Source of the DNA: an uncultured Candidatus Micrarchaeota archaeon
GTDB lineage: Archaea > Micrarchaeota > Micrarchaeia > Burarchaeales > Fermentimicrarchaeaceae
DNA length: 64,000 bases
Direction of reading: 5' to 3'
NCBI GenBank assembly: GCA_963760615.1
Contig: CAVXDX010000003.1
Span: forward strand, 104,718 to 168,717
In this document: positions 1 to 64,000 of the stretch, in pieces
Numbering within the stretch: position 1 is the stretch's first letter
How the letters are laid out: every line of letters begins with the position of its first letter
The notes under the pieces: model-generated
What the model was told of the DNA's origin: nothing
The model's database searches: none
The model's input: the letters and a program-made list of their open reading frames with translations, nothing else
Position numbers and translations under genes: made by a program

Positions 1-924
1 CCTGCCGCCCTTGCCTTTCTTGACGAAACCCAAATCCTCATAGGCAATTATCTCAGCAATGGTGAAGCAGTCATGCACTTCGCAGACGTCAATGTCATTG
101 GGCTTCATGCCGGCCATGTTGTATGCTTTCCTTGCGGCCTCCACAGTTGCATTCAAAGTTGTAAGAGATTTTCTGTGGTGGAGCGCAAGCGTGTCGCTTG
201 CCTGGCTGCTTGCAATTATCTCAACGGGCGTATCAGTATACTTTCTGGCTCTCTCAAGCGGGGTCAGTATTACCGCAGCCGCGCCATCGGTTATTGGGCT
301 GCAGTCATAGAGCTTCAAAGGCGATGCAACTTTCTTGGATTTCATGACATCCCTCACGCTTATCTCATTCTGGAAGTGCGCATAGGGGTTCTTCGAAGCA
401 TTGGAGTGGTTCTTCACAGCAACCATAGCCATCTGCTCCTCTGTTGTGCCGAACTCGTGCATGTGCCTCCTGGCCATGAAAGCATATAACGCAGGGAATG
501 TTGCTCCCATGAAGAGCTCCCATTCCTGGTCCCCAGCTCCTCCAAGGGCGACTGTTGCATCTCCTACGGGCACATCCGTCATCTTCTCAACTCCCCCGAC
601 AACTACAATGTCGTGCAGCCCGCTTCCTACAGCCAGATACCCTGTTCTCAGGGCAACTCCACCTGATGCGCATGCAGCCTCCACTCTTGTTGCGGGAATT
701 GGGTTTAACCCCATGTAGTCAGCAATGAGCGCAGTTATGTGCTCCTGCCCTATGAGTCTGCCGGCAGCCATCGTTCCCCCGTATATGGCATCTATCTCCT
801 TGCCGGACATGTTGGCATCTTCTATTGCCTTCACTCCTGCCTCGGCTATGAGGTCCCTGAAGCCTCTCTCCCAATCCTCTCCAAACTTGGTCATTGCCGC
901 TCCAACTATTGCAACCCTTCTCAT
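1..924 (-). CDS. acetyl-CoA C-acetyltransferase (archaeal thiolase), N-terminal part; C-terminus runs off the window
   Basis: Reverse-strand translation from ATG (complement of 922-924) gives [22 protein letters not shown]...AACASGG...[14 protein letters not shown], typical thiolase; sits directly downstream of HMG-CoA synthase as in the archaeal mevalonate cluster. Confidence 0.85.
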
Positions 925-933
925 GTCATCTAC

Positions 934-1980
934 CTACAATGTTTTTAGCTTCCTCCTCTGCTTGACGTAAAGGCCATAATCAAGATACTCCTTCTCTCCT
1001 ATGTACTGGAAGACCGTCCTGTTCTTCCCCCTCATCTCAAGAATCTTGTCAGTTACGACTATGCTGAATGAGTCACTACCGGCGCCGCTGCCAAAAGAAG
1101 TTAGAAGTATTCTGCTCCCAGGCTTAGCCACATCAAGAACAGATGCGAACCCTATGAGCGATGCAGCGGAGTAGGTGTTGCCTATCAATGGGGTCAGCAG
1201 CCCCTGCTTCACCTTGCTTGGGTCTATTCCAAGCATCTTGGCAACCTGAAGCGGGAATTTACCGTTTGGCTGGTGGAATACCGCATAATCAAAGTCCTCA
1301 GCCTTCAAACTCAGCTTCTCCATCAGCTCCTTTGATGCGCTGACAGTATGCTTGAAATATGCCGGCTCTCCTGTGAACCTCCCTCCATGGCTCGGGAAAT
1401 CCATCCCCGGCCTCCTCCAGAAGTCTGGCGTATCAGTAGTATAAGAGCACGTCCCTTCTATCTCTGCTATTATCTTATCCCTGCCAATGACGAATGCAGC
1501 GGCTCCTGCTCCTGCGCTGTACTCCAGAGCATCGCCAGGTCTTCCCTGGGAGATATCTGTTCCCACACCAAGCCCGTACTCAATCATGCCCGAGCTGCAC
1601 ATTCCCATGCAGCACTGAATTGCCGTTGTACCCGCCTTGCAGGCGAACTGCATGTCAACCGCAGTGAGGTGTGGTGTCGAGCCAACTGCCTCTGCAACAA
1701 TTGTCGCCGTTGGCTTGACTGCATAGGGATGTGACTCAGAGCCGATGAATATTGCCTTTATCCTCTTTGGGTCGATGCCACAACGTCGTATGGCATTCCT
1801 GCTTGCCTCAACAGCCAGTGTGGCGGCATCCTCATCCATCCCCGGGACACTCTTCTCTATTATTCCCAGTCCATCCGCCCCTCCCTCCTCCCCCCATACC
1901 CTTGCTATCTCCGTAGCCTTAATTCTGTAGCGCGGTATGTGAACTCCGTAGCCTACTATACCAATCATATTCTCCCTCAA
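934..1980 (-). CDS. archaeal-type hydroxymethylglutaryl-CoA synthase
   Basis: 348 aa, N-terminus [16 protein letters not shown] characteristic of archaeal HMGCS (UPF0219 group); adjacent to thiolase. Confidence 0.8.
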
Positions 1981-2657
1981 AGCTTCTTCAGCCTATCAAG
2001 CAGGTCGTTTATTCCGAGCTTTGTGGTAACTATAGGAACCCTCTCCTTCTGCGCTATCTTGAGCGCAAGCTTGTCCACGCTGTCAATCCTGTGAAGCACC
2101 ACAAGGCTTGGCTTCATCTGACTGACTCTTACTACCACCATGGGGGACCTGCCTGTGCTGACCTTGGTGAAAATGAACGCCCTCTCGGGGCTTGCCCCGA
2201 AAAGCTTTGGAAACTCGCTGTAGGGCATCTCAACTATGACCTTTATGCTGTCAAGCAAAGTAAAGCCGTACAGCTTCTTCTCAGGCAGCACGTCCTCATT
2301 TACAACTGCCTTTCCTTCTATTATCTTTGTGAAGCTGTCAGCCGTTATGCTTGTTGCAAACTCATGCGTCTCGTAGAAAATCCCGCCTTCCGTATCCTCC
2401 CTGAACCGCTGGGAGATTTGTCCACCCCTTACAGAATCAATGTCAATGAGCGCATCAACTAACCTCTTTATCACCTTTATGCCTGGTGAATCCCTTCTGT
2501 CCCCCTCATAATCGCTTATTGTTGAAGCTGATATCTTGAGGTGCTTGCCAAGCTCGGCCTGCGTTATCTCGAATATCTCTCTCCACTTCTTCATTGTCTT
2601 TCCAGGAGTATCCGAGAGTGTTATCTCCCCGGCCATCTTCACTGCGAACTTTTCCAT
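1977..2657 (-). CDS. HTH XRE-family transcriptional regulator with C-terminal domain of unknown function
   Basis: [21 protein letters not shown] helix-turn-helix near the N-terminus; 226 aa. Confidence 0.6.
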
Positions 2658-2759
2658 ACCTAAGAATTAGGGGAAATAAGTTATTTAAGCTTATCGAACA
2701 TATGTTCGTTAGATAACGTTATAATCAGGTTTTTATACTGAGATTTGCATAAATAAAGC

Positions 2760-3674
2760 ATGCTGAAAGAGTCCGCCAAAAATGATGCCGCGCAGAGCAA
2801 ACCCGAGATTCGGGAAGAGGAGTGGAACTTTACTAGAAAGGGAGACGCAATAGCACTCATAGAGAAACGCCTGAAAGCAGACAACAAAGAACCCTACTCC
2901 TTGTCCATCTACCTGCCGAACGAAAAAATTCAGATGTTTGGCTATAAAAAGGTTGCAACTATTTGGTCAATGCCTGGTTTTATAGTCCACGTATGCAATG
3001 ACAAAAGCGAGTCTAGCGTTGAATATACCTTTGGAATAGACATATGCAAAAAACTTGGCGGGTCAGGTTTCAGTGAATCTCTCATAGAAGATATGCTTAC
3101 AAAGAATGCTGAAAAGCTTCATGGTGATTCTAAATTTGATGCAATTGCAGTTGTAGCCACAGTCATGAACAAGCTAGAAATCCACCTAAATGCGCCGCTC
3201 TCGAAGATGATGGATACAACTTTAGTGTTTGGGTCAGCAAGAGAGTTCAAGGAGCAGCTTCATGCAATACTGGAGCTTGAAAAATTTGAGGGGAAAGGAA
3301 TTTTACCTAAAAACGCAGTCCGTGAAGTTCTTGCAAATATACGCACAGATCAACTTGTGCTGGCATGCAGAGAGTATGAATTTGAGAAGCAGCGTATTAT
3401 CGCCTCTGACTGGTTAAGGAGGGAGAGGAATATAAAAGATCAATTACGCTCTTTTCTGGATAAATGGGAGAATATCCGTAACCCTCAGCTCAAGTCTGAT
3501 GAACTCAAGAAGGAGGTTGAGTATTTAGGTGCAGATATCTGCGAGCTCGGCTTACGGAGGAGGATACTCGGCTACAGCGGAGATGAATACATGCAAATGC
3601 GGCGCTCCAACCTAGAAGAAACTCTCAGGTGTGTTAAAAAAATTGGTGAAGCTGATGAATCTAGTAAACCTTGA
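2760..3674 (+). CDS. hypothetical protein
   Basis: 304-aa ORF with no recognisable motif, divergent from the HTH regulator; AT-rich promoter region at 2658-2759. Confidence 0.45.
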   Translation: MLKESAKNDAAQSKPEIREEEWNFTRKGDAIALIEKRLKADNKEPYSLSIYLPNEKIQMFGYKKVATIWSMPGFIVHVCNDKSESSVEYTFGIDICKKLGGSGFSESLIEDMLTKNAEKLHGDSKFDAIAVVATVMNKLEIHLNAPLSKMMDTTLVFGSAREFKEQLHAILELEKFEGKGILPKNAVREVLANIRTDQLVLACREYEFEKQRIIASDWLRRERNIKDQLRSFLDKWENIRNPQLKSDELKKEVEYLGADICELGLRRRILGYSGDEYMQMRRSNLEETLRCVKKIGEADESSKP

Positions 3675-4281
3675 CAGCTGGGGCAGCTACAGCAGGGCAT
3701 TTGATGAATCTTTCAAAGCAATAACTTTGGGCGGCATGATAATCTACCCAACTGATACGCTGTACGGAATCGGAGCGAATGCCACAGACGCCAATGCCGT
3801 GAGAGCAGTTAATGAAGCAAAGAAGAGGGAGAACAAGCCTATCTCTGTGGTTGTCTCAGACTTCAGCATGATGAAAAAGTACTGCAAAGTTGAATCTGTC
3901 TCATTTGCATTGCTGCAGCAGCTTTTTCCAGGCCCGGTCACAGGTATATTCCACAAGAGATATGACTTTCCAAGCGAGATAACCAAAACGGATACAATAG
4001 CAGTACGAATACCCTGCCACCAGTTTGCCGTTTCTCTCGTCAGAAAGCTCGACTTCCCAATAACCTCGACAAGCGCAAACTTCTCAGGAGGAAAACCCCC
4101 GAGCGCGGTTGATGAAATACCAGAGAAACTTAAGGAGGTAGCCGCTGTGGTTGTTGACGGTGGGAAATGCCACCATTGCCTGGAGTCAACCATAGTTGAT
4201 TTCACCTCCGAAGTCCCAAAGATAACCAGGAAAGGAGCGAGCTTTGGGGATGTAGACGAGAGACTCAAAGAAGCAGTATAA
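3655..4281 (+). CDS. tsaC: L-threonylcarbamoyladenylate synthase (Sua5/YrdC/TsaC family)
   Basis: YPTDTLYGIGANA motif and overall YrdC-like sequence; alternative start at 3631. Confidence 0.75.
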   Translation: MNLVNLDSWGSYSRAFDESFKAITLGGMIIYPTDTLYGIGANATDANAVRAVNEAKKRENKPISVVVSDFSMMKKYCKVESVSFALLQQLFPGPVTGIFHKRYDFPSEITKTDTIAVRIPCHQFAVSLVRKLDFPITSTSANFSGGKPPSAVDEIPEKLKEVAAVVVDGGKCHHCLESTIVDFTSEVPKITRKGASFGDVDERLKEAV

Positions 4282-4342
4282 CAAATATAAGCTCTTATTA
4301 CAACATCTTATACAAGCAATAGCTGAAGCATTGCAGTCCTAA

Positions 4343-5188
4343 GTGGTTGCCATGTCATCTCAAACAGAGGAAGTTGAAGGCGGATACAGATTCCTTTCAG
4401 CCGTGCTGTTCCTTCTTGTAGCACTGCCTTTGGCAGGCTATGCAATTTTCCCAGATAACTACTATGCCGCATATCTCTCCTATCCCGCCCGCATACTTCT
4501 AGTGCCAATCCACGAGTTGGGCCATACCCTACTACTAATTTTTACAGAGTTTTTCAGGCTGCCCTACAGCTACATGGATATACCCATCAGAATGGCAGGA
4601 TCCGCCTTTGAAGTTTTCGTGCCGTTCGCTTTTGTGTTCCTCTTCATCTTCGGGAGCCGAAGGTATGCACTTGCGTGCCTCATCCTTGTTGTGGCAGGAA
4701 CTGCTCTAATCGATGCCGGGGCGTATGTCAAAAGCGCTCAAAACCCATCTGGAAGCGGCTTTAATCAACTTATGGAAACTACCGCGGTGAACCCTGCGAA
4801 CCACGACTGGTACAGAGTGCTGAGCAACTACAATGCTCTGGATAAGGCTGATTTACTGGGTGAGATAATAATGGGCCTTGGGTTCGTGATCACCCTCATG
4901 GGATTCTTCTCTTCAGTCTTTGAGGTGAACCTCATCCTGAACTACCGCCAGAGCTCGGATTTTATTCTGCTCCTGCTCTACGGCTCCATCCCTGCAACAA
5001 TACTGTCCATTGCCTATTTCAAAATTTTCAGAGTCGTTTTTGCTATTCTGATCTTCATACCCATAATAATCCACTTCTACACAAGAATCCTTCCTAAGTT
5101 GAAGGAGGAGATGAAGGAAGTTGATGAGGAGATTGAGAAAGATGAAGAGGATGCTGCAGAATCCATTCAGAATCCCAAGGCGCAGTAA
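4343..5188 (+). CDS. polytopic membrane protein with HExxH motif (putative membrane zinc metallopeptidase)
   Basis: HELGH motif next to a predicted TM helix; several hydrophobic segments; acidic C-terminal tail. Confidence 0.45.
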   Translation: MVAMSSQTEEVEGGYRFLSAVLFLLVALPLAGYAIFPDNYYAAYLSYPARILLVPIHELGHTLLLIFTEFFRLPYSYMDIPIRMAGSAFEVFVPFAFVFLFIFGSRRYALACLILVVAGTALIDAGAYVKSAQNPSGSGFNQLMETTAVNPANHDWYRVLSNYNALDKADLLGEIIMGLGFVITLMGFFSSVFEVNLILNYRQSSDFILLLLYGSIPATILSIAYFKIFRVVFAILIFIPIIIHFYTRILPKLKEEMKEVDEEIEKDEEDAAESIQNPKAQ

Positions 5189-5914
5189 ATGAAGAGCAGA
5201 AAAAAACCACGGATAGCAGTCAGGATTGTGCTCGTAGAGCCCGAGTACGAGATAAACCTAGGGCATGCCGCCCGCGTTATGGCAAACTTCGGTTTTGATG
5301 AACTCTACATTGTAAACCCAAAGGTTGAGATTGGGTTCAACGCAAGGATGTTCGCAAAGCACGCCTTGCCCATTCTTCAAAAAGCAAGAGTTGTTGCAAG
5401 GCTGGAGGAGGCATTGACAGGCTGTGACTTCGTTGTTGGAACAACTGGTATAGTGGGCAGGAGCAGAAATGTAATACGCAACCCCGTAACACCTGCGAAA
5501 TTTGCAAATGATGCGAGCAAGCTTAGCGGAAAGTTCGCCCTGCTCTTCGGCAGGGAGGGCACTGGCCTGAGCAGGGATGAAATCAAGAGATGTGATTTCC
5601 TTGTAACCATACCAGCAAACGAGAATTACCCAGTTCTCAACCTCTCCCACGCGCTTGCAATTGTGCTCTACGAGCTTGCCTCAAACAAGGAGCAGGTGAT
5701 GATAGCAACTGCAAGCGGGGAGGAGAAGGAGATGCTCATACGCTGCTTCAACAGCATTGTGGACAACTTCTCAAAACAGCTCAGGAGTCCCGACAAGATA
5801 AAGCAGTCCTTCAAAAGAGTGATTGGCAGGTCCCTCATATCAGATGTTGAGGCTGCCGCCATACTATGCGTGCTCCAGAGAATAAGAAAGAAGTTAAAAA
5901 TAAAAAGACTCTAA
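5189..5914 (+). CDS. SpoU/TrmH-family RNA 2'-O-methyltransferase (TrmJ-like)
   Basis: IVLVEPEYEINLGHAARVMANFGF and FGREGTGLS...IPANENYPVLNLSHALAIVLYEL SPOUT motifs. Confidence 0.75.
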   Translation: MKSRKKPRIAVRIVLVEPEYEINLGHAARVMANFGFDELYIVNPKVEIGFNARMFAKHALPILQKARVVARLEEALTGCDFVVGTTGIVGRSRNVIRNPVTPAKFANDASKLSGKFALLFGREGTGLSRDEIKRCDFLVTIPANENYPVLNLSHALAIVLYELASNKEQVMIATASGEEKEMLIRCFNSIVDNFSKQLRSPDKIKQSFKRVIGRSLISDVEAAAILCVLQRIRKKLKIKRL

Positions 5915-6279
5915 GCTTTCTTCCTTGACTTGACAATCTTCACTTTTGCCGGAGTCAGAAGAATCTTGTCGTTATCTATTCTCGCTATGTCGCCGTCAAT
6001 CTTCATCACGAAGCCCTTCATGCTTGAGACAATCGTCTTCAGCTTCGCTGTGTTTCTCGACATTGGAGCCACATTCAGCAATATTATGTTCCTCTGCCTC
6101 AGCTCATTCTCAATGACCTTCACGTCCTCCTCGCTCTCAAGGGCCACTGGCTTCACGTAGAAATCGGCAGCCTCGTGCAGCACATCCACATTCTCGAGTT
6201 CCACGGTGTCCATGTATTCCTCAATATCCATGTCCTTGCTTATTCCCAGCGCCTTTGACAACTTCTGAAGTATCCCCAT
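5911..6279 (-). CDS. sepF: cell division protein SepF-like (DUF552)
   Basis: 122 aa, MGILQKL...KPVALESEEDVKVIENELRQRNIILLNV typical of archaeal SepF; divergent from orc1. Confidence 0.65.
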   Translation of the reverse strand: MGILQKLSKALGISKDMDIEEYMDTVELENVDVLHEAADFYVKPVALESEEDVKVIENELRQRNIILLNVAPMSRNTAKLKTIVSSMKGFVMKIDGDIARIDNDKILLTPAKVKIVKSRKKA

Positions 6280-6519
6280 GTTTTCACCCCTTTCGAATGC
6301 AACAGTTTAACTTTTCATAAGGGGGTTTAAATACTTTTCTTCTCCACCTCACTCGTTAGCCTTTTAAGTAAAGGAATATCCAAATTAAACACGCAGATTA
6401 CCTAGCTAGAAAAAGCGAAGAGAATTTATCAGATAAACCTGCAAAGAAAAAAATTAAAATAAGCTGAGACGTAGTTCGTAAGCCTTAATAACCTTTTCAC
6501 CTAAAACTACTATTCCTTC
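6280..6519. promoter_or_regulatory. candidate replication origin region (divergent sepF/orc1 intergenic region with AT-rich DUE and ORB-like repeats)
   Basis: TTTTCACC at 6281 and 6493 (GGTGAAAA on the other strand) and CGTGGTGAAC at 6508 in inverted orientation around AAAGAAAAAAATTAAAATAAG; directly upstream of orc1/cdc6. Confidence 0.4.
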
Positions 6520-7734
6520 GTGGTGAACTTAATCGGTGGTTATTTGTTAAGCTCTTTCCAGGACATACTCTCGCGGAGCAGCATCTTCAGAGACAGGAAT
6601 ACGCTCTCTCCGCACTACATACCATCAACACTTCCGCACAGGGAGAAGGAGATAGGCATAGTGATGTCTGCAATCTCTCCAGCGCTGAAAGGAGAGAAGC
6701 CCAGGAGTATGTTCATATACGGCAAAACAGGAACTGGGAAGACCTCCTGCGTGAAATACGTGATGGAGAGATTTGAGGAGATGAAGAGCGGCACGGCAAG
6801 AATGTGCTATGTGAACTGCAGGATATACAACACGCGCTACAGGGTCTTCCACAAGCTTATGAAGGACAGCCTTCCGGAGTTTGCCAAGACGGGATACGGC
6901 CTTTCCTTCTTCTATGAGAAGATGATTGATTTGTTAGATGCGAATGGGACCAACATGGTGATAGTGCTTGATGAGGTTGACATGGTGAGGGATTTGGACG
7001 ATTTGATATACACCCTCACAAGGGCGAATGACGATTTGAAGAAAGGCGGAATGTCAATAATCGGGATTTCAAACAAGCTTTCGTTCAAGGAGAGGCTTGA
7101 CCCAAGGAGCAGGAGCACTCTCTACGAAACTGAGATAGTGTTTCCTCCCTATACTTCAAACCAGCTTAAATCCATTCTTGAGCAGAGAGTGAAGCTAGGC
7201 TTCTCCGAGGGAGCTGTTGATGATTCGGCAATAAACCTGGCATCAGCCATGGCGGCACAGGACAATGGGGATGCGCGCTATGCCCTCAAGCTCATACTGA
7301 GGGCTGCCGAGATAGTTGATGAGGAAGGCGCAGGAGTTGTATCCGAGAGGTATGTAACCGCAGCCAGAAAATCGGTTGACGAGGACGTCTCCATTGAGGC
7401 GATAAGCACACTGCCGCAGCACCAGCAGATAGTGCTTTACTCCATAGCATCTCTCTCCATGGACGGAGGGCGCTACTCCAAGCTAAACGGGAATACCGAG
7501 AACTACCTCCTATCAGGGGAAGTCTATGAAACCTACCTCAGGGATTCGAGAAATTTCAAAAAAGAAGCAAGGAGCGCCCGCTGGTACCGCGAATATCTCA
7601 ATGAGCTTGAGATGCTGGGGCTGATAACCACCGTTGAATCCGGTAAGGGCATGAGAGGGCACACGAGACTTGTTAAGCTCGCCTACTCCCCAGCCAAGGT
7701 CAAGAGCATCATTGAGAAAAATATCCTGGAGTGA
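6520..7734 (+). CDS. orc1: Orc1/Cdc6 replication initiator
   Basis: LSPHYIPSTLPHREKEI N-terminus, Walker A GKTGTGKT, winged-helix C-terminus. Confidence 0.9.
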   Translation: MVNLIGGYLLSSFQDILSRSSIFRDRNTLSPHYIPSTLPHREKEIGIVMSAISPALKGEKPRSMFIYGKTGTGKTSCVKYVMERFEEMKSGTARMCYVNCRIYNTRYRVFHKLMKDSLPEFAKTGYGLSFFYEKMIDLLDANGTNMVIVLDEVDMVRDLDDLIYTLTRANDDLKKGGMSIIGISNKLSFKERLDPRSRSTLYETEIVFPPYTSNQLKSILEQRVKLGFSEGAVDDSAINLASAMAAQDNGDARYALKLILRAAEIVDEEGAGVVSERYVTAARKSVDEDVSIEAISTLPQHQQIVLYSIASLSMDGGRYSKLNGNTENYLLSGEVYETYLRDSRNFKKEARSARWYREYLNELEMLGLITTVESGKGMRGHTRLVKLAYSPAKVKSIIEKNILE

Positions 7735-8325
7735 CTACCAGCCAACCAGCTCTTTCCTGCTTCCAAATACAGCAACCAGCACAAGCAACGGTCCTATAAC
7801 CATAATCCCGTAGAATAAGCTCACATTACTCGTTGGGTTGTCCCTAAAAAACTCTATACCCCCTGGGAGGTTCATCGCTCTCATCAGCTCAACAATGAAA
7901 GTGATGACAGATATGATAATGCCCGCTCTGTATGACCACTTATTTGTTGTCGCAAGCCCCGCCCCAAGGGCGAGGGAGGCAAGCCCAATGGCAAGGGAAG
8001 GTGCTTCAGAAAGCAGCGAATTGTTAAACGTTTCATGCAAACCAATAGAATTGTTGTAGACGAATACGGGTAGGTACCCCAGCAGCTGGTACGAATCGTG
8101 CAAACTGACAATTGCTATAAGAAGCGCAAGCAGGCTGGCCGCAAGAATCTTTAAAGTCAACGATTTTACAGTCTCCTCACGGACTTCTTTTACTATCTCC
8201 TTAAGGCAATCATAGCAGTAAGCCTTGTCGTCTATAAGCTCAACGCATGCTAGGCAGAAATGCTTCTTGCATCTCGCGCACTTGTAGATGCCCTCCTTTC
8301 CTGGGTGGTTGATGCATTCAGCCAA
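7735..8325 (-). CDS. membrane protein with N-terminal zinc-finger (Cys cluster) domain
   Basis: CxxC...CxxC...CxxC N-terminal region followed by hydrophobic helices. Confidence 0.45.
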   Translation of the reverse strand: MAECINHPGKEGIYKCARCKKHFCLACVELIDDKAYCYDCLKEIVKEVREETVKSLTLKILAASLLALLIAIVSLHDSYQLLGYLPVFVYNNSIGLHETFNNSLLSEAPSLAIGLASLALGAGLATTNKWSYRAGIIISVITFIVELMRAMNLPGGIEFFRDNPTSNVSLFYGIMVIGPLLVLVAVFGSRKELVGW

Positions 8326-8331
8326 CTTATC

Positions 8332-8562
8332 TCACCTATTGTACTTGGCCATTGCTCTTTTCCTCTTCTTCTCATATATCCCTAGGCTCTTTCCGCAGCT
8401 TGGGCAGTAGTAAAACTTCCTTCTCTCCATGAGCTTCACATCATCCGCAGTTTTCAAATCAGTGCTGAAAACCATGGACCTCTCATAGGTGACCGCTTTT
8501 CCTCTCGGGAGCCTCCTGCCGCATGCCCCGCAGATAACCATATGGTCTCTTCCCCTCATCAA
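8332..8562 (-). CDS. small zinc-ribbon protein, ribosomal protein S26e-like
   Basis: 76 aa; CGACGRRLPRGKAV ... YYCPSCG resembles the S26e Cys pattern; GAGGTGA RBS 4 nt upstream of ATG. Confidence 0.35.
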   Translation of the reverse strand: MMRGRDHMVICGACGRRLPRGKAVTYERSMVFSTDLKTADDVKLMERRKFYYCPSCGKSLGIYEKKRKRAMAKYNR

Positions 8563-8563
8563 C

Positions 8564-9313
8564 TCACCTCTGCTTTATATCTCCTATCTTACCAAGGCCT
8601 ATTCCATTCAATAGAAATGTTTCTGCACCACCCAATTTAAACATTTCATTTCTAAAGAACGGTCCGAGCAGATCCCTCTCCTTTACAGCGTTGAACACCA
8701 TCCCCCCAACCAGCTCGCTGAAAGCCGGCATAATCACCACTTTCATCCTCATGTTAAAGTTTGAATATTTTTTCTCCACCTTCTTCGCCTCAAGCCTGCC
8801 AACAACCCATACCCTCTTGATGCTCCTGTAGCCCATCCTATCCACAAGCTCCACGCAGGGGTGGTTGTGGGCGAGCACAAGCCAGTCCGCTTCCATCATT
8901 TTTTCAGAGGGCCAAGCATGCCCGTGGTTTAGAGAAATGCTTTCTCTCCGCACTCCGGCTGCATCGTGGACCTCAATTCCCTCAGCGATTTCTCTTATGC
9001 CTCCGTCATGGTTTCCCATGACTACTGACACCCTGACTCTCTCGTTTATCTCCCTCAGAAACCTGCTGAGCCTATCCCTTTCAGGGAATTGCATATTCGG
9101 TATGTCATGCTTAACATCGCCAAGCAGCACAAGCTCATTGCAATGCGTCTCTTCAATAAGGTTCAGAAGCCTGTCCCCTGTCTTGTCAAAAAGATTCATC
9201 TCTATACTGCTGCCGAATATGCTTCTCTCTATGCCAAGGTGCAAATCCGCAACAACCAGCATCCTATTATAAAGCAGCGCCGGCTCATTGCAGATGAACT
9301 TTAACTCATCCAT
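8564..9313 (-). CDS. calcineurin-like metallophosphoesterase
   Basis: LVVADLHLG, LLGDVKHD, GNHDGG motifs; start placed at MDELKF (track ORF extends to 9427 with an implausible N-terminus). Confidence 0.65.
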   Translation of the reverse strand: MDELKFICNEPALLYNRMLVVADLHLGIERSIFGSSIEMNLFDKTGDRLLNLIEETHCNELVLLGDVKHDIPNMQFPERDRLSRFLREINERVRVSVVMGNHDGGIREIAEGIEVHDAAGVRRESISLNHGHAWPSEKMMEADWLVLAHNHPCVELVDRMGYRSIKRVWVVGRLEAKKVEKKYSNFNMRMKVVIMPAFSELVGGMVFNAVKERDLLGPFFRNEMFKLGGAETFLLNGIGLGKIGDIKQR

Positions 9314-9411
9314 GACAATACTATACAACCATGAAAATAAATCAATAGCGGTTGGATGAAAAGCTGGAGCGAGCTGCAAATTTTTATTAACTACCATCCA
9401 AAAACACCACC

Positions 9412-10473
9412 ATGGCATTTTCACCAAGTTTCAAGGTCATGGGCATAGAAATAGAGCTGCACTGGAGCCTCCTGCTCTTGCTCCTGCTCATATTTGCTTC
9501 CGAAGGAATTGACGCCGCCCTGTCCATCCTGCTCATCTTCACATTTGTCGTTCTGCATGAGCTCTCCCACTCCTATGTTTCAATTAAAAACGGGATTGAA
9601 GTCAGAAAAATAACCCTCTTCCCAATAGGCGGCATGGCTACCATTGAGGATGTTTTCATACCCCCGGATGTTGAGTTCAAGCTCGCCATAGCAGGACCGC
9701 TCTTCAACTTTGCAGTCATCGCCATTGCGCTGCCCCTCACCCTTCTGGTAACCAGCGAGCCAATAAGCTCATTCCTCTGGATTATTATTGAGATAAATCT
9801 TGTGCTCGGAATTTTCAACCTTCTGCCTGCCATCCCTCTAGACGGGGGGCGAGTCTGGAGGAGCTGGAGAGAGAAGAAGGTTGGTCACCTCAGGGCAACA
9901 GTTGACGCTGTGAAACTCAGCAGATTTACTGCCATACTGCTCCTCTCGATTTCGCTAATAATCGGATTTGTGCAGGATGACTTCGCTCTCCTTGTATGGA
10001 ATTTCCTGATATCCGCTGTCATCTACCTCGGCTCTCAAGCCGAGCTTAGCGTCGCGCTGCTCAAGGATTCTGCGAAAGGTCTTTTTGTGAGGGATGCCAT
10101 GAATTTCTCAACTGTCTCACTGCACCCCAGTTCAACATTGAGGGAGGCATCCTCGCTGATGCATGCGACACGCTCGCCCGTAATTATTGTATCGAGCAAG
10201 CCTATAAAACTCCTCAGCTACAGGAATCTTCTGGAAATTGAAAAGAATAAGTGGGACAATGTAAAGGCACTGGACGTTGCCCAAACCTCACCAGTATGCA
10301 GCATGGACGAGCCTATCCTTGACGCATGGAAGAAGATGAAATCAGCAGATGTGCCTATACTGCCTGTTTTGTTTGATGGCGGACTTGTAGGGACAGTAAG
10401 TGAGATTGACATAGAAAAGCTCCTCGTGCTGAATAGATTGCGGGTTGATTTCCCTGAAAAGGTTGAAAACTGA
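9412..10473 (+). CDS. site-2 protease (peptidase M50) with C-terminal tandem CBS domains
   Basis: HELSH motif in a TM helix, LPAIPLDGG motif, C-terminal CBS-like repeats. Confidence 0.8.
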   Translation: MAFSPSFKVMGIEIELHWSLLLLLLLIFASEGIDAALSILLIFTFVVLHELSHSYVSIKNGIEVRKITLFPIGGMATIEDVFIPPDVEFKLAIAGPLFNFAVIAIALPLTLLVTSEPISSFLWIIIEINLVLGIFNLLPAIPLDGGRVWRSWREKKVGHLRATVDAVKLSRFTAILLLSISLIIGFVQDDFALLVWNFLISAVIYLGSQAELSVALLKDSAKGLFVRDAMNFSTVSLHPSSTLREASSLMHATRSPVIIVSSKPIKLLSYRNLLEIEKNKWDNVKALDVAQTSPVCSMDEPILDAWKKMKSADVPILPVLFDGGLVGTVSEIDIEKLLVLNRLRVDFPEKVEN

Positions 10474-10628
10474 AGTGATAGTGCATACATAAATGTGGTT
10501 AGCGAATTTATACAAAGTTATATTGGCGCGGAGGGTACCTGAAAGATGCACCTCCAGAGGTGGCAGAGGACTACGCATATATATTTATAAAGATTGGATT
10601 GCCAATATAAAGAATTCTAGGTGTTTAG

Positions 10629-11174
10629 ATGAATCTCTGGCATGATATAGAAGCAGGTTCGGATATCCCCAATCTAATCAACGTCATAGTCGAAATACCG
10701 AAAGGCTCGCAGAACAAGTACGAGTATGACAAGAAGCTCAATATAATAAAACTTGATAGGGTGCTATTCTCACCTTTCCACTATCCGGGGGATTACGGTA
10801 TAATACCAAAAACGCTTTCCAAGGATGGCGACCCACTTGATGCCATTGTGCTTGTCACAAATCCCACCTACCCCGGCATACTCCTAAATGTGAGACCAGT
10901 TGGATTGCTTAGAATGAATGATGCCGGCAAGATAGATGACAAAATACTGTGCGTTTCTAATGATGACCCAAGGTTCAAGCATCATGTGGACATAGCGGAC
11001 TTGGATGAGCACCTGCTCAAGGAAATAATGCACTTCTTCCAGGTATACAAAGACCTCGAGGGAAAATCCGTGAAGATGACAGGCTGGAAGGACTCTGCCG
11101 CTGCCAAGAAGATAATAGTAGAGTCAGTTGAAGCCTACAACAAGAAATATAGAAGCAGGGAAACCCGCAGATGA
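10629..11174 (+). CDS. ppa: inorganic pyrophosphatase
   Basis: EIPKGSQNKYEYDKK, DGDPLD motifs. Confidence 0.9.
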   Translation: MNLWHDIEAGSDIPNLINVIVEIPKGSQNKYEYDKKLNIIKLDRVLFSPFHYPGDYGIIPKTLSKDGDPLDAIVLVTNPTYPGILLNVRPVGLLRMNDAGKIDDKILCVSNDDPRFKHHVDIADLDEHLLKEIMHFFQVYKDLEGKSVKMTGWKDSAAAKKIIVESVEAYNKKYRSRETRR

Positions 11175-11178
11175 TGCC

Positions 11179-11370
11179 TTAAGCCTTTATCCTCAGAGCG
11201 TATTTTCCAGGCAGCTTGGCGTCTATCTTCTTTGCAAGCTCTGATTTTTCGGCATTGAATACTATCAGATAGCTGCTCCACTTGTCAGTTAGCTCTGTCC
11301 CACCGCAGTTCGGGCATTTGTTGCCCTCGGTGATAATGAATCTGCAGTTCTTGCATGCTTTCTCAGCCAT
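11179..11370 (-). CDS. spt4: transcription elongation factor Spt4 / RNAP subunit E''
   Basis: 63 aa, CKNCRFI...CPNCG zinc ribbon, located downstream of rpoE'. Confidence 0.8.
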   Translation of the reverse strand: MAEKACKNCRFIITEGNKCPNCGGTELTDKWSSYLIVFNAEKSELAKKIDAKLPGKYALRIKA

Positions 11371-11374
11371 ATGA

Positions 11375-11929
11375 TCACTTCTTCTTAGGAGCTGCCTCCT
11401 CCTTTATCCACTCAAGCTTTCCCAGCCCCTCTGGCCTCATTGTGAGGCCTATCTTGGTTTCTGGGATGCTGCCTTTCATGCTGACTGTGGATATCTTGGC
11501 CAGCACATCATCACCCTTCTTTATTATTTTCTTGCTCTCCTTACCGATGAAAGCCGGTATCTTCTTGTCATAGGAAAGGAAATCGTTAGTTATCTGGGAG
11601 AGGTGCGCTAGGCCGTCAATCGGCCCCATCCTAACAAACGCTCCGAACTCCACTATTTCAGTAACCTCCCCCTCAAATATCTCATTCAGCTCAGGCTTGT
11701 AGGTAAGCATGTCAAAAGTCATCTCGTGGTATGACGCACCGTCACCCGGTATAACCTTCCCCTCGCTTATATCATGGGGGTTCCATACGCACAGAACTAT
11801 GCCAAAGTCCTTGTCAACCTTCCTCTCATACTTCTCCCTCAGTATGCTGACTATCGCTTCCTTGAGGTTCTTTGAGAAGTATTTTGGCTCTACTCTTACA
11901 GTGCTCTTCACGGTTATTATGCTGTACAT
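11375..11929 (-). CDS. rpoE: DNA-directed RNA polymerase subunit E' (Rpo7)
   Basis: 184 aa with S1 domain; classic rpoE'-spt4 pair. Confidence 0.85.
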   Translation of the reverse strand: MYSIITVKSTVRVEPKYFSKNLKEAIVSILREKYERKVDKDFGIVLCVWNPHDISEGKVIPGDGASYHEMTFDMLTYKPELNEIFEGEVTEIVEFGAFVRMGPIDGLAHLSQITNDFLSYDKKIPAFIGKESKKIIKKGDDVLAKISTVSMKGSIPETKIGLTMRPEGLGKLEWIKEEAAPKKK

Positions 11930-11962
11930 TGTATCACCAATTTGTTGCGCAACATTAATATA

Positions 11963-12337
11963 TCATTCGAATTGTAAGCGTGACTTGCCCCTCAATATTA
12001 TGACTTTCACCCCTTCTTTCTTCAGCCTTTCTATGAGCCCTCTGTCATTTGTGCAGGCAACCGCGCCGTTTCTCGCGCAGTAGCTTACAACCCAGTCGTC
12101 AACGCTTCCATCGTTCTTTTTTATCTCCACCCTGCCAAGCTTTAGGAGCTTCAATGCGTACCTCGCGGCAGCCGAATCTCTTCCTTTTCCTGAGCCTACT
12201 CCCGTCAATTCAGCAACAACTCCCTCGCACGTGACTGCCCTGTGCTCTCCAAGCAGCTCGCTCAATCCACCGAATATATTCACCTTGAATTGATGAGCAA
12301 GCATCAGGAAGTTGGTGTCTAGCACTGCTTCAAGCAT
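11963..12337 (-). CDS. PIN-domain protein
   Basis: N-terminal LDTNFL motif, 124 aa; conserved position upstream of rpoE'. Confidence 0.6.
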   Translation of the reverse strand: MLEAVLDTNFLMLAHQFKVNIFGGLSELLGEHRAVTCEGVVAELTGVGSGKGRDSAAARYALKLLKLGRVEIKKNDGSVDDWVVSYCARNGAVACTNDRGLIERLKKEGVKVIILRGKSRLQFE

Positions 12338-12375
12338 CCAATTATTTTGTAGAATAACAAATTTAAATGCAACGC

Positions 12376-13452
12376 TTACCTGGTTATTTTTCCTTCCTTG
12401 AACGCATCCAGCAGCTCAGGGTGCTTCTCGAAATACTCCCTGCTCGGTTTTAGTATTCCCGTGAGTTCCCTCGTAACTGCACTCTTAAGATCTGTGGGGT
12501 GCAGCTCACCCTTCTTATACGCATCTCTCAGTTCATCGAATCTCATGTAATCAACATCCCCGCCGTACTTCTTGTTCCTCTCTATGTGCAGTGGCTTGTC
12601 CTTCATTATCACGTACTCGCAAAGCTCAATTATCGGGTTGTTTTCCGTTTGCTTCTCCGGGCAGTAGGCTGCGCTTATCTTATCCTTTATTTCCTTCTCC
12701 GAATCATGGATGTATACACTGCTTTTGGGAATGCTCTTGCTCATCTTTGAAGATACCTCCGTATCGAGCTTATCGTTGCTCTCAAAGCCCATCTTCTGCG
12801 GGCCCTGCAACCCCATCAGGAGATGCGTGTGCACTGCAACGGGTTTAGGCCATTTCATCTTTTCAGCAATCTCCCTGGTGAGCACGTGCACCTTCCTCTG
12901 GTCCATCCCTGCGTGCATGAGTTGTACCTTCAGGTGGAAGATGTCCGCAGCCTGCATTGCAGGATAGAGCAGGGCAGCAGATTCTGTCGCCTCAGTCTCC
13001 TTCCTTCCCATTATTGTCACGCACCTCAGCATCCTTTGTATGCTGGTGCTCTTCATTATCTCAACGACTTTAACCCAGTACCACTGGTCATAATGCTCGC
13101 TGGCAAGTGCGTATCTAACCTGCGATTCATCCAGACCAAGCGATACAAAACCTGCCTTGAAATACCCTCGGGCTATATCCCTTATTAAACTCAAGTCCCC
13201 CCCCAGCTTCTTGTTTATCCAGGAGTGGTAGTCAGCCAGCCATATGATAGGCCTTATACCTGCCTTTATGAAATCATTAATCTTCATTGCCGTAAGCAGC
13301 CCGGAGCCTATGTGCATCATCCCGCTTACCTCAAAACCGATGTAGTGCTGTGGGTGCTCCTCCCTCTCAAAAAGCTTGACCAGCTCCTCCTCAGTAAGCA
13401 GCTCTTCAGTCGGCTTCCTCTTCACAAGAAAAACCTTATCCTCTATGTTCAA
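12376..13452 (-). CDS. tyrS: tyrosyl-tRNA synthetase
   Basis: KMSKS motif, AYCP, NNPIIEL and ELHPTDLKSAV segments as in archaeal TyrRS. Confidence 0.8.
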   Translation of the reverse strand: MNIEDKVFLVKRKPTEELLTEEELVKLFEREEHPQHYIGFEVSGMMHIGSGLLTAMKINDFIKAGIRPIIWLADYHSWINKKLGGDLSLIRDIARGYFKAGFVSLGLDESQVRYALASEHYDQWYWVKVVEIMKSTSIQRMLRCVTIMGRKETEATESAALLYPAMQAADIFHLKVQLMHAGMDQRKVHVLTREIAEKMKWPKPVAVHTHLLMGLQGPQKMGFESNDKLDTEVSSKMSKSIPKSSVYIHDSEKEIKDKISAAYCPEKQTENNPIIELCEYVIMKDKPLHIERNKKYGGDVDYMRFDELRDAYKKGELHPTDLKSAVTRELTGILKPSREYFEKHPELLDAFKEGKITR

Positions 13453-13463
13453 CTAATCACCTT

Positions 13464-14210
13464 CTATGCAATCTCAGGCATCTCACATTTGAATTCCATC
13501 AATTTTATTCTTTCCCTAACCCTCCTTATAGTGCTTTCCTTCAAACCGAGCTCTCTTGCAATGGTCCTATCACTCTCCTTCCCAATTCTCATCAGAATAC
13601 TGTCAAGCTTGCTGTAGCTTATCCCAAGTTCTCCTTCAGCGGTCTGCCCTTCCCATAACCCCGGAGAGGGTTTCTTCCTTATTATCTCTCTTGGAACCCC
13701 AAGCTTCTCCGCAAGTTTTCTCACCTCAGTTTTATACAGCCCGCCGATTGGAAGAAAATCGACTCCCCCGTCCCCATAGCGTGTGAAATAACCCATCTTC
13801 AGCTCACTTCTGTTGCCTGTCCCTGCAACAAGTAGATTCCTGCTGTTGGAAAAGTAATACAGGGTGCACATCCTTATTCTGGCCCGCAGGTTCCCGTTCG
13901 GTATTCGCGCCCCCTCCCCGAATCTTGGCAGTATCATCTTGAACTCCTTATACACCGAGCTGAAATCGATTATGTAGTATCCCACACCCAGACGCTTTGC
14001 GAGTTTTACCGCATCTTCCATGTCCGTCTTGCCAGTGGTCTCGCTCTCAGGCATTATCAGAGCAGTTACTCTTTTCTTACCAAGAGCTCTTGTGCAGAGT
14101 GTTGCGACAACTGCAGAATCGATCCCTCCGCTGATGCCGACAACTACCCCCTTTGCGCCAGCTTCTCTGACCTTTCTCCTTATGAAGCTCTCAGTCCTCC
14201 TTACCTGCAT
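13464..14210 (-). CDS. nadE: NH3-dependent NAD+ synthetase
   Basis: GISGGIDSAV PP-loop motif, NadE-like. Confidence 0.85.
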   Translation of the reverse strand: MQVRRTESFIRRKVREAGAKGVVVGISGGIDSAVVATLCTRALGKKRVTALIMPESETTGKTDMEDAVKLAKRLGVGYYIIDFSSVYKEFKMILPRFGEGARIPNGNLRARIRMCTLYYFSNSRNLLVAGTGNRSELKMGYFTRYGDGGVDFLPIGGLYKTEVRKLAEKLGVPREIIRKKPSPGLWEGQTAEGELGISYSKLDSILMRIGKESDRTIARELGLKESTIRRVRERIKLMEFKCEMPEIA

Positions 14211-14351
14211 ACAAGATATTTCTCTTGCAACTCTTTTTATTATTTGCTTAGACCAACCGCAAACAATATAAAATGTTAATGGATTAATTACTGTATAGAT
14301 TGAGGTGAGTTGTTGGGTTCTATCCCCAGAAAATGGAAGAAAGCCGGAAGA

Positions 14352-14426
14352 ATGCGTTGGAAATGGCTTAAGAAAAGAAGGAAGAAGATGAAGAGAAAGC
14401 TCAAGAGAAGAGTGGGCGAGCTCTAG
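14352..14426 (+). CDS. ribosomal protein L41e-like tiny basic protein
   Basis: 24-aa ORF MRWKWLKKRRKKMKRKLKRRVGEL resembling L41e (MKRKWKKKRMRRLKRKRRKM); missed by the 60-aa ORF cutoff. Confidence 0.4.
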   Translation: MRWKWLKKRRKKMKRKLKRRVGEL

Positions 14427-15043
14427 GTGCCTGCCCAGCTCCTAACAACATATCTACCTCTCTTCTCTATTTCTGCGAGTTGTTTCACAACCTCTTCGTA
14501 CTTTTCATACTCCTCGTAGCCAGAGAGGAAGCTCCTGAATGTTCTCTCATCCCCAAGCGATTTCTTCATGAGCAGAACATCAATTGCCTTCTCCTCAGCA
14601 TCCTTTGAAAAGCTTCCAAGACCGAAATCTATGAAAAAAACCTTTCCGTTGCTGATCATCACGTTGGCAGTTGTGAAATCTCCATGCACCACTCCGTGCC
14701 TGTGCAGTTTCGCCAGCCCTCTTCCAACCTCTTCAACTACCTTGCCGATGCCTCTACCTTTTTTATTTTTGATGAAATCCCTGAGCAACACGCCGTTTAT
14801 GAAACCGAGCTTCAGCTCAAACTCATCTATTTCATATACGACTGGGCAAGCCACGCCAGCCCCCTTAGCTGAGTGCAAGAGATATGCTTCCCCTCTTGTC
14901 CTGCTTCCTCTCAGTGGAATGTCTATCTCCCTTATCCTATACCTCTTGGAAACTCTATTCTTGCTGGCGATTCTCCTATCAACAAGCCTCTCGATGTAAA
15001 GCTCTGCCTCTGCGCCCCTTGCGAGGAATTTTGCCATATGCAA
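14423..15043 (-). CDS. bud32: Bud32/PRPK KEOPS kinase (RIO-type)
   Basis: VVHGDFTTANVM, FIDFGLG kinase motifs, about 200 aa. Confidence 0.8.
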   Translation of the reverse strand: MHMAKFLARGAEAELYIERLVDRRIASKNRVSKRYRIREIDIPLRGSRTRGEAYLLHSAKGAGVACPVVYEIDEFELKLGFINGVLLRDFIKNKKGRGIGKVVEEVGRGLAKLHRHGVVHGDFTTANVMISNGKVFFIDFGLGSFSKDAEEKAIDVLLMKKSLGDERTFRSFLSGYEEYEKYEEVVKQLAEIEKRGRYVVRSWAGT

Positions 15044-15078
15044 ACCTACCTAGGATGCTTCATCAAAAGCGTGCTTGT

Positions 15079-15417
15079 CTAAAACTCTTTTATGGCAGCG
15101 TTTAGCACAAGCATTATCACAAACGTTATGAACGCCCAAAATGCTATATCAAGGATGCCACCAAGCCAGTTTATGCTCCCACTCTGCCATCCGTTGTAAG
15201 TATTGTAAATGAACCAGGCATACGGATAGCCGTTCGCTATGTTTTCACCTATGCAATTGCTTGTGCATCCCGAACTTTCGTGGTATGCTCCAGATATGAA
15301 GACCACGAACAGCGCTATGATAAGAGAGTAAAATATTCCATCGCTCAGACTTGGTCCTGCGACTCTTTTAGCTCCCGCAGTTTTTACAGCCCTAGGCGCC
15401 TTCTTCCTCCTCGGCAT
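15079..15417 (-). CDS. small membrane protein
   Basis: 112 aa with 2-3 hydrophobic helices. Confidence 0.35.
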   Translation of the reverse strand: MPRRKKAPRAVKTAGAKRVAGPSLSDGIFYSLIIALFVVFISGAYHESSGCTSNCIGENIANGYPYAWFIYNTYNGWQSGSINWLGGILDIAFWAFITFVIMLVLNAAIKEF

Positions 15418-15606
15418 ATGGCATCACCGAATATGATTATTTCGCGCCCATTAATAAATATAACTCTTTGAAGAAGATTCTCATCACTTAGAAAGGAGAT
15501 AAATGCAATACCAAATTTACAATACTCGCTATCCGGAAGTAACGCCCGTAATTCCGTAAAGGAGAGAGATGTTGCAAACAATATCTGTGAAGCAGGAAGC
15601 ACTCAT

Positions 15607-15665
15607 CCCTCAAAGGTGGGGGCATGTCACTAATTTATCATCAGTTTGGGGTGGAAGCATGTGAT
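15607..15665 (+). mobile_element. IS200/IS605-family right-end/omegaRNA-like relic (two adjacent GTGG-G-CATGTCA-type motifs)
   Basis: AGGTGGGGGCATGTCAC and GGGGTGGAAGCATGTGAT closely match the terminus GGTGGGAGCATGTCAC seen at 54.3 and 62.1 kb and at the tnpB element end. Confidence 0.45.
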
Positions 15666-15718
15666 AAGTGTGCAAACCACCCATTAACATTATATACCAA
15701 TCTTAGCAATAAGATTTC

Positions 15719-17161
15719 ATGAGATGCAAAAAGGCGCAAATCTCCGGTCTTGACCTTATACTCGCAATAATGCTCTTCTCTCTTGCCCTTATACTCTTTT
15801 CGATTTTATGGGATGTGGTGCAGTACAACGTAAAGACTCAAGCAGATGCTGATATAATTGCCATCCAGGTTGCGAATAGACTCCTAGGCAGCCCAGGCTA
15901 CCCATCTGACTGGAATGCAACGAATGTGCAGCTGATAGGTTTATCATCTGAAAGAGGTGTCATGGACCAGAGCAAATTCCAAAACCTACTTGATCTACTG
16001 GCCCAACCTGGTGGCTATGATCAGGTGAGGCAGATGTTGGGTTTGGGCCCCTATCAGTTTTATATTAGTATGACCAACCCAGACGGCTCTCCAATCCTCA
16101 TCAACGGCCAACCCGCCCAGGGGGGAGACCCCCCAACCAATGCAACCAGTGTGAGCAGCATAAAAAGGACTGCGCTCTACGGCACAATTATGGTGTTCAA
16201 CAACTCAATAACATTCGTCCAGGATTCATCCGGGAGCATGGACTGGTTTTCAACAGGCATAAATTATACGAATTCGAATCTAAGTGCAAGGAATGTATGG
16301 GTCAATATCTACAATGTGAGCTTCCCAAGCTCGCCAACTAGCAATTTTGACTTTATATTTGAGTTCAACGACACCAGCCTCACTGGAGGGAACCAGGTCA
16401 AGCTAAATGTTACAAGTCCTTCTGGTAAGAAATATGCAGTGCCGAACTGCGGCAGCTCGTCAGGCTGCAGCTGCGGGTCTGGGACAAATGGCTGCTTGGC
16501 ATTTTCATACTCTGGAGGAGCGCGCATGAACTTCACACAGGCACTTTGGAATTCCACAGGAGTCTGGCAGGTTTGGATAAGGAAATCAGTGAATAACCCT
16601 ATTACATACGATTCATTTGCTCAAACGCCGCCGAGGAGGATAGATGCTGCAAAAACTGCAATTGATGCCTTTGTTGACGTAATTTCAAACGAATCCAAGG
16701 GACTTGATGAAATGTCGCTGTTCGATTTCAACAGTTGCAACAGCAACATGATAAATGGTTTCACGACAAATTACCCGCAGATTAAATCCAATGTGAATTC
16801 CATAACTGCATCAGGTTCAACACCGCTCGCCCAAGCTATCAGGGATGCGGCCGACTACACAAATTCAAGCTCAACAAGAAAGCACAATATGATAATTGTT
16901 GTGTCAGACGGGCAGGAGACATGCGGTGGGGACATAGTTGCCGCGGCAACCTATGCCGCAGGCAAGGTTCAAAGGATCTGCACTGTAGGGCTGGAGCAAG
17001 GTGGAGATGGTGCAAACCAGCTCACGCAAGCTGCCAAAATAGGGCATTGCCAGTATTACGCTGCAAGAAACGAGCAGCAGCTTGAATTGTACCTGAGACA
17101 ACTCTACTTCGGGACTCTTGCGAAGGAGACAGTGGTGCTCAACATAGTGGTATGGAGATGA
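15719..17161 (+). CDS. pilin-like protein with class III signal peptide and vWA domain
   Basis: N-terminus MRCKKAQISGLDLILAIMLF (archaeal type IV prepilin-like); DSSGSM MIDAS motif and SGSTPL...VVSDGQET vWA elements. Confidence 0.65.
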   Translation: MRCKKAQISGLDLILAIMLFSLALILFSILWDVVQYNVKTQADADIIAIQVANRLLGSPGYPSDWNATNVQLIGLSSERGVMDQSKFQNLLDLLAQPGGYDQVRQMLGLGPYQFYISMTNPDGSPILINGQPAQGGDPPTNATSVSSIKRTALYGTIMVFNNSITFVQDSSGSMDWFSTGINYTNSNLSARNVWVNIYNVSFPSSPTSNFDFIFEFNDTSLTGGNQVKLNVTSPSGKKYAVPNCGSSSGCSCGSGTNGCLAFSYSGGARMNFTQALWNSTGVWQVWIRKSVNNPITYDSFAQTPPRRIDAAKTAIDAFVDVISNESKGLDEMSLFDFNSCNSNMINGFTTNYPQIKSNVNSITASGSTPLAQAIRDAADYTNSSSTRKHNMIIVVSDGQETCGGDIVAAATYAAGKVQRICTVGLEQGGDGANQLTQAAKIGHCQYYAARNEQQLELYLRQLYFGTLAKETVVLNIVVWR

Positions 17162-17592
17162 GAAAAGGAGTTATTTTCACCCTTGACGCGCTCGTTGCTG
17201 TCGTTATAGCAGTAATGGCACTCGCCATACTCATGCAAATGGTGAGCCTTAAGACTGGAGAGTGGTACAAGGAAATTGCACTCTACAACTCGGCTCAGGA
17301 CATTCTCACCTCAAAGGACAAGGATGGCACCCTGGGAAGTATATTCGGCACCTCTGATGCAGTTGCGGTATACAATCTCAACAATTCGATCGCATCCCAG
17401 CTACCCAGCAACATGGTGGCCAGGATGAACGTAAGCGTCTACAATTATCAATCCAATTCTTTTGTATGCGTCAGGAACCTGACTGCTGGGCAGAGCGGGA
17501 CAACGCCGATTAAAAGCGTTGTTAGGAGAGTTTTCACAGATCCGCCGAACAATAATTACAGTGTTGTGGTTATGGAAGTGTGGTACCGATGA
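17152..17592 (+). CDS. archaeal type IV pilin-like protein
   Basis: MEMRKGVIFTLDALVAVVIAV class III signal peptide; overlaps neighbours by about 10 nt (operon). Confidence 0.55.
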   Translation: MEMRKGVIFTLDALVAVVIAVMALAILMQMVSLKTGEWYKEIALYNSAQDILTSKDKDGTLGSIFGTSDAVAVYNLNNSIASQLPSNMVARMNVSVYNYQSNSFVCVRNLTAGQSGTTPIKSVVRRVFTDPPNNNYSVVVMEVWYR

Positions 17593-18482
17593 GAAGAGGT
17601 TTCATGCTCACTGCCATCACCGTAGTGCTCTTTATGGTGTTGATTGATACGGCATTCCAGTACTCGAAGAGTTCTTCAGCCTTCTCAAAGAGAATTTCAG
17701 AGATGATTGTCTCGGAGAAGGTGAGCTATACCTTTGATGATATAACAGAAGATATAACCAACATAGTCGGTCTCAGAGTAACACAGCAGGCGTCGGATTT
17801 GATAATAGAGGATTCAATGCCTGGAGCAAACATAACAAACAATCTTGCGCGCTATGAGAATTTTGTAAGGAGCTACTACCTAACCCCTGAGATTGAGGCA
17901 AAATTCATGAATGCAAATGACCAGCAGATAAGTCTAAACTCCCTCTCAACGAACATGTATCTAAGCCCCTTCAATCTGAGCTATGGCTACCAGGATTTTG
18001 GGAAAAATAATACTCTAATACAAGTTCCGCTGTCGCAATCAACTGGAGTGCAATACATGTGGTACAATATAAGCGTCACAAGCGGCAACTTCTCAAATGT
18101 CTCAGGTATAAGCTGGAACCCTCCACCCCTCCCATGCGTGCCGGGTACACCAGGCTGCATGAGGTTTTACCTGGCGATAAACGACAGTTTCAATAACCAG
18201 TACATCGGGGATACCTATACTTATTTTGATATGACGCAGCGTGCCGGGTACATGAACATAAGTTTCGTCAACCAGACCTGCTACATGGAGATTCAGGTTG
18301 CAAATCAGTACCTGCTCAACCTCACCAATCACGGATGCAACATAACAACTTACATTGGGTTCAACTTCAACAGCAGTAACTTGGGGGTTTACTTCCCGGA
18401 AAAACTGAGCATCAGGGATACAAATTATAACACTCTAAAGAAGGACAATATAAATGTCGTTGTAACGAGGCTGCTGAGGTAG
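17580..18482 (+). CDS. archaeal type IV pilin-like protein
   Basis: MRRGFMLTAITVVLFMVLI class III signal peptide; many N-glycosylation sequons. Confidence 0.55.
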   Translation: MVPMRRGFMLTAITVVLFMVLIDTAFQYSKSSSAFSKRISEMIVSEKVSYTFDDITEDITNIVGLRVTQQASDLIIEDSMPGANITNNLARYENFVRSYYLTPEIEAKFMNANDQQISLNSLSTNMYLSPFNLSYGYQDFGKNNTLIQVPLSQSTGVQYMWYNISVTSGNFSNVSGISWNPPPLPCVPGTPGCMRFYLAINDSFNNQYIGDTYTYFDMTQRAGYMNISFVNQTCYMEIQVANQYLLNLTNHGCNITTYIGFNFNSSNLGVYFPEKLSIRDTNYNTLKKDNINVVVTRLLR

Positions 18483-19451
18483 CTACCACTTTACCTCAAC
18501 TTCATCAACCCTCATCTTCTGAACAACTCTGCACTCTGCGAGTTTCATCCTCACTCCTGCTTCGTGCATAAGATTCCCTGTCAATGCTATCATTGCCCCG
18601 TTGTCCGCATTAAACTGTCCCTCGGTAACAAAAAGCCTGCAGCTATGAGGCTTGGCCATTTCTCTCAGCATCTCCTGCAGCCTGCCATTCTGGGCGACTC
18701 CACCACAGAGTATAAGCTCCTTGCTTCTTGTCAATGCCAAGGCCCTCTCCGTAGCCTCAACGAGCATTGAGAAAGCAGTTTCCTGCAAGGAGTAGCACAC
18801 GTCCTCCTTCCTATGTGTTCTCAAGCTATTCTGTGCCTCCGTGAGAAGCCCTGTAAAAACCAGGTCCATACCCTTCACTGAGTAGGGCAATGGAATGTAC
18901 CTACCATCCCGCGCCATCTTCTCAATGACGGAACCGTGGGCGTGCTTCAACCCCATGTTCCTGCCAACGGAGTCTATAAGGTTCCCGAGGCCAATGTCAA
19001 GAGTTTCTCCCATCACCCGGTACCTTCTATCCTCAAGGATTATTATCTGAGTGTTTCCTCCACTCACATACACCACAAGCGGGTTCTTGCATCCGCAGAG
19101 TGCCCTCACTATTTCAATGTGAGCCAAGGCGTGGTTAACCCCAATTATGGGTTTATTAAGCATTTGAGCCATCGTTTTTGCTCCGACAAGTCCAATTTTC
19201 AAGCATGCCCCCAAGCCTGGTCCCATGGTGAAAGCTACCAGCCCAATCTCTCTGAGTTCTACTCCGCTTGTATCGAGTGCTCTTTCCAGTACTGGCTCAA
19301 ACTCTTTTGAGAGGAAATCCGCAGCCTTTCTAGGGTGTATGCCAGCGTATTTTGGCTGGTAAGTGCTCCTCTCATTGGCAAGCACCTTCCTGTCATCCAC
19401 TATCCCAATGCCCATTGTATGCGCGCTGCTTTCCATACCGATGCATATCAT
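18483..19451 (-). CDS. kae1: tRNA N6-adenosine threonylcarbamoyltransferase Kae1
   Basis: MICIGMESSAHTMGIGIV..., GVNHALAHIE, GGVAQN motifs. Confidence 0.9.
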   Translation of the reverse strand: MICIGMESSAHTMGIGIVDDRKVLANERSTYQPKYAGIHPRKAADFLSKEFEPVLERALDTSGVELREIGLVAFTMGPGLGACLKIGLVGAKTMAQMLNKPIIGVNHALAHIEIVRALCGCKNPLVVYVSGGNTQIIILEDRRYRVMGETLDIGLGNLIDSVGRNMGLKHAHGSVIEKMARDGRYIPLPYSVKGMDLVFTGLLTEAQNSLRTHRKEDVCYSLQETAFSMLVEATERALALTRSKELILCGGVAQNGRLQEMLREMAKPHSCRLFVTEGQFNADNGAMIALTGNLMHEAGVRMKLAECRVVQKMRVDEVEVKW

Positions 19452-19455
19452 CTTA

Positions 19456-20250
19456 TCACTTGCCGTAGTAAAGCATCACAATTGCAACATTTATGAAATT
19501 AAACGTAGCATGGGCGAATATTGAGGGTATGACTGACTTCCTTGCTTTGCATAGGAGCGCGAATATTAAACCGGCTGTGAAGGCTGCGATGAATTCCATT
19601 TTAGAATCGTAAGAATAGTGCGCCAATGCAAAAAGCAGTGTTGAAATAATAATCCCAAAACCAGTGTGTACATATTCGAGACTGCTGAGCAGGAATCCCC
19701 TGAAGAAAATTTCCTCAGCAATTGGGCCGATGGTGAATGAAAAAATTAGTATATACAGTGGTAATCCACTCATTATCATTGACACCTTCCCCGCCTCCTC
19801 AAGGTGCAGCAAGAATATGACCACAATAGCCTCTGCAATTATCAGCGGGCCGACAAGAAACAAAGTTGTCGCAACCCCTAAAACTGCATTCATCAGAAGC
19901 CCATCCCTCTTTAGACCGAGGTATCCAAAAGTTTTTTCCAAACTCCGAAGTTGGAACTCAACATCCCATACGAATGGAAAGGAGAGGAAAGCTGTTGAAA
20001 GAACTATGGCTGAAGCATAGGGAACACGCATCAAAAACAGCAATAAAGCTGCATATAGCCAAACAAACCAAATTCCCGCAGCTCTTCCGTACCTCTTACC
20101 TACCTCAACAGTGCATACGACAAGCGCAAAACCTAGAACCGGAATAGCAATGAAAAGAGGCAATCCTTTTATGAGGGCTGTTAAGATGGCGAATATGGAA
20201 CTAAAAAATAGAAGCAGAGCGAGTATGCGAAAGGTTCTCTCATTCTGCAT
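19456..20250 (-). CDS. CPBP-family intramembrane metalloprotease (CAAX protease-like)
   Basis: EEIFFRGFLL and FALAHYS motifs in a polytopic membrane protein. Confidence 0.75.
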   Translation of the reverse strand: MQNERTFRILALLLFFSSIFAILTALIKGLPLFIAIPVLGFALVVCTVEVGKRYGRAAGIWFVWLYAALLLFLMRVPYASAIVLSTAFLSFPFVWDVEFQLRSLEKTFGYLGLKRDGLLMNAVLGVATTLFLVGPLIIAEAIVVIFLLHLEEAGKVSMIMSGLPLYILIFSFTIGPIAEEIFFRGFLLSSLEYVHTGFGIIISTLLFALAHYSYDSKMEFIAAFTAGLIFALLCKARKSVIPSIFAHATFNFINVAIVMLYYGK

Positions 20251-20384
20251 CCTACTACCTTTTCATCTCCAGATAGCCGCATTTCCCACAGGAGAACCTG
20301 TCCTTATGATCCGCCAGGTGCACCCCCCCACCGCATTTTGGGCACGAGCGCCTTGGCTTGTATGATTTTACAACTTTCTTTTTC

Positions 20385-20729
20385 TCAGCCACTCTTCTCA
20401 CCCTTCTCCTCCTTTGCAGGAGCTTTCTGCTCAACCTTCTTCTCTTTCTTCACCCCGGCGTCTCTCTCAAGCTTGTGCTTGCTCTCTATTCCCATTGCCT
20501 CCTTACTGGCATAGAATTTCGCATATCCCTTCAACTCCTGGCTGCCGAACCCCTGCTCAAGGATGTCTATAACGGCAAGCGAGCCATCAGCTCCAAGCTT
20601 TGAGCAGAGCGACTCCTTGACTTCCTTCCTGCTCGGAGTTGGGCCCAAGAAGCTTGCTATGAATCTAACCTCATTTCTTTTCAGAACCGGATTATCCCTC
20701 TGCTCGGTTATTTTAATATCCATATTCAA
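20385..20729 (-). CDS. rps24e: ribosomal protein S24e
   Basis: [19 protein letters not shown]...PSRKEV...KGYAKFY pattern of S24e. Confidence 0.8.
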
Positions 20730-21121
20730 CCCCTCACTCTAGTTATGATTTTCCTTCCCATACTGTCCATGTACTCAACTTCTTTACCCGCTACTACCTC
20801 ATTCTTAAGATCCTGCGGAATTGCCATATCAAATGTGCTGTAGTCCTCCAGGTCCATTATCTGGGCGCTCTCCCCAGTGATTGACACCACCTGGCCAGCC
20901 TTCCTTTCGATTACCGGTATTTTAACGTCAGCATCCGATGGCTTGAGCAGAGTTTTCTTCTGCCCGTCAAATATGCCAATTGCCGTAACCCTCATCTTTG
21001 CAGCCCCATGCTTACCTGGCGCTGAGCTTTCAATCTCCACAATTCTGCATGGAATGTCATCTATGATGACATATTTCCCGACTTTCAGGTCTTTCATTAC
21101 TCCAAATATCTCATCACTCAT
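20726..21121 (-). CDS. eif5a: translation initiation factor 5A (aIF5A)
   Basis: KVGKYVIIDDIPCRIVEI...PGKHGAAK hypusine-loop motif. Confidence 0.85.
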   Translation of the reverse strand: MSDEIFGVMKDLKVGKYVIIDDIPCRIVEIESSAPGKHGAAKMRVTAIGIFDGQKKTLLKPSDADVKIPVIERKAGQVVSITGESAQIMDLEDYSTFDMAIPQDLKNEVVAGKEVEYMDSMGRKIITRVRG

Positions 21122-21172
21122 TGCCAACACCTACCTATCACTTTTTTAACTTTCTAATTTTTAAACATTCTC

Positions 21173-21919
21173 ATGGAATTTATCGACTCCCACTGCCATC
21201 TTGACGCATTCAAGAATTATGATGAGGTAATCTCAAAAGCATTGAAAGCTGGAGTTAAAGCAATAGTAACATCCGGCTGCTCTGGCAAGGATAACATGAA
21301 GACGCTGGAGATAGCGCGGAAATACCCAAATTACGTCTTCCCAGTCATTGGGATAGCGCCTCAGGAAGCAATGTATATGGGTAGTTTTGATTCGGCTGTA
21401 TCATTTCTAAAAGAAAATAAAGCAGGGGTTGTGGGTGTGGGCGAGATAGGGCTTGACTTCCACTGGGGGAAGACTCCTGAACAGATATCAAAACAGCGCG
21501 AATGCTTCGAGCTTTTCCTTGATTATGCAATATTCGAGAAACTTCCTCTTGTTGTACACTCAAGGGAGGCTGAAAAAGAAGTGCTTGAGGTCATAATGAA
21601 GAAGGGTGCAGAAAAGGTGTTGCTGCACTGCTTCTCGGGAGATTCCTCCCTTGCGGAGACGGCGGCAGAGCACGGCTTCCTCATATCAGTCCCGCCTGTC
21701 CCATCCATTACAAGGGAAAAGGTAATTAAGCACATACCACTTGAAAACTTATTGCTGGAAACTGATGCTCCCTATCTGGGGAAGGAGCCTTCGGAGGTCA
21801 ATGGCGCAGCCCAGCTGGTTGCGAGCATTAAGGAGTTGGAGGTGGAAGAGGTTTCCAAAGCTACTACAAAGAGCTGCATGGCTCTGTTTAACTTGGGGGG
21901 TTTGGATGGCAGTGATTGA
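21173..21919 (+). CDS. tatD: TatD-family DNase
   Basis: FIDSHCHLD N-terminus, TatD fold motifs. Confidence 0.8.
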   Translation: MEFIDSHCHLDAFKNYDEVISKALKAGVKAIVTSGCSGKDNMKTLEIARKYPNYVFPVIGIAPQEAMYMGSFDSAVSFLKENKAGVVGVGEIGLDFHWGKTPEQISKQRECFELFLDYAIFEKLPLVVHSREAEKEVLEVIMKKGAEKVLLHCFSGDSSLAETAAEHGFLISVPPVPSITREKVIKHIPLENLLLETDAPYLGKEPSEVNGAAQLVASIKELEVEEVSKATTKSCMALFNLGGLDGSD

Positions 21920-22364
21920 TAAACTGAGGTCATTAGTAAAGCAGAAGGAGGAGAAGAATATCGCGCTGCTAGTTGACGGGCCGAATGTCATAAGGAAGGA
22001 TGTGAATATAGATTTGGAAGGAGTGAAGAAGAAGGTTGAGAAATACGGCAGAATAAAGATATGCAAAGTCTTCCTGGACCAATACGCTTCCGATAAGCTC
22101 ATAGAGGCAGTGACAAACCAGGGATATGAGCCTGTCATAACGACAGGCGATGTTGATGTGACCATGGCAGTATATGCAGTTGAGCAGGTTTTCAACCCCA
22201 GCATCCAGATACTGGCCCTTATGACGAGGGATATTGACTTCAGGCCTGTGATAGTTAAGGCAAAGGAAAAGGGGAAAGAGACCATAGTCATTGGCGCTGA
22301 CCCTGGCTTCAGCGTTGCCCTAAAGAAGACTGCAGACATTGTGATATTCGCGGATGCGCGCTGA
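21906..22364 (+). CDS. NYN-domain (LabA-like) protein
   Basis: IALLVDGPNV ... ITTGDVDV ... LMTRDIDF NYN motifs; start at ATG 21906 (track ORF begins earlier in an overlapping frame). Confidence 0.65.
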   Translation: MAVIDKLRSLVKQKEEKNIALLVDGPNVIRKDVNIDLEGVKKKVEKYGRIKICKVFLDQYASDKLIEAVTNQGYEPVITTGDVDVTMAVYAVEQVFNPSIQILALMTRDIDFRPVIVKAKEKGKETIVIGADPGFSVALKKTADIVIFADAR

Positions 22365-22420
22365 GAAAGGTTTATAAAGTGCGGAACGGATAGATATTCA
22401 TTGTTTTTTAGAGGTGAACC

Positions 22421-22645
22421 ATGACAGAGAAAAGACCTTTTGATGTTCTGAATGGAGCTCTTGGAGGCTCTGTGCTTCTGAAGCTCAAGGGCGGAGTTGA
22501 GGTGAGGGGCACAATGGCATCGTATGACGTGCACATGAACATTGTGCTTGAAAACGCCGAGCAGTTGGAGAATGGAGAGGTGAAGAGGAAGCTCGGCACA
22601 ATGCTTGTGAGAGGAGACAACATAGTCTTTATATCCCCTTCCTGA
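22421..22645 (+). CDS. Sm-like archaeal protein (SmAP)
   Basis: 74 aa, Sm1/Sm2 motifs (VRGTMASYDVHMNIVLENAE...MLVRGDNIVFI); TATA-like TTTATAAA at about 22369. Confidence 0.85.
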   Translation: MTEKRPFDVLNGALGGSVLLKLKGGVEVRGTMASYDVHMNIVLENAEQLENGEVKRKLGTMLVRGDNIVFISPS

Positions 22646-22687
22646 AAGACCACCAAATTAGAATCTCTACAAGTATTTTAAACTAGT

Positions 22688-23137
22688 TTAAATTCTGAAG
22701 TCATTCCCTATTGTTTCATATGCCCTCTTGCTGTCGTTCCAGTTCAGTATGAGGATTGCAGAGTCAAAGCTTGTGGATATGCTTACTATATTTATTTTCT
22801 TCTTGCTGAGCACGCCAGCCAGCTTCTCTATCACGCCCGCCTTGTTCATGAACTCTCTCCCAGTGACCGTCACCATGCCAAGATTTCTCATTATTGAAAG
22901 AGCGCCAAATGACGATGTTTTTGAAACAATCTCCTCGAGGGCATCCCTCGCCTTCTCCATATCTGCGTCATCAACGAAGAAGCTCATTGAGTATTCCCCC
23001 ATGGACATGCAGTAGATGTTTATCATCTTTGCAGAAAGAGCCGATGAGAACTTTGCCACTACGCCTGGGGTTACTCTTACTCTCTCACCTGTTAAGGATA
23101 AGGAACTCACCGGTCGCTTGTAGAGCTTCAAATCCAT
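22688..23137 (-). CDS. ACT-domain protein (aspartokinase regulatory-domain-like)
   Basis: Two ACT-like repeats (GMVTVTGREFMNKAGVIEKLAGVL...). Confidence 0.55.
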   Translation of the reverse strand: MDLKLYKRPVSSLSLTGERVRVTPGVVAKFSSALSAKMINIYCMSMGEYSMSFFVDDADMEKARDALEEIVSKTSSFGALSIMRNLGMVTVTGREFMNKAGVIEKLAGVLSKKKINIVSISTSFDSAILILNWNDSKRAYETIGNDFRI

Positions 23138-23195
23138 TCTTCCACAGATTAGTATTAAATAATAACTTATTTAAAAATCTACTGCAAGTTACGAA

Positions 23196-23281
23196 GGGCT
23201 CGTAGCTCAGTAGCAGAGCGTTCGCTTGGCGAATTATTTCCAAAATGCGAAAGGCCGCGGGTGCGACTCCCGCCGAGTCCA
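23196..23281 (+). tRNA. tRNA-Ala (anticodon GGC) with a 14-nt intron at canonical position 37/38
   Basis: Acceptor GGGCTCG/CGAGTCC gives the G3:U70 Ala identity pair; anticodon stem TTCGC/GCGAA separated by loop TTGGCG + AATTATTTCCAAAA + T; discriminator A73; TATA-like CTTATTTAAAAA about 20 nt upstream. Confidence 0.8.
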
Positions 23282-23298
23282 CTGAAAATTTAATTCCT

Positions 23299-24102
23299 TT
23301 AACCTATATTTGTGGGGATAGCTCTCTCGCACACGACTGATTTATAATCGGACAAGTTATATATGTAAGATACGCCTAACCCCACATCAATGTAAACGGT
23401 TTCAGTCTTATTGGGAGGTACTGGTGCTGAACTGCAGACAACTTCTTCTCCAGCAACGGAATTATCTTTATTAATCACTCGAACTAATCCGCAAGCACCA
23501 TCTGATTGATTTCCACTATTTCTAAAAACTCCTTGTCCAGTAACAACATAGTGATCTCCATTCCATATTTCGATTTTTATATTTTGGCATTCAAAGGATA
23601 TATTGGCAGTGGGTTGCAGTGGTTCTCCTTGCTGATTTATCAACCAATCAACAAGCCAGGGTGTGGATACGGAAAATACTATCGCAATTATCGCCCCAAT
23701 TATAAAGGACTTCGACCAGAATCTTATTTTCATTCTGGTTTTAGCACTAAAGACAAACCCAGCAAATTCCGTACTAACCGCGTACAGCAGCAATGAGAGT
23801 ATAGCGTATGCAGGAAAAACTACTGACCCTGCAAAATCAAAAATTTCCTCCAAGCCACATCGACACATTGGTATAGCGCATGGATATCCACTTGGGGGAT
23901 ATTTTAAACACTGCCTTATGCTCCAATACTCTTTTATAACATCCACAGGATTTGAATAATAACTTGTGTGAGCCGACACCTGCAAATAAGCAATGATTAA
24001 ACCGAATACAAAAAGCAGAAAGCCTGCAATTATAACCATAAAAATTTCTCGCTTATCCTTCTTCTGGGCTGCATCACTCCTCTTCGCCATACAACCACCC
24101 AT
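23299..24102 (-). CDS. polytopic membrane protein, unknown function
   Basis: 267-aa ORF, multiple TM segments, ends 18 nt from the tRNA-Ala 3' end. Confidence 0.45.
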   Translation of the reverse strand: MGGCMAKRSDAAQKKDKREIFMVIIAGFLLFVFGLIIAYLQVSAHTSYYSNPVDVIKEYWSIRQCLKYPPSGYPCAIPMCRCGLEEIFDFAGSVVFPAYAILSLLLYAVSTEFAGFVFSAKTRMKIRFWSKSFIIGAIIAIVFSVSTPWLVDWLINQQGEPLQPTANISFECQNIKIEIWNGDHYVVTGQGVFRNSGNQSDGACGLVRVINKDNSVAGEEVVCSSAPVPPNKTETVYIDVGLGVSYIYNLSDYKSVVCERAIPTNIG

Positions 24103-24239
24103 GAAAGTTGGTGTTCTTGAGTATTTAATGTTTCCTATCTAAACAAATGCGGAGGCGGTATGGGTGAGAATTGAAAGGAGGGTGCGAATACAGAACAATG
24201 TTACAGAGCAATTAAATACCTAAATCTACACTTTATATT

Positions 24240-25610
24240 TTGATGAAAAAAGGGCAGAGCTGGGCGGAGTACATAACAGTTCTTGCAGTTACCATCATAA
24301 TGGCGGGAATTGCCATGTACATGGCCGGCGCCTTCATGGGGAACAACAGTCAGATTTCTGAGAGGGACAGTGCATCATACTGGTTTTCAGCCGATGTAGG
24401 GATTACAAGATACTATGTAAACTCCTCAGCCGCGCAGCTCCTTATAAAGAATAATAAGAATTTCAAAATAAATGTGACAAATATAAGCTCTACAGGTGCT
24501 GGAATTCTGATTGCGCCAGGCGGAGCCAACAACGTAGTGCTAGATCCAGGCCAGAGCGTGCAGGTTACCGCGCCAGGCTTGACATGTCTAAGTGGAACAT
24601 ACTCAATTCCCTTGGTTATAACTTATGCGGATGTGAATTATGGCACGAAATATACTGTCTATGGTGAGAAACCACTTATTGGGCAATGCATGAGTTCAAT
24701 CGCACCTCCTCAATGCTCTCCGTTATGCAACTCCCCAAATGATCCAGCATGCAACGATGGGGTTGCATGCACTGCCGATGCATGTACTAACCCCGGCACT
24801 TGCAATGCAGTCTGCACCCATACGCCGATAACCGCTTGCATAAACAATGATGGCTGCTGCCCAACTGGATGCAGTTTATTGAATGACAACGACTGTCCCC
24901 CAGCCTGCGGCAATGGAATATGCGAGACGGGCGAGACATATTCAAACTGCCCAGGTGATTGCTGTCTAAGTGCCTGCACTGCAACGTATGATAATAAATG
25001 CCATTCAAATTGCATTAACTTCCCAATTTCCGCGCCATGCTCCAACTTCAAGCCTGCATGCGATACAATCACCAGGGGCACCTCCGTATGCTACAACTCC
25101 ACCCACAACGTTTCCTGCTGCGATGGGACACCAACAAGCTGTGCAACAAACAGTACCCCGTGCAATGCATACTGCAATGCAAACCAGAACTGCACCTTCC
25201 CTTCCAACCCAGTAACATGTCAGAGGACGTGTAATCCAACTAGTGGTCTCTGCCAAGATTGCACTCCTTCATGCGGAACTGCCACATGCACCGGCTGCGG
25301 AATAAACAGCATTCCATGCAATTCATACTGCAGTGTAAGGCGGAGGTGCGTCTATCCATCTAACCCCGCAACATGCACTAAAACATGCAGCGGAGGTTCC
25401 TGCCAGCTTTGCACTCCTTCATGCGGAACTGCCACATGCACAAACTGTGCAGCAGGATGCATAGGAGCAGGTGTCTGCGTGCCATTCTGCACAGGAGCTG
25501 GCGATACCTGTAATGTAAACTGTGCATGTCCAACCAGTGGAAAGACAAAATGTTGTACTTCAGACGGTAAGTGCTATACGCCTTCAACACCATGTCCGTC
25601 CCCGTTATAA
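24240..25610 (+). CDS. Cys-rich secreted pilin-like protein (class III signal peptide)
   Basis: MMKKGQSWAEYITVLAVTIIMAG prepilin-like N-terminus; over 60 Cys; tandem about 47-aa repeats containing CTPSCGTATCT. Confidence 0.6.
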   Translation: MMKKGQSWAEYITVLAVTIIMAGIAMYMAGAFMGNNSQISERDSASYWFSADVGITRYYVNSSAAQLLIKNNKNFKINVTNISSTGAGILIAPGGANNVVLDPGQSVQVTAPGLTCLSGTYSIPLVITYADVNYGTKYTVYGEKPLIGQCMSSIAPPQCSPLCNSPNDPACNDGVACTADACTNPGTCNAVCTHTPITACINNDGCCPTGCSLLNDNDCPPACGNGICETGETYSNCPGDCCLSACTATYDNKCHSNCINFPISAPCSNFKPACDTITRGTSVCYNSTHNVSCCDGTPTSCATNSTPCNAYCNANQNCTFPSNPVTCQRTCNPTSGLCQDCTPSCGTATCTGCGINSIPCNSYCSVRRRCVYPSNPATCTKTCSGGSCQLCTPSCGTATCTNCAAGCIGAGVCVPFCTGAGDTCNVNCACPTSGKTKCCTSDGKCYTPSTPCPSPL

Positions 25611-25689
25611 GTGGTTGGATAATGCATTGTGTTGGGTTCACACAGAAAAAACATAAGATATAATAATTCCAACTTCCATTAATCATCCG

Positions 25690-25956
25690 GTGATGCCGAT
25701 GCTAAACCTCTGGGGGAAGGGTTACAGAAGTGAATGGTGGAGCAAGAAGCTCAGGAAGAAATTCTTGATGTGGGCAAGCTACTTCATAGTTGGCATGTAC
25801 CTGCTTTTACTGGCAGTTTTCATAATCCTCTCCCTGTCGTTCCCAGCGGCATCAGACCCGATGCACATATCATTCCTCAAGGACTTCATATTCTACTTCA
25901 GCTCGCCAGTCATGCTCTTTGCCATCCTGCTCGTTCTGTGGAGCAGGGAGACATAA
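25690..25956 (+). CDS. small membrane protein
   Basis: 88 aa, two hydrophobic helices. Confidence 0.3.
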   Translation: MMPMLNLWGKGYRSEWWSKKLRKKFLMWASYFIVGMYLLLLAVFIILSLSFPAASDPMHISFLKDFIFYFSSPVMLFAILLVLWSRET

Positions 25957-26017
25957 TAACTAATACTCATTTTTGAGTAAACTTTAAAAAATGTAACTAC
26001 TATACTCCATATAGCAG

Positions 26018-26383
26018 GTGGTTTTTATGGTTATTGAGCCGCAGGAAAAATTGCAGACGATGGATTTCATGCTCGATGTGTTCGGCAAGAGATGGGCTAC
26101 TAGAATTTTTTTGAGGCTGCTCTACTCCGGAAAGAGGATGGGCTTCAATGAACTTCTGCGGGCAACTCCGGGAGTGAATCCAAAGATGCTGGCTGAAAGA
26201 TTGAAGAGCCTTGAGTCGCACGGGTTAGTCAAGAGGGAAGTCGAGCTCAGCCCCATAAGAACCTACTACTCACTCACAGAAGCCGGACTTGATTTGAAGG
26301 GTTCAATAGACTCCATGCTTGCATGGAATAGAAAGTGGAATTTCGCAAATCCCAAAAAACACTTCCCACCAAAACAATTTTAA
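26018..26383 (+). CDS. HxlR-type winged-helix transcriptional regulator
   Basis: FGKRWATRIFLRLLYSGKRMGFNELLRATPGVNPKMLAERLKSLESHGLV HxlR-like HTH. Confidence 0.65.
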   Translation: MVFMVIEPQEKLQTMDFMLDVFGKRWATRIFLRLLYSGKRMGFNELLRATPGVNPKMLAERLKSLESHGLVKREVELSPIRTYYSLTEAGLDLKGSIDSMLAWNRKWNFANPKKHFPPKQF

Positions 26384-26443
26384 TTCCCGCTGTGTAATAT
26401 TTCTAACTGGTTCTGATGTTCTGAGTGGAGGTGAGTGTATTAC

Positions 26444-27988
26444 ATGCCTGAGGTGAAGAGGGCCGTCATAAGCGTTTCTGACAAGACTGGCCTTGTGGAG
26501 TTTGCAATGGGACTCTCCAAGCTCGGGGTTGAGATAATATCCACGGGCGGAACTGCAAAAACCCTGCGTGATAATACGATTCCAGTAAGGGAAGTTTCTG
26601 ATGTAACCGGCTCGCCCGAGATGCTCGACGGGCGCATCAAGACGCTGCATCCTAAAATACATGCAGGCATACTCGCACTGAGAGGCAGGGAGGAGCATAT
26701 GCAGCAGCTGAAAGAACAGGGCATCAGGAGCATAGATCTTGTAATTGTCAACCTATACCCCTTCGAACAAACAATCTCCAAGAAGAATGTCAGGGATGAG
26801 GATGCAATTGAGAACATAGACATAGGTGGACCGACACTCATAAGAGCAGCTGCCAAGAACTATGAGAGCGTTGGCGTTGTTGTCGACCCCGCGGATTACC
26901 AGAATATCCTAAATGAGCTCAGGAAGGACAAATCCCTCTCGCTTAACACAAGGGAGAGGCTCGCAGCTAAGGCATTCCAGCATACCGCAAGGTATGATGC
27001 CCTCATATCAAACTACTTTGAGAAGAAGTTCGCTGGTGAGCTATTCCCCAAATTCTTGACATTGAGCTTTGAGAAAGCTATGGAGCTTCGCTACGGTGAA
27101 AACCCTCACCAGAAGGCTTCCTTCTACAGGGATATGGAAAGCGACGAGACATCCATTTCAAACGCTAGGAAGCTGCAGGGCAGGGAGCTCTCATACAATA
27201 ACATGCTTGATGCTGACTCCGCCCTTGAGCTTCTCAAGGAATTTGATGAGCCTGCCGTTGTGATAGTGAAGCACAACAACCCCTGCGGAGTTGCAATAAA
27301 TAGGAGTTTGAAGAATGCATACATGAAGGCAAAGGCAACCGATCCCGAGGCAGCATTCGGAGGTGTTGTGGCGCTTAACGGGACTGTAGAAGCCGAGACC
27401 GCAAGGGAGATAACCACCCTGCTGACAGATGTGGTCGTAGCTCCGGGCTACTCGAAAGAAGCGTTGGAAATTTTTGCGGGAAAGAAGAATATGAGAGTGC
27501 TGGAGTTGGGCAGATTCTCCACAAAGAAGAGGGAGAGGAGGGAGCTGAGGAGCGTAAACGGTGGTCTACTTGTTGAGGAGAGGAACACCAAGCTGCTCCT
27601 CGGGGAGCCGAAAGCTGTCACCACGAGAAAGCCAACTGAGGCAGAGATGAGAGCGCTGCTGTTTGCATGGAAGGTGTGCAAGCATGTCAAATCCAATGCC
27701 ATAGTATACGCATTTGAGGACAGGACGGTCGGCATAGGCGCTGGGCAGATGAAAAGATCTGATGCCTCGAAGCTTGGCGCCATGAAAGCGGTTGAATCTC
27801 TAAAAGGTGCGGTTCTTGCATCAGATGCGTTCTTCCCATTTAGGGATGCCGTTGATGTCGCTGCAGACGCAGGAGTTACTGCAATAATCCAGCCAGGTGG
27901 CTCAAAGAACGATCATGAGATAATATATGCCTGCAATGAGCGCAACATAGCAATGGTTTTCACTGGCATACGGCACTTCAAGCATTGA
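26444..27988 (+). CDS. purH: bifunctional AICAR transformylase / IMP cyclohydrolase
   Basis: MPEVKRAVISVSDKTGLVEFA MGS-like N-terminus, AICARFT domain; GGAGGTGA RBS 9 nt upstream of ATG 26444. Confidence 0.9.
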   Translation: MPEVKRAVISVSDKTGLVEFAMGLSKLGVEIISTGGTAKTLRDNTIPVREVSDVTGSPEMLDGRIKTLHPKIHAGILALRGREEHMQQLKEQGIRSIDLVIVNLYPFEQTISKKNVRDEDAIENIDIGGPTLIRAAAKNYESVGVVVDPADYQNILNELRKDKSLSLNTRERLAAKAFQHTARYDALISNYFEKKFAGELFPKFLTLSFEKAMELRYGENPHQKASFYRDMESDETSISNARKLQGRELSYNNMLDADSALELLKEFDEPAVVIVKHNNPCGVAINRSLKNAYMKAKATDPEAAFGGVVALNGTVEAETAREITTLLTDVVVAPGYSKEALEIFAGKKNMRVLELGRFSTKKRERRELRSVNGGLLVEERNTKLLLGEPKAVTTRKPTEAEMRALLFAWKVCKHVKSNAIVYAFEDRTVGIGAGQMKRSDASKLGAMKAVESLKGAVLASDAFFPFRDAVDVAADAGVTAIIQPGGSKNDHEIIYACNERNIAMVFTGIRHFKH

Positions 27989-28916
27989 CATGCGTTCTCT
28001 CGCTCCATACCGCAACCATGAGCATAGCCGCTAGTATGTAAAATGGTATGCATCCCTTGACAAGCGCTGAAATTATGTTTGTCACATTGCTCCCAGCACC
28101 AGCATTGGATGTCTGATTCTGAGTCTCATTCAAGGTTTCATTCTGTGGAACTTCCGTCGTATTATTCTCAGGGGGTGGCTGTGGAGGCTGTGAATTGTTC
28201 TGCACCGGCGGGGTTATCGCGCACGATGCCAGCTGGGCGTTTCCATCGGCCTGGTGTATCTGGTTAATCGCATCATTTGTCAAATTCAGGGCGTCTTTTA
28301 TATCGCATATGGACAGCTTATTGCTTGCGTCCAAGATTTCAGAGGAAGCATTCTGCAGTAGACTGAACCCAGTCATGTTATAGCAGTCGCCGGTATACTG
28401 CGCGCTGACCCTGGCGTACTCGCTGTTTGCAGTATCCAGTTTATTTAGGACGTTCTGCTCGAAGCCGCCGGTAGAATGATTCACTACCACGTTCAGCGTT
28501 GCATCATATTCCTTCGACCCGACGCAGTATTCACCATTGCCGCAAATCTCGCCCACCCAGCCGACTACCTTGAATGGCATTGCATCGGTGCCATTCTTGC
28601 CTCCGGTTATTGTTTTAATCGCAAATGTGCAGCTTCCCCTCAACCCAGCGCCAATATCGCATACTTTTCCGCCATCTTCCAACTGACCAGACGACAAGTT
28701 ATAATAAAGGTAGCTGACCCTCAGCGATTTATTGCTCGAAGGATTTATAATTGTGGCGATAACATTGCAGTGGTTGGGGCCACCCTGCGCTATGCAGTTA
28801 ACAACGCCGTTATGCAGAGGGCTGCTGCATTGGCTTGAGTCGGTAATTACTACACTCAAATCAGCCGCATATGCCATACCAATCAACAGCAGAACAGCCA
28901 GAACCGAATACCTCAT
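27978..28916 (-). CDS. secreted surface (glyco)protein with C-terminal membrane anchor
   Basis: Signal peptide MRYSVLAVLLLIGMAYA, many NxS/T sequons, Pro/Gln/Asn/Thr-rich linker, C-terminal TM helix. Confidence 0.5.
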   Translation of the reverse strand: MRYSVLAVLLLIGMAYAADLSVVITDSSQCSSPLHNGVVNCIAQGGPNHCNVIATIINPSSNKSLRVSYLYYNLSSGQLEDGGKVCDIGAGLRGSCTFAIKTITGGKNGTDAMPFKVVGWVGEICGNGEYCVGSKEYDATLNVVVNHSTGGFEQNVLNKLDTANSEYARVSAQYTGDCYNMTGFSLLQNASSEILDASNKLSICDIKDALNLTNDAINQIHQADGNAQLASCAITPPVQNNSQPPQPPPENNTTEVPQNETLNETQNQTSNAGAGSNVTNIISALVKGCIPFYILAAMLMVAVWSERTHVNA

Positions 28917-28928
28917 AACATCACCACC

Positions 28929-29213
28929 TTATCTTCTCCTTCTTAGTATATATCCCTTCCTTGTGTTGAACTCAATCTGAAGCAGGTATTGCATGAGGTT
29001 TAGGGTTGACAGCCCTATCACTGAAAACACCAGCATAACCCCAAACTTCATAGCCCACAAGATATCCGTTGCAGTTAGCGTGAGCACCACAAGGAGCAGG
29101 GTGAAAAGCGACAGAACGATATTGAAAAGCTCAATTATGAAAAGCCAGTTCTTGAGAGTCCCCTCGTCCTTCGGAAGAACCCAGCTCAGTGTGAACTCCT
29201 TGAAACCGCCCAT
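28929..29213 (-). CDS. small membrane protein
   Basis: 94 aa with two TM helices. Confidence 0.3.
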   Translation of the reverse strand: MGGFKEFTLSWVLPKDEGTLKNWLFIIELFNIVLSLFTLLLVVLTLTATDILWAMKFGVMLVFSVIGLSTLNLMQYLLQIEFNTRKGYILRRRR

Positions 29214-29534
29214 TGCAAGGTAGATATTGCATTGCTTGTTTTTATTCCTTATGGAGCCTCAAAGCCAGCCATTGAGCATCCGCCCTTCCACAGGGCATCC
29301 AAAAACTGCCGTGCGAAGCCTTTTTGGAATTCTTCTCGGCTGGCTGAGGTCCCCCTTTGGTGGTAGCTGTTGGCTTTCGAAATGCTCCCCCGCAGAGGAG
29401 GAGGGTCCGAACGTCAGTTCCTTCATAAGTCATTTTCCTCCCTCTGATTCTTTCTGGAGGGTCTGCTAACCATAACCCTTGCAACCATGAAGTTGTGCTC
29501 TTGGAACCTTCTCATCTCATTCTCTCTGAACATT

Positions 29535-29744
29535 CTACTCCCCCCTCAGCCATCTCTCTAGGCACTTGCTGCAGAATGTTTTCTTCTCGCCATTCCACTC
29601 CTCTATCTCAACTACAAATTCCTTTGGAGAGAGCATAGGCTTATCGCATCCGCTACACCTGACACCGCGCCCATTCCAATTCCGCCCTTCACTTCCATCC
29701 TGCATACTCTCACCTCGTGGTTTTGAACAGAGGAGCAGCAGCAC
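29535..29744 (-). CDS. small zinc-ribbon protein
   Basis: 69 aa, CSGC...CSKC. Confidence 0.3.
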   Translation of the reverse strand: MLLLLCSKPRGESMQDGSEGRNWNGRGVRCSGCDKPMLSPKEFVVEIEEWNGEKKTFCSKCLERWLRGE

Positions 29745-30036
29745 AACAAGAAGTCTTACTAGAATTCAAAACAGCTGCTGCCCTCAGCACCTTATAATCA
29801 GCTTAAGCTTATAGCCGAAGCTAGAACAAGGAGAACAGTTCATATGCATGACTTCGGCTCCTGACATAAACTTTCCCCATTGTTAATTCATATGTTGCTT
29901 ATAATATTATCGGAATTTCGAACTGAATAATCTTATGGTTGCGTTTTTCATTGGCTTGGCTTTGCACATAAATCCACCTTTCACTGGAAAGCTACCCCTC
30001 CCAGAGGTTTATAAAGGGCGTTAGAGAGACTAATTC

Positions 30037-30228
30037 ATGCTTGTTTCCAAAACTCTGAAATGCAAGGTTTTCAACCCAACAAAAAGGAAGCTTGGACTTT
30101 TAAGTAGAGAATATAATAATTTCAAATTTACCACGAATAAGCGAGAAACCCACACTCTTCAGAGGTGGGATGAAAGCGAATGTATTACATTGCAGAACAA
30201 AAAAAATTTGATGAGTGATGTTGTATGA
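30037..30228 (+). pseudogene. tnpB: truncated N-terminal fragment of a TnpB (IS605 OrfB) gene
   Basis: KTLKCKVFNPTKRKLGLLSREYNNF matches the conserved TnpB N-terminus; the ORF is interrupted after about 40 aa by the left end of the intact element (hairpin at 30149-30169). Confidence 0.5.
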
Positions 30229-31282
30229 TACTGACTTTCAAAATAAGACACAACAAGGATTTCAGCAATGAGTTAAGGAAGGCAAAACAGATAGCGGAGT
30301 GTGCAGTAAAAACAAGAACGCAGTCAAGTAAGGATGTCAAGCAATTTGGATTGAAGTCCATAATATCAAACCAAATCTTAAGAAAATATTCAAGAAACAA
30401 GAGGGTTAAGGATGTGAAGAATGTCAATCTGACCATCCCCAGTCAGGGAATAACGCTTGACAAGAAACACAGGGAAATCAGGATACCGTCATTGAAGTTG
30501 TCTCTTGGATACAACTTCCGAGATTTTGAAAAGATAAACCAGATTGAGATAGACAAAGAATATGCATTCATCTCTGTGACAGTCAGGGAGATGCCCCAGA
30601 TAAAACCTGATGTCTGGCTGGGTATAGACAGGAATACAACAGGACATGTTGCCGTCATGGCAAACCCCCAGACAGGCAAGGTATTGAAGCTGGGAAAGGA
30701 GGCTGGGCATATACATAGCAAATACAAAAGCATGAGGAGAGAATTGCAGAAAAGCGGCAAATACAGAAAGGTAAAGGAAATCAGGAACCGTGAAAGCAGG
30801 ATTATCAGGGATTTGAACCACAAGATGGCAAAGAAAATTGTAGAAGTTGCAGAGGAGAACCATGCAGGATTGAAACTTGAGGATTTGAAAGGCATAAGAA
30901 GCAACAGGAAGCATAAGAAGGGATTCAACTACAATTTGCATTCCTGGTCATTCTTCCAGCTTCAGAAGTTCATTGAATACAAGGCAAAACTTCATGGCGT
31001 TCCGATAACCTATGTAGAGCCTGAAAACACATCAAAGGAGTGCTCAAGGTGTGGAAGCATAGGAATTAGGGAAGGAAAGAACTTTAAGTGCCAATGCTGC
31101 GGACACGTTGACCATGCTGATGTGAATGCATCGTTCAATATTGCATTGCGTCAAGGCATAGGTCAGTTGCATGCAGACAGTGATGCATGCAAAGGGAGTA
31201 CTGATACCCCTAAAGATGCAACGTTGATGAACGACAACGACTTCAGAACCCCACATGCTTTAGCGGTGGGGGTATGTCAGAA
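30141..31282 (+). mobile_element. IS200/IS605-family (IS1341-like, tnpB-only) insertion element
   Basis: Left-end hairpin CCCACACTCTTCAGAGGTGGG (30149-30169), tnpB ORF, right-end hairpin CCCACATGCTTTAGCGGTGGG (31249-31270) followed by GGTATGTCAG; tnpB reads through the end into flanking DNA for 7 codons. Confidence 0.6.
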
Positions 31283-31301
31283 AAAGTATTTTATTAAGTA
31301 A
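30225..31301 (+). CDS. tnpB: TnpB (IS605 OrfB) RNA-guided endonuclease-type transposase accessory protein
   Basis: N-terminus TFKIRHNKDFSNEL, RuvC-I WLGIDRN, RuvC-II E in EDLKG, zinc finger CSRCG...CQCCGHVDHADVNASFNIA. Confidence 0.85.
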   Translation: MILTFKIRHNKDFSNELRKAKQIAECAVKTRTQSSKDVKQFGLKSIISNQILRKYSRNKRVKDVKNVNLTIPSQGITLDKKHREIRIPSLKLSLGYNFRDFEKINQIEIDKEYAFISVTVREMPQIKPDVWLGIDRNTTGHVAVMANPQTGKVLKLGKEAGHIHSKYKSMRRELQKSGKYRKVKEIRNRESRIIRDLNHKMAKKIVEVAEENHAGLKLEDLKGIRSNRKHKKGFNYNLHSWSFFQLQKFIEYKAKLHGVPITYVEPENTSKECSRCGSIGIREGKNFKCQCCGHVDHADVNASFNIALRQGIGQLHADSDACKGSTDTPKDATLMNDNDFRTPHALAVGVCQKKYFIK

Positions 31302-31757
31302 TGTACCTATAATATTTGAGCATCGGGGAATCAGGGGGCAGACGCCTGTCTAACAGGCTGGAGAATGATTCACCATCATAATTCCACTACCCCTGCCCCA
31401 AAGCAAGCTTAATATACTCTCAGTTCAAATTACTATGTGGTGATATGGTGAGTTGCTTTTCAAAACAAAGAAAAAGGAGGATGGAGAAACGAGCGAAAAG
31501 AGCGGAAAGCAGGAGGTTTGGTGGGAGACGTAGGTAACTATTTCCTATTTCTTGCTTCATCGTTTGGACTTATGATAAATTGAAGAAAAACGCCTTTACA
31601 ACTTCACCGACGAGACGATACTGGAAAGAGCCGACTGATTTTACTGTTTTTCACGATATAACTTATACTCGAACTGAAACTGCTGTTCCTTGAATTGACA
31701 GAAAGCTTTTTAAGGTTCAATCTCCTATATCCTCCACCGTTTTAAGGTATAGTATCG

Positions 31758-32273
31758 ATGACCAAACAAGAGGTGTTTGAGATGAAGAGTTACGTGAAAT
31801 TCGAGACTCCGAAAGAAGTTGCTGAGAAAGCCTACGAAGCAGTCCAGATAGCAAAAGACACAGGTAGAGTGAGGAAGGGAACCAACGAGGCAACGAAGAT
31901 AATTGAGAAGGGAGATGCCGCCCTGATTGTCATAGCGGAGGATGTGGACCCCGAGGAGGTTGTAATCCACCTCCCAATGCTGTGCGACGAGAAGAATATA
32001 CCCTATGTCTATGTTCCTTCAAAGAAGGATTTGGGCAAGTCCGCAGGCCTTGAAGTGGGCTGCGCTGCAGTCGGGATAGAGAAGGCCGGCAATGCTACCG
32101 AGATTATCAGCGACATAGTGGCAAAACTGAAGAGGCCGAAGCCAGAGGCAAAGCCTGAAGAGACAAAGGCTGCTGAGCCGGAGCAAGAGAAGCCAAAGAG
32201 GGCGAGGAAGCCAAGGAAGAAGGAGGAGCCGGCAGCTGAGAAGCCAGCAGAGAAAGCTGAGAAGAGTGAGTGA
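31758..32273 (+). CDS. rpl7ae: ribosomal protein L7Ae with unusual about 50-aa Lys/Glu/Pro/Ala-rich C-terminal extension
   Basis: [31 protein letters not shown] core; tail [47 protein letters not shown]. Confidence 0.85.
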
Positions 32274-32485
32274 GCAAGATGCCAGAGCCAGCAACTGCAG
32301 AAGTGGTTGAAGTCCTTGGGAAGACAGGCATATACGGAGAGGTCTACCAGGCAATGTGCAAGATACTGGACGGCAAGGACAAGGGGAGAGTCATAAGAAG
32401 GAACATAAAAGGCCCAATAAAGAGAGGGGATACCATAATACTGCTGGAAACTGAGAGGGAGGCCAAGCCCATAAAGGCGAAGTAG
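32270..32485 (+). CDS. rps28e: ribosomal protein S28e
   Basis: [26 protein letters not shown]...[14 protein letters not shown]. Confidence 0.85.
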
Positions 32486-32499
32486 AAGCAGGTAATCGT

Positions 32500-32667
32500 A
32501 TGAAATGCTCATTTTGTGGCGAGGAGATTGGAAGGGGGAAGGGAACCTTGTACGTGAAGAAGGATGGCAGCACGCTCAGCTTCTGCTCCTCAAAATGCAG
32601 GAGGAATATGCTGAAGCTGAAGAGGAACCCTAGAAAGCTTAAGTGGACTACCAGATACCAGGCATAG
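32500..32667 (+). CDS. rpl24e: ribosomal protein L24e
   Basis: 55-aa ORF MKCSFCGEEIGRGKGTLYVKKDGSTLSFCSSKCRRNMLKLKRNPRKLKW; classic L7Ae-S28e-L24e order. Confidence 0.8.
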   Translation: MKCSFCGEEIGRGKGTLYVKKDGSTLSFCSSKCRRNMLKLKRNPRKLKWTTRYQA

Positions 32668-32680
32668 ATTGGGTGGTTAG

Positions 32681-33064
32681 ATGGGGAGCGAGCATTACAA
32701 GAAAGGATTAAAGATATTTGAAAAGGTTTACAAAGAAAATGCAGCAAGCACGTTAAAAAAAATTAAAAGCTACGATGAAGAGCTTGCTGATGTGTTGATT
32801 GATACTGCCTATGGAAGAATCCTCTCCAGACCCGCTTTAGATTTAAAAACAAAGGAATTGTGCATAGTCTCAATGCTTATTCCTCTTGGGAGAACTCTTG
32901 CTTTGAAGAGGCACATCAATGGCGCCTTAAACGCAGGAGTCAAGCCCGAGCATCTCAAAGAAGTTCTTGTAGCCAGTCATCTCTATGTCGGCTGGCCCCT
33001 GTGTCTTGATGCATTTGACGTATTTCACGAAGTTTTGGAGGAAAGGAAAAAGAAGCTAAGGTGA
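32681..33064 (+). CDS. carboxymuconolactone decarboxylase-family (AhpD-like) protein
   Basis: 127 aa with CMD-family helical motif (LCIVSMLIPLGRTLALKRHINGALNAG). Confidence 0.55.
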   Translation: MGSEHYKKGLKIFEKVYKENAASTLKKIKSYDEELADVLIDTAYGRILSRPALDLKTKELCIVSMLIPLGRTLALKRHINGALNAGVKPEHLKEVLVASHLYVGWPLCLDAFDVFHEVLEERKKKLR

Positions 33065-33068
33065 TTAT

Positions 33069-33488
33069 TTGGAGAGAACTTTTGTAATGCTGAAGCCCGA
33101 CGCAATTAAAAAGGGCATTGCCGGAGAGGTCATCTCGCGTCTTGAGAGGGCTGGCTTGAAGATAATTGGGATGAAGATGATTCAGCTCACTGAGAAGATG
33201 TGCAGGGAGCATTATGCGCATCATGTTGGGAAGCCTTTCTTCCAAAGTCTTGTTAAGTTCATGTGCTCCTCACCGGTCATATGCATGGTTCTTGAGGGAG
33301 AGAATGCAGTTGAAAAAGTGAGGGAGCTTGCCGGCCCCACGGACTCAAAGAAGGCGCCAAAAGGTACAATACGCGGGGATTTCGGCACCGATGTGCAGGC
33401 CAATATAATTCACACCTCGGATTCGAAGGAGACTGCAGACGTCGAGGTGAAAAGGTTCTTCAAGAGTGATGAGATTTTTCGTTACTAA
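33069..33488 (+). CDS. ndk: nucleoside diphosphate kinase
   Basis: ERTFVMLKPDA, NIIHTSDS active-site motifs. Confidence 0.9.
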   Translation: MERTFVMLKPDAIKKGIAGEVISRLERAGLKIIGMKMIQLTEKMCREHYAHHVGKPFFQSLVKFMCSSPVICMVLEGENAVEKVRELAGPTDSKKAPKGTIRGDFGTDVQANIIHTSDSKETADVEVKRFFKSDEIFRY

Positions 33489-33504
33489 ATATCTGAGAAT
33501 CTCT

Positions 33505-34017
33505 ATGGGAGTGCTAAGCGACAGGGAGATAATCCAGCTGATTAGTGGAACTCCAAAGCTGCTTGAGAATCTTGTTGATAAAAAAATCCAGCTGCAGCCT
33601 GCGGGCGTTGACCTAACCCTGCGGGACATTTTTGAGTTCACCAGTGAAGGGACGATAGATTTCAGCAACAGGAAGAGAGTCATTTCAAAATGCAGGAGAA
33701 TTGGCTTCAAAGGAGGATTCGTAAATCTAAACTCCGGGGCTTACAAGGTGGTTTACAACGAGACGGTTCGCATACCAAGGGACTGCATAGCCTTGGCATT
33801 CCCGCGCTCATCGCTTCTCAGATGTGGGGCGTTCCTTCACTGTGCTGTTTGGGACCCCGGTTACGAGGGAAGGAGCGAGTCGCTTCTCATTGTATCCAAC
33901 CCGCATGGCATAAGGCTTGCCAGGAATGCAAGGCTGACCCAGCTCATATTCATCAAACTGTCCAAAAAATCAGAGAGGCAATACCGTGGAAAGTATCTTG
34001 CCGAGAATATCCTCTAG
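33505..34017 (+). CDS. dcd: dCTP deaminase / dUTPase family protein
   Basis: QPAGVDLTL, VWDPGYEGRSE motifs; start placed at ATG 33505 after the ndk stop. Confidence 0.75.
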   Translation: MGVLSDREIIQLISGTPKLLENLVDKKIQLQPAGVDLTLRDIFEFTSEGTIDFSNRKRVISKCRRIGFKGGFVNLNSGAYKVVYNETVRIPRDCIALAFPRSSLLRCGAFLHCAVWDPGYEGRSESLLIVSNPHGIRLARNARLTQLIFIKLSKKSERQYRGKYLAENIL

Positions 34018-34539
34018 CTAAGAATACCTGATAACCAGCGTTCCATTGACAAATTTAACCGCTCCTGTTTTTACTTCGGTATAAGTGACATACATGTTCC
34101 CGTAATAGATGTCGCCAACTGATGCATTGGGAACGCTCCAGCCATCCTGCCCCGTGCATATGACGATGTTCCCGCTGTTTCCGCCTGCTATGTAGTTCCT
34201 CTCCCCATTCGTTATAAGAACTGGGTTGCTAAGAAGCGGCATCACAGAAGGGTTGCCAATTCTGCTTGTGCACACGAAGGAAGTTATGTTTATCAATTTC
34301 CCGGTGTTCTGCACTAGCGAAATATCCAGTATGCCGTCTCTCCTGAGAGCTAGCGGTTGGTAGCACGAGAAGTTCCCATGAAACTCGCATACTCCATAAA
34401 ACGTTTGCACTGTAGGCACAGGCGTGTAGGGAGTGTTGAGGTAAAGGTATACCACAAGCAGAATTATAAGTGCCGAGGCAAGTCCGATTTCCCTGTTGGT
34501 CGCCTGTCCCCTTTTCATGCACTCAACTGCCGTAGCCAA
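34018..34539 (-). CDS. archaeal type IV pilin-like protein
   Basis: MKRGQATNREIGLASALIILLVV class III signal peptide. Confidence 0.55.
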   Translation of the reverse strand: MATAVECMKRGQATNREIGLASALIILLVVYLYLNTPYTPVPTVQTFYGVCEFHGNFSCYQPLALRRDGILDISLVQNTGKLINITSFVCTSRIGNPSVMPLLSNPVLITNGERNYIAGGNSGNIVICTGQDGWSVPNASVGDIYYGNMYVTYTEVKTGAVKFVNGTLVIRYS

Positions 34540-35305
34540 GTGTAACTTCGAACGGTCCGCTTGTCACCCCGGAAACGCTTGCGGTGACTACTGTATATCC
34601 AGTGGTCATCAAGAAAGCATGGGCAGTTCCGTTCACCGTTGGCGAATAATCATCTATAACTCCTATGGGAACATGGAAATGCACGAGCGTTCCGTCAGGT
34701 AATGGGTTTCCAAATGAATCAGTCACAGTAGCGGTTATATTCACGAACTCAGTCCCACCCGCAGTGTAGTTTCCTTTACTGCCTACTACTATATACTTCG
34801 GGTTTGGCGCGTAGGCAGGCGCCAGGCTTATGACAATCATCCCGTTTATATTCTGGGCGTACATCTGCCCGCCGGAGAAGCTGTAATTGCTCCCCTGCAG
34901 CACATACCCATAAGGTGTCCCATCAGGCAATGTGGCAACTATGCTGGGCACAACGACAACGTTGGTGGTTATGACAGGAAATGAGTGCGAGTAGTTCACA
35001 GTCCCAAGGCTGAATTGAATGTCAACGCTTTTTGAGATGTTATTCAGTATGATTGTATAGGGTGTAACGCCATCAAGCATAACTGGGTATATAATTTTTC
35101 TTGAGTAACCTGTGCCTGATCTAGCAGCAAGATTCAGCTCAGATGCAAACTGCTCGCCAACGCTATCAGCCAAGGCTTCTTTTGAACGTTCCATCTCTGC
35201 TGAACGCTGCTGGCTGAAGTTCGCCACAAAGATTGTGAAAATCAGCATTACGAACATGTATATGACCAGCAACTCGTTAGCGCTCTGACCCTTTGAGCTG
35301 ACCAT
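34523..35305 (-). CDS. archaeal type IV pilin-like protein
   Basis: MVSSKGQSANELLVIYMFVMLIF class III signal peptide. Confidence 0.55.
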   Translation of the reverse strand: MVSSKGQSANELLVIYMFVMLIFTIFVANFSQQRSAEMERSKEALADSVGEQFASELNLAARSGTGYSRKIIYPVMLDGVTPYTIILNNISKSVDIQFSLGTVNYSHSFPVITTNVVVVPSIVATLPDGTPYGYVLQGSNYSFSGGQMYAQNINGMIVISLAPAYAPNPKYIVVGSKGNYTAGGTEFVNITATVTDSFGNPLPDGTLVHFHVPIGVIDDYSPTVNGTAHAFLMTTGYTVVTASVSGVTSGPFEVTLGYGS

Positions 35306-35313
35306 GCTACCAC

Positions 35314-35775
35314 CTAACTCCTCTCAATGTAAACGCAGTTCTGCGTCGGATCAACCTGTGTGCAGTTGTCCTCAGCATATATCTTTATGAAATATGTTCC
35401 AGGCCTGGCTATTGTCGTAAGGTCCCCCGCGATATCCGTCACAGTCCATCCAACTATCTGCGTGGTGCCGGCACTTGTTCTCAGCGTGATCACCACTTCA
35501 TGCCCTATTCCTCCAGTAGCATTCCCAACTGATATACTGCCCACATTCTGCGGCATGAACACCTGTATGCTCATCTTTGCAGGGTATCCCTGCGCCCCAA
35601 CAACGTCGGCGTAGTTGGCTATCTTTGTTGCGGTCTGCTGGGCTTGCTGTATGGCAAGCTGGTCTGCCACATTAGCGCTTTGCAGGTATGCTATGAGAAG
35701 AAGAGGGAACATTATGGTCACTACAAACGCAACAGTTATCATTATCTCTGTGCTTGCCTGGGCCTTTACCCTCAT
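35314..35775 (-). CDS. archaeal type IV pilin-like protein
   Basis: MRVKAQASTEIMITVAFVVTIMF class III signal peptide. Confidence 0.55.
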   Translation of the reverse strand: MRVKAQASTEIMITVAFVVTIMFPLLLIAYLQSANVADQLAIQQAQQTATKIANYADVVGAQGYPAKMSIQVFMPQNVGSISVGNATGGIGHEVVITLRTSAGTTQIVGWTVTDIAGDLTTIARPGTYFIKIYAEDNCTQVDPTQNCVYIERS

Positions 35776-35803
35776 AGAATGAATAATATATGCGGATTAA
35801 ATA

Positions 35804-37165
35804 TTAAGCTTTTGGTAGAACGAGCCTCAGAGCAAGTCTCACAACCTCCCTTGCGCTGTTACCGAATATTATCAGAGAGGGTTCCTTGCCAACCTCCCCC
35901 CTGTGGTACACCACATCTGGGATGCCTTTTGCTCTTCTCACAGCGCTCCCTATGCCCCATGGAATAGTTGCACCTTCCTTTCTTTTAACGCTCCTCGGCT
36001 CCTCGCTCCTATCGTAAAAGGAGATTTTCAGCCTCATTTTCCTGCAGCTCTCCAAATTCCCTTCACTGAATCTTACATTCACCGCTGCTCTCCTAGAGCT
36101 GTCAAAATCCATCATCCTGAGCACAGCCCTGGCAAGGTGGGAGGAGGCCCCGAATCTCACCTTCCCGAGAGACCTTGGCTTTCCCATGGCATTCCTCACT
36201 CTGCCGACCACCCCGGCCACGTCTTCGATGCCTCTTGCGTCAGGAAGGGCGTAGACTATGTTCATGCCAACCTCAGGGATGAGGGAAGAGAGCTTCTCGT
36301 GCTTTTCAATATCATCCAGTGCAGCTTCCACATCGCTGATGACTGCGCATCTCACCCCCTCCTGCATAAGCTTTGCCATGGGCTCAACCGCTTCAATGCC
36401 TCTTCCAATCTTCACGCTGTTGCCTAAAGCATCATCAATGAACTTCTCGCTTATCTCAAAAGCATCCTCAATTCCAAGCCCTTTTGCAAGGGATGCCGCA
36501 AGTGCTGATGAGAAGCAGCAGCCTCCTCCGTGTGTTCCAGTTGCAATCCTATTCTTTCTGAAAATCCTGAATTTTTCGTGCAGTGTGACATCGCTTATCA
36601 TCCTGCCATCACTCACTCCTTTAATCACAACAGCTTCCGCCCCACTGGCTACAAGGATTTTAGCTGCCCTCCTCGCATCACCAATACCTCTCACCCTTAC
36701 CCCGCTAAGTTTCTCTGCCTCAAATGAATTCGGGGTAACTATCCTGCAGAGTTTCAGCAGTATTCCCATACTCCTGATGCTTTCACTCTTGATGAGCCAG
36801 CTTGAGTCGGACTGGGCGGTCATCACAGGGTCCAGCACAATATTTCTTGCTTTCCATTTCCTCAGCCCCTCCAAAACTGCCCTTGTTATCCCGCTGTCGC
36901 CAAGCATCCCTATCTTTACTGCCCTCACTTTCATATCAGAAAAAACAGAATCAATCTGTTGCGATATCGCATCAGGAGGCAGGTAAAAGATTTTCTGGAC
37001 TCCCTTTGTATTCTGTGATGCTATAGCAGTTATTACCGCTGCCGAATGCACACCGAGAGCTGCGAATGTCTTAACGTCAGCTTCCACGCCAGCAGCTCCT
37101 GTCGTCGAGGAGCCGCCTATAGTTAATGCAATAACCGGCTCCGGATGAGCAGTCACCCTATCCAC
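35804..37165 (-). CDS. thiDN: bifunctional ThiD (HMP/HMP-P kinase) - ThiN (thiamine-phosphate synthase) protein ThiDN
   Basis: N-terminal ThiD ALTIGGSSTTGAAGVEADVKTFAALGVH; about 450 aa, length typical of archaeal ThiDN. Confidence 0.75.
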   Translation of the reverse strand: MDRVTAHPEPVIALTIGGSSTTGAAGVEADVKTFAALGVHSAAVITAIASQNTKGVQKIFYLPPDAISQQIDSVFSDMKVRAVKIGMLGDSGITRAVLEGLRKWKARNIVLDPVMTAQSDSSWLIKSESIRSMGILLKLCRIVTPNSFEAEKLSGVRVRGIGDARRAAKILVASGAEAVVIKGVSDGRMISDVTLHEKFRIFRKNRIATGTHGGGCCFSSALAASLAKGLGIEDAFEISEKFIDDALGNSVKIGRGIEAVEPMAKLMQEGVRCAVISDVEAALDDIEKHEKLSSLIPEVGMNIVYALPDARGIEDVAGVVGRVRNAMGKPRSLGKVRFGASSHLARAVLRMMDFDSSRRAAVNVRFSEGNLESCRKMRLKISFYDRSEEPRSVKRKEGATIPWGIGSAVRRAKGIPDVVYHRGEVGKEPSLIIFGNSAREVVRLALRLVLPKA

Positions 37166-38253
37166 CTTTCAGTCTTCCTGCGGTTAGTCTTTGTCCTGTC
37201 AACCCTGCCCTCTTTCTCCTTGTGGAGTATTTTTTCCATCTCATCCAGAAATGCCTTCAGAGCCTTCTCCAAATTCCAGCCGAAGGAACTTGCAGTGAAT
37301 ACTATTCCCCTTCCCATCAATCTCCCGTGTACAGAGTATTTTTTCCCATGCTTCTTGAAGTGGAGCGATATATAATCGACATCAAAGCTCTTCTTGAGCT
37401 TGCTGAGCATCTTCCTAACTTCCTCGTTTATATCCTCAACAAGCATCTTATCATTCTCCTCCAGCCCCGAGATATAAATCCCGATTTCCTCTGGCTTGAC
37501 CAGTGATGAGAAGAGGTCTCTTGCGCTGATGATTCCAACCGGTTTTCCGCCGCTCTCAACTATTAGCGTAGCAACATCTCCCTCTATGAGCTTCTTGGCG
37601 CTCTCGCTCAGACTCTCCTCAGGCTTTATGGTGTATACATCCTCTCTCATTATTGAGGAAATCTCAATGTCGTCAATATTACTCTTGCTGCTTCTCAGCG
37701 GCAGCTTATCCTTGGGCTTGTCAAGCAGGTTCGCCAGATCATATGCGGTGAGGACACCGGCAAGCTTTCCCTCCTCAGTAACGGCAAGTTTTCCGTACTG
37801 GTTGCCGTACATCCTTGATTTCGCTTTCCCCAGTAAAGTTGTGCTCTCTACCCTTGGAACCTGCCTGTCCATTACATCTTCAACTTTCATCCTCTCAAGA
37901 AGTTTCCGCTCCATCAGAATGCGCAGCACATCATTCCTCGCAAGAACCCCCACAAGTTTGTCATCATCCATCACCGGCAGCGCCCTGTACGGTCCGCTGA
38001 AGAAAAGCCTGCATATGTTGATTATGCTTGTTTTCTTCGTTATCGTGGGAGCATGTATGGCGATGTGACCGACCTTGGCGCTGGGCTTTGCAGCTGAGCT
38101 GATAAGCGTCCAGTCGTCAACTATGCCAACGTATTTCTTATCCTTCACAACAACTATGCAAGTCTTATGCCTCGGAAGCTCGCTTATAGCCCTTGTTATA
38201 GACTCTTCGGAGTCAAGCGTAAAAGCATCCTTTATCATTTCAAAAGGCTCCAT
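37153..38253 (-). CDS. 4xCBS-domain protein with C-terminal RaiA/HPF (ribosomal S30AE)-like domain
   Basis: Four CBS repeats; C-terminal segment KKSFDVDYISLHFKKHGKKYSVHGRLMGRGIVFTASSFGWNLEKALKAFLDEMEKILHKEKE parallels the HPF/YfiA core (…[28 protein letters not shown]…). Confidence 0.5.
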   Translation of the reverse strand: MEPFEMIKDAFTLDSEESITRAISELPRHKTCIVVVKDKKYVGIVDDWTLISSAAKPSAKVGHIAIHAPTITKKTSIINICRLFFSGPYRALPVMDDDKLVGVLARNDVLRILMERKLLERMKVEDVMDRQVPRVESTTLLGKAKSRMYGNQYGKLAVTEEGKLAGVLTAYDLANLLDKPKDKLPLRSSKSNIDDIEISSIMREDVYTIKPEESLSESAKKLIEGDVATLIVESGGKPVGIISARDLFSSLVKPEEIGIYISGLEENDKMLVEDINEEVRKMLSKLKKSFDVDYISLHFKKHGKKYSVHGRLMGRGIVFTASSFGWNLEKALKAFLDEMEKILHKEKEGRVDRTKTNRRKTERWIG

Positions 38254-38304
38254 GTCTTCACCCCTCCATATTATTTAAAAGGGCAATAAATTAATACTGT
38301 TTGC

Positions 38305-39285
38305 ATGAAAGCATCCGAGCTTGGCGAGAGGAAGCTTATAGCACTCCTGATTAGAGGGCTCTACAGGAACCGGAGGGTGCTTGTTGGGGCAGGGGAGGAC
38401 GATGCAGCCCTCATAAGCTTTGGGGATAAAGAGCTTGTTGCGAAATCAGACATAATGTTCAGGTCAACGCACTTTCCAAGGGGGATGAAGCCCGAGGCTA
38501 TTGGGAGGAAGGTGGCGGTTGCAAACATAAGCGATTTGGCTGCCATGGGTGCATCTCCGCTTGCCACCCTTTTCTCATTCGGCCTGCCGCCCAGGTTTGA
38601 TGTTTCAGAATTCGCCAGAATAATCAAAGGAATAAATGCAGTCTGTATTGAATACGACGCCCCCTACGTTGGAGGTGATACCAAAAAGGCAAAGGAGCTG
38701 AGCATATGCGGCATTGCCCTCGGAGAAATTGGAAGAGGCGAGGCGATAAGAAGATGCAATGCGCGTGCCGGGGATGTTGTCGCGGTTACCGGTGAAATAG
38801 GAGATGCCGCGCTTGGCTTGGAGATACTTCTGAAAGGAATGAAAACCGGTAAATACGGCAAACTTGTCAATGCATTCCTCAACCCCTCGGCAAGGGTGAA
38901 GGAAGGCAGGGTAATAGCCCAGTGCAAAATAGGAGCTGCCGGTATGGATATAACAGATGGGTTGTTCTTCTCTGCAGGAGAGATAGCCCGCATGAGCGGA
39001 GTTTGTCTCTCGCTTGACAGGTGGAGCATACCCATTTCGAAGGAAGCTAGGAAGTTTGCAGAAGAGCATAATGTGAAGGAAAACTATCTTCTGAACAACG
39101 GAGAGGACTACGAACTTATCGTGACCATAAAAAGAGAGAGATTTGAAAAGGTCAGGAGCAAAGTTGAAGATGTTGGTGGCTCGCTAATGCAAATTGGAAA
39201 TGTCGTAAGGGGAAAAGGGGTTCTCATTGATGGAAGAAGGGTAAAAACTGCAGGTTATGACTCTCTGAACTATCCCGGAGCATAA
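38305..39285 (+). CDS. thiL: thiamine-monophosphate kinase
   Basis: AIR-synthase-related fold, GEDDAALI N-terminal motif, 326 aa. Confidence 0.8.
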   Translation: MKASELGERKLIALLIRGLYRNRRVLVGAGEDDAALISFGDKELVAKSDIMFRSTHFPRGMKPEAIGRKVAVANISDLAAMGASPLATLFSFGLPPRFDVSEFARIIKGINAVCIEYDAPYVGGDTKKAKELSICGIALGEIGRGEAIRRCNARAGDVVAVTGEIGDAALGLEILLKGMKTGKYGKLVNAFLNPSARVKEGRVIAQCKIGAAGMDITDGLFFSAGEIARMSGVCLSLDRWSIPISKEARKFAEEHNVKENYLLNNGEDYELIVTIKRERFEKVRSKVEDVGGSLMQIGNVVRGKGVLIDGRRVKTAGYDSLNYPGA

Positions 39286-39322
39286 GGGTTTTTAATATAT
39301 AAAAAGAAAACTTATTCTACAT

Positions 39323-39394
39323 GGGCTCGTAGTCGAATGGTAAGACGTCACCCTGACACGGTGAAAACTCCCGGTTCGATCCCGGGCGGGCCCA
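39323..39394 (+). tRNA. tRNA-Val (anticodon GAC)
   Basis: Cloverleaf: acceptor GGGCTCG/CGGGCCC, anticodon stem TCACC/GGTGA with loop CTGACAC, T-arm CCCGG-TTCGATC-CCGGG, A73; TATA-like TTTAATATATAAAAAG at 39287-39302. Confidence 0.85.
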
Positions 39395-40198
39395 CTAATA
39401 ACAAAATTTGCACCTTACATTATACTTTCTGCAGAGCTGCTCTGCCCTCTCCTTGAATTTGCCGTAGTAATCGCTTTTTGAGAAGAATATTTCCTTCCAA
39501 GCAGGCAGAAGCTCCGGATACGATTTCTCAAGTATCCTCCGCATGTTCTCCCACACGTCAGGCTTTAGGTTCAGCTTGTCAAACCAGAGGTAATCAGCCT
39601 TCAGCTCGGAGCCAGTTTTCACAATCTCATCAAGGCCTTTATCAGTCAAGTAGGGAAGAACAGGTCCGACAAAGATGTATATATTTATCCCGTTTTCATG
39701 CAGAAGCCTGAGGGCTTCCAGCCTATCACTTACAGGTGAGGAAAAAGGCTCAAAGTTTCTCCTCACAGAATCGTCAAGAGTTGTTATAGTGATTCCAACC
39801 TCCTCCTCATTGAATTTTTTCAGCAGGTCAATATCCCTTGTCACAAGGGAAGATTTTGTCTGGATGCACACGGGGAATTGTTTTTCAAGCAGCATCTCAA
39901 GAAGCTTTCTCGTAAGCCCATATTTCTTCTCAAGAGGCTGGTAGGCGTCTGTCAAGGATGATATGAAAACCTGCCCCCTCTTCTTTGAAGCAATTTCCTT
40001 CCTTAAAATTTCAGGAGCGTTGACTTTCACATCAATGAACTCCCCCCAAGGTTCAGTGTGCCTGCTGAACCTCCTTGTTATTGGGTTTGCGTAGCAGTAT
40101 GTGCAGCCATGCTGGCACCCAACATAAGGGTTGATGCAGTAGACAGCAAGCTTGCTAGGGTTGAGCAGGGACTTGCATTTTACTTCGTTTATTGACAT
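39395..40198 (-). CDS. radical SAM protein (SplB/DNA-photolyase-like, COG1533)
   Basis: CQHGCTYC (Cx3Cx2C) cluster near the N-terminus. Confidence 0.6.
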   Translation of the reverse strand: MSINEVKCKSLLNPSKLAVYCINPYVGCQHGCTYCYANPITRRFSRHTEPWGEFIDVKVNAPEILRKEIASKKRGQVFISSLTDAYQPLEKKYGLTRKLLEMLLEKQFPVCIQTKSSLVTRDIDLLKKFNEEEVGITITTLDDSVRRNFEPFSSPVSDRLEALRLLHENGINIYIFVGPVLPYLTDKGLDEIVKTGSELKADYLWFDKLNLKPDVWENMRRILEKSYPELLPAWKEIFFSKSDYYGKFKERAEQLCRKYNVRCKFCY

Positions 40199-40260
40199 AT
40201 GTTCACCGGAAAGTCACCCCTCCGTAAGATTAGTATACCCTCCCCTCCATAATTTTAGCA

Positions 40261-41583
40261 ATGCCAAATAATTTATGGGTTTCGCAGCTTTTTGACGAGC
40301 AGAATTCACCTCAGGAGCTTGAGAAGAAGGGAACCCTCCAATTTGGCACCAGCAGGGAAGTCAAGCTTGATACTCGATGCGCCATATGCAAGGGCTCAAA
40401 ATTCCTGTGCGGCAAGGACAGCTGCCCCATTCTTGTAAAATTCTACGCTCAGAATAGGACAAGGCCTCTTATCGACAAGCTTACACTGGAAGGCTCCTCC
40501 CCGCCAGACCTGTTCATCGGAAGGATGGGCTATCCCTATGTGAATATAGGTCCGCTCATACCACCAATAACAGGAAATACCGAAATCATGGGGACTCCTG
40601 AGATGTGGCAGGGAAAAACCATAGAGGAAATTGTGGATTTCCGCTTCCAACTTGTGAGGGGAAAATACAGGGTGAATGTGAAAGATGTTGAGGCGGGGAA
40701 GATTGTAGAACTCACAAGGGAGCTTGCCCTCTCAAAAGCGCCCACAGAAGTGGATGCAGAATTCAGGAAAAAGCCTGCTGGAAGACTCGTGCTTGATGAT
40801 GAGGTGCAGCCTTTCGGCCCCTCAGCACCATTAAAAGATATTGATATAACATACTCAACAATAGACCACAAGATTGACAAGGCTTTCAGCGACACAGATC
40901 TGAGGGCGTCAGAGGCAGTAATCAGTCTATACGAAAATGACGTGCTAGTCTCAAGGATACAGAAGGCTTTCTCCGCGGGCTTGTTCGGAATCGAAAAGAA
41001 CCGGAAGTTCGTCCCAACGAGATGGTCCATCACTGCGGTTGACAGCATACTCTCAAAGAACCTGCTGGAGGATGTGAAAACCTTCCCGCTGATTAATGAG
41101 TTTAGAGTATACGAGCACACTGCTCTTGACAACAGGTGGATTATCCTTATGATTCCCTCCCGCTGGAGCTATGAGCTGATTGAGGCGTGGTATCCCAAGA
41201 CAATATGGAACCCGGATGGCAGGGAGATTGCAATATTCTCAGATGCTGAGGGATATGAAGGCAGGACCGAATATCCAGACATAGGCGGATGCTACTTCTC
41301 TGCGAGGCTTGCAATTTCTGAAGAGTTGAGTAAAGAGAGAAGGCAGGCTGCAGCGATAGTAATGAGGGAGGCCCATCCTGGTTATATTATGCCTGTGGGA
41401 GTGTGGAATGTCCGAGAAGCTGTGAGGAATGCAATGAAGAATCCGCACATGAACTTTGCAAGCCTCAAGGACTCCTTTGCCTACATCTTCTCAAAATTCG
41501 ACATAACCATGGACGTATGGATAAAAACCAGCAAGCTTCTGCGGGATATGATTTTCCAGAAAAGAATTAAGGATTACCTCTGA
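40261..41583 (+). CDS. Nre-family (NreA-like) DNA-repair-associated protein
   Basis: 440 aa, N-terminal Cys cluster CAICKGSKFLCGKDSCP, size and layout like archaeal Nre_N/Nre_C proteins. Confidence 0.45.
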   Translation: MPNNLWVSQLFDEQNSPQELEKKGTLQFGTSREVKLDTRCAICKGSKFLCGKDSCPILVKFYAQNRTRPLIDKLTLEGSSPPDLFIGRMGYPYVNIGPLIPPITGNTEIMGTPEMWQGKTIEEIVDFRFQLVRGKYRVNVKDVEAGKIVELTRELALSKAPTEVDAEFRKKPAGRLVLDDEVQPFGPSAPLKDIDITYSTIDHKIDKAFSDTDLRASEAVISLYENDVLVSRIQKAFSAGLFGIEKNRKFVPTRWSITAVDSILSKNLLEDVKTFPLINEFRVYEHTALDNRWIILMIPSRWSYELIEAWYPKTIWNPDGREIAIFSDAEGYEGRTEYPDIGGCYFSARLAISEELSKERRQAAAIVMREAHPGYIMPVGVWNVREAVRNAMKNPHMNFASLKDSFAYIFSKFDITMDVWIKTSKLLRDMIFQKRIKDYL

Positions 41584-41595
41584 CTTCAGAAAATA

Positions 41596-42078
41596 CTAGA
41601 GCTTGTAACCCAGCTTCCTCAGGAACTCCTTCCTCTTCTTCACATCTTCAGAAGTTTCAATTCCTTTGCTCTTCAGCCCGTCTATCACTCCTAGAATTCC
41701 CCTGCCCTGCTCGCTCTCGGCAACCACCACTTCCACATCGTTTGCAGTTGCGCAGTATACAGAGCAGACCTCGGGGATATTCTTTATCGCATTCAGCACG
41801 TTGAGCGGGTAAGCATCTTTCATGACGATTATGAATGAGTGCCCAGCAGCAATGTTGGATGCATTCCTTGATGCAATCTTCTGCAGCTCCTCGTCATTGC
41901 CGCTAACTCTCACAAGGCAAGGCCCAGAGCTCTCGCAGAAAGCAGCACCAAATTTAACAGATGAGCATGAACTCACCATTGTTTCATAAATATCTTCGAT
42001 GCTCTTTATGAAGTGCGATTGCCCAAGAATAACATTGCAGTCGGCCGGCTTCTCAACCTTAACCAGTTTCAGCTCCAT
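41596..42078 (-). CDS. adenosine-specific kinase-like protein (COG1839)
   Basis: 160 aa, MELKLVKVEKPADCNVILGQSHFIKS...VYCATAN pattern. Confidence 0.5.
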   Translation of the reverse strand: MELKLVKVEKPADCNVILGQSHFIKSIEDIYETMVSSCSSVKFGAAFCESSGPCLVRVSGNDEELQKIASRNASNIAAGHSFIIVMKDAYPLNVLNAIKNIPEVCSVYCATANDVEVVVAESEQGRGILGVIDGLKSKGIETSEDVKKRKEFLRKLGYKL

Positions 42079-42086
42079 CCTATCAC

Positions 42087-42584
42087 CTACTCGAATACTA
42101 TCATGACATCGGATTCCAGCAGGGATTTGAGAGCCTTCTCAAGGGTGTTTATGTCAACGGGAAGTTGTTTTATCTCTCTTTTTGAGAACCTCACCTTGTA
42201 GAGGTTCCCCTCCTTCCTGTAGATTTTGTTTATCCCCAGTATCTTGGCAGGCGCGACAACATCTGCTATAGTTTTTTTAATGTCTCCGCTCATCTCAGCT
42301 ATCCTCACCTTCTTGCCCACAGCCTGGGATATCTCGGCGACAACCTTCCCCTCTCTGCCAATGAGCAGGCCCACATCCTTGTTTGTGAGCACAAGCACCA
42401 CCCTGCCTAAATCTATAGCCTTTGTAAAATCGGCGTTCTCCAAGTTGTATTTATCCTTCAGCTTGTAGAGCAGCCTGCTTATTTTCACATCTAGCTCGGA
42501 GATTTTTCCCCTCTTGAGTTTCTCATCGCACCCCGAGCAGAGCACATTGCTTTTCATGCACAGCTCGCATATCTGCACGTTCAT
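42087..42584 (-). CDS. KH-domain RNA-binding protein with N-terminal zinc ribbon
   Basis: CELC...CSGC then KH-like GxxG (LIGREGKVVAEI). Confidence 0.5.
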   Translation of the reverse strand: MNVQICELCMKSNVLCSGCDEKLKRGKISELDVKISRLLYKLKDKYNLENADFTKAIDLGRVVLVLTNKDVGLLIGREGKVVAEISQAVGKKVRIAEMSGDIKKTIADVVAPAKILGINKIYRKEGNLYKVRFSKREIKQLPVDINTLEKALKSLLESDVMIVFE

Positions 42585-42632
42585 CTAACCACGCTACTAC
42601 TGAAAAAGAAAAATAATAAAAAACCAAAAAAG

Positions 42633-42926
42633 CTACTTCATCAGGGTTATTTCCATTGAGGATACTTTTGCCATGCTTCCGTCTTCAGAGGTAAGCTCCT
42701 CGGTCTTTATGTCTATACTCTTTATTTTTGCGTCTGGCATGAACCTGTTTCTCACTATCTCCGCAACGTCCACCGCTCTAGAAATCACTTTCCCCCTGGC
42801 CTTTATTGCAACCTCAGGCGCTCCGTTGTTGAACTGGGTTATCACCGCGAGAACGTAGCTCATCACGCTTTTCTTGCCGATGTAGACCACATTCTCATCC
42901 TTTCGTATTGCTGTTTCCTCTGCCAT
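42633..42926 (-). CDS. albA: chromatin protein Alba
   Basis: [20 protein letters not shown] ... [21 protein letters not shown]. Confidence 0.85.
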
Positions 42927-42982
42927 CTTATGCACCTCCATTGTTGTTTATTGAAATGCTTGAGTAGTATTTCTCGAGCCAA

Positions 42983-43804
42983 TTATAAATGTTTATGCTT
43001 CTTCCTGTACTCCTCTATCATTCCCTCCAGATCCACCCCTGATTCTTTTGTAGCCGGTTCTTTTAAATCTACCCTGCCTTTTGCATTATGCGCTGCTTGC
43101 CTCAACCTCATTATCTCTATATCCTTTCTCCTCATCTCCCTGTCACCTGCAAGCCTTTCAAAAACTCCCTTTTCCATAAACCTAATTTTTGCCTTCAGTG
43201 CGGCATTCTCATTCTCCAGTCTCTCCACAGCTTTCTTAAGCTCAATGCTGGAATCAAGTAGCTCCTTTATCTGCCTGTTCTTGCTTTCCAAATCAATCCT
43301 TGTCTCCTCCCTGCTCCTCACCTTGGGCATCTCAATCTCCCTCTCCACATCCACCATGAGCAGGGCGTTGCTCAGAGAGGTGTTGTTCAGCACAAGGTGC
43401 TTTATCTCTCCTGCCTTCCCAGAAAGCCCCTTTTCCTTGAGAATCCTGTCTATCTGTCTGAGCTTGTTCTCGTAGAACCTGAAAGCCTTCATTGCAGAAG
43501 CTGCAGCATCCATCTCATGCTCATTGGAGAACTCCATGCCTTTCACAAGCTCGCTCTTCTCCCTGTCGCCCATATCCTTCTCGGGAATGAAAATCCTTGT
43601 GTTGAAGTATGAAGCCAGCTTGAGAAGCAGGTCAGGTGCTGGGTTGACATCGCATGCGAGAAGGGAGGGCTTACCTTTCTTCCTTATTATACCCGCCAGC
43701 TCCTCCTTGCTCATCTCTCTCTTGCTTCCTATCAATACGGGATTCATCTCCAAATCGAATATTGCATACCCTATGGTGGTGCCCGGGTCAATGCCGACTA
43801 TCAA
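42983..43804 (-). CDS. DUF460-like protein (RNase H-fold N-terminal domain plus coiled coil)
   Basis: MIVGIDPGTTIGYAIFDL YqgF/RuvC-like start; long charged coiled-coil C-terminus. Confidence 0.5.
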   Translation of the reverse strand: MIVGIDPGTTIGYAIFDLEMNPVLIGSKREMSKEELAGIIRKKGKPSLLACDVNPAPDLLLKLASYFNTRIFIPEKDMGDREKSELVKGMEFSNEHEMDAAASAMKAFRFYENKLRQIDRILKEKGLSGKAGEIKHLVLNNTSLSNALLMVDVEREIEMPKVRSREETRIDLESKNRQIKELLDSSIELKKAVERLENENAALKAKIRFMEKGVFERLAGDREMRRKDIEIMRLRQAAHNAKGRVDLKEPATKESGVDLEGMIEEYRKKHKHL

Positions 43805-43824
43805 CCAGTTCAGCTCATCACCGT

Positions 43825-45069
43825 CTATCTGCCCTCTATGACAAGCTGCTGCTTCAGGAAGACCCTAGTTGCACGCGGTATGTTCCTGTCCACCTGCACA
43901 TTGGCGCCAATCCAGCAGCCGTCACCTATAGTCCTGCCAGGCATAACCGAGGCGAGCACCCCCGTCTTCGTATTGTCCCCTATGATAACACCGAGCTTGC
44001 TTCTTTTTGTGTCTATCTTCTTTTCCATAATCTCCATTTTTATGGTTCCTGCGTCAAACCTCCAGTTCGCTATCTGAGTGCCAGCCCCGAAATTGCAGTT
44101 CTCGCCAACAATGCTGTCCCCTATGTAGCTGAGGTGCTTTGCATTCACTCCGTTCATTATTATGCTGTTCTTTACAGTGGTGGAATCTCCTATTCCGCAA
44201 TTCTCCCCTATACTGCTGTTGCTCCTTATGAAGGAATAGGGACCAACCTCGCTGTTTCTGCCTATGAACACAGGCCCCTCAAGAAAACTGTTGAAAACAT
44301 GAGCTCCTTTCTCTATGATGACCTTCCCCCTCACCTTGCAGTCCTCCAGCTCGCCTTCCTTCTTTTCAGGCATTCTGTTGAGCAGGAACTCATTTGCGTC
44401 GAAGAGCTGCCAGGGCACCCCCAAATCCTGCCAGAATTCCTTGAGCTCAATCCCTCCAACCTCGCCTTTCTTGGCGAGCGTTCTTATCAGGTCCGTCACC
44501 TCATACTCACCTCTTTTTGACATCTCAAGAGACTTGAGCTTCGGGAACACGCTGCTCTCCATCACATACATGCTGCAGTTCGCAAGGCCGCTCCTGTGGT
44601 TTTTCGGCTTCTCCTCAAATTTTTTAATCCTGCCCCTCGCAATCTCCGCAACACCATAGTTGCTCACATCCTCCACCCTTTTCAGACCGACTGTCATCTC
44701 AGACTCATGGGACGATATAAGCTTCTTTATGGCGCTGCTTTCAGTAATCACATCACCCGCAATTCCAACAAATGTATCGTCAACAATGCCTTCTGCAGCC
44801 AGAAATGCATCCGCGGTACCCCTCATCTCCTTCTGCACCGCATACCTGATTTTCATTCCCACCTTTTTTCCATCGCCAAACTCATCAATTATCCTATCCT
44901 TTAGGTAGTTCACAACAATCACAACTTCCCTTATCCCGGCCCCTCTCAAACCTTCCAGCACATGGCTCAGGATGGGTCTGCCGGCAACCGGTATCATGCA
45001 CTTCGGCCTTGTGTGCGTCAGAGGCTTCAGCCTCTTGCCCTCGCCAGCGGCTATGACAACTCCCTTCAT
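43825..45069 (-). CDS. glmU: bifunctional sugar-1-phosphate nucleotidyltransferase / acetyltransferase (archaeal GlmU-like)
   Basis: GVVIAAGEGKRLKPLT nucleotidyltransferase motif plus C-terminal hexapeptide-repeat (left-handed beta-helix) region. Confidence 0.7.
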   Translation of the reverse strand: MKGVVIAAGEGKRLKPLTHTRPKCMIPVAGRPILSHVLEGLRGAGIREVVIVVNYLKDRIIDEFGDGKKVGMKIRYAVQKEMRGTADAFLAAEGIVDDTFVGIAGDVITESSAIKKLISSHESEMTVGLKRVEDVSNYGVAEIARGRIKKFEEKPKNHRSGLANCSMYVMESSVFPKLKSLEMSKRGEYEVTDLIRTLAKKGEVGGIELKEFWQDLGVPWQLFDANEFLLNRMPEKKEGELEDCKVRGKVIIEKGAHVFNSFLEGPVFIGRNSEVGPYSFIRSNSSIGENCGIGDSTTVKNSIIMNGVNAKHLSYIGDSIVGENCNFGAGTQIANWRFDAGTIKMEIMEKKIDTKRSKLGVIIGDNTKTGVLASVMPGRTIGDGCWIGANVQVDRNIPRATRVFLKQQLVIEGR

Positions 45070-46403
45070 TGCAACCCCTCCTTCACAATTCTCTCAGCTT
45101 TGCCGAAAACCTTTTCAAGCTCGTTCCTGTTTCTGTGCTCGCAGGTAATCCTTACTATCGGCTCTGTGCCGGATGCCCTGACAAGCAGCCATCCTCCGCT
45201 GAAATCCACTCTCACCCCGTCTCCTTCTTTCACCTCCCCCCTGAATTCTCTTGCGACCATCCCCTTTATCCTCTCCATGGCCGCCCTCTTGTCAGCGCAG
45301 CTGAACTTCGCCCTCCTCATGGGATACTTTTTCACTCCCTTTCTGAGCTTTCCAAGCTTTCCCTCCCTGCATACCAACTCAACAAATTTCAGCGTGGTCA
45401 GCATTCCATCAGGCGACATCACCTCCTCGGGGAATATATACTCCCCGCAAGGCTCGCCGCCAAAAACAGCTCCATTCGCCCTTATTGCCTCAGCCACATT
45501 CCTGCTTCCCACATCAGTGATTACCAGTTTCCCGCCCTCTCTCTCAACCGCTTCTCTCAGAGCAAGCGAAGCCTCAACAGTTGATACAACGGTGCAGCTG
45601 CCTTTCACAATATGGCTTGATATAAGGGAGAGCTGCTCATCGAGTCCCAGCACCTCTCCGTTCTCGTCTATTATAACTGCCCTATCGCCATCCCCGTCAT
45701 AACCCACCCCCATGTCCGCCCCGCTGCTCCTCACAATAGAGCATGCATCCTCTAGGCTCTCGCTGTTCGGCTCAAGGCTTCTTGAAAAAATCCCGCTCGG
45801 TTCTGCATTCACTGAGATGACTCTGCATCCGGCCTCTTTCAGCAGGAAAGGTGCTATGGAGCATGCCGCCCCGTTCCCGCAGTCGACGACAACCTTTGGC
45901 TTTTTCTTTTCAATAGCCTTTACGTCACTGAGCCCCAGTGCAATTTCAATGTGCCTCTCCGTTGCATCCTTCACCTCATATGACTCGCACGTCCCGTCGG
46001 GTTCAGGTGGGTTGAACTTATTCATTGCCAGGGCATTCTCTATGACCTTCTCCTCCTCCCTGCTTATCTCCTCACCAAATCTGTTGTAAAGCTTGAAGCC
46101 GTTGTACTGAGGCGGGTTGTGTGATGCAGTTATCATAACCCCTCTCTCCGCCCTCTCTCTAGTTGCTATTGCGAGGGTTGGTGTTGAAACAACCCCCAGC
46201 TTGAGAGTGCATCCTCCCAGGGAGTTGATTCCTGCAGCGAGGGCTTCCTCAAGAAACGCTCCAGATGTTCTTGTGTCCATCCCAACAGCTATTCTTGTCC
46301 CTCTCCTTTTCACAATAACCCTTCCCAGAATGAGCCCTAGCTCTGGGGTGATGTCCTCGTTTACAACCCCCCTTATCCCCGAGGTGCCAAAAGAAACGTT
46401 CAT
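45066..46403 (-). CDS. glmM: phosphoglucosamine/phosphohexose mutase
   Basis: FGTSGIRG, active-site Ser in ITASHNPP, GDGDR metal motif; start at MNVSFGTSGIRG. Confidence 0.8.
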   Translation of the reverse strand: MNVSFGTSGIRGVVNEDITPELGLILGRVIVKRRGTRIAVGMDTRTSGAFLEEALAAGINSLGGCTLKLGVVSTPTLAIATRERAERGVMITASHNPPQYNGFKLYNRFGEEISREEEKVIENALAMNKFNPPEPDGTCESYEVKDATERHIEIALGLSDVKAIEKKKPKVVVDCGNGAACSIAPFLLKEAGCRVISVNAEPSGIFSRSLEPNSESLEDACSIVRSSGADMGVGYDGDGDRAVIIDENGEVLGLDEQLSLISSHIVKGSCTVVSTVEASLALREAVEREGGKLVITDVGSRNVAEAIRANGAVFGGEPCGEYIFPEEVMSPDGMLTTLKFVELVCREGKLGKLRKGVKKYPMRRAKFSCADKRAAMERIKGMVAREFRGEVKEGDGVRVDFSGGWLLVRASGTEPIVRITCEHRNRNELEKVFGKAERIVKEGLQ

Positions 46404-46446
46404 TATACCACAAATATTAAAAATCGCGAAGGTTAAATACATTACC

Positions 46447-46599
46447 ATGGCAGATAGAGTGAGCGCGCCGCAGAGCTCAACTGGTTTGCTGCGGTTCTAC
46501 GATGTAAATGCAGGTGGTCCTCAGCTTGACCCGCGGGCAGTGATCATCTTCACAGTCGTGTTCATACTCGTTATAAAGCTGCTGGGCTACTTCCTGTGA
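46447..46599 (+). CDS. secG: preprotein translocase subunit Sec61beta
   Basis: 51 aa MADRVSAPQSSTGLLRFYDVNAGGPQLDPRAVIIFTVVFILVIKLLGYFL, typical archaeal Sec61beta. Confidence 0.7.
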   Translation: MADRVSAPQSSTGLLRFYDVNAGGPQLDPRAVIIFTVVFILVIKLLGYFL

Positions 46600-47775
46600 T
46601 TACTTCTTGATGAACTTCTTGAAGAAACTCTCACAGGCTGAGGCGACCCTCTTCCTATACTCTCTGGGGCAAGCAACTATGGCTTTTCTCCTCATCTCCT
46701 CAGTCCTCTTTATAGCCCCTACGATGTCGGAAAGGCTCTCGAGCGGGCGCTCGACCGAATCCTTCACTATGGTGACGCGGCTCTCGCCGAATCTCTCGTC
46801 ATATGCTTGCCTGCACTCCAGAATAACATCCTCCACCCCGCTCTTCTTTTCGATGTCTTCCTCAGCCTCCCTCACTTCCCGGTAGTTCTTAAAGAGCTCT
46901 TTCCCCCTCTCATTAAGCCTATAAAACTCAAGCTCGTATGCCCTCTTGTAAAGCTCCCTATTCCTAATCCTCCTCATAAGCTCCCCGCTTCTCTCACCTC
47001 TCTCAAGGGCAGCCCCTAGCTCAGCATCATTGCAGCTGAGCAGCTCACTCATGGAAATTGTTTCATCCTCAAGAGCAGACTCAACAGCCCTGCATAGCAT
47101 TGCGCTGGCAATTCTGACTGCATGATGGTAGTAGACTGATGAGAACATGAGAAACCTAGCTATAAGGAGCGATTCCGCAGCCTCAATCCCGCCCCACTCT
47201 ACGACCGCCCTTCCCCCCTTAAGCCTTATGGTGTGAGCCAATCTTCCGCAGTCTATCACTCCGTATGCAACACCGGTGTAGTGTGAATCCCTCAACAGGT
47301 AATCCATCCTGTCAGAGCCAAGTGCGAAATTTATTATTCCGCCGCTTCCCTTCCCAGCCATAATCGAGCAGATCTCTTTCACATCATAACCATTCTCCTC
47401 AAGCACCTCACCGCTCCTCCCGTGCATGACTCTCTCAACTCCTCTCTTTTCATGGCCGCCCTTCTTTTTCCTTATTAAAATTTCCTCGCTGTCATGGGAG
47501 AAGGCAGTATGCCCCACGTCATGAAGCAGCGCAGCTGCCCTCATTGCTCCCTTCTCCTCTTCCGGGAGTGAGAGGTTCTCGCATATCTGCCCGGTTATAT
47601 GCATCGTGCCAAGGGAGTGCTCAAACCTTGTGTGGTTCGCACCTGGATAAACAAGATAGGCAACCGCCATCTGCCTTATCTCCCTCAGCTTCTGCATCTC
47701 GGGAGTGTCAATGAGCTTCAGCTCAGCATCGCTGACCGATACATCTCCGTGAACGGCATCCTTTATCACGTGCAT
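46600..47775 (-). CDS. HD-domain phosphohydrolase (dGTPase-like)
   Basis: HTRFEHSLGT ... LLHDVGHTAFSH motifs. Confidence 0.75.
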   Translation of the reverse strand: MHVIKDAVHGDVSVSDAELKLIDTPEMQKLREIRQMAVAYLVYPGANHTRFEHSLGTMHITGQICENLSLPEEEKGAMRAAALLHDVGHTAFSHDSEEILIRKKKGGHEKRGVERVMHGRSGEVLEENGYDVKEICSIMAGKGSGGIINFALGSDRMDYLLRDSHYTGVAYGVIDCGRLAHTIRLKGGRAVVEWGGIEAAESLLIARFLMFSSVYYHHAVRIASAMLCRAVESALEDETISMSELLSCNDAELGAALERGERSGELMRRIRNRELYKRAYELEFYRLNERGKELFKNYREVREAEEDIEKKSGVEDVILECRQAYDERFGESRVTIVKDSVERPLESLSDIVGAIKRTEEMRRKAIVACPREYRKRVASACESFFKKFIKK

Positions 47776-48617
47776 TATACCAACCCGTAGCAGCCTCTCC
47801 TCTTCTCTATGGCATCTCCCCGGTCCTTCATTATCTCAAGAACAACTGCGCAGGCTGGCTCGCCTGTCTTCAGCTCCCTGCTTATGTCGGCAAGGTTGTT
47901 TGCGCCCTTCTTCATACTCTGCCTGACCTTCTCAATCATGCCGGAAAACCAGCTCCTCTTCGCGACATAGAACCTCTTGTCAAAACCCCTCGTGCCTATT
48001 ATATTTCCGCTCCTTATCTCCTTCTCAAACTTATTGCAAAGCGCCTCTGCATCCCTTGCATCCTCTACAATCGCATAGCCGTTCTTCTCAAGCTGCTCCT
48101 CGGGAGTGCCTTCACCTGCTTCTGACTTTTGGCTCTTGAGGAGAGCATAAACATTATTTGAGATTTCGTATACCCCAGTCTTTGAGTACTTGCCTCCCTT
48201 GTAGAGCATCACGGCACCTTTGCCAATGAGCTTTGAAAGAACCTCCTTCTCCCTCTCACTGAGCTTCTTGTTGACATTGTAGGGTATCCTCTCTGAGAAT
48301 TTTATGCCGTTGAGCTTCCTGAGCAGCTCCATCTCCTCCATTCCCAGCCCTTTCTGCTCATAGGGGAGTGCGACCTCACCAATTTCATCCTTCAGCATTC
48401 TCTCCACTGTCTCCTTTTTCACAAGCGTGAACACACCTGGCTTTATCTCGTAGAAATCGACTTCCTCCCCTCCCTGGAGCTTAAGCTTCTCAACCATTCC
48501 CTTTGGGAGTATGCACGCCAGGTTATCCGCAACTCTATAAACTCGAACTATTAAATCACCCATTATAATAGCTTCCACACATAATTTAAAGTTTATCACA
48601 CTTTGTGAACCGACCAT
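47775..48617 (-). CDS. hypothetical protein
   Basis: 280-aa ORF, 1-nt overlap with the HD gene suggesting co-transcription. Confidence 0.4.
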   Translation of the reverse strand: MVGSQSVINFKLCVEAIIMGDLIVRVYRVADNLACILPKGMVEKLKLQGGEEVDFYEIKPGVFTLVKKETVERMLKDEIGEVALPYEQKGLGMEEMELLRKLNGIKFSERIPYNVNKKLSEREKEVLSKLIGKGAVMLYKGGKYSKTGVYEISNNVYALLKSQKSEAGEGTPEEQLEKNGYAIVEDARDAEALCNKFEKEIRSGNIIGTRGFDKRFYVAKRSWFSGMIEKVRQSMKKGANNLADISRELKTGEPACAVVLEIMKDRGDAIEKRRGCYGLV

Positions 48618-48747
48618 TTCTCTGAAAGCAGTAAAATGCAGCTCATTCTAATATCACTGGCGGCAAACCCTGCTTTTCACCAGAAAGCTCCACCAAAAGA
48701 TAGATATATATCCAAAGGCAGCTATAAACAACTCAACCCAGGGTGGT

Positions 48748-51700
48748 ATGATGAAAAAATTGGTTTTTTTAACGGTCTTCCTACTTCTCATGACTCCTTC
48801 ATCTTATGCTTCTTTAACCTACCCAACCTCACCAAAAGGCACACCAAGAATTTCAAAGCAGTATATGATGCCTGCCCCAACAATCTACACGGTAAATGGC
48901 CTTTACCAAATAAACATGACAGGCCTGAGCGACTTTGACCGTCCCGGTAAACCCATTCTTCCTTTTAAGACCGTCAGCCTGCTTCTGCCTCTTGACCAAT
49001 CATTTAACAGCGTCGAGGTGATTCCTAGCCAAAGAACAGAGATAGGAAACTATAAAATCAACTATGGCAGAGTAGAACTGCCTTTGAACTGGGGTTCCGA
49101 TGCTTATGTAACGAAAAAATTCTCGAATGTAACAACAGTAATAAATCAAACTGTCTATTCTCAAAACAGTGAGTATCCCGGAGTGCTTTACTCTGTAGGA
49201 TCAATCTCAATCTTCAGAGGCTATAAGATAATTATTGTAAATCTTTATCCTGTTCAGTATATACCCAGCACAGGAGAAGTCTACTATTTCAAATCAATTA
49301 CTGTCAATGTTTATACAGATAATGTTACGTCAATCCCATCTACCTTCAGAGGCCTTGACACAGACAAGGCAGATGTTTCATCTATGGTAAGTAATCCTGA
49401 GGATATTGTTACATACAATTCTTCATATAAGTATGTTCCATCTAAAAACGAGTTTGGAACCGCCTCTCTAACTCCGGCCCAATGGGACTACGTTATCATA
49501 ACCTCAAGCAGTCTTGCAAGTGCTTTCCAACCACTACTTGATTACAAGAACTCTCAGGGTATCAAGACAACCATAGAGACTGTTGAAAACATTTACTCCA
49601 AATATTCTGGCAAGGATCAGCAAGAGCAGATTAGGAATTTCATCAAGGATGCTTACACAAACTGGGGCATCAAGTATGTTCTTTTAGGCGGTGACGGTTC
49701 TGGAGTAAATGTCGGAGGAGAGAGCGGGGTCAACATAATTCCAACAAGATATTTGTATCCTAGATTTAGTCAGGCAGACGATGCAATCCCATCTGACATT
49801 TACTATAGCGATCTAGAAGGCTCATTCGATAGCAATGGCAACGGCTATTACGGCGAGCCAGGAGATGGATGCGATATCAATCCATCCACTTGCGAGGTTG
49901 ATTTGTATGCTGACGTCTATGTCGGCAGAGCAACAGTTGCTAATGTTCAGGATGTTAATAATTTTGTTTCAAAGACTATTGCTTATGATTCTGAAAGCAT
50001 AAGCGACCCTCACAAGGGCGAGGCATTGATGGTTGGTGAGTATCTTGGCTTTGGAGGCGTTGCAAACTATGCAACTAATAGCAAGGAAGAGGTGAGGCTA
50101 GGCTCGAACCAGAACGGCTATACAACAGCAGGTTTCTATCCGGGCTACTCTGTAGATCTGATGTATGACTCCCCTGCTCACACCTGGTCAAAGGATGACT
50201 TGATTTCAAAGATCAATAACAATTCCGCCAACATCATCAATCATCTCGGTCATGGCAGCACTTTATGGGTTATGAAGCTCTGCAACGCTCCTTACTCACA
50301 ATCAGGTCCTTACTGCGGAGACAGCGGTGTCACGGATCTCAGCAGTCTTAGCAACACGAAATATTTCTTTGCCTACAGCCAAGCATGCTATTCAGGAGCA
50401 TTTGACAACTGGAATTATCAAGGTATGTACACAATGTCCGATTCAATAGCAGAGCATCTTGTCAAGGATGCTCACGGCGCTTTCGCTGTGGTAATGAATA
50501 GCAGATATGGGTGGGGTCAATTATTTTCTACTGACGGTGCGTCAGAGAGATATGACAGGCAGTTCTTCGATGCAATCTTTGGGCAGAACATCACAGAGTT
50601 GGGTAAGGCAAATACATACTCGAAGGAAAAGAACATCGGCTATCTATCTTCATCCGATCCAGCTGAAGCAGGCGTGATGAGATACGTCTACTACGAGACA
50701 AACCTTTTAGGAGATCCGACTACCCAGCTGCAGACAGACTATACAAAGCCTCAAGCTCTTATCACATCTCCGCAAATGGATGACATTTCTTACGGCTCAA
50801 TAAATGTCAGTGGGTATGCAAAAGCGGGTAAAGCAGCAGGTTCGACATTTAGGAACTATAAAATCTTTTACGGCACTGGAATGTTTCCTACTGTTTGGAA
50901 TTCTACTGGCGTGACTTTGGTTAACTATGGGTTGAGACCTGTGGACAATAATAGTCTGGGAACGATTGATACAACTCTTTTTTATGATGCGGACACTGAT
51001 TTTACAGGATGGGATTATTACGCCTATTATTGGGGAAGTGGTGCCGGTGCTTATTCAATCAAGCTGGTAGTTTACGATAACCTCGGAGCATCAACTGAAA
51101 GTATAACTCGTGGTGTTGGAGTTCATAATATAGTGCTGAACCAGCCAATGCCAAGAGATGTCTTAGGACCGATAACTGAAATAAAAGGGACTGTTTCAAG
51201 CGGGTATGCCAATCCTCTTACATCTTATAGTATTGTATATCAGCCACAAAATACTACGGGATGGTCTGCGAGTGGAATAACACTAACTAACAGTGGAACA
51301 CAGCCTGTTTATAACGGTGTCTTGGGAGTTTTGAACGCCGGTGGATTAAATACTGGATGGTATACCTTTAGATTAATAGCTGTTTATACGTATAATACTA
51401 AAATGCAGACCATAGAAAATGTTTATATTGATACAACCTTAAGACCTGGTTGGCCGCAAAGAGTTTATTTTCAAGGTATAGATAATCCTTACTTTTGGAC
51501 TTCCCATATTGTTTCAAGTGGAATTAATATCAGCAATCTTAAAAACTTGAGTATTAATTTAAGCTCATATGGTAAAATTGCCCCAGGAGGTAATATAGTA
51601 AGTAGTGTAAATTACCCTCTTTATAATATATCTAGTTTATCATCTGGATTTGTCAGTCCTTATCAGCCAGGAAACTTTGAGCCAGTTGTTAGCGATATCA

Positions 51701-54270
51701 ACGGTGACGGCAAGGATGAAATAATAGTTTTTCAACCAGGAGAGAATACTGCTAGTTTTGGACAAGAAGTCCCAGGAATAATATCTGTTTTCAGTCAAGA
51801 TGGAACACTTTTATATAATTGGTCTATACCAAGTCCTACTATTCCGCCTGGTGGTCTTGGTACCCCTTTAGGTGGAATGGGTTCAGTGTGGCTTCCACCA
51901 TTTGCAGTTGCGCCTCCTTCTGTTGCAAATATAGACGGTGATAATGATGAAGAAATTGTAATCCCAGTTGCTCCTGCCCCTACAGAAGTTGCTACTTTAA
52001 ATGTTTATGAATATAACGGCACATTATTAAAAACTCTAGATTCTTCAAGAGATAATTATGATTTTAGGAATGAGCCTCTAATAGCAAATTTGTTCAATAA
52101 TGGAACTATGTATGTTGTAAAAAAAGTTGATTATTGCGAAATAGAGCAGCCTCAACCGAACGTACATGAATGGGATGCTTGCTTGAAAGTTTATGACCCT
52201 CAAGGGAATATGCTAAACGGTTGGCCTGTTTCAACCAAGCCTTCCGCCGGAGCGCTAATAATGTTTGGAAAAGTTAATCCAAATCAAGTTGTTGGTCATT
52301 TTGAAAACAATAAGAACTCGGACATTGTCGACTTTTCTACTGTTCATTGGAATCCTCGGGGTAATCGTGATGGCCTTAAACTCACTGTTTATACGCCAAA
52401 CGGAACCATTCTCCCAGGATTTCCTGTTGTATGGGATGACGGTCTTATCCACACAGCCTCAGACCCTGTTGTAGGAGACATTAACAGGGATGGAAAAGAT
52501 GAAATAATTTTTGTTCATAATGGCGGTACTCTAACTGCCGTAGATAGTAATGGCAATACACTGTGGACTCAGAATTTTCAAGTGCAAGGAGCAGGAGGTA
52601 ATACTTATCAGTATTCAAAATCTCCTGCTTTGATTGATATTAATCATGACGGTTATCTAGAGATTGTATTAGTAACAGGTAGTCACGAATACATCGTAGA
52701 TCATACAGGAAATATTATTAAAGATTTTATAATAGCATATGGTGTTAGTAATATGGCAACTGCCCAATTTGATGATAATGCTGCTCCTATAACCGAAAAG
52801 TCACCTGTAGTCGTTGATTTGAATAATGATGGCGTTTCTGACATTTTGACAACATCACAGAATTGGGAAGCTTATAATGGTGGAGACTTTGTCGGATTTG
52901 ACGACATTCAAGAGATTCATGCCTTCAATCCTTTGGACATTAATAACAGCTCATGTTTTGACAGTAATAATGTATACCTGTGCGAAAAGAAATACTTTCC
53001 AGGTTTTCCAAAAATTATGGAATCTTCAATTTTCTTTTATGCATCTCCAGTGATTATTAATAAGGATGGAAAGGTTGAAATAGTAGCAACTTCAAGTATG
53101 GATGACCTTTTTAAAGGAAGAGCAAGCATCTATGTTTGGGATACTAACATAACTTATGGACCAGAAGCAGCATCGTGGCCTATGTTCCAGCACGATGAGA
53201 TGCATACTGGCAGGTTTGTATTCCCACTAACTCTAGTCCAATCCGTCAATCCCGCATCCGGAACTGCAGTTGCACCGGTCACACCAACATTCATCTGCGG
53301 TTATTATGACACAAATAATGCTCCAATACTTGGAGCCAGTGTTAATGTCACCATTGACTCAAATATTCACACTGCAACCTACAACTCAACTACTGGTGAT
53401 TACCGCTATTCAGGCCTGACGCTCACTACGGCAACCCATAAATGGTACTGCAGTGCGTCAGCATCAGGATACAACACCAAGATAGGTGCTAACCAGACGT
53501 ATCTTTTTGTAACCCCCATGCCGGTAGCAGCCCTCAAAGGAGGCCCAAACGGACAGCTATATGTCCCCAACATAACAGGCATCAATTACCTGAAAGTGGA
53601 TTTGTGGTGCAACATGAGCAACACAGACTGCCAGTTTATTGGCGGCAGGCAATACTGCGGTTGCACACGCATGCAGTGCGACCAGACAGGAGCCACTGCG
53701 GCAAACCGACCATACCCAACAATAACAAACTGGCCGGACGGCAGGATTAACCTGCAGGACACAATGTTTGAGAACCTCAATTTCGGTCAGAACGAAGGCA
53801 TGCCTGCCTGGAACTACACGGCAGACTGTATTCCAGACAGGAGGACTAACCTGCAGGATACTGCTGGTGCAAGCTACAGATTTGGAGCAATAGGCGGAAC
53901 CTATTCCAACAACACTGCAAATATAAAAGTCCTTTTCAACAATGACCCAAGCTTCAAGATGCCCGATGTATACGGATACATACAGATTCCTTCAGGTGCT
54001 GTGAACTTCACTGTATATAACGGAACAAAGCCAGTGATGGCGCTGGTGACATTCTACAACAGCTCAATCTTATACCAACTCGCACCTGCAACCAAACCAA
54101 GCACTCAAGTCCAGACAACAGCTCTTATGGCACCAACCGTTGAGATGCCGGTAGGAAACACATGGACGATGGCAGTGGTTCTCATAGCAATAATAGGCTT
54201 GGTGATTGGCTACTTCATCCTAAAGGAAATTCTGTACATAAGCGTCCCAAGAAAAAAGAAGAGAAAGTAG
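48748..54270 (+). CDS. giant secreted surface protein: peptidase C25 (gingipain-like) domain + FG-GAP/beta-propeller-like repeats + C-terminal TM anchor
   Basis: Signal peptide MMKKLVFLTVFLLLMTPSSYA; C25-like segments YVIITSSSLASAFQPLLDYKNSQGIKTT, YVLLGGDGS, INHLGHGS (His) and YSQACYSGAF (Cys); repeated DINGDGKDEII/DINRDGKDEII/DLNNDGVSDI; C-terminal TM + KKKRK. Confidence 0.7.
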   Translation: MMKKLVFLTVFLLLMTPSSYASLTYPTSPKGTPRISKQYMMPAPTIYTVNGLYQINMTGLSDFDRPGKPILPFKTVSLLLPLDQSFNSVEVIPSQRTEIGNYKINYGRVELPLNWGSDAYVTKKFSNVTTVINQTVYSQNSEYPGVLYSVGSISIFRGYKIIIVNLYPVQYIPSTGEVYYFKSITVNVYTDNVTSIPSTFRGLDTDKADVSSMVSNPEDIVTYNSSYKYVPSKNEFGTASLTPAQWDYVIITSSSLASAFQPLLDYKNSQGIKTTIETVENIYSKYSGKDQQEQIRNFIKDAYTNWGIKYVLLGGDGSGVNVGGESGVNIIPTRYLYPRFSQADDAIPSDIYYSDLEGSFDSNGNGYYGEPGDGCDINPSTCEVDLYADVYVGRATVANVQDVNNFVSKTIAYDSESISDPHKGEALMVGEYLGFGGVANYATNSKEEVRLGSNQNGYTTAGFYPGYSVDLMYDSPAHTWSKDDLISKINNNSANIINHLGHGSTLWVMKLCNAPYSQSGPYCGDSGVTDLSSLSNTKYFFAYSQACYSGAFDNWNYQGMYTMSDSIAEHLVKDAHGAFAVVMNSRYGWGQLFSTDGASERYDRQFFDAIFGQNITELGKANTYSKEKNIGYLSSSDPAEAGVMRYVYYETNLLGDPTTQLQTDYTKPQALITSPQMDDISYGSINVSGYAKAGKAAGSTFRNYKIFYGTGMFPTVWNSTGVTLVNYGLRPVDNNSLGTIDTTLFYDADTDFTGWDYYAYYWGSGAGAYSIKLVVYDNLGASTESITRGVGVHNIVLNQPMPRDVLGPITEIKGTVSSGYANPLTSYSIVYQPQNTTGWSASGITLTNSGTQPVYNGVLGVLNAGGLNTGWYTFRLIAVYTYNTKMQTIENVYIDTTLRPGWPQRVYFQGIDNPYFWTSHIVSSGINISNLKNLSINLSSYGKIAPGGNIVSSVNYPLYNISSLSSGFVSPYQPGNFEPVVSDINGDGKDEIIVFQPGENTASFGQEVPGIISVFSQDGTLLYNWSIPSPTIPPGGLGTPLGGMGSVWLPPFAVAPPSVANIDGDNDEEIVIPVAPAPTEVATLNVYEYNGTLLKTLDSSRDNYDFRNEPLIANLFNNGTMYVVKKVDYCEIEQPQPNVHEWDACLKVYDPQGNMLNGWPVSTKPSAGALIMFGKVNPNQVVGHFENNKNSDIVDFSTVHWNPRGNRDGLKLTVYTPNGTILPGFPVVWDDGLIHTASDPVVGDINRDGKDEIIFVHNGGTLTAVDSNGNTLWTQNFQVQGAGGNTYQYSKSPALIDINHDGYLEIVLVTGSHEYIVDHTGNIIKDFIIAYGVSNMATAQFDDNAAPITEKSPVVVDLNNDGVSDILTTSQNWEAYNGGDFVGFDDIQEIHAFNPLDINNSSCFDSNNVYLCEKKYFPGFPKIMESSIFFYASPVIINKDGKVEIVATSSMDDLFKGRASIYVWDTNITYGPEAASWPMFQHDEMHTGRFVFPLTLVQSVNPASGTAVAPVTPTFICGYYDTNNAPILGASVNVTIDSNIHTATYNSTTGDYRYSGLTLTTATHKWYCSASASGYNTKIGANQTYLFVTPMPVAALKGGPNGQLYVPNITGINYLKVDLWCNMSNTDCQFIGGRQYCGCTRMQCDQTGATAANRPYPTITNWPDGRINLQDTMFENLNFGQNEGMPAWNYTADCIPDRRTNLQDTAGASYRFGAIGGTYSNNTANIKVLFNNDPSFKMPDVYGYIQIPSGAVNFTVYNGTKPVMALVTFYNSSILYQLAPATKPSTQVQTTALMAPTVEMPVGNTWTMAVVLIAIIGLVIGYFILKEILYISVPRKKKRK

Positions 54271-54294
54271 TGCTTAACAAGGTGAGTGGGAAAT

Positions 54295-54325
54295 CCCACA
54301 TGCTTTAGCGGTGGGAGCATGTCAC
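54295..54325 (+). mobile_element. solo IS200/IS605 right-end (omegaRNA 3' scaffold-like) relic
   Basis: CCCACATGCTTTAGCGGTGGGAGCATGTCAC: 21-nt hairpin identical to the tnpB element right end, plus the AGCATGTCAC terminus. Confidence 0.5.
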
Positions 54326-54371
54326 GCAGCGTTCATAACAGAAGATATTGGGCATTTCAAGCTTTCTGACC

Positions 54372-54746
54372 TCACTCAAAGTATGCAAGCGGGGTGCACC
54401 TCTTCTCAAACAAAGCGAATGCAATCACCTTCGCATCCTCCTTGTCCTTGCTTATCTTCGCAGCATCCTCCAAGCACTCCTTCAGCAGCTTGATTTGGTA
54501 CTGCCTGTACCTGTCATACTTGTCCTTTGCAACCTCTGCCTCGCTTATCACAGCTATGGAGCCTATCTCCCTCGTCGCATCGTCATATTCAACAGTCACC
54601 TGACTGCCCCTCCGCAGCTTCCTCACTTCGGCAGGGAAATCCTTGGGATATGTAAAAAAAATTCTCTCCTCATCAACATCAACTGCAACCCAGTTCCTGT
54701 TGTTCTTCCTCCCAGCACCGAAAAACTTGCCTGTGACATCACCCAT
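54372..54746 (-). CDS. hypothetical protein
   Basis: 124-aa ORF divergent from the triple-AbrB gene. Confidence 0.4.
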   Translation of the reverse strand: MGDVTGKFFGAGRKNNRNWVAVDVDEERIFFTYPKDFPAEVRKLRRGSQVTVEYDDATREIGSIAVISEAEVAKDKYDRYRQYQIKLLKECLEDAAKISKDKEDAKVIAFALFEKRCTPLAYFE

Positions 54747-54891
54747 ATGCTCGCCTCCGTATGTATTTTCGCAGATGATATAATAAACATTAACTTTGCA
54801 GAATCAATAAATTGTTGGTTAATGAAATTAAGTACACTGAGCCTTGCAAAATAACAAAAAGTATTAAACCTACAATTACGTAAAAACTAAT

Positions 54892-55977
54892 ATGCATGTT
54901 GAGAGGAAACTGCCGGAAAGAACGCACTTCGGAGATAAACCCGTATCCTGCACTCAGTATCTCACGAAAGACAAGCAGATTACAACGTTCTGGGAGTACG
55001 CTGATCGACTCGGAGTTAAGAGCACTATCCTTATCCATCTTGTAATTACTCCCAACAAGGAACTAATAGAAGCAAGAATAACCGACAGAACATTGGGCTT
55101 TACTAATAACACTATCATATACGACAAATCGGCTGAACCAGTACAACGTTCTTATCCTCCTGGGCGTCAGAGAATAGCAGAAGATTACCAGGCAAAGTTA
55201 AAACTTTTCCTCGAGAGCGTGGATATAACTATCACACCCGCGCTTCCCTCTGCTGAAAAAACCTTCAAAAATCTTGCAGCAAGTGGAGAAGGGGTAGCCG
55301 CTAAGAAGGAGCCAGAATTTTCAAAGGTTATGAAAATTCAAAGAAGAGGTAGTGCGATGCATGTAGTCATCCCGACTGAAATAGTAAGACAATGGGGACT
55401 GCAGGATGGTCAAATAGCATACTGGAAGATTCTAGGTGACCGTTTCACCCTAAAAACAGTAAAAGGTGTGCACGAGAATGTCGTACAAGTGTATGGACCG
55501 GGGTACGGGAGATTAGGTCTCAGCATCCCAAGAAAAATTCAAAAGGATTCTGGTTTCGAGGCAGACATGACTTTCAAGCTGGAAGAGGTCTCAATTGGAG
55601 ATGACAAATTCATCAAGCTGATACCAACGAAGGGAGAGTGGGATGCTAGAATTTACGGTAAGCCAGGAGACTTAAGGATGGGGTTCTCCAAATCAGTTTC
55701 GGGGACTCTTATACAACCGTATATGCTGCTCGATTGGAAGATTAAAGAAAAGGAGAGCTTTCTGGAAATACTTGGCACCCATCCCTATAATATAACCATC
55801 TGGGAGGTGGAGAAAGAAGGTTCTCTGTGTGCAGCTATCCCAAAGAGACTGATAAAAGATATGGAACGCATGAAGCGCATGAACTTTGAGAACTGCGAGA
55901 ATGTAGTGTGGACGATGGAGGAAGGCGAAGCATTTCTAAGACCCATCTTGCCAGAGGACATAACTCGTAAAAGTTAA
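54892..55977 (+). CDS. protein with three tandem AbrB/MazE/SpoVT-like swapped-hairpin domains
   Basis: Repeats VMKIQRRGSAMHVVIPTEIVRQWGLQDGQIAYWKI, GRLGLSIPRKIQKDSGFEADMTFKLEEV, SLCAAIPKRLIKDMERMKRMNFENCENVVW. Confidence 0.5.
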   Translation: MHVERKLPERTHFGDKPVSCTQYLTKDKQITTFWEYADRLGVKSTILIHLVITPNKELIEARITDRTLGFTNNTIIYDKSAEPVQRSYPPGRQRIAEDYQAKLKLFLESVDITITPALPSAEKTFKNLAASGEGVAAKKEPEFSKVMKIQRRGSAMHVVIPTEIVRQWGLQDGQIAYWKILGDRFTLKTVKGVHENVVQVYGPGYGRLGLSIPRKIQKDSGFEADMTFKLEEVSIGDDKFIKLIPTKGEWDARIYGKPGDLRMGFSKSVSGTLIQPYMLLDWKIKEKESFLEILGTHPYNITIWEVEKEGSLCAAIPKRLIKDMERMKRMNFENCENVVWTMEEGEAFLRPILPEDITRKS

Positions 55978-56007
55978 TGATGGGTTAGGACAGCTCATTG
56001 AATGAAA

Positions 56008-56439
56008 CTATATCCTCTTCCTGAAAACCAGCCACCCCATCTTCGTCTTAATCATGGCATACATTCCATTCAGCTTCTTCCCCCCAAGCTCGAACTCAAT
56101 CTTGTTGTCTTCCCACAGTTTCACTTTCGCTTTTCCCTTATCATAAATTTTTACGGTTCCAGCACCGTACATACCCTTTGGAATTACCCCTTCAAAATTT
56201 GCGTATTCAAGAGGGTGGTCCTCAGTTGGCACCGCAAGCCTTTTTTCATCGCCTTCTGGAAACCCCTTCGGCACAGCCCAGCTTTTCAGCACACCCTCCT
56301 TCTCAAGCCTGAAATCGTGGTGCCAGTGGGAAGCCTGGTGCTCCTGGATAACGAAAATCCCACCTGCGCTTTTTAGCTCTCCCCTTGGCTCAGGGCTTTT
56401 TGAGAGATCCCTCTTCTTCTTGTATTCCTCAAGCATCAA
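56008..56439 (-). CDS. stand-alone LigD-type 3'-phosphoesterase (PE) domain protein
   Basis: IFVIQEHQASHWHHDFRLE ... GVLKSWAVPKG motifs of the LigD PE domain. Confidence 0.75.
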   Translation of the reverse strand: MMLEEYKKKRDLSKSPEPRGELKSAGGIFVIQEHQASHWHHDFRLEKEGVLKSWAVPKGFPEGDEKRLAVPTEDHPLEYANFEGVIPKGMYGAGTVKIYDKGKAKVKLWEDNKIEFELGGKKLNGMYAMIKTKMGWLVFRKRI

Positions 56440-56822
56440 AGAAGCCTCTTCTCACCAGTTATTTTCTGTATATCTGTGATATCCTGAGTGACCTCTATGC
56501 ACCCCTTATACTCCCCTTTTCTGCTCCTCACTGCGAAATATCTTATGTAGATTTTCTTGCCGTTCAAATCAATCCAGAACTCTGCAGAATCCCTCTTCCC
56601 ACTCCTGAATTCAAAGAGTATTCTGTTCACTGCAGCCAAGCTTTTTTCTGGGTGGCACTTCTGCACGCTCCTCCCTATAACCGAAGCAGGCCTCTGGAAA
56701 ATCTCCCTGCGGCCTTCCTTGTTGAAATACCTTACGGTTTCATCTGCATCTATAAAAGAGAATTCAAAAGGCAGCGCATCCAGTATGTCATCCAGATACT
56801 CCTTCGGCACGTCCTCAATCAT
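56436..56822 (-). CDS. PAS-domain protein
   Basis: 128 aa, PAS-like fold (LDALPFEFSFIDADETVRYFN...). Confidence 0.5.
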   Translation of the reverse strand: MIEDVPKEYLDDILDALPFEFSFIDADETVRYFNKEGRREIFQRPASVIGRSVQKCHPEKSLAAVNRILFEFRSGKRDSAEFWIDLNGKKIYIRYFAVRSRKGEYKGCIEVTQDITDIQKITGEKRLL

Positions 56823-57430
56823 TTTTCCACCTCAAGCTCAACTTCAACAACTTTGCCAGCGGGCTTCTCCTCCTTAAAAACCTGGCTCTGGAACTTGTAG
56901 ATTTTAACCTTGGGGCTCAGCCACACGTCAACGGGCACGCCAGCCTTGTAGCATGTCTGCGAGAGAAACTCCTCTTCATCCCATCCCTGCTCAACAGGCA
57001 CTATGGGGAGAAGCAGCCCAGAGTAATACCCATACTCCACAATCAACCCGTCCTTCCCCACCCTTACCCTCTTGGGGTATTCTTTCGGGTCACTGACTTT
57101 TATAACTTCTGGAACCGTAAGCACACTTATCTCAATGGTGCATTTGTCCAGCTCTCTTCTGCTCATCTCCGGAAACCTGGGGTCACATGTTGCAGAGCTT
57201 ATCGCGCAGTCCACAACAGACTGTGCAAGCTCCTTGACTGGATAGGGATACCCTATGCAGCCCCTCAGCCCCTTCTCTGGGCATGTCTCAATGGTTACGA
57301 AAACTCCCCTCTTTTCAAGAAGCGATGCAGGAGGGTTGTCAGGTTCTATGGTAATTCTTTTTTCTAGGTATACCTCAATGGCCTTCCTAGCAAGCCTTAT
57401 CAGATATTCTCCCTCATCCAAAGAGAGCAT
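56819..57430 (-). CDS. AMMECR1-domain protein
   Basis: GLRGCIGYPYP and CDPRFP motifs of AMMECR1. Confidence 0.8.
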   Translation of the reverse strand: MLSLDEGEYLIRLARKAIEVYLEKRITIEPDNPPASLLEKRGVFVTIETCPEKGLRGCIGYPYPVKELAQSVVDCAISSATCDPRFPEMSRRELDKCTIEISVLTVPEVIKVSDPKEYPKRVRVGKDGLIVEYGYYSGLLLPIVPVEQGWDEEEFLSQTCYKAGVPVDVWLSPKVKIYKFQSQVFKEEKPAGKVVEVELEVEK

Positions 57431-57438
57431 ACAATCAC

Positions 57439-58302
57439 CTAACCCCAGGGGGATATACCCACCAGCCTCATCATTATCAGGTATTTCACAAGCGGGAAGA
57501 GCAGAAGGTAAAATGGGGCCACCAGGGGTATTGCTATTCTGAAGCCGGCGAGTATGGAGCCCTGCGAGAGCAGCAGGACCAACAAGCCTGGCACTATGCC
57601 AGTGAGGAATATGAGAAATATGGAATATTTCACTGATTCATTCGTGTATACTGATATGGAGCTCCTTCTTGAAGTCTCAATTTCTCTTATGAAGCTCTCA
57701 AGGACATTCACTATGTTGACACCACTCCCCATCGCATAGCTCAGTGTTGCGACAAACCTCTGGAAAGTAACCGAGGGGGTCCTCATGGAAATCTCCACGA
57801 ATGCATCGCTTATTTCCTCCCCTTCCTTGATTCTCACCAGGCTCTGCCTGAACAGCTCGGAGACGACACCATAATTCTCTCTTGCGATGGACTCTATTGC
57901 ATCATGCAGCGGTATGCCCGAACGCAGTTCTGAAAGCAGATGTCTCAGCGAGTCAAGCAGGTTCAGGTCGACATCCCTCTTCCTGCTGTTCACTATGAAA
58001 TCAAAATAGCTGACTGCCATAAATGTTGAAACAAAAAGCATTATAAGAGAGAGAAAGAGAGCGAGGTAAATGGTGAATTGAAAGTAGGCTGCGATAAAAG
58101 AAAAATAAATCGCTGAGAGCACGAATGAAGTTACTCCCACACCAACTACAAATGAGGAATAACCCCCGGGCGTTATATCTATGCCAGACTGCAGTATCCT
58201 TAGCTTGGTTGCCCTTGAAGTGGGTATCACCCTCTGCGGGTTTATACCGAGTTTTGAGAAAATCTTTGACCAGAACGCTGAGAAATCCACTACAAAATCC
58301 AT
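57439..58302 (-). CDS. TadC/FlaJ-like (T2SS F-domain) membrane platform protein
   Basis: 287 aa, T2SSF-like cytoplasmic domain (LRHLLSELRSGIPLHDAIESIA) flanked by TM helices. Confidence 0.65.
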   Translation of the reverse strand: MDFVVDFSAFWSKIFSKLGINPQRVIPTSRATKLRILQSGIDITPGGYSSFVVGVGVTSFVLSAIYFSFIAAYFQFTIYLALFLSLIMLFVSTFMAVSYFDFIVNSRKRDVDLNLLDSLRHLLSELRSGIPLHDAIESIARENYGVVSELFRQSLVRIKEGEEISDAFVEISMRTPSVTFQRFVATLSYAMGSGVNIVNVLESFIREIETSRRSSISVYTNESVKYSIFLIFLTGIVPGLLVLLLSQGSILAGFRIAIPLVAPFYLLLFPLVKYLIMMRLVGISPWG

Positions 58303-58306
58303 AGGC

Positions 58307-58543
58307 TCACTTCAGGATACTCTTTATCCTTGGCATGAATTCCTCCCTCTTGTTCCTTGGGGTGTTGTAGTATGCGTGAATCACCTTTCCGACATCAAAG
58401 AAATTCGTTATGCCGTTATTCGCAAGGTAGTTCAACACCTGCGCCCTCCTTTTGAATTCATCGCGGAGTTCCCCCTCTGTAAGATTGAAGCTCTGGGCGT
58501 ACTTATTCAGCGTTTTTGAGGGGTATCGGCCGAACACTCTCAA
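58307..58543 (-). CDS. small hypothetical protein in the secretion-ATPase operon
   Basis: 78-aa ORF filling the 200-nt gap between the ATPase and tadC; overlaps the ATPase 3' end by 41 nt. Confidence 0.3.
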   Translation of the reverse strand: MRVFGRYPSKTLNKYAQSFNLTEGELRDEFKRRAQVLNYLANNGITNFFDVGKVIHAYYNTPRNKREEFMPRIKSILK

Positions 58544-60527
58544 GCTCGCTCTTCTTCTCGTTGAACTCGTAAAGCTTGTTGAGGAAGCCCACTTCCTCCC
58601 CCTCCCTCCAAACCTGATCCCTCATTTTTGTCGGAATGGTGTCCTTTCCAAGCATGCCTTCAATCTCATCTGGAATTTCACCTCTGGAGCGCCAGTTCAC
58701 CTCTGAGCACTGTATCACCCTTCTTTTCTTCTCGACATCTGTTGAGAGTGTTATTATTATGTCAAGCATCGATAGCATGTCGCTTGGAACCTTCATTGGC
58801 GGTCCGTGTATCCTTTTCACAACTGCAGTTCCAACCTCCTTTGAATGCAGTGTAGTCATGAAGGATATGCCCCAGTTGGCTCCTGAGAACAGCTCTCTGG
58901 CTTCACTCCCCCGGAGCTCCCCCAGCACAATTCTGTCCGGCCTCATCCTCAGGGAATTGGTTATCTGGTCCATGGAAGTTCTGAGCCTTGCAACCTCCTC
59001 GCCCTTCCTCATTGCCTCATCCTTCCTCTCCTGGTAAACCCCGATAAGCGGAATCCAGTTTATGAACTTATCATAGAATCTGAGCTCGTTTATCTCCTCC
59101 TCAACCGATATGACCCTCTCGCCTGCAGGGATGAAGACAAGCAGAGAGGAAAGAAGGGACGTCTTTCCTGTTGCAGGTGCGCCCGTGATTATCATCTGGG
59201 ATTTCTTGAGCTCTATGGCCATCCAGAGGAACGCGCCAAGCTCCGCATCAACGGTTCCGGCATTCATTATCTTCGTATACGTCCAGGGGTCGCTCCCGAA
59301 GAGCCTTATGCTGGCGGTTGCGCCTGTGAGGGAAGCTGGAGCAATCTGGGCATGAAGCCTTGAACCGTCAGGAAGCTGGGCATCAACCACAGGGTGTATC
59401 ATGTCAAGCGATTTGCCAAGAGGCCTCAGAATTGCATTCATAACTTTCTTGAATGACCTGTCGCTCGTGAACCTCAGATTTGTTATGCACCTTCCATGCT
59501 TCCTGTGGTAGACAAGAATTTCCCTCAGCGGGTGGTCAATTTCTATCTCCTCAAGATTTTCCCTGTCCCTCATCCAGAAGTACTCTATGGCGCCAAAGCC
59601 TATAGTGTCAATTGCCACTATCTCCGCTATGGACTCCTTCTTCTCCGGGTCCAGGGTCGGCTCAAGCCTGTTTAGTATATCCCTTGCTATGAGCTTGACC
59701 TTGTTGATAGCCTTAGACCTCATCTCCAGATTGAAATACTCCGGAGGGGTGAGGAACGCCGACAGGTATTCATCGGCAACTTTCATTATTGTGAAATGCT
59801 TCACATACTCAGCAAGCTTCCAGTCATCTGAGAACAGCTTTGGGAAGCTTATGCAGTACGTCCTCCCCAAATCCTCCACATCGAATATCTTAACCCTCCC
59901 ATACTCGTCAACCAGTCTAGCATCCTTGCCCGGCGGCGGGAACTCAAGAACACCAAACGAGAAAGGAGCGGAGAACCTTTTATCTATGCTCTCCGGTGAA
60001 AGTGGCTCCCTGTATCTGATGGTGGGTATGTCCTTGCCCTCTCCTATGAAATGCGGCTCAAATCCTTTCTCATAGAACTCCTCAGATTCATGTTCTTTCT
60101 TGGCTTCTGAGATATCCTCCTCAACTTCATAGACTTCAAGAGCGCCGTGGGGGCAGAATGTAACACATATTGGGTTTGACAGCTTTAGAGAGGAGCATAG
60201 GTCGCATTTGACGGATACCTTCATGCCCTTCTTATTCTTCTTCAGCTTTATCCCGCTGGTCTTGCATTCCGAAACGCATGCGCCGCAGCCGTCGCATTTC
60301 TCAGGGATTACCTGTATTATGCCATTCTTGTCTATCCTGAGAGCGTTGTTCATGCACGCCTTGACGCAGACCGCATACTTCGGGTTGCATTGCGTGCAAT
60401 ACTGCAACTCCCCTCCCGCTATGGACAGGACTCCTTTTGGGCATACCCTTGTGCAGTAGTTGCATTGCGGTGCCTTGCACTTCTCCTCAATCCACCTAAG
60501 CTTCTTCATAAAACGACCGGGAAACAC
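58503..60527 (-). CDS. FlaI/VirB11/TadA-family secretion ATPase with N-terminal tandem 4Fe-4S ferredoxin-like domains
   Basis: Four Cys clusters (CKAPQCNYCTRVCP, CTQCNPKYAVCVKAC, CDGCGACVSEC, CDLCSS...CVTFCP); Walker A GAPATGKTS, Asp box DRIVLGELRGSEA, His box TLHS. Confidence 0.75.
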   Translation of the reverse strand: MFPGRFMKKLRWIEEKCKAPQCNYCTRVCPKGVLSIAGGELQYCTQCNPKYAVCVKACMNNALRIDKNGIIQVIPEKCDGCGACVSECKTSGIKLKKNKKGMKVSVKCDLCSSLKLSNPICVTFCPHGALEVYEVEEDISEAKKEHESEEFYEKGFEPHFIGEGKDIPTIRYREPLSPESIDKRFSAPFSFGVLEFPPPGKDARLVDEYGRVKIFDVEDLGRTYCISFPKLFSDDWKLAEYVKHFTIMKVADEYLSAFLTPPEYFNLEMRSKAINKVKLIARDILNRLEPTLDPEKKESIAEIVAIDTIGFGAIEYFWMRDRENLEEIEIDHPLREILVYHRKHGRCITNLRFTSDRSFKKVMNAILRPLGKSLDMIHPVVDAQLPDGSRLHAQIAPASLTGATASIRLFGSDPWTYTKIMNAGTVDAELGAFLWMAIELKKSQMIITGAPATGKTSLLSSLLVFIPAGERVISVEEEINELRFYDKFINWIPLIGVYQERKDEAMRKGEEVARLRTSMDQITNSLRMRPDRIVLGELRGSEARELFSGANWGISFMTTLHSKEVGTAVVKRIHGPPMKVPSDMLSMLDIIITLSTDVEKKRRVIQCSEVNWRSRGEIPDEIEGMLGKDTIPTKMRDQVWREGEEVGFLNKLYEFNEKKSELESVRPIPLKNAE

Positions 60528-60719
60528 TCCTCGATATACTTTAGCTGTATAGATTTAAAATGTTGCAGGTTTAACTCAGGAAAGCTTAATATATCTCAGC
60601 GCATCAATACGCACAGGTGATTTTTGTGGAGGAACACCCTGAATGCGAATCTTGCCCTTTCTGCTGCTACGAGAGACCAGAGAAAGAGGAGAAGAAGCCA
60701 AAAAAGAAGAAGGCGGCTC

Positions 60720-61193
60720 CTAAACGACGCTGAGCTGAACTGTCTTATTTATATCAAGAGAGATGGGCAGGTTGAGTGTTGCACTTACATACCACCTCAC
60801 CTGAGAGGGCGCAGCCCCTAAGCCCTCCGCTATTCCAACTATGTCTGCTGCCAGTCCTTCCAGCTTTGGTGGCTCTGGCATTTTAGGCACTGTTATCTCA
60901 AACTGGTACTCCCCACTGGTATACTCCTTCTCCCCTCCGAGAGTAAGCTTGAACTCATAAACTATGTCTTTACGACTCGTTGGTCTTTCCACAGATTTAT
61001 GGCTTGCAGAATCAAATGTTTGACTTTTCGTTCTCACACTCCTCTCGCCCCAAAACCTCACCCCGAGTTCCCTGGCCTTCTTGGGAGAATTAAGCTGAAG
61101 TTTTACAGTCCCCTTTATTTTGTCACCTGGCGAGTAGTTTACCTTATCCAGGGTTACATCCATTCTGCCCTCACCAATACCAAAAACCACCAA
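60720..61193 (-). CDS. Spo0M/arrestin-N-like protein
   Basis: VTLDKVNYSPGDKIKGTVKLQL arrestin-like N-terminal strand pattern. Confidence 0.4.
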   Translation of the reverse strand: MVVFGIGEGRMDVTLDKVNYSPGDKIKGTVKLQLNSPKKARELGVRFWGERSVRTKSQTFDSASHKSVERPTSRKDIVYEFKLTLGGEKEYTSGEYQFEITVPKMPEPPKLEGLAADIVGIAEGLGAAPSQVRWYVSATLNLPISLDINKTVQLSVV

Positions 61194-61260
61194 ATCACCA
61201 AATAGAATTTAACGTATTATTTTTAAATATAACGCTTCAAATGATAATGGGGGTGGAATT

Positions 61261-61581
61261 ATGAAAGCGAAGGTACTTCTGCTGTTGTTAGTGCTAGGCA
61301 TTGTCTCAGCACAGGTGGCTAGCACAGATGTTAGAACCACGCTATGTCCTCTTGTAACGCTCGTGAGGCAGATTGGGGTTTTCATTGCCATAGTGATGCT
61401 CTCCTATGCCGGCATAAGCTTCATGACATCCGGCAGCGATCCAATGAGGCACAAGGAAGCAGAGAAGAGGCTCGAATATGTCATAATAGGCATATTGATT
61501 CTCATAATGGCTTTCTACATAGTTGCAAGAATGTTCGCCGGGGTGAATGTGCTCAGCGGCGGGGACTGCCCTTGGGTCTAG
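61261..61581 (+). CDS. small signal-peptide + two-TM membrane protein, VirB2/TrbC-pilin-like topology
   Basis: Signal peptide MKAKVLLLLLVLGIVSAQVA, two TM helices separated by a charged loop (TSGSDPMRHKEAEKRLEY). Confidence 0.35.
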   Translation: MKAKVLLLLLVLGIVSAQVASTDVRTTLCPLVTLVRQIGVFIAIVMLSYAGISFMTSGSDPMRHKEAEKRLEYVIIGILILIMAFYIVARMFAGVNVLSGGDCPWV

Positions 61582-61592
61582 ATTTACACGAG

Positions 61593-62075
61593 TCAGTCTA
61601 GCCGTTTTCCCATAGGTGCTTCCGCGAACTTATCCCCTATTTTCTCCTTTTCTTCGTATTCATACCCACCATGCTTTTTCAAAAAATCCTTGGACTCGCG
61701 TGTTAGAGGACTTGTAGTCATATACGTCACTCCCAGCGCCTTCAGCGTAGCCTCAGAATGTTTAAGCAGAAGCATTCCAATCCCCTCTCCCTGCCTATGA
61801 GTTGCAACGGCGAGCTTAAGCCCATCGGCAGTTTTGGATTCCATATCTACAAAGCATTCCCTTGCGCCAACCACTTCCTTGCTTTCCCTATCAACAGCAA
61901 CAAAAACTATATTCCCTTTTTTCTTTCCATAGAGCTCAAACAGGCTCCCTCCCCTAACGCCATCTTTGAAGCCGTTTTCTCTCAGTATTCTGTCTACGTT
62001 CACTCTATCCTCTTCATGAAACTCCCTTATCTCAACATAGGCGCTAGCACCCTCTATCTTCCTGGTAGCTTCCAT
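61593..62075 (-). CDS. GNAT-family N-acetyltransferase
   Basis: QGEGIGMLLL acetyl-CoA-binding motif. Confidence 0.7.
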   Translation of the reverse strand: MEATRKIEGASAYVEIREFHEEDRVNVDRILRENGFKDGVRGGSLFELYGKKKGNIVFVAVDRESKEVVGARECFVDMESKTADGLKLAVATHRQGEGIGMLLLKHSEATLKALGVTYMTTSPLTRESKDFLKKHGGYEYEEKEKIGDKFAEAPMGKRLD

Positions 62076-62122
62076 GCATTAAATTGTGTCTTCTGGACTA
62101 TTTAACATTTGCGAGCAGGAAA

Positions 62123-62154
62123 CCCCACGCTCTTCAGAGGTGGGAGCATGTCAC
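62123..62154 (+). mobile_element. miniature IS200/IS605-derived element or solo end (left-end-type hairpin fused to right-end terminus)
   Basis: CCCCACGCTCTTCAGAGGTGGGAGCATGTCAC: hairpin of the 30149 type directly joined to the AGCATGTCAC terminus; lies between the GNAT gene and the purM stop. Confidence 0.45.
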
Positions 62155-62155
62155 A

Positions 62156-63172
62156 CTATAGTGAAAAATAGGCTCCATCCTTTACAACTTCCACTTTTCT
62201 CTCTTTGATGACGTTTCCTATTAAATAAGCTTTTTGCCCGTGCTTCTCAAAAATACCAATCGTCTTCTTTACATCCCCCCTGCCCACAACCATGCATAAT
62301 CCTATCCCCATGTTAAATGTGGAGTACATCTCAGTGTAGCTCAAACCAGCCTTCCTCCTCAGCTCCTCAAAAATCGGCTTAGGTTTAGGCATGCTGTCAA
62401 GCAGGAAACCCCTCTTTGCCAGCTCTCCAATCCTGCTGAGCTTCGAGAATGCCCCGCCAGTTATATGCGCCAGGCCGTGCACTCTAAACTTTTTCAAGCA
62501 TTCCATAACAGGCTTGACATATATCCTTGTTGGAGTGAGCAGCTCCCTAGCCCATTCGTTCATGTCAAGAACCTTTCTTGCAAGCGTATAACCATTGGAA
62601 TGCAAGCCAGAACTCTCAACTCCAACAACCGCATCGTTTGTTTTCATCTTCTCCCCAGTCACCAGACCCCCTCTCCCAACAACTCCTATACATGTTGCCG
62701 CAAGGTCAAAACCATTTGTGCGGAACCCGCTGAAATCCAGACCAGGCTTTATCATGTCTGGCAGCACTGCAGTTTCTCCTCCAACTATTGCAACCTCAGC
62801 TTCCTTTGCACCCTCAACAAGCCCCTGCACGAGCCTGGAGACAAGCTCCTCATCCTCATGCTCAAGGGCGATGTAGTCAACAAGTGCAACTGGTCTTGCA
62901 CCAACGCATATTATGTCATTCACATTCATTGCAACGCAGTCTATCCCAACTGTGTCATACTTTCTTAGAAACTGCGCAACAAGCACCTTGCTTCCCACGC
63001 CGTCTGTATGCATTGCAATTGTCTCTTTCCCAATTTTCACAATGCCGGCATAATGGCCATGTACTGGCAGCACATCCTTCCCATGGGTTGTGGAGATGAG
63101 TTCGTGGATTGAGGCATGGATGCCCCTGACTCTCTTCACATCAACTCCTGCCTTAGCATAGTCCATGCTCAT
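62156..63172 (-). CDS. purM: phosphoribosylformylglycinamidine cyclo-ligase (AIR synthetase)
   Basis: MSMDYAKAGVDV, GIDCVAMNVND motifs. Confidence 0.9.
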   Translation of the reverse strand: MSMDYAKAGVDVKRVRGIHASIHELISTTHGKDVLPVHGHYAGIVKIGKETIAMHTDGVGSKVLVAQFLRKYDTVGIDCVAMNVNDIICVGARPVALVDYIALEHEDEELVSRLVQGLVEGAKEAEVAIVGGETAVLPDMIKPGLDFSGFRTNGFDLAATCIGVVGRGGLVTGEKMKTNDAVVGVESSGLHSNGYTLARKVLDMNEWARELLTPTRIYVKPVMECLKKFRVHGLAHITGGAFSKLSRIGELAKRGFLLDSMPKPKPIFEELRRKAGLSYTEMYSTFNMGIGLCMVVGRGDVKKTIGIFEKHGQKAYLIGNVIKERKVEVVKDGAYFSL

Positions 63173-63201
63173 ACAAACACCTGAAATAACCTCGACGCTG
63201 T

Positions 63202-64000
63202 TTAAACTCTCTTCAGCTCCTTCAGCGCCTTTTCAACTATCGTTGTGGCCTCCCCAATATACGTATTCGGGTCGAATGCATTCTCAAGCTCTTTCTCACT
63301 GAGATAGCGCATGACTTCCCTGTTCTCGCTGAGCGCCTCCCTTAGGTGCTTTCTCTCTTTGAATGCCTTTATGCTGGCATTTCTGAGAAGCTCATGCGCC
63401 TCCTGCCTACTCATCCCTTTCTGCGCTAGCAGTATCATAAGCCTCTCAGCCATTATCTGCCCCTTGCTGAGCTCTATGTTCTTTCTTATGTTCTCTGGGA
63501 AGAACTCCAGCCCCACAAGTATGTCTATCATCTCATTCAGCATGAAATTTGCAACTATGAAAGACTCCGGAATTATGAAGCGCTCATTTGCCGAGTTTGT
63601 CAAGTCTCTCTCATGCTCAAGGGGAATGTTCTCCAGCGCCACAGAAACATCTGACCTGAGCAGCCTCACAAGGCTGCATATCCTCTCGCACCTGTGGGGG
63701 TTCCTCTTGTGCGGCATTGTTGAGCTCCCAACCTGCTTCCTGCCGAATGGCTCTGCAACTTCCATTATTTCGGTTCTCTGCAGATTCCTTATCTCCTTGG
63801 CTATCTTCTCAAGCGTGCAGCCGACGAGCGCCAGCACGAATAATACTTCAGCATGCCTGTCTCTTTGCACAACTTGGTTTGTGACAAGGTCGGGCTCTAC
63901 GCCTAATTCCCTCATGACATACTCCTGAATTCTGAAGCCCTCCTTCCCGAATGTTGACATTGTCCCAACAGCACCGCTCATCTTGCCAACCATCATCCTC
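63202..64000 (-). CDS. purB: adenylosuccinate lyase, C-terminal part (N-terminus beyond window)
   Basis: GSSTMPHKRNP fumarate-lyase signature. Confidence 0.85.
   Translation of the reverse strand, partial: RMMVGKMSGAVGTMSTFGKEGFRIQEYVMRELGVEPDLVTNQVVQRDRHAEVLFVLALVGCTLEKIAKEIRNLQRTEIMEVAEPFGRKQVGSSTMPHKRNPHRCERICSLVRLLRSDVSVALENIPLEHERDLTNSANERFIIPESFIVANFMLNEMIDILVGLEFFPENIRKNIELSKGQIMAERLMILLAQKGMSRQEAHELLRNASIKAFKERKHLREALSENREVMRYLSEKELENAFDPNTYIGEATTIVEKALKELKRV

Follow-up and report, generated by a model that had tools for sequence, protein, structure and literature searches.

Probable terminal-only remnants of TnpB-carrying IS200/IS605 elements in a Micrarchaeota archaeon

The full-length TnpB element and its ends

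The window, the 64,000-nucleotide stretch of DNA that was analysed, comes from an archaeon of the Micrarchaeota (DPANN). On its forward strand lies a 1149-bp, IS1341-like element of the IS200/IS605 family (30132–31280), with tnpB and without tnpA. ORF 30225–31301 matches the Pfam family Cas12f1-like_TNB (PF07282; 2e-22) and NCBIfam guided_TnpB (158.7 bits for a cutoff of 100), its PDB sequence matches are TnpB and Cas12f, and the encoded TnpB appears from its sequence to be intact. No ORF resembling a Y1 TnpA was found anywhere in the window (best phmmer E 2.5), whereas in four relatives (L076, L088, L092 and L104) an IS200-type tnpA is located directly upstream of tnpB. Lacking a tnpA that close relatives possess, the window copy is a non-autonomous, IS1341-like form.

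The left end (LE) of the element is abutted by TTAC (30128–30131, + strand), a putative TAM or target site read from the sequence; this boundary was placed by position and not by comparison with a second copy. The LE subterminal hairpin, CCCAC-ACTCTTCAGAG-GTGGG (30149–30169, + strand), is preceded by GCGAGAAA and followed by ATGAAAGCGAATG. In four relatives (L019, L060, L088 and L092), TTTAC is found 16–18 nt 5' of the LE hairpin, and all four have in common the layout GAGCGGGAAAG, hairpin, ATGAAnGCGA. The right part consists of a conserved tnpB 3' region (31138–31280, + strand) that ends at the right boundary and, by analogy with the known layout of TnpB loci, is presumed to be the omegaRNA scaffold. 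A 148-position nhmmer profile derived from nine relatives aligns with it from end to end (E 7e-35), and RNAalifold reports a covarying stem (31167–31174 with 31185–31192) and a terminal hairpin in this region. The right-end (RE) hairpin (31250–31270), identified by motif search and by the covariance model described below, is followed by a 10-nt tail, GGTATGTCAG, with TCAG as the TEM, so that the whole spans 31250–31280 on the + strand. A TAG in the loop of this hairpin is the tnpB stop codon in the relatives; the window ORF is apparently in another frame at that point and continues to 31301.

The element thus has subterminal hairpins at both ends, on the same strand, without inverted terminal repeats, and its flanks (TTTAC| and |AAAAAG) show no target duplication. 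Its two hairpins are alike in their stems, but not in their loops. The TAM is TTAC, but the tetranucleotide before the LE hairpin is GAAA or AAAC, while the relatives have the pair TTAC/AAAG.

Short loci that join a left end to a right-end tail

The original prediction had reported four loci sharing the terminus of this element, and the claim is real: GTGGGRGYATGTCAS occurs four times in the window for 0.03 occurrences expected, always on the + strand (15616–15630, 31266–31280, 54311–54325 and 62140–62154), a number reached in none of 100 shuffles. Hairpins of the form CCCAC-N11-GTGGG are also found four times (30149–30169, 31250–31270, 54295–54315 and 62124–62144) for 0.41 expected. A covariance model of 57 positions, R1, was built from 18 short copies, hereafter stubs, all from other genomes. 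In a scan of the window, it recovers two stubs, both ends of the insertion sequence (IS) and a decayed copy. Look-alikes that had been proposed at 10545–10565 and 29985–30000, as well as a second partial copy at 15645–15665, are rejected as members of the family: R1 does not match them even at E<=10 and their hairpins are no better than those of shuffled sequences. The similarity at 15645 amounts to 15/18 nt (BLAST E=8).

The first stub, a 48-nt element (54278–54325, + strand), matches the full model (68.4 bits, E 2.8e-14; match at 54269–54325) and is abutted by TTAA (54274–54277, + strand), complementary to its guide AAAT. It reads C-AAGGT-GAGTGGGAAAT, then a hairpin identical to the RE hairpin of the IS (21/21, as had been noted), then AGCATGTCAC. 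It starts 8 nt past the stop codon of a gene for an 1840-aa C25-peptidase/FG-GAP protein, on the same strand, differs at one position from a copy adjoining purM in a relative (L120), and is similar to one of the copies of Micrarchaeota Sv174 (L016). The second, of 49 nt (62106–62154, + strand; 69.3 bits, E 1.7e-14; match at 62098–62154), also abuts a TTAA (62102–62105, + strand; read from the sequence) and is composed of C-ATTTGC-GAGCAGGAAAC, an LE-type hairpin and AGCATGTCAC. It lies between the stop codon of purM (62156–62158, − strand) and a GNAT gene, on the strand opposite to purM. The decayed copy (15575–15630, + strand; 22.4 bits, E 0.002) has two non-pairing positions, a degraded left hairpin arm and TAM, and an intact tail, GGCATGTCAC; it is intergenic, with a 112-aa ORF (− strand) on one side and a VWA-domain gene (+ strand) on the other.

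The stubs (48–49 nt, or 52–53 nt with the TAM) are non-coding, devoid of inverted terminal repeats and target duplications, and have unrelated flanks. Host genes abut them, and no TnpB or TnpA remnants were detected in the window outside of 30219–31298. R1 aligns with both stubs from end to end, over all 57 positions and with 68–69 bits, whereas the left end of the IS is aligned with positions 1–47 only, the left two-thirds of the model, and its right end with positions 27–56 only, the hairpin and the tail. A stub is therefore a fusion of the two ends, made up of a TAM, an LE spacer and guide, one hairpin and a 10-nt RE tail. That the 62.1 kb locus combines an LE-type hairpin (1/21 mismatch to that of the IS) with an RE-type tail had been remarked upon initially, and this proved to be the key to all copies. 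The loci are not the solo right ends that had been described, since a complete left boundary (TAM, spacer and GAGCGGGAAAy box) is present as well. The extent first given was too short, and conservation reaches ~20 nt further 5', to the TTAA. Related full-length left ends read TTTAC, 7–9 nt, GAGCGGGAAAG, hairpin, ATGAAAGCGA, and the left end of L092 has ATGTGAGCGGGAAA exactly in common with one stub (L024). The stubs have both the near-terminal palindrome and the left and right terminal sequences of IS605-type ends.

The same loci had been considered as possible stand-alone omegaRNA-like genes, with the hairpin and GGGAGCAUGUCAC serving as scaffold, the neighbouring genomic DNA as guide, and TnpB acting in trans. 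In favour of this, the part of the TnpB-associated RNA region that adjoins the guide does not vary among 14 relatives and is retained in the stubs, the window has a TnpB that appears intact, and the use in trans of omegaRNA-encoding PATEs has been discussed (PMC10055086). The full-length IS covers positions 1–148 of the RNA profile, whereas the stubs cover positions 115–147 only (33/148, about one-fifth), lacking the covarying upstream stem and the conserved blocks, and are thus too short to support this reading. A complete structured scaffold of at least ~140 nt, with covarying stems, 5' of a guide is found in none of them. Their 5' part is LE-like rather than RE-like according to R1, Rfam gives no match, and their tails differ from that of the resident IS at 3 of 10 positions. 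Comparison of the 3' flanks with viral contigs yielded 16-mer matches at chance level, none extending beyond 20 nt, and essentially without a TAM beside them (none for the 54k and 62k flanks, 2/120 for the AT-rich 15k flank). That the stubs are guide-RNA genes is therefore highly improbable.

The fourth base of the TAM is complementary to the fourth base of the guide in 19 of 23 cases (TTAG/AAAC, 7; TTAA/AAAT, 7; TTAC/AAAG, 5). In IS608, CL TTAC pairs with GL AAAG (PMC5934647), and covariation of the TAM-guide kind has been reported for ISGst elements (PMC10055086). At the right side, position 4 of the stub TEM, TCAC, does not pair with a guide AAAT or AAAC, in contrast with full-length right ends, where GAAC pairs with TCAG.

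Copies in other genomes and occupancy of the purM site

The end motif is found across bacteria and archaea, in many phyla, and TnpB is missing from over half of the copies sampled. Genomes or samples with multiple copies (five in FK4.bin83, four in Ga0265297, three in Micrarchaeota Sv174) show ~52–58 nt in common with sharp boundaries and unrelated flanks, and upstream of the near-identical stubs there is no TnpB for at least 1.3 kb. TnpB-less elements of ~400 nt, of the PATE-like, omegaRNA-only type, were found in Poribacteria.

At 62.1 kb, the stub is flanked by TAGT and TTAAATA, without target duplication, and the orthologous empty site reads TAGTTTTAAATA in two relatives (L324 and L325). 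The purM intergenic site is empty in 6 of 7 related purM loci (7 of 9 contig loci). In L120 it is occupied by a different stub variant, and both this stub and that of the window are 1–2 nt from the stop codon of purM. Pairwise distances among the three closest purM genes are about the same; together with the different variants at one site, this is accounted for more easily by the insertion of ready-made stubs, or by a hotspot, than by one ancient deletion. Between genomes with only 81% identity in their purM DNA, the stubs are 92–98% alike, which calls for either recent arrival or constraint.

The hairpins might have been recruited by the host and selected downstream of genes as transcript 3'-ends, terminators or regulatory elements. 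Stop codons do lie within a few nt of stubs, namely those of the C25 peptidase gene, of purM and of two glycosyltransferase genes at L016, and the stems are maintained by compensatory changes. On the other hand, such covariation is expected equally for a DNA hairpin recognised by TnpA, and the folding energies are unremarkable (z-scores of −0.7 to −1.4). The orientation relative to the neighbouring gene varies, from the same strand at 54.3 kb to the opposite one at purM; most related purM loci lack the stub, and one window copy is decaying. Recruitment by the host is accordingly a very improbable explanation.

Origin of the stubs and known counterparts

The loci are probably core-deleted, terminal-only derivatives of IS608-like, TnpB-carrying IS200/IS605 elements, formed by repeat-mediated deletion. 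Among the options first envisaged, that of PATE-like derivatives is supported by the TAM, spacer, guide-like box, single hairpin and right-end tail found in each locus. The starting point would have been the TnpA-mediated insertion of a full-length element, or of a longer PATE without a protein, 3' of TTAA, TTAG or TTAC, the choice of target being set by pairing of the TAM with the LE guide. The last four bases of the GAGCGGGAAAy box, within the first ~17 nt of the left end, would correspond to the 'DNA guide' of TnpA. Near-identical left and right hairpins would then have served as direct repeats, and everything between them would later have been lost by repeat-mediated deletion, much as solo LTRs are formed. 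The data show the architecture, boundaries and family relationship of the stubs, their inability to encode a protein or an omegaRNA, and their variable presence among relatives; how the core was deleted, and in what order things happened, is inferred. Most probably, the stubs are inert remnants in gradual decay, of which the 15.6 kb copy is an example.

Some observations fit this origin less readily. No full-length parent with a AGCATGTCAC tail and a TTAA or TTAG TAM was found, the only full element of the window having the tail GGTATGTCAG and the TAM TTAC. As its two hairpins are alike in their stems only, the deletion repeat would be short in the extant copy. In addition, bacterial (Clostridia-type) TnpB-linked right ends have a GAGCGAGAAGCC box before the RE hairpin too, so that the left part of the stubs might conceivably be a right-end fragment, produced by cleavage at an internal site resembling a TAM.

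Alternatively, the 48-nt single-hairpin unit might itself be mobile, mobilised in trans by a TnpA encoded elsewhere, whose left cut would fall at TTAA| and whose right cut after GTCAC, a mini-circle then re-inserting 3' of another TTAA or TTAG. The near-identical copies with differing flanks and no nearby TnpB, their conservation far above that of the surrounding DNA, the cognate TAM-guide pairs that they have kept, and the occupation of the purM site by different variants in two relatives agree with such mobility. There is also a precedent: six strain-specific insertions of ISHwa23 are all in the 52-bp form, and mobilisation has been suggested (Dyall-Smith et al., 2011; PMC3119063). However, the TnpA dimer of IS608 binds both LE and RE hairpins, each with its own guide (PMC5934647), whereas a stub has one hairpin and one guide only, and its TEM mispairs with this guide. 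Moreover, scrambling of either end abolishes the excision of ISGst2 (PMC10055086), no tnpA was found in the window, and the same pattern would be expected from independent core deletions within one IS family. Mobility of the stubs is thus rather unlikely, and a variant of this idea, in which they supply minimal guide RNAs to TnpB, is weaker still.

Core deletion, the preferred explanation, has a documented counterpart. The PATE HqIRS46 and the TnpB element ISHwa23 of Haloquadratum walsbyi both occur as 52-bp terminal-only forms, whose core was deleted between near-terminal palindromes of 19–22 bp (Dyall-Smith et al., 2011, PLoS One 6:e20968; PMC3119063). By analogy, the stubs are of this known kind, the 'terminal-only PATE' of Haloquadratum IS605/IS1341 elements, which represents their closest likeness. 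Both are non-coding and, with the target motif counted, ~52 bp long; both have one near-terminal palindrome between the extreme termini, lack inverted repeats and target duplications, originate from TnpB elements and vary in presence among related genomes, and both raise the question of whether such a short form is mobile. The likeness considered here is one of architecture; in the present family, hairpin and tail read CCCAC..GTGGGAGYATGTCA. The host differs, being a DPANN micrarchaeote rather than a haloarchaeon, and a pair of strains with complete and deleted forms is available for Haloquadratum, whereas here there are only filled and empty sites.

For end recognition by TnpA, the reference is IS608 of Helicobacter pylori (PMC5934647), which likewise has one-strand subterminal hairpins, a target tetranucleotide 5' of the left end and a guide directly 5' of each hairpin. 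The LE pair TTAC/AAAG is identical in the full-length relatives and IS608, and the RE pair is GAAC/TCAG in the former and GAAT/TCAA in the latter, a compensatory change at position 4. In contrast with IS608, the window element has no tnpA, and the stubs have one hairpin and guide instead of two and TTAA or TTAG as TAMs. The PATE-like, omegaRNA-only IS605 elements, for example those of Geobacillus stearothermophilus (Meers et al., 2023; PMC10055086) are protein-less, have ends in common with TnpB elements and, like the stubs, show covariation with DNA guides, in their case of both TAM and TEM. They keep both hairpins and the full omegaRNA, unlike the stubs. REP sequences associated with RAYT (TnpA-REP) are likewise dispersed extragenic repeats, short and with a single hairpin, and are related to the ends of IS200/IS605 elements. 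Membership in this group was rejected, given that the window has no Y1 transposase and the hairpin foot of the stubs is GAAAy/CCCAC, not of the GTAG type. Neither a RAYT gene nor a GTAG motif or inverted pairing of the REPIN type was seen, and the ends of the stubs are the genuine LE and RE ends of TnpB elements.

Such remnants have already been described in haloarchaea, and the findings leave current understanding unchanged. The sole question of wider interest is whether a one-hairpin unit can transpose; if so, the stubs would be among the smallest transposable DNA elements known, and mobility would explain their multiplicity, their conservation across genomes and the two variants at the same purM site. 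The natural covariation of TAM and guide (TTAA/AAAT, TTAG/AAAC and TTAC/AAAG) fits the retargeting rule of IS608 in the wild. That more than half of the sampled copies of the end motif are without TnpB is relevant to the counting of TnpB or omegaRNA loci by RNA-end motifs alone. The signature that TnpB insertion sequences leave in the very small genomes of DPANN archaea is recognisable, ~50 nt long and composed of TAM, LE guide, one hairpin and RE tail, and annotators and those searching for omegaRNAs could misread it as guide-RNA genes.

Motif sites and the TnpB element of the window

A pattern search of the window placed GTGGGRGYATGTCAS at 15616, 31266, 54311 and 62140, with every copy on the + strand and 0.03 occurrences expected by chance; the motif described in the original prediction is real at these four sites. 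CCCAC-N11-GTGGG hairpins are located at 30149, 31250, 54295 and 62124, with 0.41 expected by chance. The 54295 and 31250 hairpins have the same sequence, those at 62124 and 30149 differ at a single base, and the tail that follows the 62124 hairpin is the same as that at 54316-54325; within the window, likeness among the motif sites spans just 33-42 nt. Full-text literature matches to the motif string were unrelated primer sequences only, and neither the hairpin nor the 3' region of tnpB was assigned to an Rfam family, whether in the whole window at the gathering threshold or in 30000-31400 at E<=10. Rfam also reports an 86-nt tRNA at 23196-23281 (+; 56 bits) where ARAGORN reports none, probably an intron-containing archaeal tRNA.

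Two of the hairpins form the left and right ends (LE and RE) of an IS200/IS605 element. Its ORF (30225-31301) codes for TnpB (Pfam Cas12f1-like_TNB, 2e-22; NCBIfam guided_TnpB, 158.7 bits for a cutoff of 100), and a six-frame scan revealed neither a further TnpB remnant nor a Y1 TnpA in the window. The closest TnpB proteins, from five loci of other genomes or metagenomes (L104, L076, L019, L092, L088), begin with MILT(Y/F)K, as does that of the window. An IS200-type tnpA directly precedes tnpB in four of these loci and is absent from L019 and from the window copy. The left ends of these relatives read TTTAC + 7-9 nt + GAGCGGGAAAG + hairpin + ATGA(A/G)nGCGA, and that of the window copy reads TTTAC followed by CACGAATAAGCGAGAAA-hairpin-ATGAAAGCGAATG, a layout that sets the element at 30132-31280, with TTAC as its left boundary motif (TAM). 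Conservation across nine relatives (nhmmer E 7e-35) covers the final ~145 nt (31138-31280), a stretch with a covarying stem in addition to the terminal hairpin; by the published TnpB layout, the omegaRNA scaffold would be expected there (PMC10055086). In three relatives (L104, L019, L063) the tnpB stop codon is a TAG in the loop of the right-end hairpin, and the C-terminus reads ...EPHxx*. Over 31250-31301, the window ORF is apparently in another frame at the hairpin loop and extends beyond the end of the transposon, as far as 31301; this copy may have slight damage at its 3' end. A short ORF at 30037-30228 (+; start MLVSKTLKCKVFNPTKRKL) begins outside the IS and crosses its left boundary, and it would comprise 55 aa if the IS were absent. 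It was considered as a TnpB N-terminal remnant and discarded, having no significant match to any TnpB collected.

Distribution of the end motif

A one-genome-per-species scan with the pattern CCCACN{10,12}GTGGGRGYATGTCA returned at least 118 loci (L001-L118). The matches listed include Poribacteria, Clostridia, Bacilli, cyanobacteria, Synergistota, Thermoplasmata, Micrarchaeota, Asgard archaea, methanogens and haloarchaea, and essentially all of those listed conform to the flanking consensus (x)AGAAy/GAGCGAGAA + hairpin + GGGAGYATGTCA, in which the inner stem covaries. The IS605/TnpB lineage whose conserved end is CCCAC..GTGGGAGYATGTCA is very widespread, with members in many bacterial and archaeal phyla.

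Of the listed matches, 69 have 1300 nt or more of sequence upstream; by a profile built iteratively from the window protein, 27 of these have a full TnpB directly upstream, 5 a partial one and 37 none. An apparent partial TnpB at L035 proved to be a cysteine-synthase gene, a host ORF that happens to end near the motif. Some of the TnpB-less copies are ordinary PATEs (protein-less derivatives of IS605-type elements) of ~400 nt with two hairpins, and others are very short. Poribacteria OZ244616.1 harbors a ~400-nt protein-less family (L044, L059, L068, L101, L112) with a TTATC left flank, an LE hairpin (CCCAATGCTTTAGCTTTGGG) and a long RE region, alongside one TnpB-carrying copy (L091); these elements look like classical omegaRNA-type PATEs.

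Anatomy of the short loci

The very short loci, hereafter stubs, recur elsewhere: there are five copies in the bacterium FK4.bin83, three in Micrarchaeota Sv174, four identical ones in the metagenome Ga0265297 and further metagenome copies, none of which has a TnpB upstream. Copies of one genome or sample can be aligned over just 52-58 nt; the alignments break off sharply, and the flanks beyond them are unrelated. Their common plan is TT(A/T)(A/G/C) and then, between the left and right edges, C + 5-7 nt + GAGCGGGAAAy + hairpin + AGCATGTCAC. At one Sv174 locus (L016, JACCLG010000003.1), two stubs of different subfamilies lie 1.6 kb apart in direct orientation and bracket a GT2-type glycosyltransferase gene, with a glycosyltransferase ORF ending right at each stub.

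A 57-position covariance model (R1), trained on 18 stub copies, none from the window, matches over its full length at 62098-62154 (69.3 bits), at 54269-54325 (68.4 bits) and, for a decayed copy, at 15575-15630 (positions 1-57; 22.4 bits, E 0.002). The IS left end is matched over positions 1-47 only (33.9 bits) and the IS right end over positions 27-56 only (34.5 bits). A stub therefore combines the LE boundary, one hairpin and the RE tail, a composition that does not support the proposal that these loci are solo right ends. The look-alikes suggested at 10545, 29985 and 15645 were not borne out, R1 giving no match at any of the three. Directly 3' of the decayed stub (15631-15700), TTTGGGGTGGAAGCATGTGAT matches the stub tail region at 15/18 nt and sits inside a GGGTGG...CCACCC hairpin; R1 gives no match there, and the similarity may be due to a second, older remnant or to chance. 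The LE-type loop of the 62.1 kb stub and the RE-type loop of the 54.3 kb stub were considered as crossovers on either side of one parent's loop, an interpretation that was dropped as not established because loop types are subfamily-specific across genomes.

The 54.3 kb stub (54278-54325) starts 8 nt past the stop codon of an 1840-aa C25-peptidase/FG-GAP gene, the 62.1 kb stub (62106-62154) is between the purM stop codon (- strand) and a GNAT gene, and the 15.6 kb site is intergenic and adjoins a VWA-domain gene. FG-GAP repeats follow the C25 peptidase propeptide and catalytic domain in the 1840-aa product (48748-54270, +), a large protease, secreted or on the cell surface, encoded in a DPANN genome.

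It had also been proposed that such loci are stand-alone omegaRNA genes whose guide is the adjacent sequence. Against the omegaRNA-region profile, the stubs match 33/148 positions only, which does not support the first part of this proposal. When the 16 nt 3' of the three stubs were used as queries in scans of viral contigs, 14, 52 and >120 matches were obtained, with longest extensions of 18-20 nt and almost none with a TAM; these matches are at chance level, and viral targeting by the adjacent sequence likewise found no support. The suggestion of PATE-like derivatives was right. In Haloquadratum walsbyi, 52-bp 'terminal-only' elements derive from the PATE HqIRS46 and the TnpB element ISHwa23 (Dyall-Smith et al., 2011; PMC3119063), and arise by repeat-mediated deletion between 19-22 bp near-terminal palindromes (PMC3119063). 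The window loci are like them in size, composition and behaviour, and add a new example from DPANN archaea to this known kind of IS200/IS605 remnant.

Boundaries, the purM site and mobility

In IS608, the guide tetranucleotides directly 5' of the hairpins, GL AAAG and GR GAAT, pair with the left and right cleavage sites, CL TTAC and CR TCAA, respectively (PMC5934647). Here, full-length left ends have TTAC/AAAG (5 cases), and the right ends of aligned relatives have GAAC/TCAG where IS608 has GAAT/TCAA, a compensatory change. Among stubs, the TAM/guide combinations are TTAG/AAAC (7), TTAA/AAAT (7), TTAA/AAAC (3) and TTAC/AAAC (1). In 19/23 cases, full-length left ends and stubs together, TAM and guide are complementary at their fourth base, and the left edge of the stubs would accordingly represent a genuine TnpA-specified LE boundary. 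Their right boundary motif (TEM), TCAC, is not complementary to the stub's single guide, a mismatch that argues for poor specification of right-end cleavage. All four insertions, the IS and the three stubs, are on the + strand of a window that has negative GC skew over most of its length; this would be consistent with the strand bias known from ssDNA transposition, four insertions being too few for a test.

By its purM, the window belongs to a Micrarchaeota (DPANN) archaeon: the gene is 86% identical to that of the Micrarchaeota MAG Sv174, and its named homologues are mostly from Micrarchaeota. Seven distinct related loci (nine contig loci) were compared, and six of the seven have no stub at the purM site. 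The arrangement of purM and GNAT is kept in L324/L325, where the site reads TAGTTTTAAATA vs TAGT[stub]TTAAATA in the window, so that by this comparison the 62.1 kb stub reads as inserted cleanly 3' of TTAA, without any duplication. The idea that it marks a synteny breakpoint was rejected, the purM-GNAT arrangement being ancestral according to L324/L325.

In the remaining locus, L120, a stub (3520-3576, -) is found 2 nt from the purM stop codon and differs at 1 position from the 54.3 kb stub of the window. The L120 stub and that at 62106-62154, each 1-2 nt away from the stop codon of purM, are different variants, and their spacer, guide base and loop all differ. Pairwise nt identity among the purM genes of the window, L119 and L120 is much the same (80-83%), which points to a hotspot, or to an old insertion with later turnover; homing, a hotspot or turnover could each account for different variants at one site.

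Evidence is divided on whether a unit with one hairpin and one guide can still transpose. The multiplicity and conservation of the stubs and the purM site speak for it, while the single guide, the mismatch between TEM and guide, and the fact that ISGst2 needs both of its ends speak against it. The possible transposition of such a unit is the sole point of wider interest of these remnants.

Follow-up and report, generated by a model that had tools for sequence, protein, structure and literature searches.

Positions 29959–31280 of the window, by which we mean the whole 64-kb stretch of archaeal DNA that was analysed, hold an intact tnpB gene, a 63-codon open reading frame (ORF) immediately upstream of it in a different frame, and two similar hairpins, one 5′ of tnpB and one near its 3′ end (Table 1). 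The stop codon of the upstream ORF lies in an ATGA overlap with the start of tnpB.

Table 1. Features of the tnpB locus and gene-less stubs in the window.
Feature	Position	Strand	Basis or remark
Left terminal inverted repeat GCTTTGCACATAAAT of the older TnpB′ element	29959–29973	+	Alignments with L026, L027, L028, L031
TnpB′ element remnant: inverted repeat, conserved GGAAAGYTACCCC block, TATA-like box, tnpB′ codons 1–31	29959–30131	+	
TATA-like box TTTATAAAG, ~21 nt 5′ of the stub ATG, putative archaeal promoter	30008–30016	+	Conservation
63-codon upstream ORF: tnpB′ codons 1 to ~29, 1-nt frameshift, read-through of the inner left end	30037–30228	+	
TTAC target / left cleavage tetranucleotide, predicted TAM of the inner TnpB	30128–30131	+	Relatives, tnpB′ genes, IS608 rule
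Left end of the inner element, head through tnpA-deletion junction to final tnpA-frame bases (..GATGTTGTATGA)	30132–30224	+	
Left-end head CACGAATAAGCGAGAAA	30132–30148	+	Followed by hairpin 30149–30169, then tail ATGAAAGCGAATG...
tnpB, 358 aa, intact	30225–31301	+	Final 6 codons and stop are flanking DNA
omegaRNA scaffold, 120 nt, overlapping the tnpB 3′ end	31161–31280	+	RNAalifold covariation
Right-end hairpin (31250–31270) and 10-nt tail GGTATGTCAG	31250–31280	+	Element end 31280
Predicted omegaRNA guide AAAAAGTATTTTATTA	31281–31296	+	Position directly 3′ of the right end; length assumed
Decayed third stub (AGCAGGAAGC..GGTGGGGGCATGTCAC), left hairpin arm mutated	15580–15630, start approximate	+	
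Gene-less 47-nt stub with a left-end-type head, a single hairpin and the right-end-type tail AGCATGTCAC	54279–54325	+	After TTAAC
Gene-less 48-nt stub of the same kind, left-end-type loop	62107–62154	+	After TTAAC

A preliminary description of this DNA had presented tnpB as complete at its N-terminus and equipped with RuvC motifs and a zinc finger, which our analysis bears out. The protein matches the Pfam Cas12f1-like TNB domain (PF07282, E 2e-22) and contains GIDRN (residues 133–137), LEDLKG (218–223), HADVNAS (297–303) and the cysteine motifs CSRCG (273–277) and CQCCG (289–293). The glutamate and the last aspartate align with catalytic residues of solved Cas12f/TnpB structures, in matches that cover the C-terminal RuvC/TNB half alone (residues 173–310 across the hits listed); the first catalytic aspartate was judged solely by the family's conservation of G(I/V)DRN. 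The start MILTF(K/N)..H is shared by 12 of the 13 inspected homologues, the remaining one beginning slightly later; these proteins come from several archaeal phyla and are 334–432 aa long, with the extra length at the C-terminus. A scan of other genomes for relatives gave a best match of 70% identity. Comparison with the tnpB of L001 (dN 0.044, dS 0.355, dN/dS 0.125) shows that the gene is under purifying selection, and its product is likely to be an RNA-guided nuclease.

The element that carries this gene occupies 30132–31280 and is a tnpA-less member of the IS200/IS605 family with IS608-like ends. Its end signatures were defined on six full-length tnpA–tnpB relatives (L006, L010, L013, L014, L017 and L019), which begin with (A)TTAC, 17–19 nt finishing GCAGAAAG, a hairpin and ATGAATGCGA, and finish with CTTAGAAC, a hairpin, AGTATGTCAG and the element end. 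The window matches both signatures: the left hairpin CCCACACTCTTCAGAGGTGGG had already been recognised as subterminal, and the right hairpin CCCACATGCTTTAGCGGTGGG, followed by the tail and the last base of the element, is indeed near-terminal, with its start at 31250 instead of 31249 as first given. They lie on the same strand and correspond by homology to the hairpins at the two ends of the six relatives, and their arms differ by compensatory changes (CCCAC/GTGGG, CCTAC/GTAGG, CCTCC/GGAGG). The shared hairpin pattern occurs four times in the window versus 0.06 expected (0 of 100 shuffles), two of these copies being the gene-less stubs at 54295 and 62124; moreover, the left hairpin is visible in the DNA fold. 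It had been proposed to compare the target-adjacent motif with other insertion sites, and this comparison found (A/C)TTAC 17–19 nt 5′ of the left hairpin in all six full-length relatives; the spacing in the window is 17 nt. At the other end, homology to a 90% identical relative and to the L001 group is lost exactly at 31280, and L020 and L022, two copies within one genome, diverge immediately past ...TCAG. The flanks have no target duplication and the element has no inverted repeats. Taken together, the comparisons with relatives identify the two hairpins as the element's ends. As had been noted, tnpB continues into the flank by about seven codons (six sense codons and a stop past 31280); in the 90% relative the gene runs on for three codons into a different flank. 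The guide tetranucleotide 5′ of the left hairpin reads GAAA in the window versus AAAG in the relatives, L001 and IS608 because one base is missing, and the left end may therefore already be impaired.

The 3′ part of tnpB overlaps a structured RNA. The preliminary description had expected an omegaRNA scaffold at 31150–31282 with the guide derived from 31283 onward, and had named a covariance or secondary-structure analysis as the check; across 18 loci, RNAalifold supports such a scaffold at 31161–31280, so that its end is 31280 and the predicted guide starts at 31281, the right end of the element being 31280. Pairing extends to 96.4% of the alignment cells, and compensatory changes occur in 18 of the 34 pairs, whereas none of 500 shuffles was as good and slid controls reached 30–46% paired; the single-sequence fold has a z of -3.7. 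The modelled structure consists of two stems (31167–31175 with 31184–31192, 31215–31225 with 31236–31244), a terminal hairpin (31248–31253 with 31267–31273) and an invariant long-range pairing of 31201–31206 (CUGAUA) with 31275–31280 (UGUCAG). Furthermore, dS of tnpB against L001 drops from 0.41 to 0.13 over codons 300–352, the part that overlaps the RNA. Covariation and controls together support 31161–31280 as an omegaRNA scaffold.

The element had been described as intact, which holds for tnpB itself, not for tnpA and its promoter, which have been deleted. No tnpA was found in the inner element or in the 64-kb window (tblastn, best E 0.49), and the full-length relatives at 59–70% TnpB identity do carry a Y1 tnpA (Pfam Y1_Tnp, E 7e-41) of about 400 nt between left end and tnpB, which likewise meets tnpB in an ATGA overlap. 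An internal deletion has thus removed tnpA and its promoter from the window copy and made it a non-autonomous derivative.

The DNA upstream of the inner element has a different origin. In L026, L027, L028 and L031, whose left flanks all differ, homology begins with the 15-mer GCTTTGCACATAAAT, of which the window has a single exact copy; in L027, L029 and L031 the elements close with its reverse complement ATTTATGTGCAAAGC. The TATA-like box is kept in the window, the L001 group, L026 and L027–L031, and the first 31 codons of a gene that we call tnpB′ follow at 30037–30129. Residues 1–31 of intact TnpB′ proteins are 71–77% identical to this tnpB′ stub (tblastn, E 5e-10 to 3e-9), and the alignment stops at 30126–30129, that is, at the inner left end, in agreement with the earlier view of a truncated TnpB N-terminus broken there; the homology ends at TTAC in the window and in L001 alike. 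Intact tnpB′ genes preserve the empty site, in which ...CAAATTTAC is followed directly across the break point by GTCAGRAGCGG, and the same TTAC is present in the uninterrupted tnpB′ genes L027 and L031. In the window, tblastn with TnpB′ residues 32–350 gave no match elsewhere, and the right inverted repeat of the host element was not found.

With a Pfam TNB match at E 3e-22, the ~350-aa TnpB′ is a genuine TnpB, at only ~35% identity to the inner TnpB. A Pfam search with the 63-aa product of the upstream ORF gave no match and a word-index homologue search found only two relatives of the stub; its link to full TnpB proteins emerged from an exhaustive phmmer search with P0126, an ORF whose C-terminal half weakly resembles a TRAM domain (E 7e-4, short of the Pfam cut-off) and which may therefore be the stub fused to a neighbouring gene. 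The alignments of complete copies show the host element to represent a separate TnpB family with 15-nt terminal inverted repeats; the preliminary description was thus right about nesting, and the element invaded is of a different TnpB family and not an older copy of the same one. No conserved motif is visible in the left flanks of six host copies. A candidate for a decayed right end in L026, GGGAGTATACTC, was rejected since it encodes the conserved GVYSLTK of TnpB′.

We conclude that 29959–31280 very probably consists of two different TnpB-carrying insertion sequences, one nested in the other, and propose the following history. An older element with 15-nt terminal inverted repeats would have encoded a TnpB′ of ~350 aa from its own promoter, and an IS608-like IS200/IS605 element would have inserted 3′ of TTAC inside codon 31 of tnpB′. 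The inner element would later have lost tnpA with its promoter, keeping an apparently intact left hairpin, a tnpB under selection, the omegaRNA scaffold and the right end, and could now move only with a Y1 TnpA supplied in trans. The remainder of the host element 3′ of the right end may have been lost by deletion, by recombination between two copies of the inner insertion sequence, or by composite movement. Transcription of tnpB and the omegaRNA precursor probably starts from the captured tnpB′ promoter, which would give a leaderless or near-leaderless mRNA, and tnpB is probably translated through coupling to the 63-codon ORF, an arrangement that copies the tnpA–tnpB ATGA overlap of the relatives. 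The TnpB–omegaRNA complex would recognise TTAC, its likely TAM, together with the sequence that now flanks the right end. The nesting point and the family assignments are evident from the alignments; promoter use and translational coupling are proposed from the layout.

According to another reading, stub and inner element form a new composite unit that transposes as a whole, and the stub was retained because it is a functional part, with its promoter and coupled ORF. We consider this doubtful. Two unrelated loci that differ in both flanks have the same stub-to-tnpB layout (upstream of rpl7ae in the window, between ksgA and a zinc-finger/PadR region in the L001 group), and in L001 another left-end-like sequence, now decayed (GTGAGTGGGAAAT..ATGAAAGCGAAC), lies just 5′ of the promoter block and could have been an outer left end. 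Furthermore, the upstream ORF is open from the tnpB′ ATG to the ATGA in both lineages, with 47 codons in the L001 group and the same end despite different indels (1 nt, 1 nt and 50 nt between the two), and the first 29 stub codons have a dN much lower than their dS. The low ratio, however, perhaps dates from the era of a functional tnpB′, and the open frame could be due to chance, for which our rough guess is a few per cent per lineage. The window's left limit is the host inverted repeat and not a hairpin-type left end, so that a Y1 transposase could not have moved the composite. Only two independent composites are known, and a metagenome scan with the stub returned uninterrupted host elements only. 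Third positions of window and L001 are 55% identical in the stub versus 82% in tnpB (hand count); with the stub more diverged than tnpB, the two parts may not share one history.

The stub may supply a promoter and a coupled upstream ORF at present. One could speculate that tnpB was kept after the loss of tnpA because the insertion had brought it downstream of the host tnpB′ promoter and start codon, and that two lineages independently fixed different indels (two 1-nt losses in the window, a 50-nt loss in the L001 group) that let the 31-codon stub frame close at the ancestral tnpA-type ATGA, so that the stub would be an exapted expression module. We regard this as an unlikely scenario; if true, a leaderless upstream ORF would be coupled to tnpB, and the stub would be part of a new composite element and not debris.

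A further alternative takes the hairpin at 30149–30169 as a separate gene-less stub that inserted into an existing fusion of tnpB′ stub and tnpB, with the L001 group as the empty state. In L001, L002, L024 and L025 the loop and right arm of this hairpin are indeed missing, together with the ~33 nt that follow (a 50-nt indel, 49 nt net over the interval), while the tnpB′ stub is still joined to tnpB, and gene-less stubs are present in the window's genome. Right after TAC, however, L001 still has the head of the left end and the hairpin's left arm (CACAATATAGCGGGAAAG-CCCAC), as would be expected after a deletion and not for an empty site. The tail ATGAAAGCGAA is of the left-end type (compare ATGAATGCGA in the full-length elements), unlike the AGCATGTCAC of the gene-less stubs, and the halt of TnpB′ homology at TTAC in both places also speaks against this alternative, which we consider very improbable. 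Finally, tnpB might be a single gene broken by a frameshift in the A8 run (at 30199–30206, not ~30198–30205 as first placed), either a sequencing error, as the preliminary description considered, or a real one. The adjacent frames, the 4-nt overlap and the nearby homopolymer would speak for this, but it can be dismissed with near certainty, since the 13 inspected homologues have no N-terminal extension and start MILTF.., the stub comes from a different TnpB family with another sequence past residue 31 in its intact genes, full-length relatives end tnpA and not a TnpB extension at the same ATGA, and the two coding parts are separated by a left-end hairpin that has the signatures of both flanks.

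The locus is, in our preferred reading as nested insertions, a transposon insertion of an ordinary, well-understood kind. In IS608 (ISHp608 of Helicobacter pylori, the IS200/IS605 prototype), TTAC lies 19 nt 5′ of the left hairpin, cleavage occurs 10 nt 3′ of the right hairpin, and the left guide tetranucleotide (GL), which can pair with the TTAC cleavage site, is AAAG (PMC3201880). The inner element shares with it subterminal imperfect palindromes at both ends, insertion 3′ of a TTAC (17–19 nt here, ~19 nt in IS608, 5′ of the left hairpin), a right end 10 nt past the right hairpin (TCAG here, TCAA in IS608), the lack of inverted repeats and of a target duplication and, in its relatives, the AAAG 5′ of the left hairpin foot and the tnpA–tnpB order. 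It differs in its archaeal host, the absence of tnpA from the window copy, a shorter TnpB (~335–350 aa) whose archaeal clade is separate and highly conserved, TCAG as the right cleavage site and GAAC as the tetranucleotide 5′ of the right hairpin. Like TnpB–omegaRNA (OMEGA) systems such as ISDra2 TnpB, it combines RuvC D/E/D residues and a zinc-ribbon TNB domain with a structured RNA that covers the tnpB 3′ end and finishes at the transposon right end, a long-range pairing beside the guide and an ORF that continues into the flank; in contrast to them, activity, TAM and RNA ends are here predicted from the DNA, and an Rfam search found no family at the gathering threshold or at E up to 10. The host element resembles the IS1341 group in carrying tnpB alone at several unrelated sites, but is bounded by perfect 15-nt terminal inverted repeats and not by hairpin ends.

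Our analysis leaves the current view of IS200/IS605 biology unchanged. It provides a cleanly delimited archaeal TnpB element whose ends are exact, with TTAC as predicted TAM and an omegaRNA scaffold of ~120 nt that has the support of covariation. Its TnpB family is compact (~335–350 aa) and unusually conserved across archaeal phyla, and these features together might be useful for the mining of small RNA-guided nucleases. Moreover, it documents, with empty-site controls, the insertion of one TnpB family into another, plus ‘terminal-only’ decay products of the same family in one genome.

These products are the three gene-less stubs at 54279, 62107 and ~15580, in each of which a head of the left-end type (AGYRGGAAAY) and a tail of the right-end type enclose a single hairpin. 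A match to this tail at 38045 was set aside as probably due to chance, as it lies inside a gene. In Haloquadratum walsbyi, IS605-type transposons, PATEs and ‘terminal-only’ 52-bp PATEs have been described (Dyall-Smith et al. 2011, PMC3119063), the terminal-only form being non-coding, ~50 bp long and made of fused IS605-type termini around a single palindrome (PMC3119063). The stubs at 54279–54325, 62107–62154 and ~15580–15630 fit this definition. The two systems share archaeal tnpB-only (IS1341-type) elements, near-terminal palindromes and frequent nesting, as well as core deletions between similar palindromes that leave fused-termini stubs of ~50 bp, and the 47–48-nt elements of the window are exactly of that form. 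Lineage and sequences differ, and in the window the loops reveal the crossover points: the stub at 54279 has the right-end loop, and that at 62107 the left-end loop.

The nested insertion put forward in the preliminary description is real and supported, with corrections: the inner element is non-autonomous, its host belongs to a different TnpB family, the remainder of the host is missing, and the coordinates shift by 1–2 nt. A scan of species-representative genomes returned 21 tnpB loci, in most of which a Y1 transposase gene (Pfam Y1_Tnp, E 7e-41) precedes tnpB, its stop overlapping the tnpB start as ATGA. In six full-length elements, the left end consists of (A/C)TTAC, 17–19 nt ending in GCAGAAAG, a hairpin and ATGAATGCGA, and the right end of CTTAGAAC, a hairpin and AGTATGTCAG, followed by the boundary. 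The window copy reads TTTAC, CACGAATAAGCGAGAAA, hairpin and ATGAAAGCGAATG on the left and CTTCAGAAC, hairpin, GGTATGTCAG and boundary on the right. This geometry is the same as that of IS608, where TTAC lies 19 nt 5′ of the left palindrome, cleavage falls 10 nt 3′ of the right palindrome and the guide tetranucleotide is AAAG (PMC3201880). The window contains four matches to the pattern that both hairpins share, versus 0.06 expected by chance. Moreover, homology to four 90%-identical metagenome loci ends exactly after ...GTATGTCAG, and two copies within one genome (L020 and L022) part directly after ...TCAG. Together, the end signatures of the full-length relatives and these homology stops place the inner element at 30132–31280, with both hairpins as its ends, as originally proposed. 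The inner tnpB reads into the flank for six codons and a stop.

Positions of the features discussed, in window coordinates
Feature	Position	Strand	Basis or remark
Host left inverted repeat	29959-29973		sole repeat kept in window
TATA-like box	30008-30016		within kept promoter block
Upstream ORF, 63 aa	30037-30228	+	ORF calling
Left hairpin (hairpin A)	30149-30169	+	hairpin pattern, relatives' left end
tnpB ORF, 358 aa	30225-31301	+	ORF calling
Candidate omegaRNA scaffold	31161-31280	+	covariation, fold
Right hairpin	31250-31270	+	then GGTATGTCAG, ending 31280
Gene-less stub, decayed	~15580-15630	+	head, hairpin, tail
Gene-less stub, 47-48 nt, intact	54279-54325	+	right-end loop
Gene-less stub, 47-48 nt, intact	62107-62154	+	left-end loop

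Both previously described ORFs are present as claimed; the upstream ORF lies in a different frame and overlaps tnpB as ATGA. The RuvC and zinc-finger motifs reported earlier were found in the window TnpB and align to solved Cas12f/TnpB chains across the C-terminal half, and the ORF matches the Cas12f1-like TNB domain (Pfam, E 2e-22). Databases hold more than 2000 relatives, of which 13 (334–432 aa; Thermoplasma, Methanohalophilus, Conexivisphaerales and many uncultured archaea) were inspected. These begin with MILTF(K/N)..H, except for one with a slightly later start, and the extra length of the longer ones is exclusively C-terminal. By this comparison the N-terminus of the window TnpB is complete, as had been claimed, and the rival reading of the two ORFs as one gene split by a sequencing or real frameshift is therefore excluded. 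The closest relatives derive mostly from Thermoplasmata metagenome bins, and overall dN/dS between the window and L001, one of the 90% relatives, is 0.125. The clade of this TnpB (~340 aa, 56–72% identity) extends across Thermoplasmata, Methanosarcina/Methanohalophilus, Micrarchaeota, Conexivisphaerales and Aenigmarchaeota, and members also turn up in bins that carry the labels Proteiniphilum, WOR-3 and Rhabdochlamydiaceae, a spread explained either by contamination of the bins or by recent transfer between phyla.

Word-index searches for homologues of the upstream ORF returned almost nothing. An exhaustive search with its relative P0126 linked the first ~50 residues of P0126 to the N-termini of TnpB-like proteins, and a DNA-pattern scan of metagenomes yielded five loci sharing the promoter block and start, four of them with complete genes for a protein, TnpB′ (348–351 aa; Pfam TNB, E 3e-22), only ~35% identical to the inner TnpB. 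The window stub corresponds to TnpB′ residues 1–31 (71–77% identity, E 5e-10 to 3e-9), the match ending at 30126–30129. Intact tnpB′ (L027, L031) reads ...CAAATTTAC up to the break point and GTCAGRAGCGG... beyond it, with TTAC in place. These genes provide an empty-site control for the nested insertion. The host had been regarded as an older copy of the same element; it belongs instead to a family bounded by perfect 15-nt inverted repeats (GCTTTGCACATAAAT ... ATTTATGTGCAAAGC), whose whole elements (L027, L029, L030, L031) carry tnpB only. Neither a target duplication nor a conserved left-flank motif was seen in six copies. Only the left repeat, promoter block and 31 codons remain in the window, from which TnpB′ residues 32–350 and the right repeat are absent; they could have been lost by deletion, by recombination between two inner-element copies or by composite movement. 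A third stub context occurs at L026 2182–2496, where the promoter and first ~55 tnpB′ residues run into an ORF with a weak TRAM-domain match in its C-terminal half (E 7e-4, under the Pfam cut-off); this ORF looks like a chimera arising from truncation of the host element.

The 90% relatives (L001, L002, L024, L025) seem to represent a single orthologous insertion, with a left flank common to L001, L024 and L025. They have the same stub–tnpB junction at another genomic site, with ksgA on one side and a zinc-finger/PadR region on the other, unlike the window copy upstream of rpl7ae. Their left-end head and left hairpin arm (..GCGGGAAAG-CCCAC) are kept, whereas the loop, right arm and next ~33 nt are missing (a 50-nt indel, 49 nt net over the interval). 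This gap is a deletion that destroyed the left hairpin, not an empty site, and the idea of hairpin A as a separate small insertion is therefore ruled out.

In both lineages, the ORF from the tnpB′ ATG is open to the ATGA overlap. The window and L001 are separated by three indels, one of 1 nt in the stub T-run, another of 1 nt within the guide tetranucleotide and one of 50 nt, which add up to a number divisible by three, and the window stub with its T restored would stop at TAA in the left-end head. We cautiously suggest that the upstream ORF is coupled to tnpB, driven by a captured promoter and under selection, a pattern that chance might also produce. Third-position identity is 55% in the stub versus 82% in tnpB (manual count), and this greater divergence of the stub counts against simple co-inheritance. 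There are precedents for nested mobile elements, for tnpB-only derivatives, for terminal-only stubs and for omegaRNAs that overlap tnpB; the captured promoter and coupled ORF, based on two lineages, are the only possibly new angle. In L001 (2230–2300; also in L024 and L025), the place of the host inverted repeat just upstream of the stub promoter is taken by a second, decayed left-end-like sequence that belongs to the inner family (GTGAGTGGGAAAT .. ATGAAAGCGAAC). Its hairpin is destroyed, and its 13-nt head is identical to that of a gene-less stub in the window (54283–54295).

The left hairpin of the window copy lies only 55 nt from tnpB, the tnpA (~400 nt) and A/T-rich promoter region of relatives having been deleted, and no tnpA was found anywhere in the 64-kb window. 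The left end may be weakened, because the AAAG guide tetranucleotide is missing one base and reads GAAA.

An omegaRNA had been proposed at the 3′ end of tnpB. In an alignment of 18 loci that starts at the NASFNI motif and extends to the right end, RNAalifold gave four stems; in addition, CUGAUA pairs over a long range with the terminal UGUCAG, and this pairing is invariant. Altogether 96.4% of cells are paired, with compensatory changes in 18 of 34 pairs; none of 500 shuffles matched these values, and sliding the pairing partners lowered pairing to 30–46%. The protein tail varies (LHADSDACK, LNTDRDVFK, IKERDLME) while the stems covary, so the conserved object is the RNA, not the peptide. Folded alone, the window sequence gave z = -3.7, and dS between the window and L001 drops from 0.41 in codons 1–300 to 0.13 in codons 300–352. 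No Rfam family matches the region. Covariation thus bears out the RNA, and the predicted start of the guide is 31281 rather than 31283.

The three gene-less stubs in the window are intergenic, and each consists of one hairpin between a head of left-end type and a tail of right-end type (AGCATGTCAC); TTAAC precedes both intact ones. They match the 52-bp ‘terminal-only PATEs’ described in Haloquadratum (PMC3119063). The different loops of the intact stubs suggest different crossover points, as expected if recombination between the two similar hairpins removed the core at different crossovers.

The window is archaeal, with rpl7ae, rps28e, rpl24e and ndk (Pfam) directly downstream of the element. 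In the ~700 nt upstream of the nested pair (29230–29958), all ORFs, on either strand, are short and overlapping; this stretch may represent more decayed mobile DNA or an intergenic region of unusual length. At 23196–23281, Rfam predicts a tRNA (56 bits) that ARAGORN did not report; its length of 86 nt suggests an intron-containing archaeal tRNA. By eye, the N-terminus of a very large, 1840-aa ORF (48748–54270) resembles a signal peptide, and its C-terminus has a hydrophobic anchor with a basic tail after it; the stub at 54279 starts 9 nt downstream of its stop, and that stub's hairpin begins 25 nt downstream of its end.

Follow-up and report, generated by a model that had tools for sequence, protein, structure and literature searches.

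A probable HibA/AHA-type ribosome hibernation factor with a short beta2-beta3 hairpin, encoded between thiL and thiDN in a Micrarchaeota archaeon

The window, by which we mean the whole 64,000-nucleotide stretch of Micrarchaeota DNA analysed here, carries a complete hibA-like gene at 37153..38253 (- strand), an ATG-to-stop open reading frame (ORF) encoding 366 aa plus stop. The preliminary description had placed an ORF at exactly these coordinates, which the ORF list bears out, and the peptide that it quoted lies within the translation. The protein is identical to a 366-aa hibA-like product present in public collections (P0001). Measured against three orthologs, dN/dS is 0.07-0.11 in the CBS module, 0.12-0.19 in the HPF core, and ~0.11 over the whole gene. 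Purifying selection acts on both modules, and the gene is therefore not a chance ORF. Pfam gives no match other than CBS and S30AE in the protein. No second HPF-type or CBS-module factor was found in the window; the only other CBS ORF there (9412-10473) encodes a site-2 protease.

The gene lies between a divergent thiL, across a 51-bp gap, and a downstream thiDN, whose GTG start overlaps the hibA stop codon TGA in the tetranucleotide GTGA (37153..37156, - strand; seen in the sequence and in the genes called for an identical contig in public data). The same 4-nt overlap is found in a 49%-identical ortholog, and the thiL-hibA-thiDN arrangement is kept in six Micrarchaeota genomes and around orthologs of only 47-49% identity. 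The gap to thiL contains two putative signals that we read by eye, a TATA-like TTTTAAATAA (38271-38280, - strand) and a Shine-Dalgarno-like GGAGGGGTGA (38258-38267, - strand).

Residues 1-254 (37492..38253, - strand) make up a module of four tandem CBS domains, as had been proposed: Pfam CBS matches four stretches (E = 9.2e-38), and the AlphaFold2 (AF2) model matches CBS tetrads. Foldseek of the full-length model against the PDB returned the tetrads of SriA, MJ1225, AMPK-gamma, and Dri, with E down to 5e-20; 9sr9 and 9l96 were absent among the matches listed. With a CBS-only profile, P. abyssi HibA ranks first (122.8 bits), followed by the 9l96 protein (110), SriC (105), and MJ1225 (102.5). 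By these profile scores, the module is classed as HibA type rather than Sri, Dri, or CM-3 type, with a modest margin over Sri. CBS3 and CBS4 carry canonical G-h-h-[ST]-x-x-D motifs that are conserved in the family, GVLTAYD (G166-D172) and GIISARD (G240-D246); their counterparts in the alignment with P. abyssi are GLVTLHD and GILTVKD. With these ribose-phosphate motifs, the CBS3/CBS4 pair would most likely bind AMP, ADP, or ATP, and we predict that the module serves as an adenine-nucleotide sensor and as the large-subunit-binding part of the protein.

A loop inserted in CBS3, residues 177-197, LDKPKDKLPLRSSKSNIDDIE (37663..37725, - strand), is the counterpart of the "PTC loop" of P. abyssi HibA, a long CBS3 insertion at residues 190-207 whose role is described in the HibA report (PMC13324472). 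The two align over P. abyssi residues 186-208 with a 3-residue gap, the loop here being the shorter. Across the family, P180 and K190 are invariant and K183 and P185 nearly so, and K181, K183, and K190 align with P. abyssi R190, K192, and K202. The position of P. abyssi Tyr195 is Leu in this protein and Phe in most close relatives. The loop is disordered in the AF2 model, with pLDDT <50 at residues 185-190.

The C-terminal domain (37210..37482, - strand) has the HPF/RaiA fold, as its Pfam match to PF02482, AF2 topology, Foldseek, and hhalign all indicate. The Ribosomal_S30AE match at residues 273-348 falls just below the gathering score of 23.7 in the full-length protein (23.3 bits, E = 1.1e-4) and above it when the C-terminal 112 aa are scanned without the CBS part (26.2 bits, E = 1.3e-5); this model is matched by seven of 15 family members. 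Because the CBS tetrad dominated the full-length Foldseek search, we modelled and searched the C-terminal domain separately. The isolated model (pLDDT 80) again has the HPF fold, not a different one, and its best 28 PDB matches are all HPF/RaiA/YfiA/pY proteins, led by Vibrio cholerae HPF (E = 1.8e-6, TM 0.78-0.80, rmsd 2.2-2.3 Å). Profile-profile comparison also places the similarity above noise: hhalign against E. coli HPF gives E = 8.3e-5, and the best four matches of the C-terminal profile in the PDB are E. coli HPF and HI0257 (E = 0.005-0.05). The RaiA/HPF-like domain noticed in the preliminary description is thus real, and only its outline needs redrawing. The topology in the AF2 model is beta258-262, alpha266-287, beta292-302, beta305-314, beta317-325, alpha328-360, so the beta-alpha-(beta)3-alpha pattern holds for the domain, but the stretch quoted for it covers beta2-beta3-beta4-alpha2 only, with beta1 and alpha1 upstream, and the domain starts near residue 258 rather than 280.

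After the HPF core comes only an 18-residue basic tail, residues 349-366, GRVDRTKTNRRKTERWIG (37156..37209, - strand), with seven K/R against two D/E; it has low pLDDT, and R359 is nearly invariant in the family. Pfam found no long-HPF C-terminal dimerisation domain, the domain that drives 100S formation, in the protein. The equivalent tail of P. abyssi HibA is reported to contact h23, uS7, uS11, and eS28 on the mRNA exit side (PMC13324472).

The two modules occur together in a family that has been characterised experimentally in 2025-2026. HibA is described for P. abyssi (PAB0961, PDB 9sr9 series) and T. barophilus (hibA), with a cryo-EM structure, an AMP Kd of 12 µM, inhibition of translation, and a phenotype upon deletion (Madru et al., Nat Commun 2026, PMC13324472). 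AHA is Haloferax volcanii HVO_2384, for which two bound AMP are reported, along with a deletion strain that loses viability (Souza et al., bioRxiv 2026, PMC12934967). Both are said to bind AMP, to obstruct the mRNA/tRNA sites, and to preserve ribosomes (PMC13324472, PMC12934967). A full-length profile of our protein aligns with P. abyssi HibA (chain 9sr9_H) in one collinear stretch, residues 10-362 against 14-387, at E = 2.3e-39; the chain was confirmed as HibA by its residue numbers, which match the contact table of PMC13324472. The 9l96 chain likewise aligns with the CBS part as well as with the C-terminal domain (E = 1e-35). When the C-terminal profile is compared by hhalign with the C-terminal domain of P. 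abyssi HibA alone, the match is weak (E = 0.13), so that kinship with HibA is supported chiefly by the CBS module, the collinearity, and the shared fold. That this domain scores better against E. coli HPF than against the C-terminus of P. abyssi HibA is most simply explained by the hairpin indel and fast divergence. An exhaustive HMMER search using just the C-terminal domain yielded 383 cluster representatives, mostly 350-400 aa long with the domain at ~255-365; CBS domains are carried by 117 of 149, and several close homologs are annotated automatically by JGI as "ribosome-associated translation inhibitor RaiA."

Based on these results, we conclude that the product of this Micrarchaeota (DPANN) gene is very probably a ribosome hibernation factor of the HibA/AHA type. 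The architecture, fold, and family membership are those of HibA/AHA, while ribosome binding, nucleotide binding, and a physiological role would follow from the characterised homologs. The preliminary description started from the general view that archaea have no HPF, which has been out of date since October 2025 (bioRxiv 10.1101/2025.10.11.676729); HibA/AHA is reported in about 47% of archaeal genomes (PMC13324472, PMC12934967), and the genome list surveyed for HibA includes Fermentimicrarchaeum (PMC13324472). The earlier idea of an energy-sensing, ribosome-silencing factor appears correct but is no longer new, and it draws support from the HibA and AHA reports on homologs of the same architecture (PMC13324472, PMC12934967), from which it may be extended to this protein. 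In P. abyssi HibA, AMP or ATP is described as having no clear effect on ribosome binding (PMC13324472), so that "energy sensing" is mechanistically unestablished even there.

The neighbourhood raises a different reading, in which this CBS-domain protein regulates thiamine metabolism, sensing an adenosyl ligand and working on or together with ThiDN and ThiL, and the HPF-like domain has some other purpose. The position between the two genes, the GTGA stop/start overlap, and the persistence of the arrangement in six genomes and in orthologs of 47-49% identity would all fit. These genomes belong to one lineage, however, in which synteny may be plain inheritance, and co-transcription in compact genomes need not mean shared function. 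This reading also fails to explain why the C-terminal domain is folded like HPF and why the protein is collinear with a structurally proven ribosome binder, and the available parts of the HibA and AHA reports give no thiamine link (PMC13324472, PMC12934967); we consider it very unlikely. We give hardly any credence to a CBS-module transcription regulator like HhpR (CM-3 family). Two cluster members are named "predicted transcriptional regulator" by JGI, and the NCBIfam HhpR model (NF053603) matches in part at E = 4.8e-11, but it scores 42.4 bits where the cut-off is 520, the CBS module lies nearer to HibA than to other CBS families, and the fold of the C-terminal domain is that of HPF, no DNA-binding domain having been found in the protein. 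Equally improbable is a generic double-stranded-RNA-binding-like module targeting non-ribosomal RNA, since the Foldseek matches to Dicer and Loqs dsRBD-containing chains that suggest it (E = 2e-3 to 0.1) rank below the 28 hibernation factors with fewer residues and lower TM, sequence-level matches are specifically to S30AE/HPF, and homologs of the same architecture are reported on ribosomes (PMC13324472, PMC12934967).

As a HibA/AHA-type factor, the protein departs from P. abyssi HibA in a short beta2-beta3 hairpin, H302-G303-K304-K305 (37339..37350, - strand). Two "archaeal-specific" insertions are described in the HPF domain of HibA, beta13-alpha11 and beta14-beta15 (PMC13324472). The first is largely present here, with three residues more than E. 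coli HPF and one fewer than P. abyssi. The second is absent: an insertion of ~6 residues in P. abyssi HibA and the 9l96 protein corresponds to a 6-residue gap against 9sr9_H and 9l96_a, and the hairpin is of bacterial length, aligning with E. coli HPF without a gap. Of 96 non-redundant full-length relatives, 39 have the short hairpin too. In P. abyssi, the hairpin insertion is reported to contact uS12, G530, and A1492, and E323-V328 are listed with G496, A1461, and uS12; in vitro inhibition is described as unchanged after both insertions are deleted (PMC13324472). The insertions are a descriptive and not a defining feature of HibA/AHA. Since the hairpin is short, the P. abyssi-type contacts to uS12, G530, and A1492 are probably missing in this short-hairpin subtype. 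Of the 53 P. abyssi ribosome-contact residues, six are identical, 12 similar, and seven without counterpart in the 366-aa protein; residue-by-residue transfer of the contacts was dropped, conservation being too low to be informative. Many P. abyssi contacts are reported to be made through the backbone or by beta-augmentation with uS19, in an HPF domain that evolves fast (PMC13324472). The idea that short-hairpin domains are more bacterial-like or ancestral was also set aside: a crude phmmer comparison of E. coli HPF with the 96 non-redundant full-length members lends it no support, the medians being 6.8 vs 5.4 bits with a Mann-Whitney p of 0.23.

Judged by its homologs, the protein would lodge the HPF/RaiA-fold domain and the basic tail behind it in the mRNA/tRNA channel of the small subunit, while the N-terminal CBS tetrad, joined by a short linker, would contact the large subunit and extend its CBS3 loop toward the peptidyl-transferase centre. 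A single protein could in this way fill the tRNA sites (A, P, and E), keep the 70S ribosome together, block translation, and protect rRNA in an idle cell, and nucleotide at CBS3/CBS4 may couple the factor to energy status. The short-hairpin subtype would depend on the rest of its surface, like bacterial HPF. We raise only tentatively, as a reading we think rather unlikely, that the Micrarchaeota protein represents a distinct "compact" HibA subtype, which has a hairpin too short for the uS12, G530, and A1492 clamp of P. abyssi and silences the ribosome through partly different, more HPF-like contacts, and that translational coupling to thiDN hints at co-regulation of dormancy and cofactor metabolism in a host-dependent DPANN lineage.

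The preliminary description independently recovered a real and important protein family from raw sequence alone. The biological addition is small, as the structure, genetics, and phylogeny of HibA/AHA had already been described. It places a full-length HibA, and not just an HPF-like protein standing alone, in the reduced genome of a DPANN archaeon, shows that the "archaeal-specific" decoding-centre hairpin insertion is missing in a large fraction of the family, and reveals a conserved thiL-hibA-thiDN arrangement in a Micrarchaeota lineage. The origin of archaeal HPF is disputed, with early transfer from bacteria (PMC13324472) set against descent from LUCA (PMC12934967) in the two reports. If the compact-subtype reading is true, the hairpin indel placed on an HPF-domain phylogeny could bear on this dispute.

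Compared with known systems, the likeness to AMPK gamma and MJ1225 is confined to the sensor module, a four-CBS disc with adenine-nucleotide sites (Foldseek E = 1e-15 to 1e-17); those proteins are not ribosome factors and lack an HPF domain. SriA-D of Methanosarcina acetivorans (PDB 9znf/9zng/9zni) and Dri of Pyrobaculum calidifontis (PDB 9e6q/9e7f) have homologous, ribosome-binding CBS tetrads and are hibernation factors without an HPF domain, with CBS scores <=105 bits against 122.8 for HibA. Bacterial HPF/RaiA (YfiA, pY; PF02482) shares the fold of the C-terminal domain (TM 0.7-0.8, rmsd 2.2-3 Å) at only ~18-23% sequence identity, with equal hairpin lengths, a gap-free alignment over beta2-beta3-beta4, and E. 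coli signature positions in the hhalign alignment (K285=K26, F290-D291=F31-D32, A321-S322=A63-S64, G325=G67, D337=D79). Unlike our protein, bacterial factors are standalone (~95-113 aa) or have a C-terminal dimerisation domain, and none has an N-terminal CBS tetrad. AHA, set beside this protein by its published description, and the 9l96 protein have the same 4xCBS + HPF architecture, with a CBS tetrad that is AMPK-gamma-like in fold. In the available accounts, two-AMP binding is shown for AHA only (PMC12934967). The 9l96 protein, an unnamed haloarchaeal-type CBS protein of 406 aa (PDB 9l96/9l98/9l9c/9l9v) for which our literature search found no paper, exceeds ours by 40 residues and carries the hairpin insertion. 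Among HibA/AHA proteins, the available accounts show binding to the 30S mRNA/tRNA channel and the 50S subunit, inhibition of translation, and preservation of 70S for three members only, those of P. abyssi, T. barophilus, and Hfx. volcanii. Relative to P. abyssi HibA, our protein is of DPANN origin, is 26 residues shorter, lacks the hairpin insertion, has Leu for Tyr195 in a PTC-loop counterpart three residues shorter, and keeps few identical contact residues. It nevertheless has the same two modules in the same order (366 vs 392 aa), a CBS3 loop at the PTC-loop position, and canonical nucleotide motifs in both CBS3 and CBS4.

The hibA-like ORF at 37153-38253 (minus strand; ATG start, 366 codons) contains the peptide quoted in the preliminary description, which had proposed four CBS domains fused to an HPF-like C-terminal domain, beginning at about residue 280. 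This fusion is confirmed, with the C-terminal domain actually starting at ~258. In the full-length window protein, Pfam CBS matches four stretches (E 9.2e-38), and Ribosomal_S30AE (PF02482) gives a single match at residues 273-348 (profile positions 12-85 of 88; E 1.1e-4), at 23.3 bits marginally below the curated gathering threshold of 23.7 bits. To exclude CBS signal from the result, we built a C-terminal alignment (A2) from residues 255-366, excised from the window protein and 14 homologs. Scanned alone, the window piece scored 26.2 bits against PF02482 (E 1.3e-5), over the gathering score, and seven of the 15 isolated pieces matched. The A2 profile, searched against all PDB sequences, placed E. 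coli HPF (three variants) and H. influenzae HI0257 in the top four (E 0.005-0.05), with unrelated proteins next at E > 0.2; hhalign of A2 to E. coli HPF was above noise (E 8.3e-5 over 78 columns, sheet without internal gaps). The predicted structure of the domain also has the HPF fold: the first 28 Foldseek matches in the PDB were all ribosome hibernation factors (HPF, RaiA/YfiA/protein Y, plastid pY, or mycobacterial MPY), led by V. cholerae HPF (E 1.8e-6, TM 0.78-0.80, rmsd 2.2-2.3 Å), and chains containing dsRBDs ranked below them. Since the isolated-domain Pfam, profile, and Foldseek results all point to HPF, the assignment withstands both tests that the preliminary description had named as able to refute it, structure prediction and profile comparison.

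Public collections already contain a protein identical to the window protein, and we found 16 homologs (47-87% identity) in Micrarchaeota metagenome-assembled genomes, several of which carry the JGI pipeline label [quoted passage not shown] The earlier premise of an absence of HPF from archaea no longer holds, as HibA and AHA have been described, with the earliest public report in October 2025 (bioRxiv 10.1101/2025.10.11.676729). HibA was discovered by cryo-EM on ribosomes from stressed cells; its C-terminal domain sits in the 30S mRNA/tRNA channel, its CBS module takes three alternative positions on the 50S, and a "PTC loop" inserted in CBS3 extends to the peptidyl-transferase center (PMC13324472). 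The same report describes CBS-module affinity in the order AMP (Kd 12 µM) > ADP > ATP, inhibition of in vitro translation by the protein, and decreased 70S pools with delayed stationary-phase recovery upon hibA deletion in Thermococcus barophilus. It detects the family in 47% of the 4026 archaeal genomes surveyed, with every major lineage represented; because its genome list has 130 Micrarchaeota entries, including two Fermentimicrarchaeum, the lineage lies within the surveyed set. An independent preprint on AHA of Haloferax volcanii reports two bound AMP molecules at the junction of CBS3 and CBS4, a viability defect upon deletion, and 3160 homologs across 17 archaeal phyla (PMC12934967).

Among solved structures, the top sequence matches of the window family are not bacterial. 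The full-length profile (A1) matched PDB 9sr9 chain H (392 aa, eight entries) in one collinear stretch, positions 10-362 to residues 14-387 (E 2.3e-39); we identify this chain as Pyrococcus abyssi HibA because the residue numbers in the HibA contact table fit its sequence exactly. The second-best match, PDB 9l96 chain a (E 1e-35, with the CBS and C-terminal parts as separate pieces), is annotated as a "CBS domain-containing protein" of 406 aa; it shares the 4xCBS + HPF-like layout and is also in 9l98, 9l9c, and 9l9v; no paper citing these entries was found in the literature searched. With the CBS module alone (A4), HibA again ranked first (122.8 bits, one stretch spanning the CBS3 loop as well as the four CBS domains), ahead of 9l96 (110) and the CBS-module proteins SriC (105), MJ1225 (102.5), and Dri (88). 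Like HibA, the window protein has the CBS3 loop (residues ~177-197), shorter by three residues than its P. abyssi counterpart; it is disordered in the model yet conserved among relatives, with P180 and K190 invariant and K183 and P185 nearly so. The canonical ribose-phosphate motif is kept in CBS3 (GVLTAYD) and CBS4 (GIISARD), aligned to GLVTLHD and GILTVKD of P. abyssi. A basic tail of 18 residues follows the HPF core, as in HibA, where the tail contacts h23, uS7, uS11, and eS28 (PMC13324472).

We searched 1.84 billion cluster representatives exhaustively with HMMER, using only the C-terminal profile, and 383 proteins matched at E <= 0.001. The best 150 of these are mostly 350-400 aa, with the domain at ~255-365, and standalone proteins of 90-160 aa are a minority; Pfam CBS was found in 117 of 149 scanned sequences, and PF02482 was reached individually (E < 0.001) in 52. 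Measured against three orthologs, the window gene has a dN/dS of 0.07-0.11 in its CBS module and of 0.12-0.19 in its HPF core. Based on the CBS ranking, CBS3 loop, CBS motifs, basic tail, HMMER relatives, and dN/dS, the window protein is a new, uncharacterised member of the now well-described HibA/AHA family, and the original interpretation, a putative energy-sensing ribosome-silencing factor, is supported.

The gene neighborhood prompts another reading, that of a thiamine-pathway regulator. The hibA stop codon overlaps the GTG start of thiDN (35804-37156, minus strand) by 4 nt (GTGA), and thiL (38305-39285, plus strand) is divergent from hibA across a 51-bp gap in which TTTTAAATAA resembles a TATA box and GGAGGGGTGA a Shine-Dalgarno sequence. 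Related loci occur in six GTDB representative genomes, all Micrarchaeota, including Candidatus Fermentimicrarchaeum limneticum, whose genome is complete (63% identity), and the closest, isolate Sv368 (87%). All six keep the order thiL, hibA, thiDN, three small genes, and dcd on the opposite strand, and the thiL-hibA-thiDN core is retained in Micrarchaeota orthologs of 47-49% HibA identity. A thiamine role is improbable; the linkage may be mere synteny inherited inside one lineage. The small genes (34018-35775, minus strand; 173, 260, and 153 aa) lie downstream of thiDN; the N-termini of the 260-aa and 153-aa products (MVSSKGQSANELLVIYMF... and MRVKAQASTEIMITVAF...) look like class III (type IV pilin-like) signal peptides of archaea, and a Big_1 Ig-like domain is weakly matched in the 260-aa protein.

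Elsewhere in the 64-kb window, we found no second HPF-type ORF and only one other CBS-bearing ORF, a site-2 protease. PurH (26435-27988, plus strand; AICARFT/IMPCHase, E 8e-122) is most simply a purine-biosynthesis gene; PurH with aEF2 is mentioned as dimerising 50S subunits in Methanosarcina acetivorans (PMC13324472). The 1840-aa ORF at 48748-54270 (plus strand) combines a Peptidase_C25 domain of the gingipain type (E 5e-63) and the propeptide of that domain with FG-GAP repeats; for a small DPANN genome this is a very large protease, probably secreted or located at the cell surface. Unusually, a type II/IV secretion ATPase (PilB/ArlI-like, 674 aa; 58503-60527, minus strand) is fused at its N-terminus to 4Fe-4S ferredoxin-type domains; it adjoins a T2SSF-type membrane protein (57439-58302, minus strand). 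A TnpB/Cas12f1-like ORF (30225-31301, plus strand; TNB domain, E 2e-22) adjoins a ribosomal protein cluster (L7Ae, S28e, L24e) and NDK. An 86-nt tRNA (23196-23281, plus strand) found by Rfam (56.3 bits) and not reported by ARAGORN may be intron-containing or otherwise atypical, and a replication origin might lie near the Orc1/Cdc6 gene (6520-7734, plus strand).

The window protein differs from P. abyssi HibA and the 9l96 protein in its HPF domain. In those two, the beta2-beta3 hairpin is longer by about six residues, whereas the window protein and its relatives lack them and match the hairpin length of E. coli HPF. In P. abyssi, the inserted E323-V328 touch G496 (E. coli G530), A1461 (A1492), and uS12 (PMC13324472 contact table); since these contacts are made by the missing insertion, this short-hairpin subtype presumably lacks the HibA-type clamp on the decoding center. 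The short form is not rare, occurring in 39 of 96 non-redundant full-length relatives (long form, 56) in a sample biased toward the query type. A crude comparison of phmmer scores gave no support for short-hairpin domains being systematically closer to E. coli HPF than long ones (p = 0.23). HibA without both "archaeal-specific" insertions is reported to inhibit unchanged in vitro (PMC13324472); the window protein retains most of the other insertion, which lies between beta1 and alpha1. Because the 53 P. abyssi contact residues are poorly conserved (6 identical, 12 similar, 7 unaligned) and the C-terminal profile alone matches the HibA C-terminal domain weakly (E 0.13), we infer the ribosome-binding mode from fold and family rather than residue identity. 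What is left as new is the compact hairpin subtype, together with the linkage to thiamine genes in a DPANN lineage.
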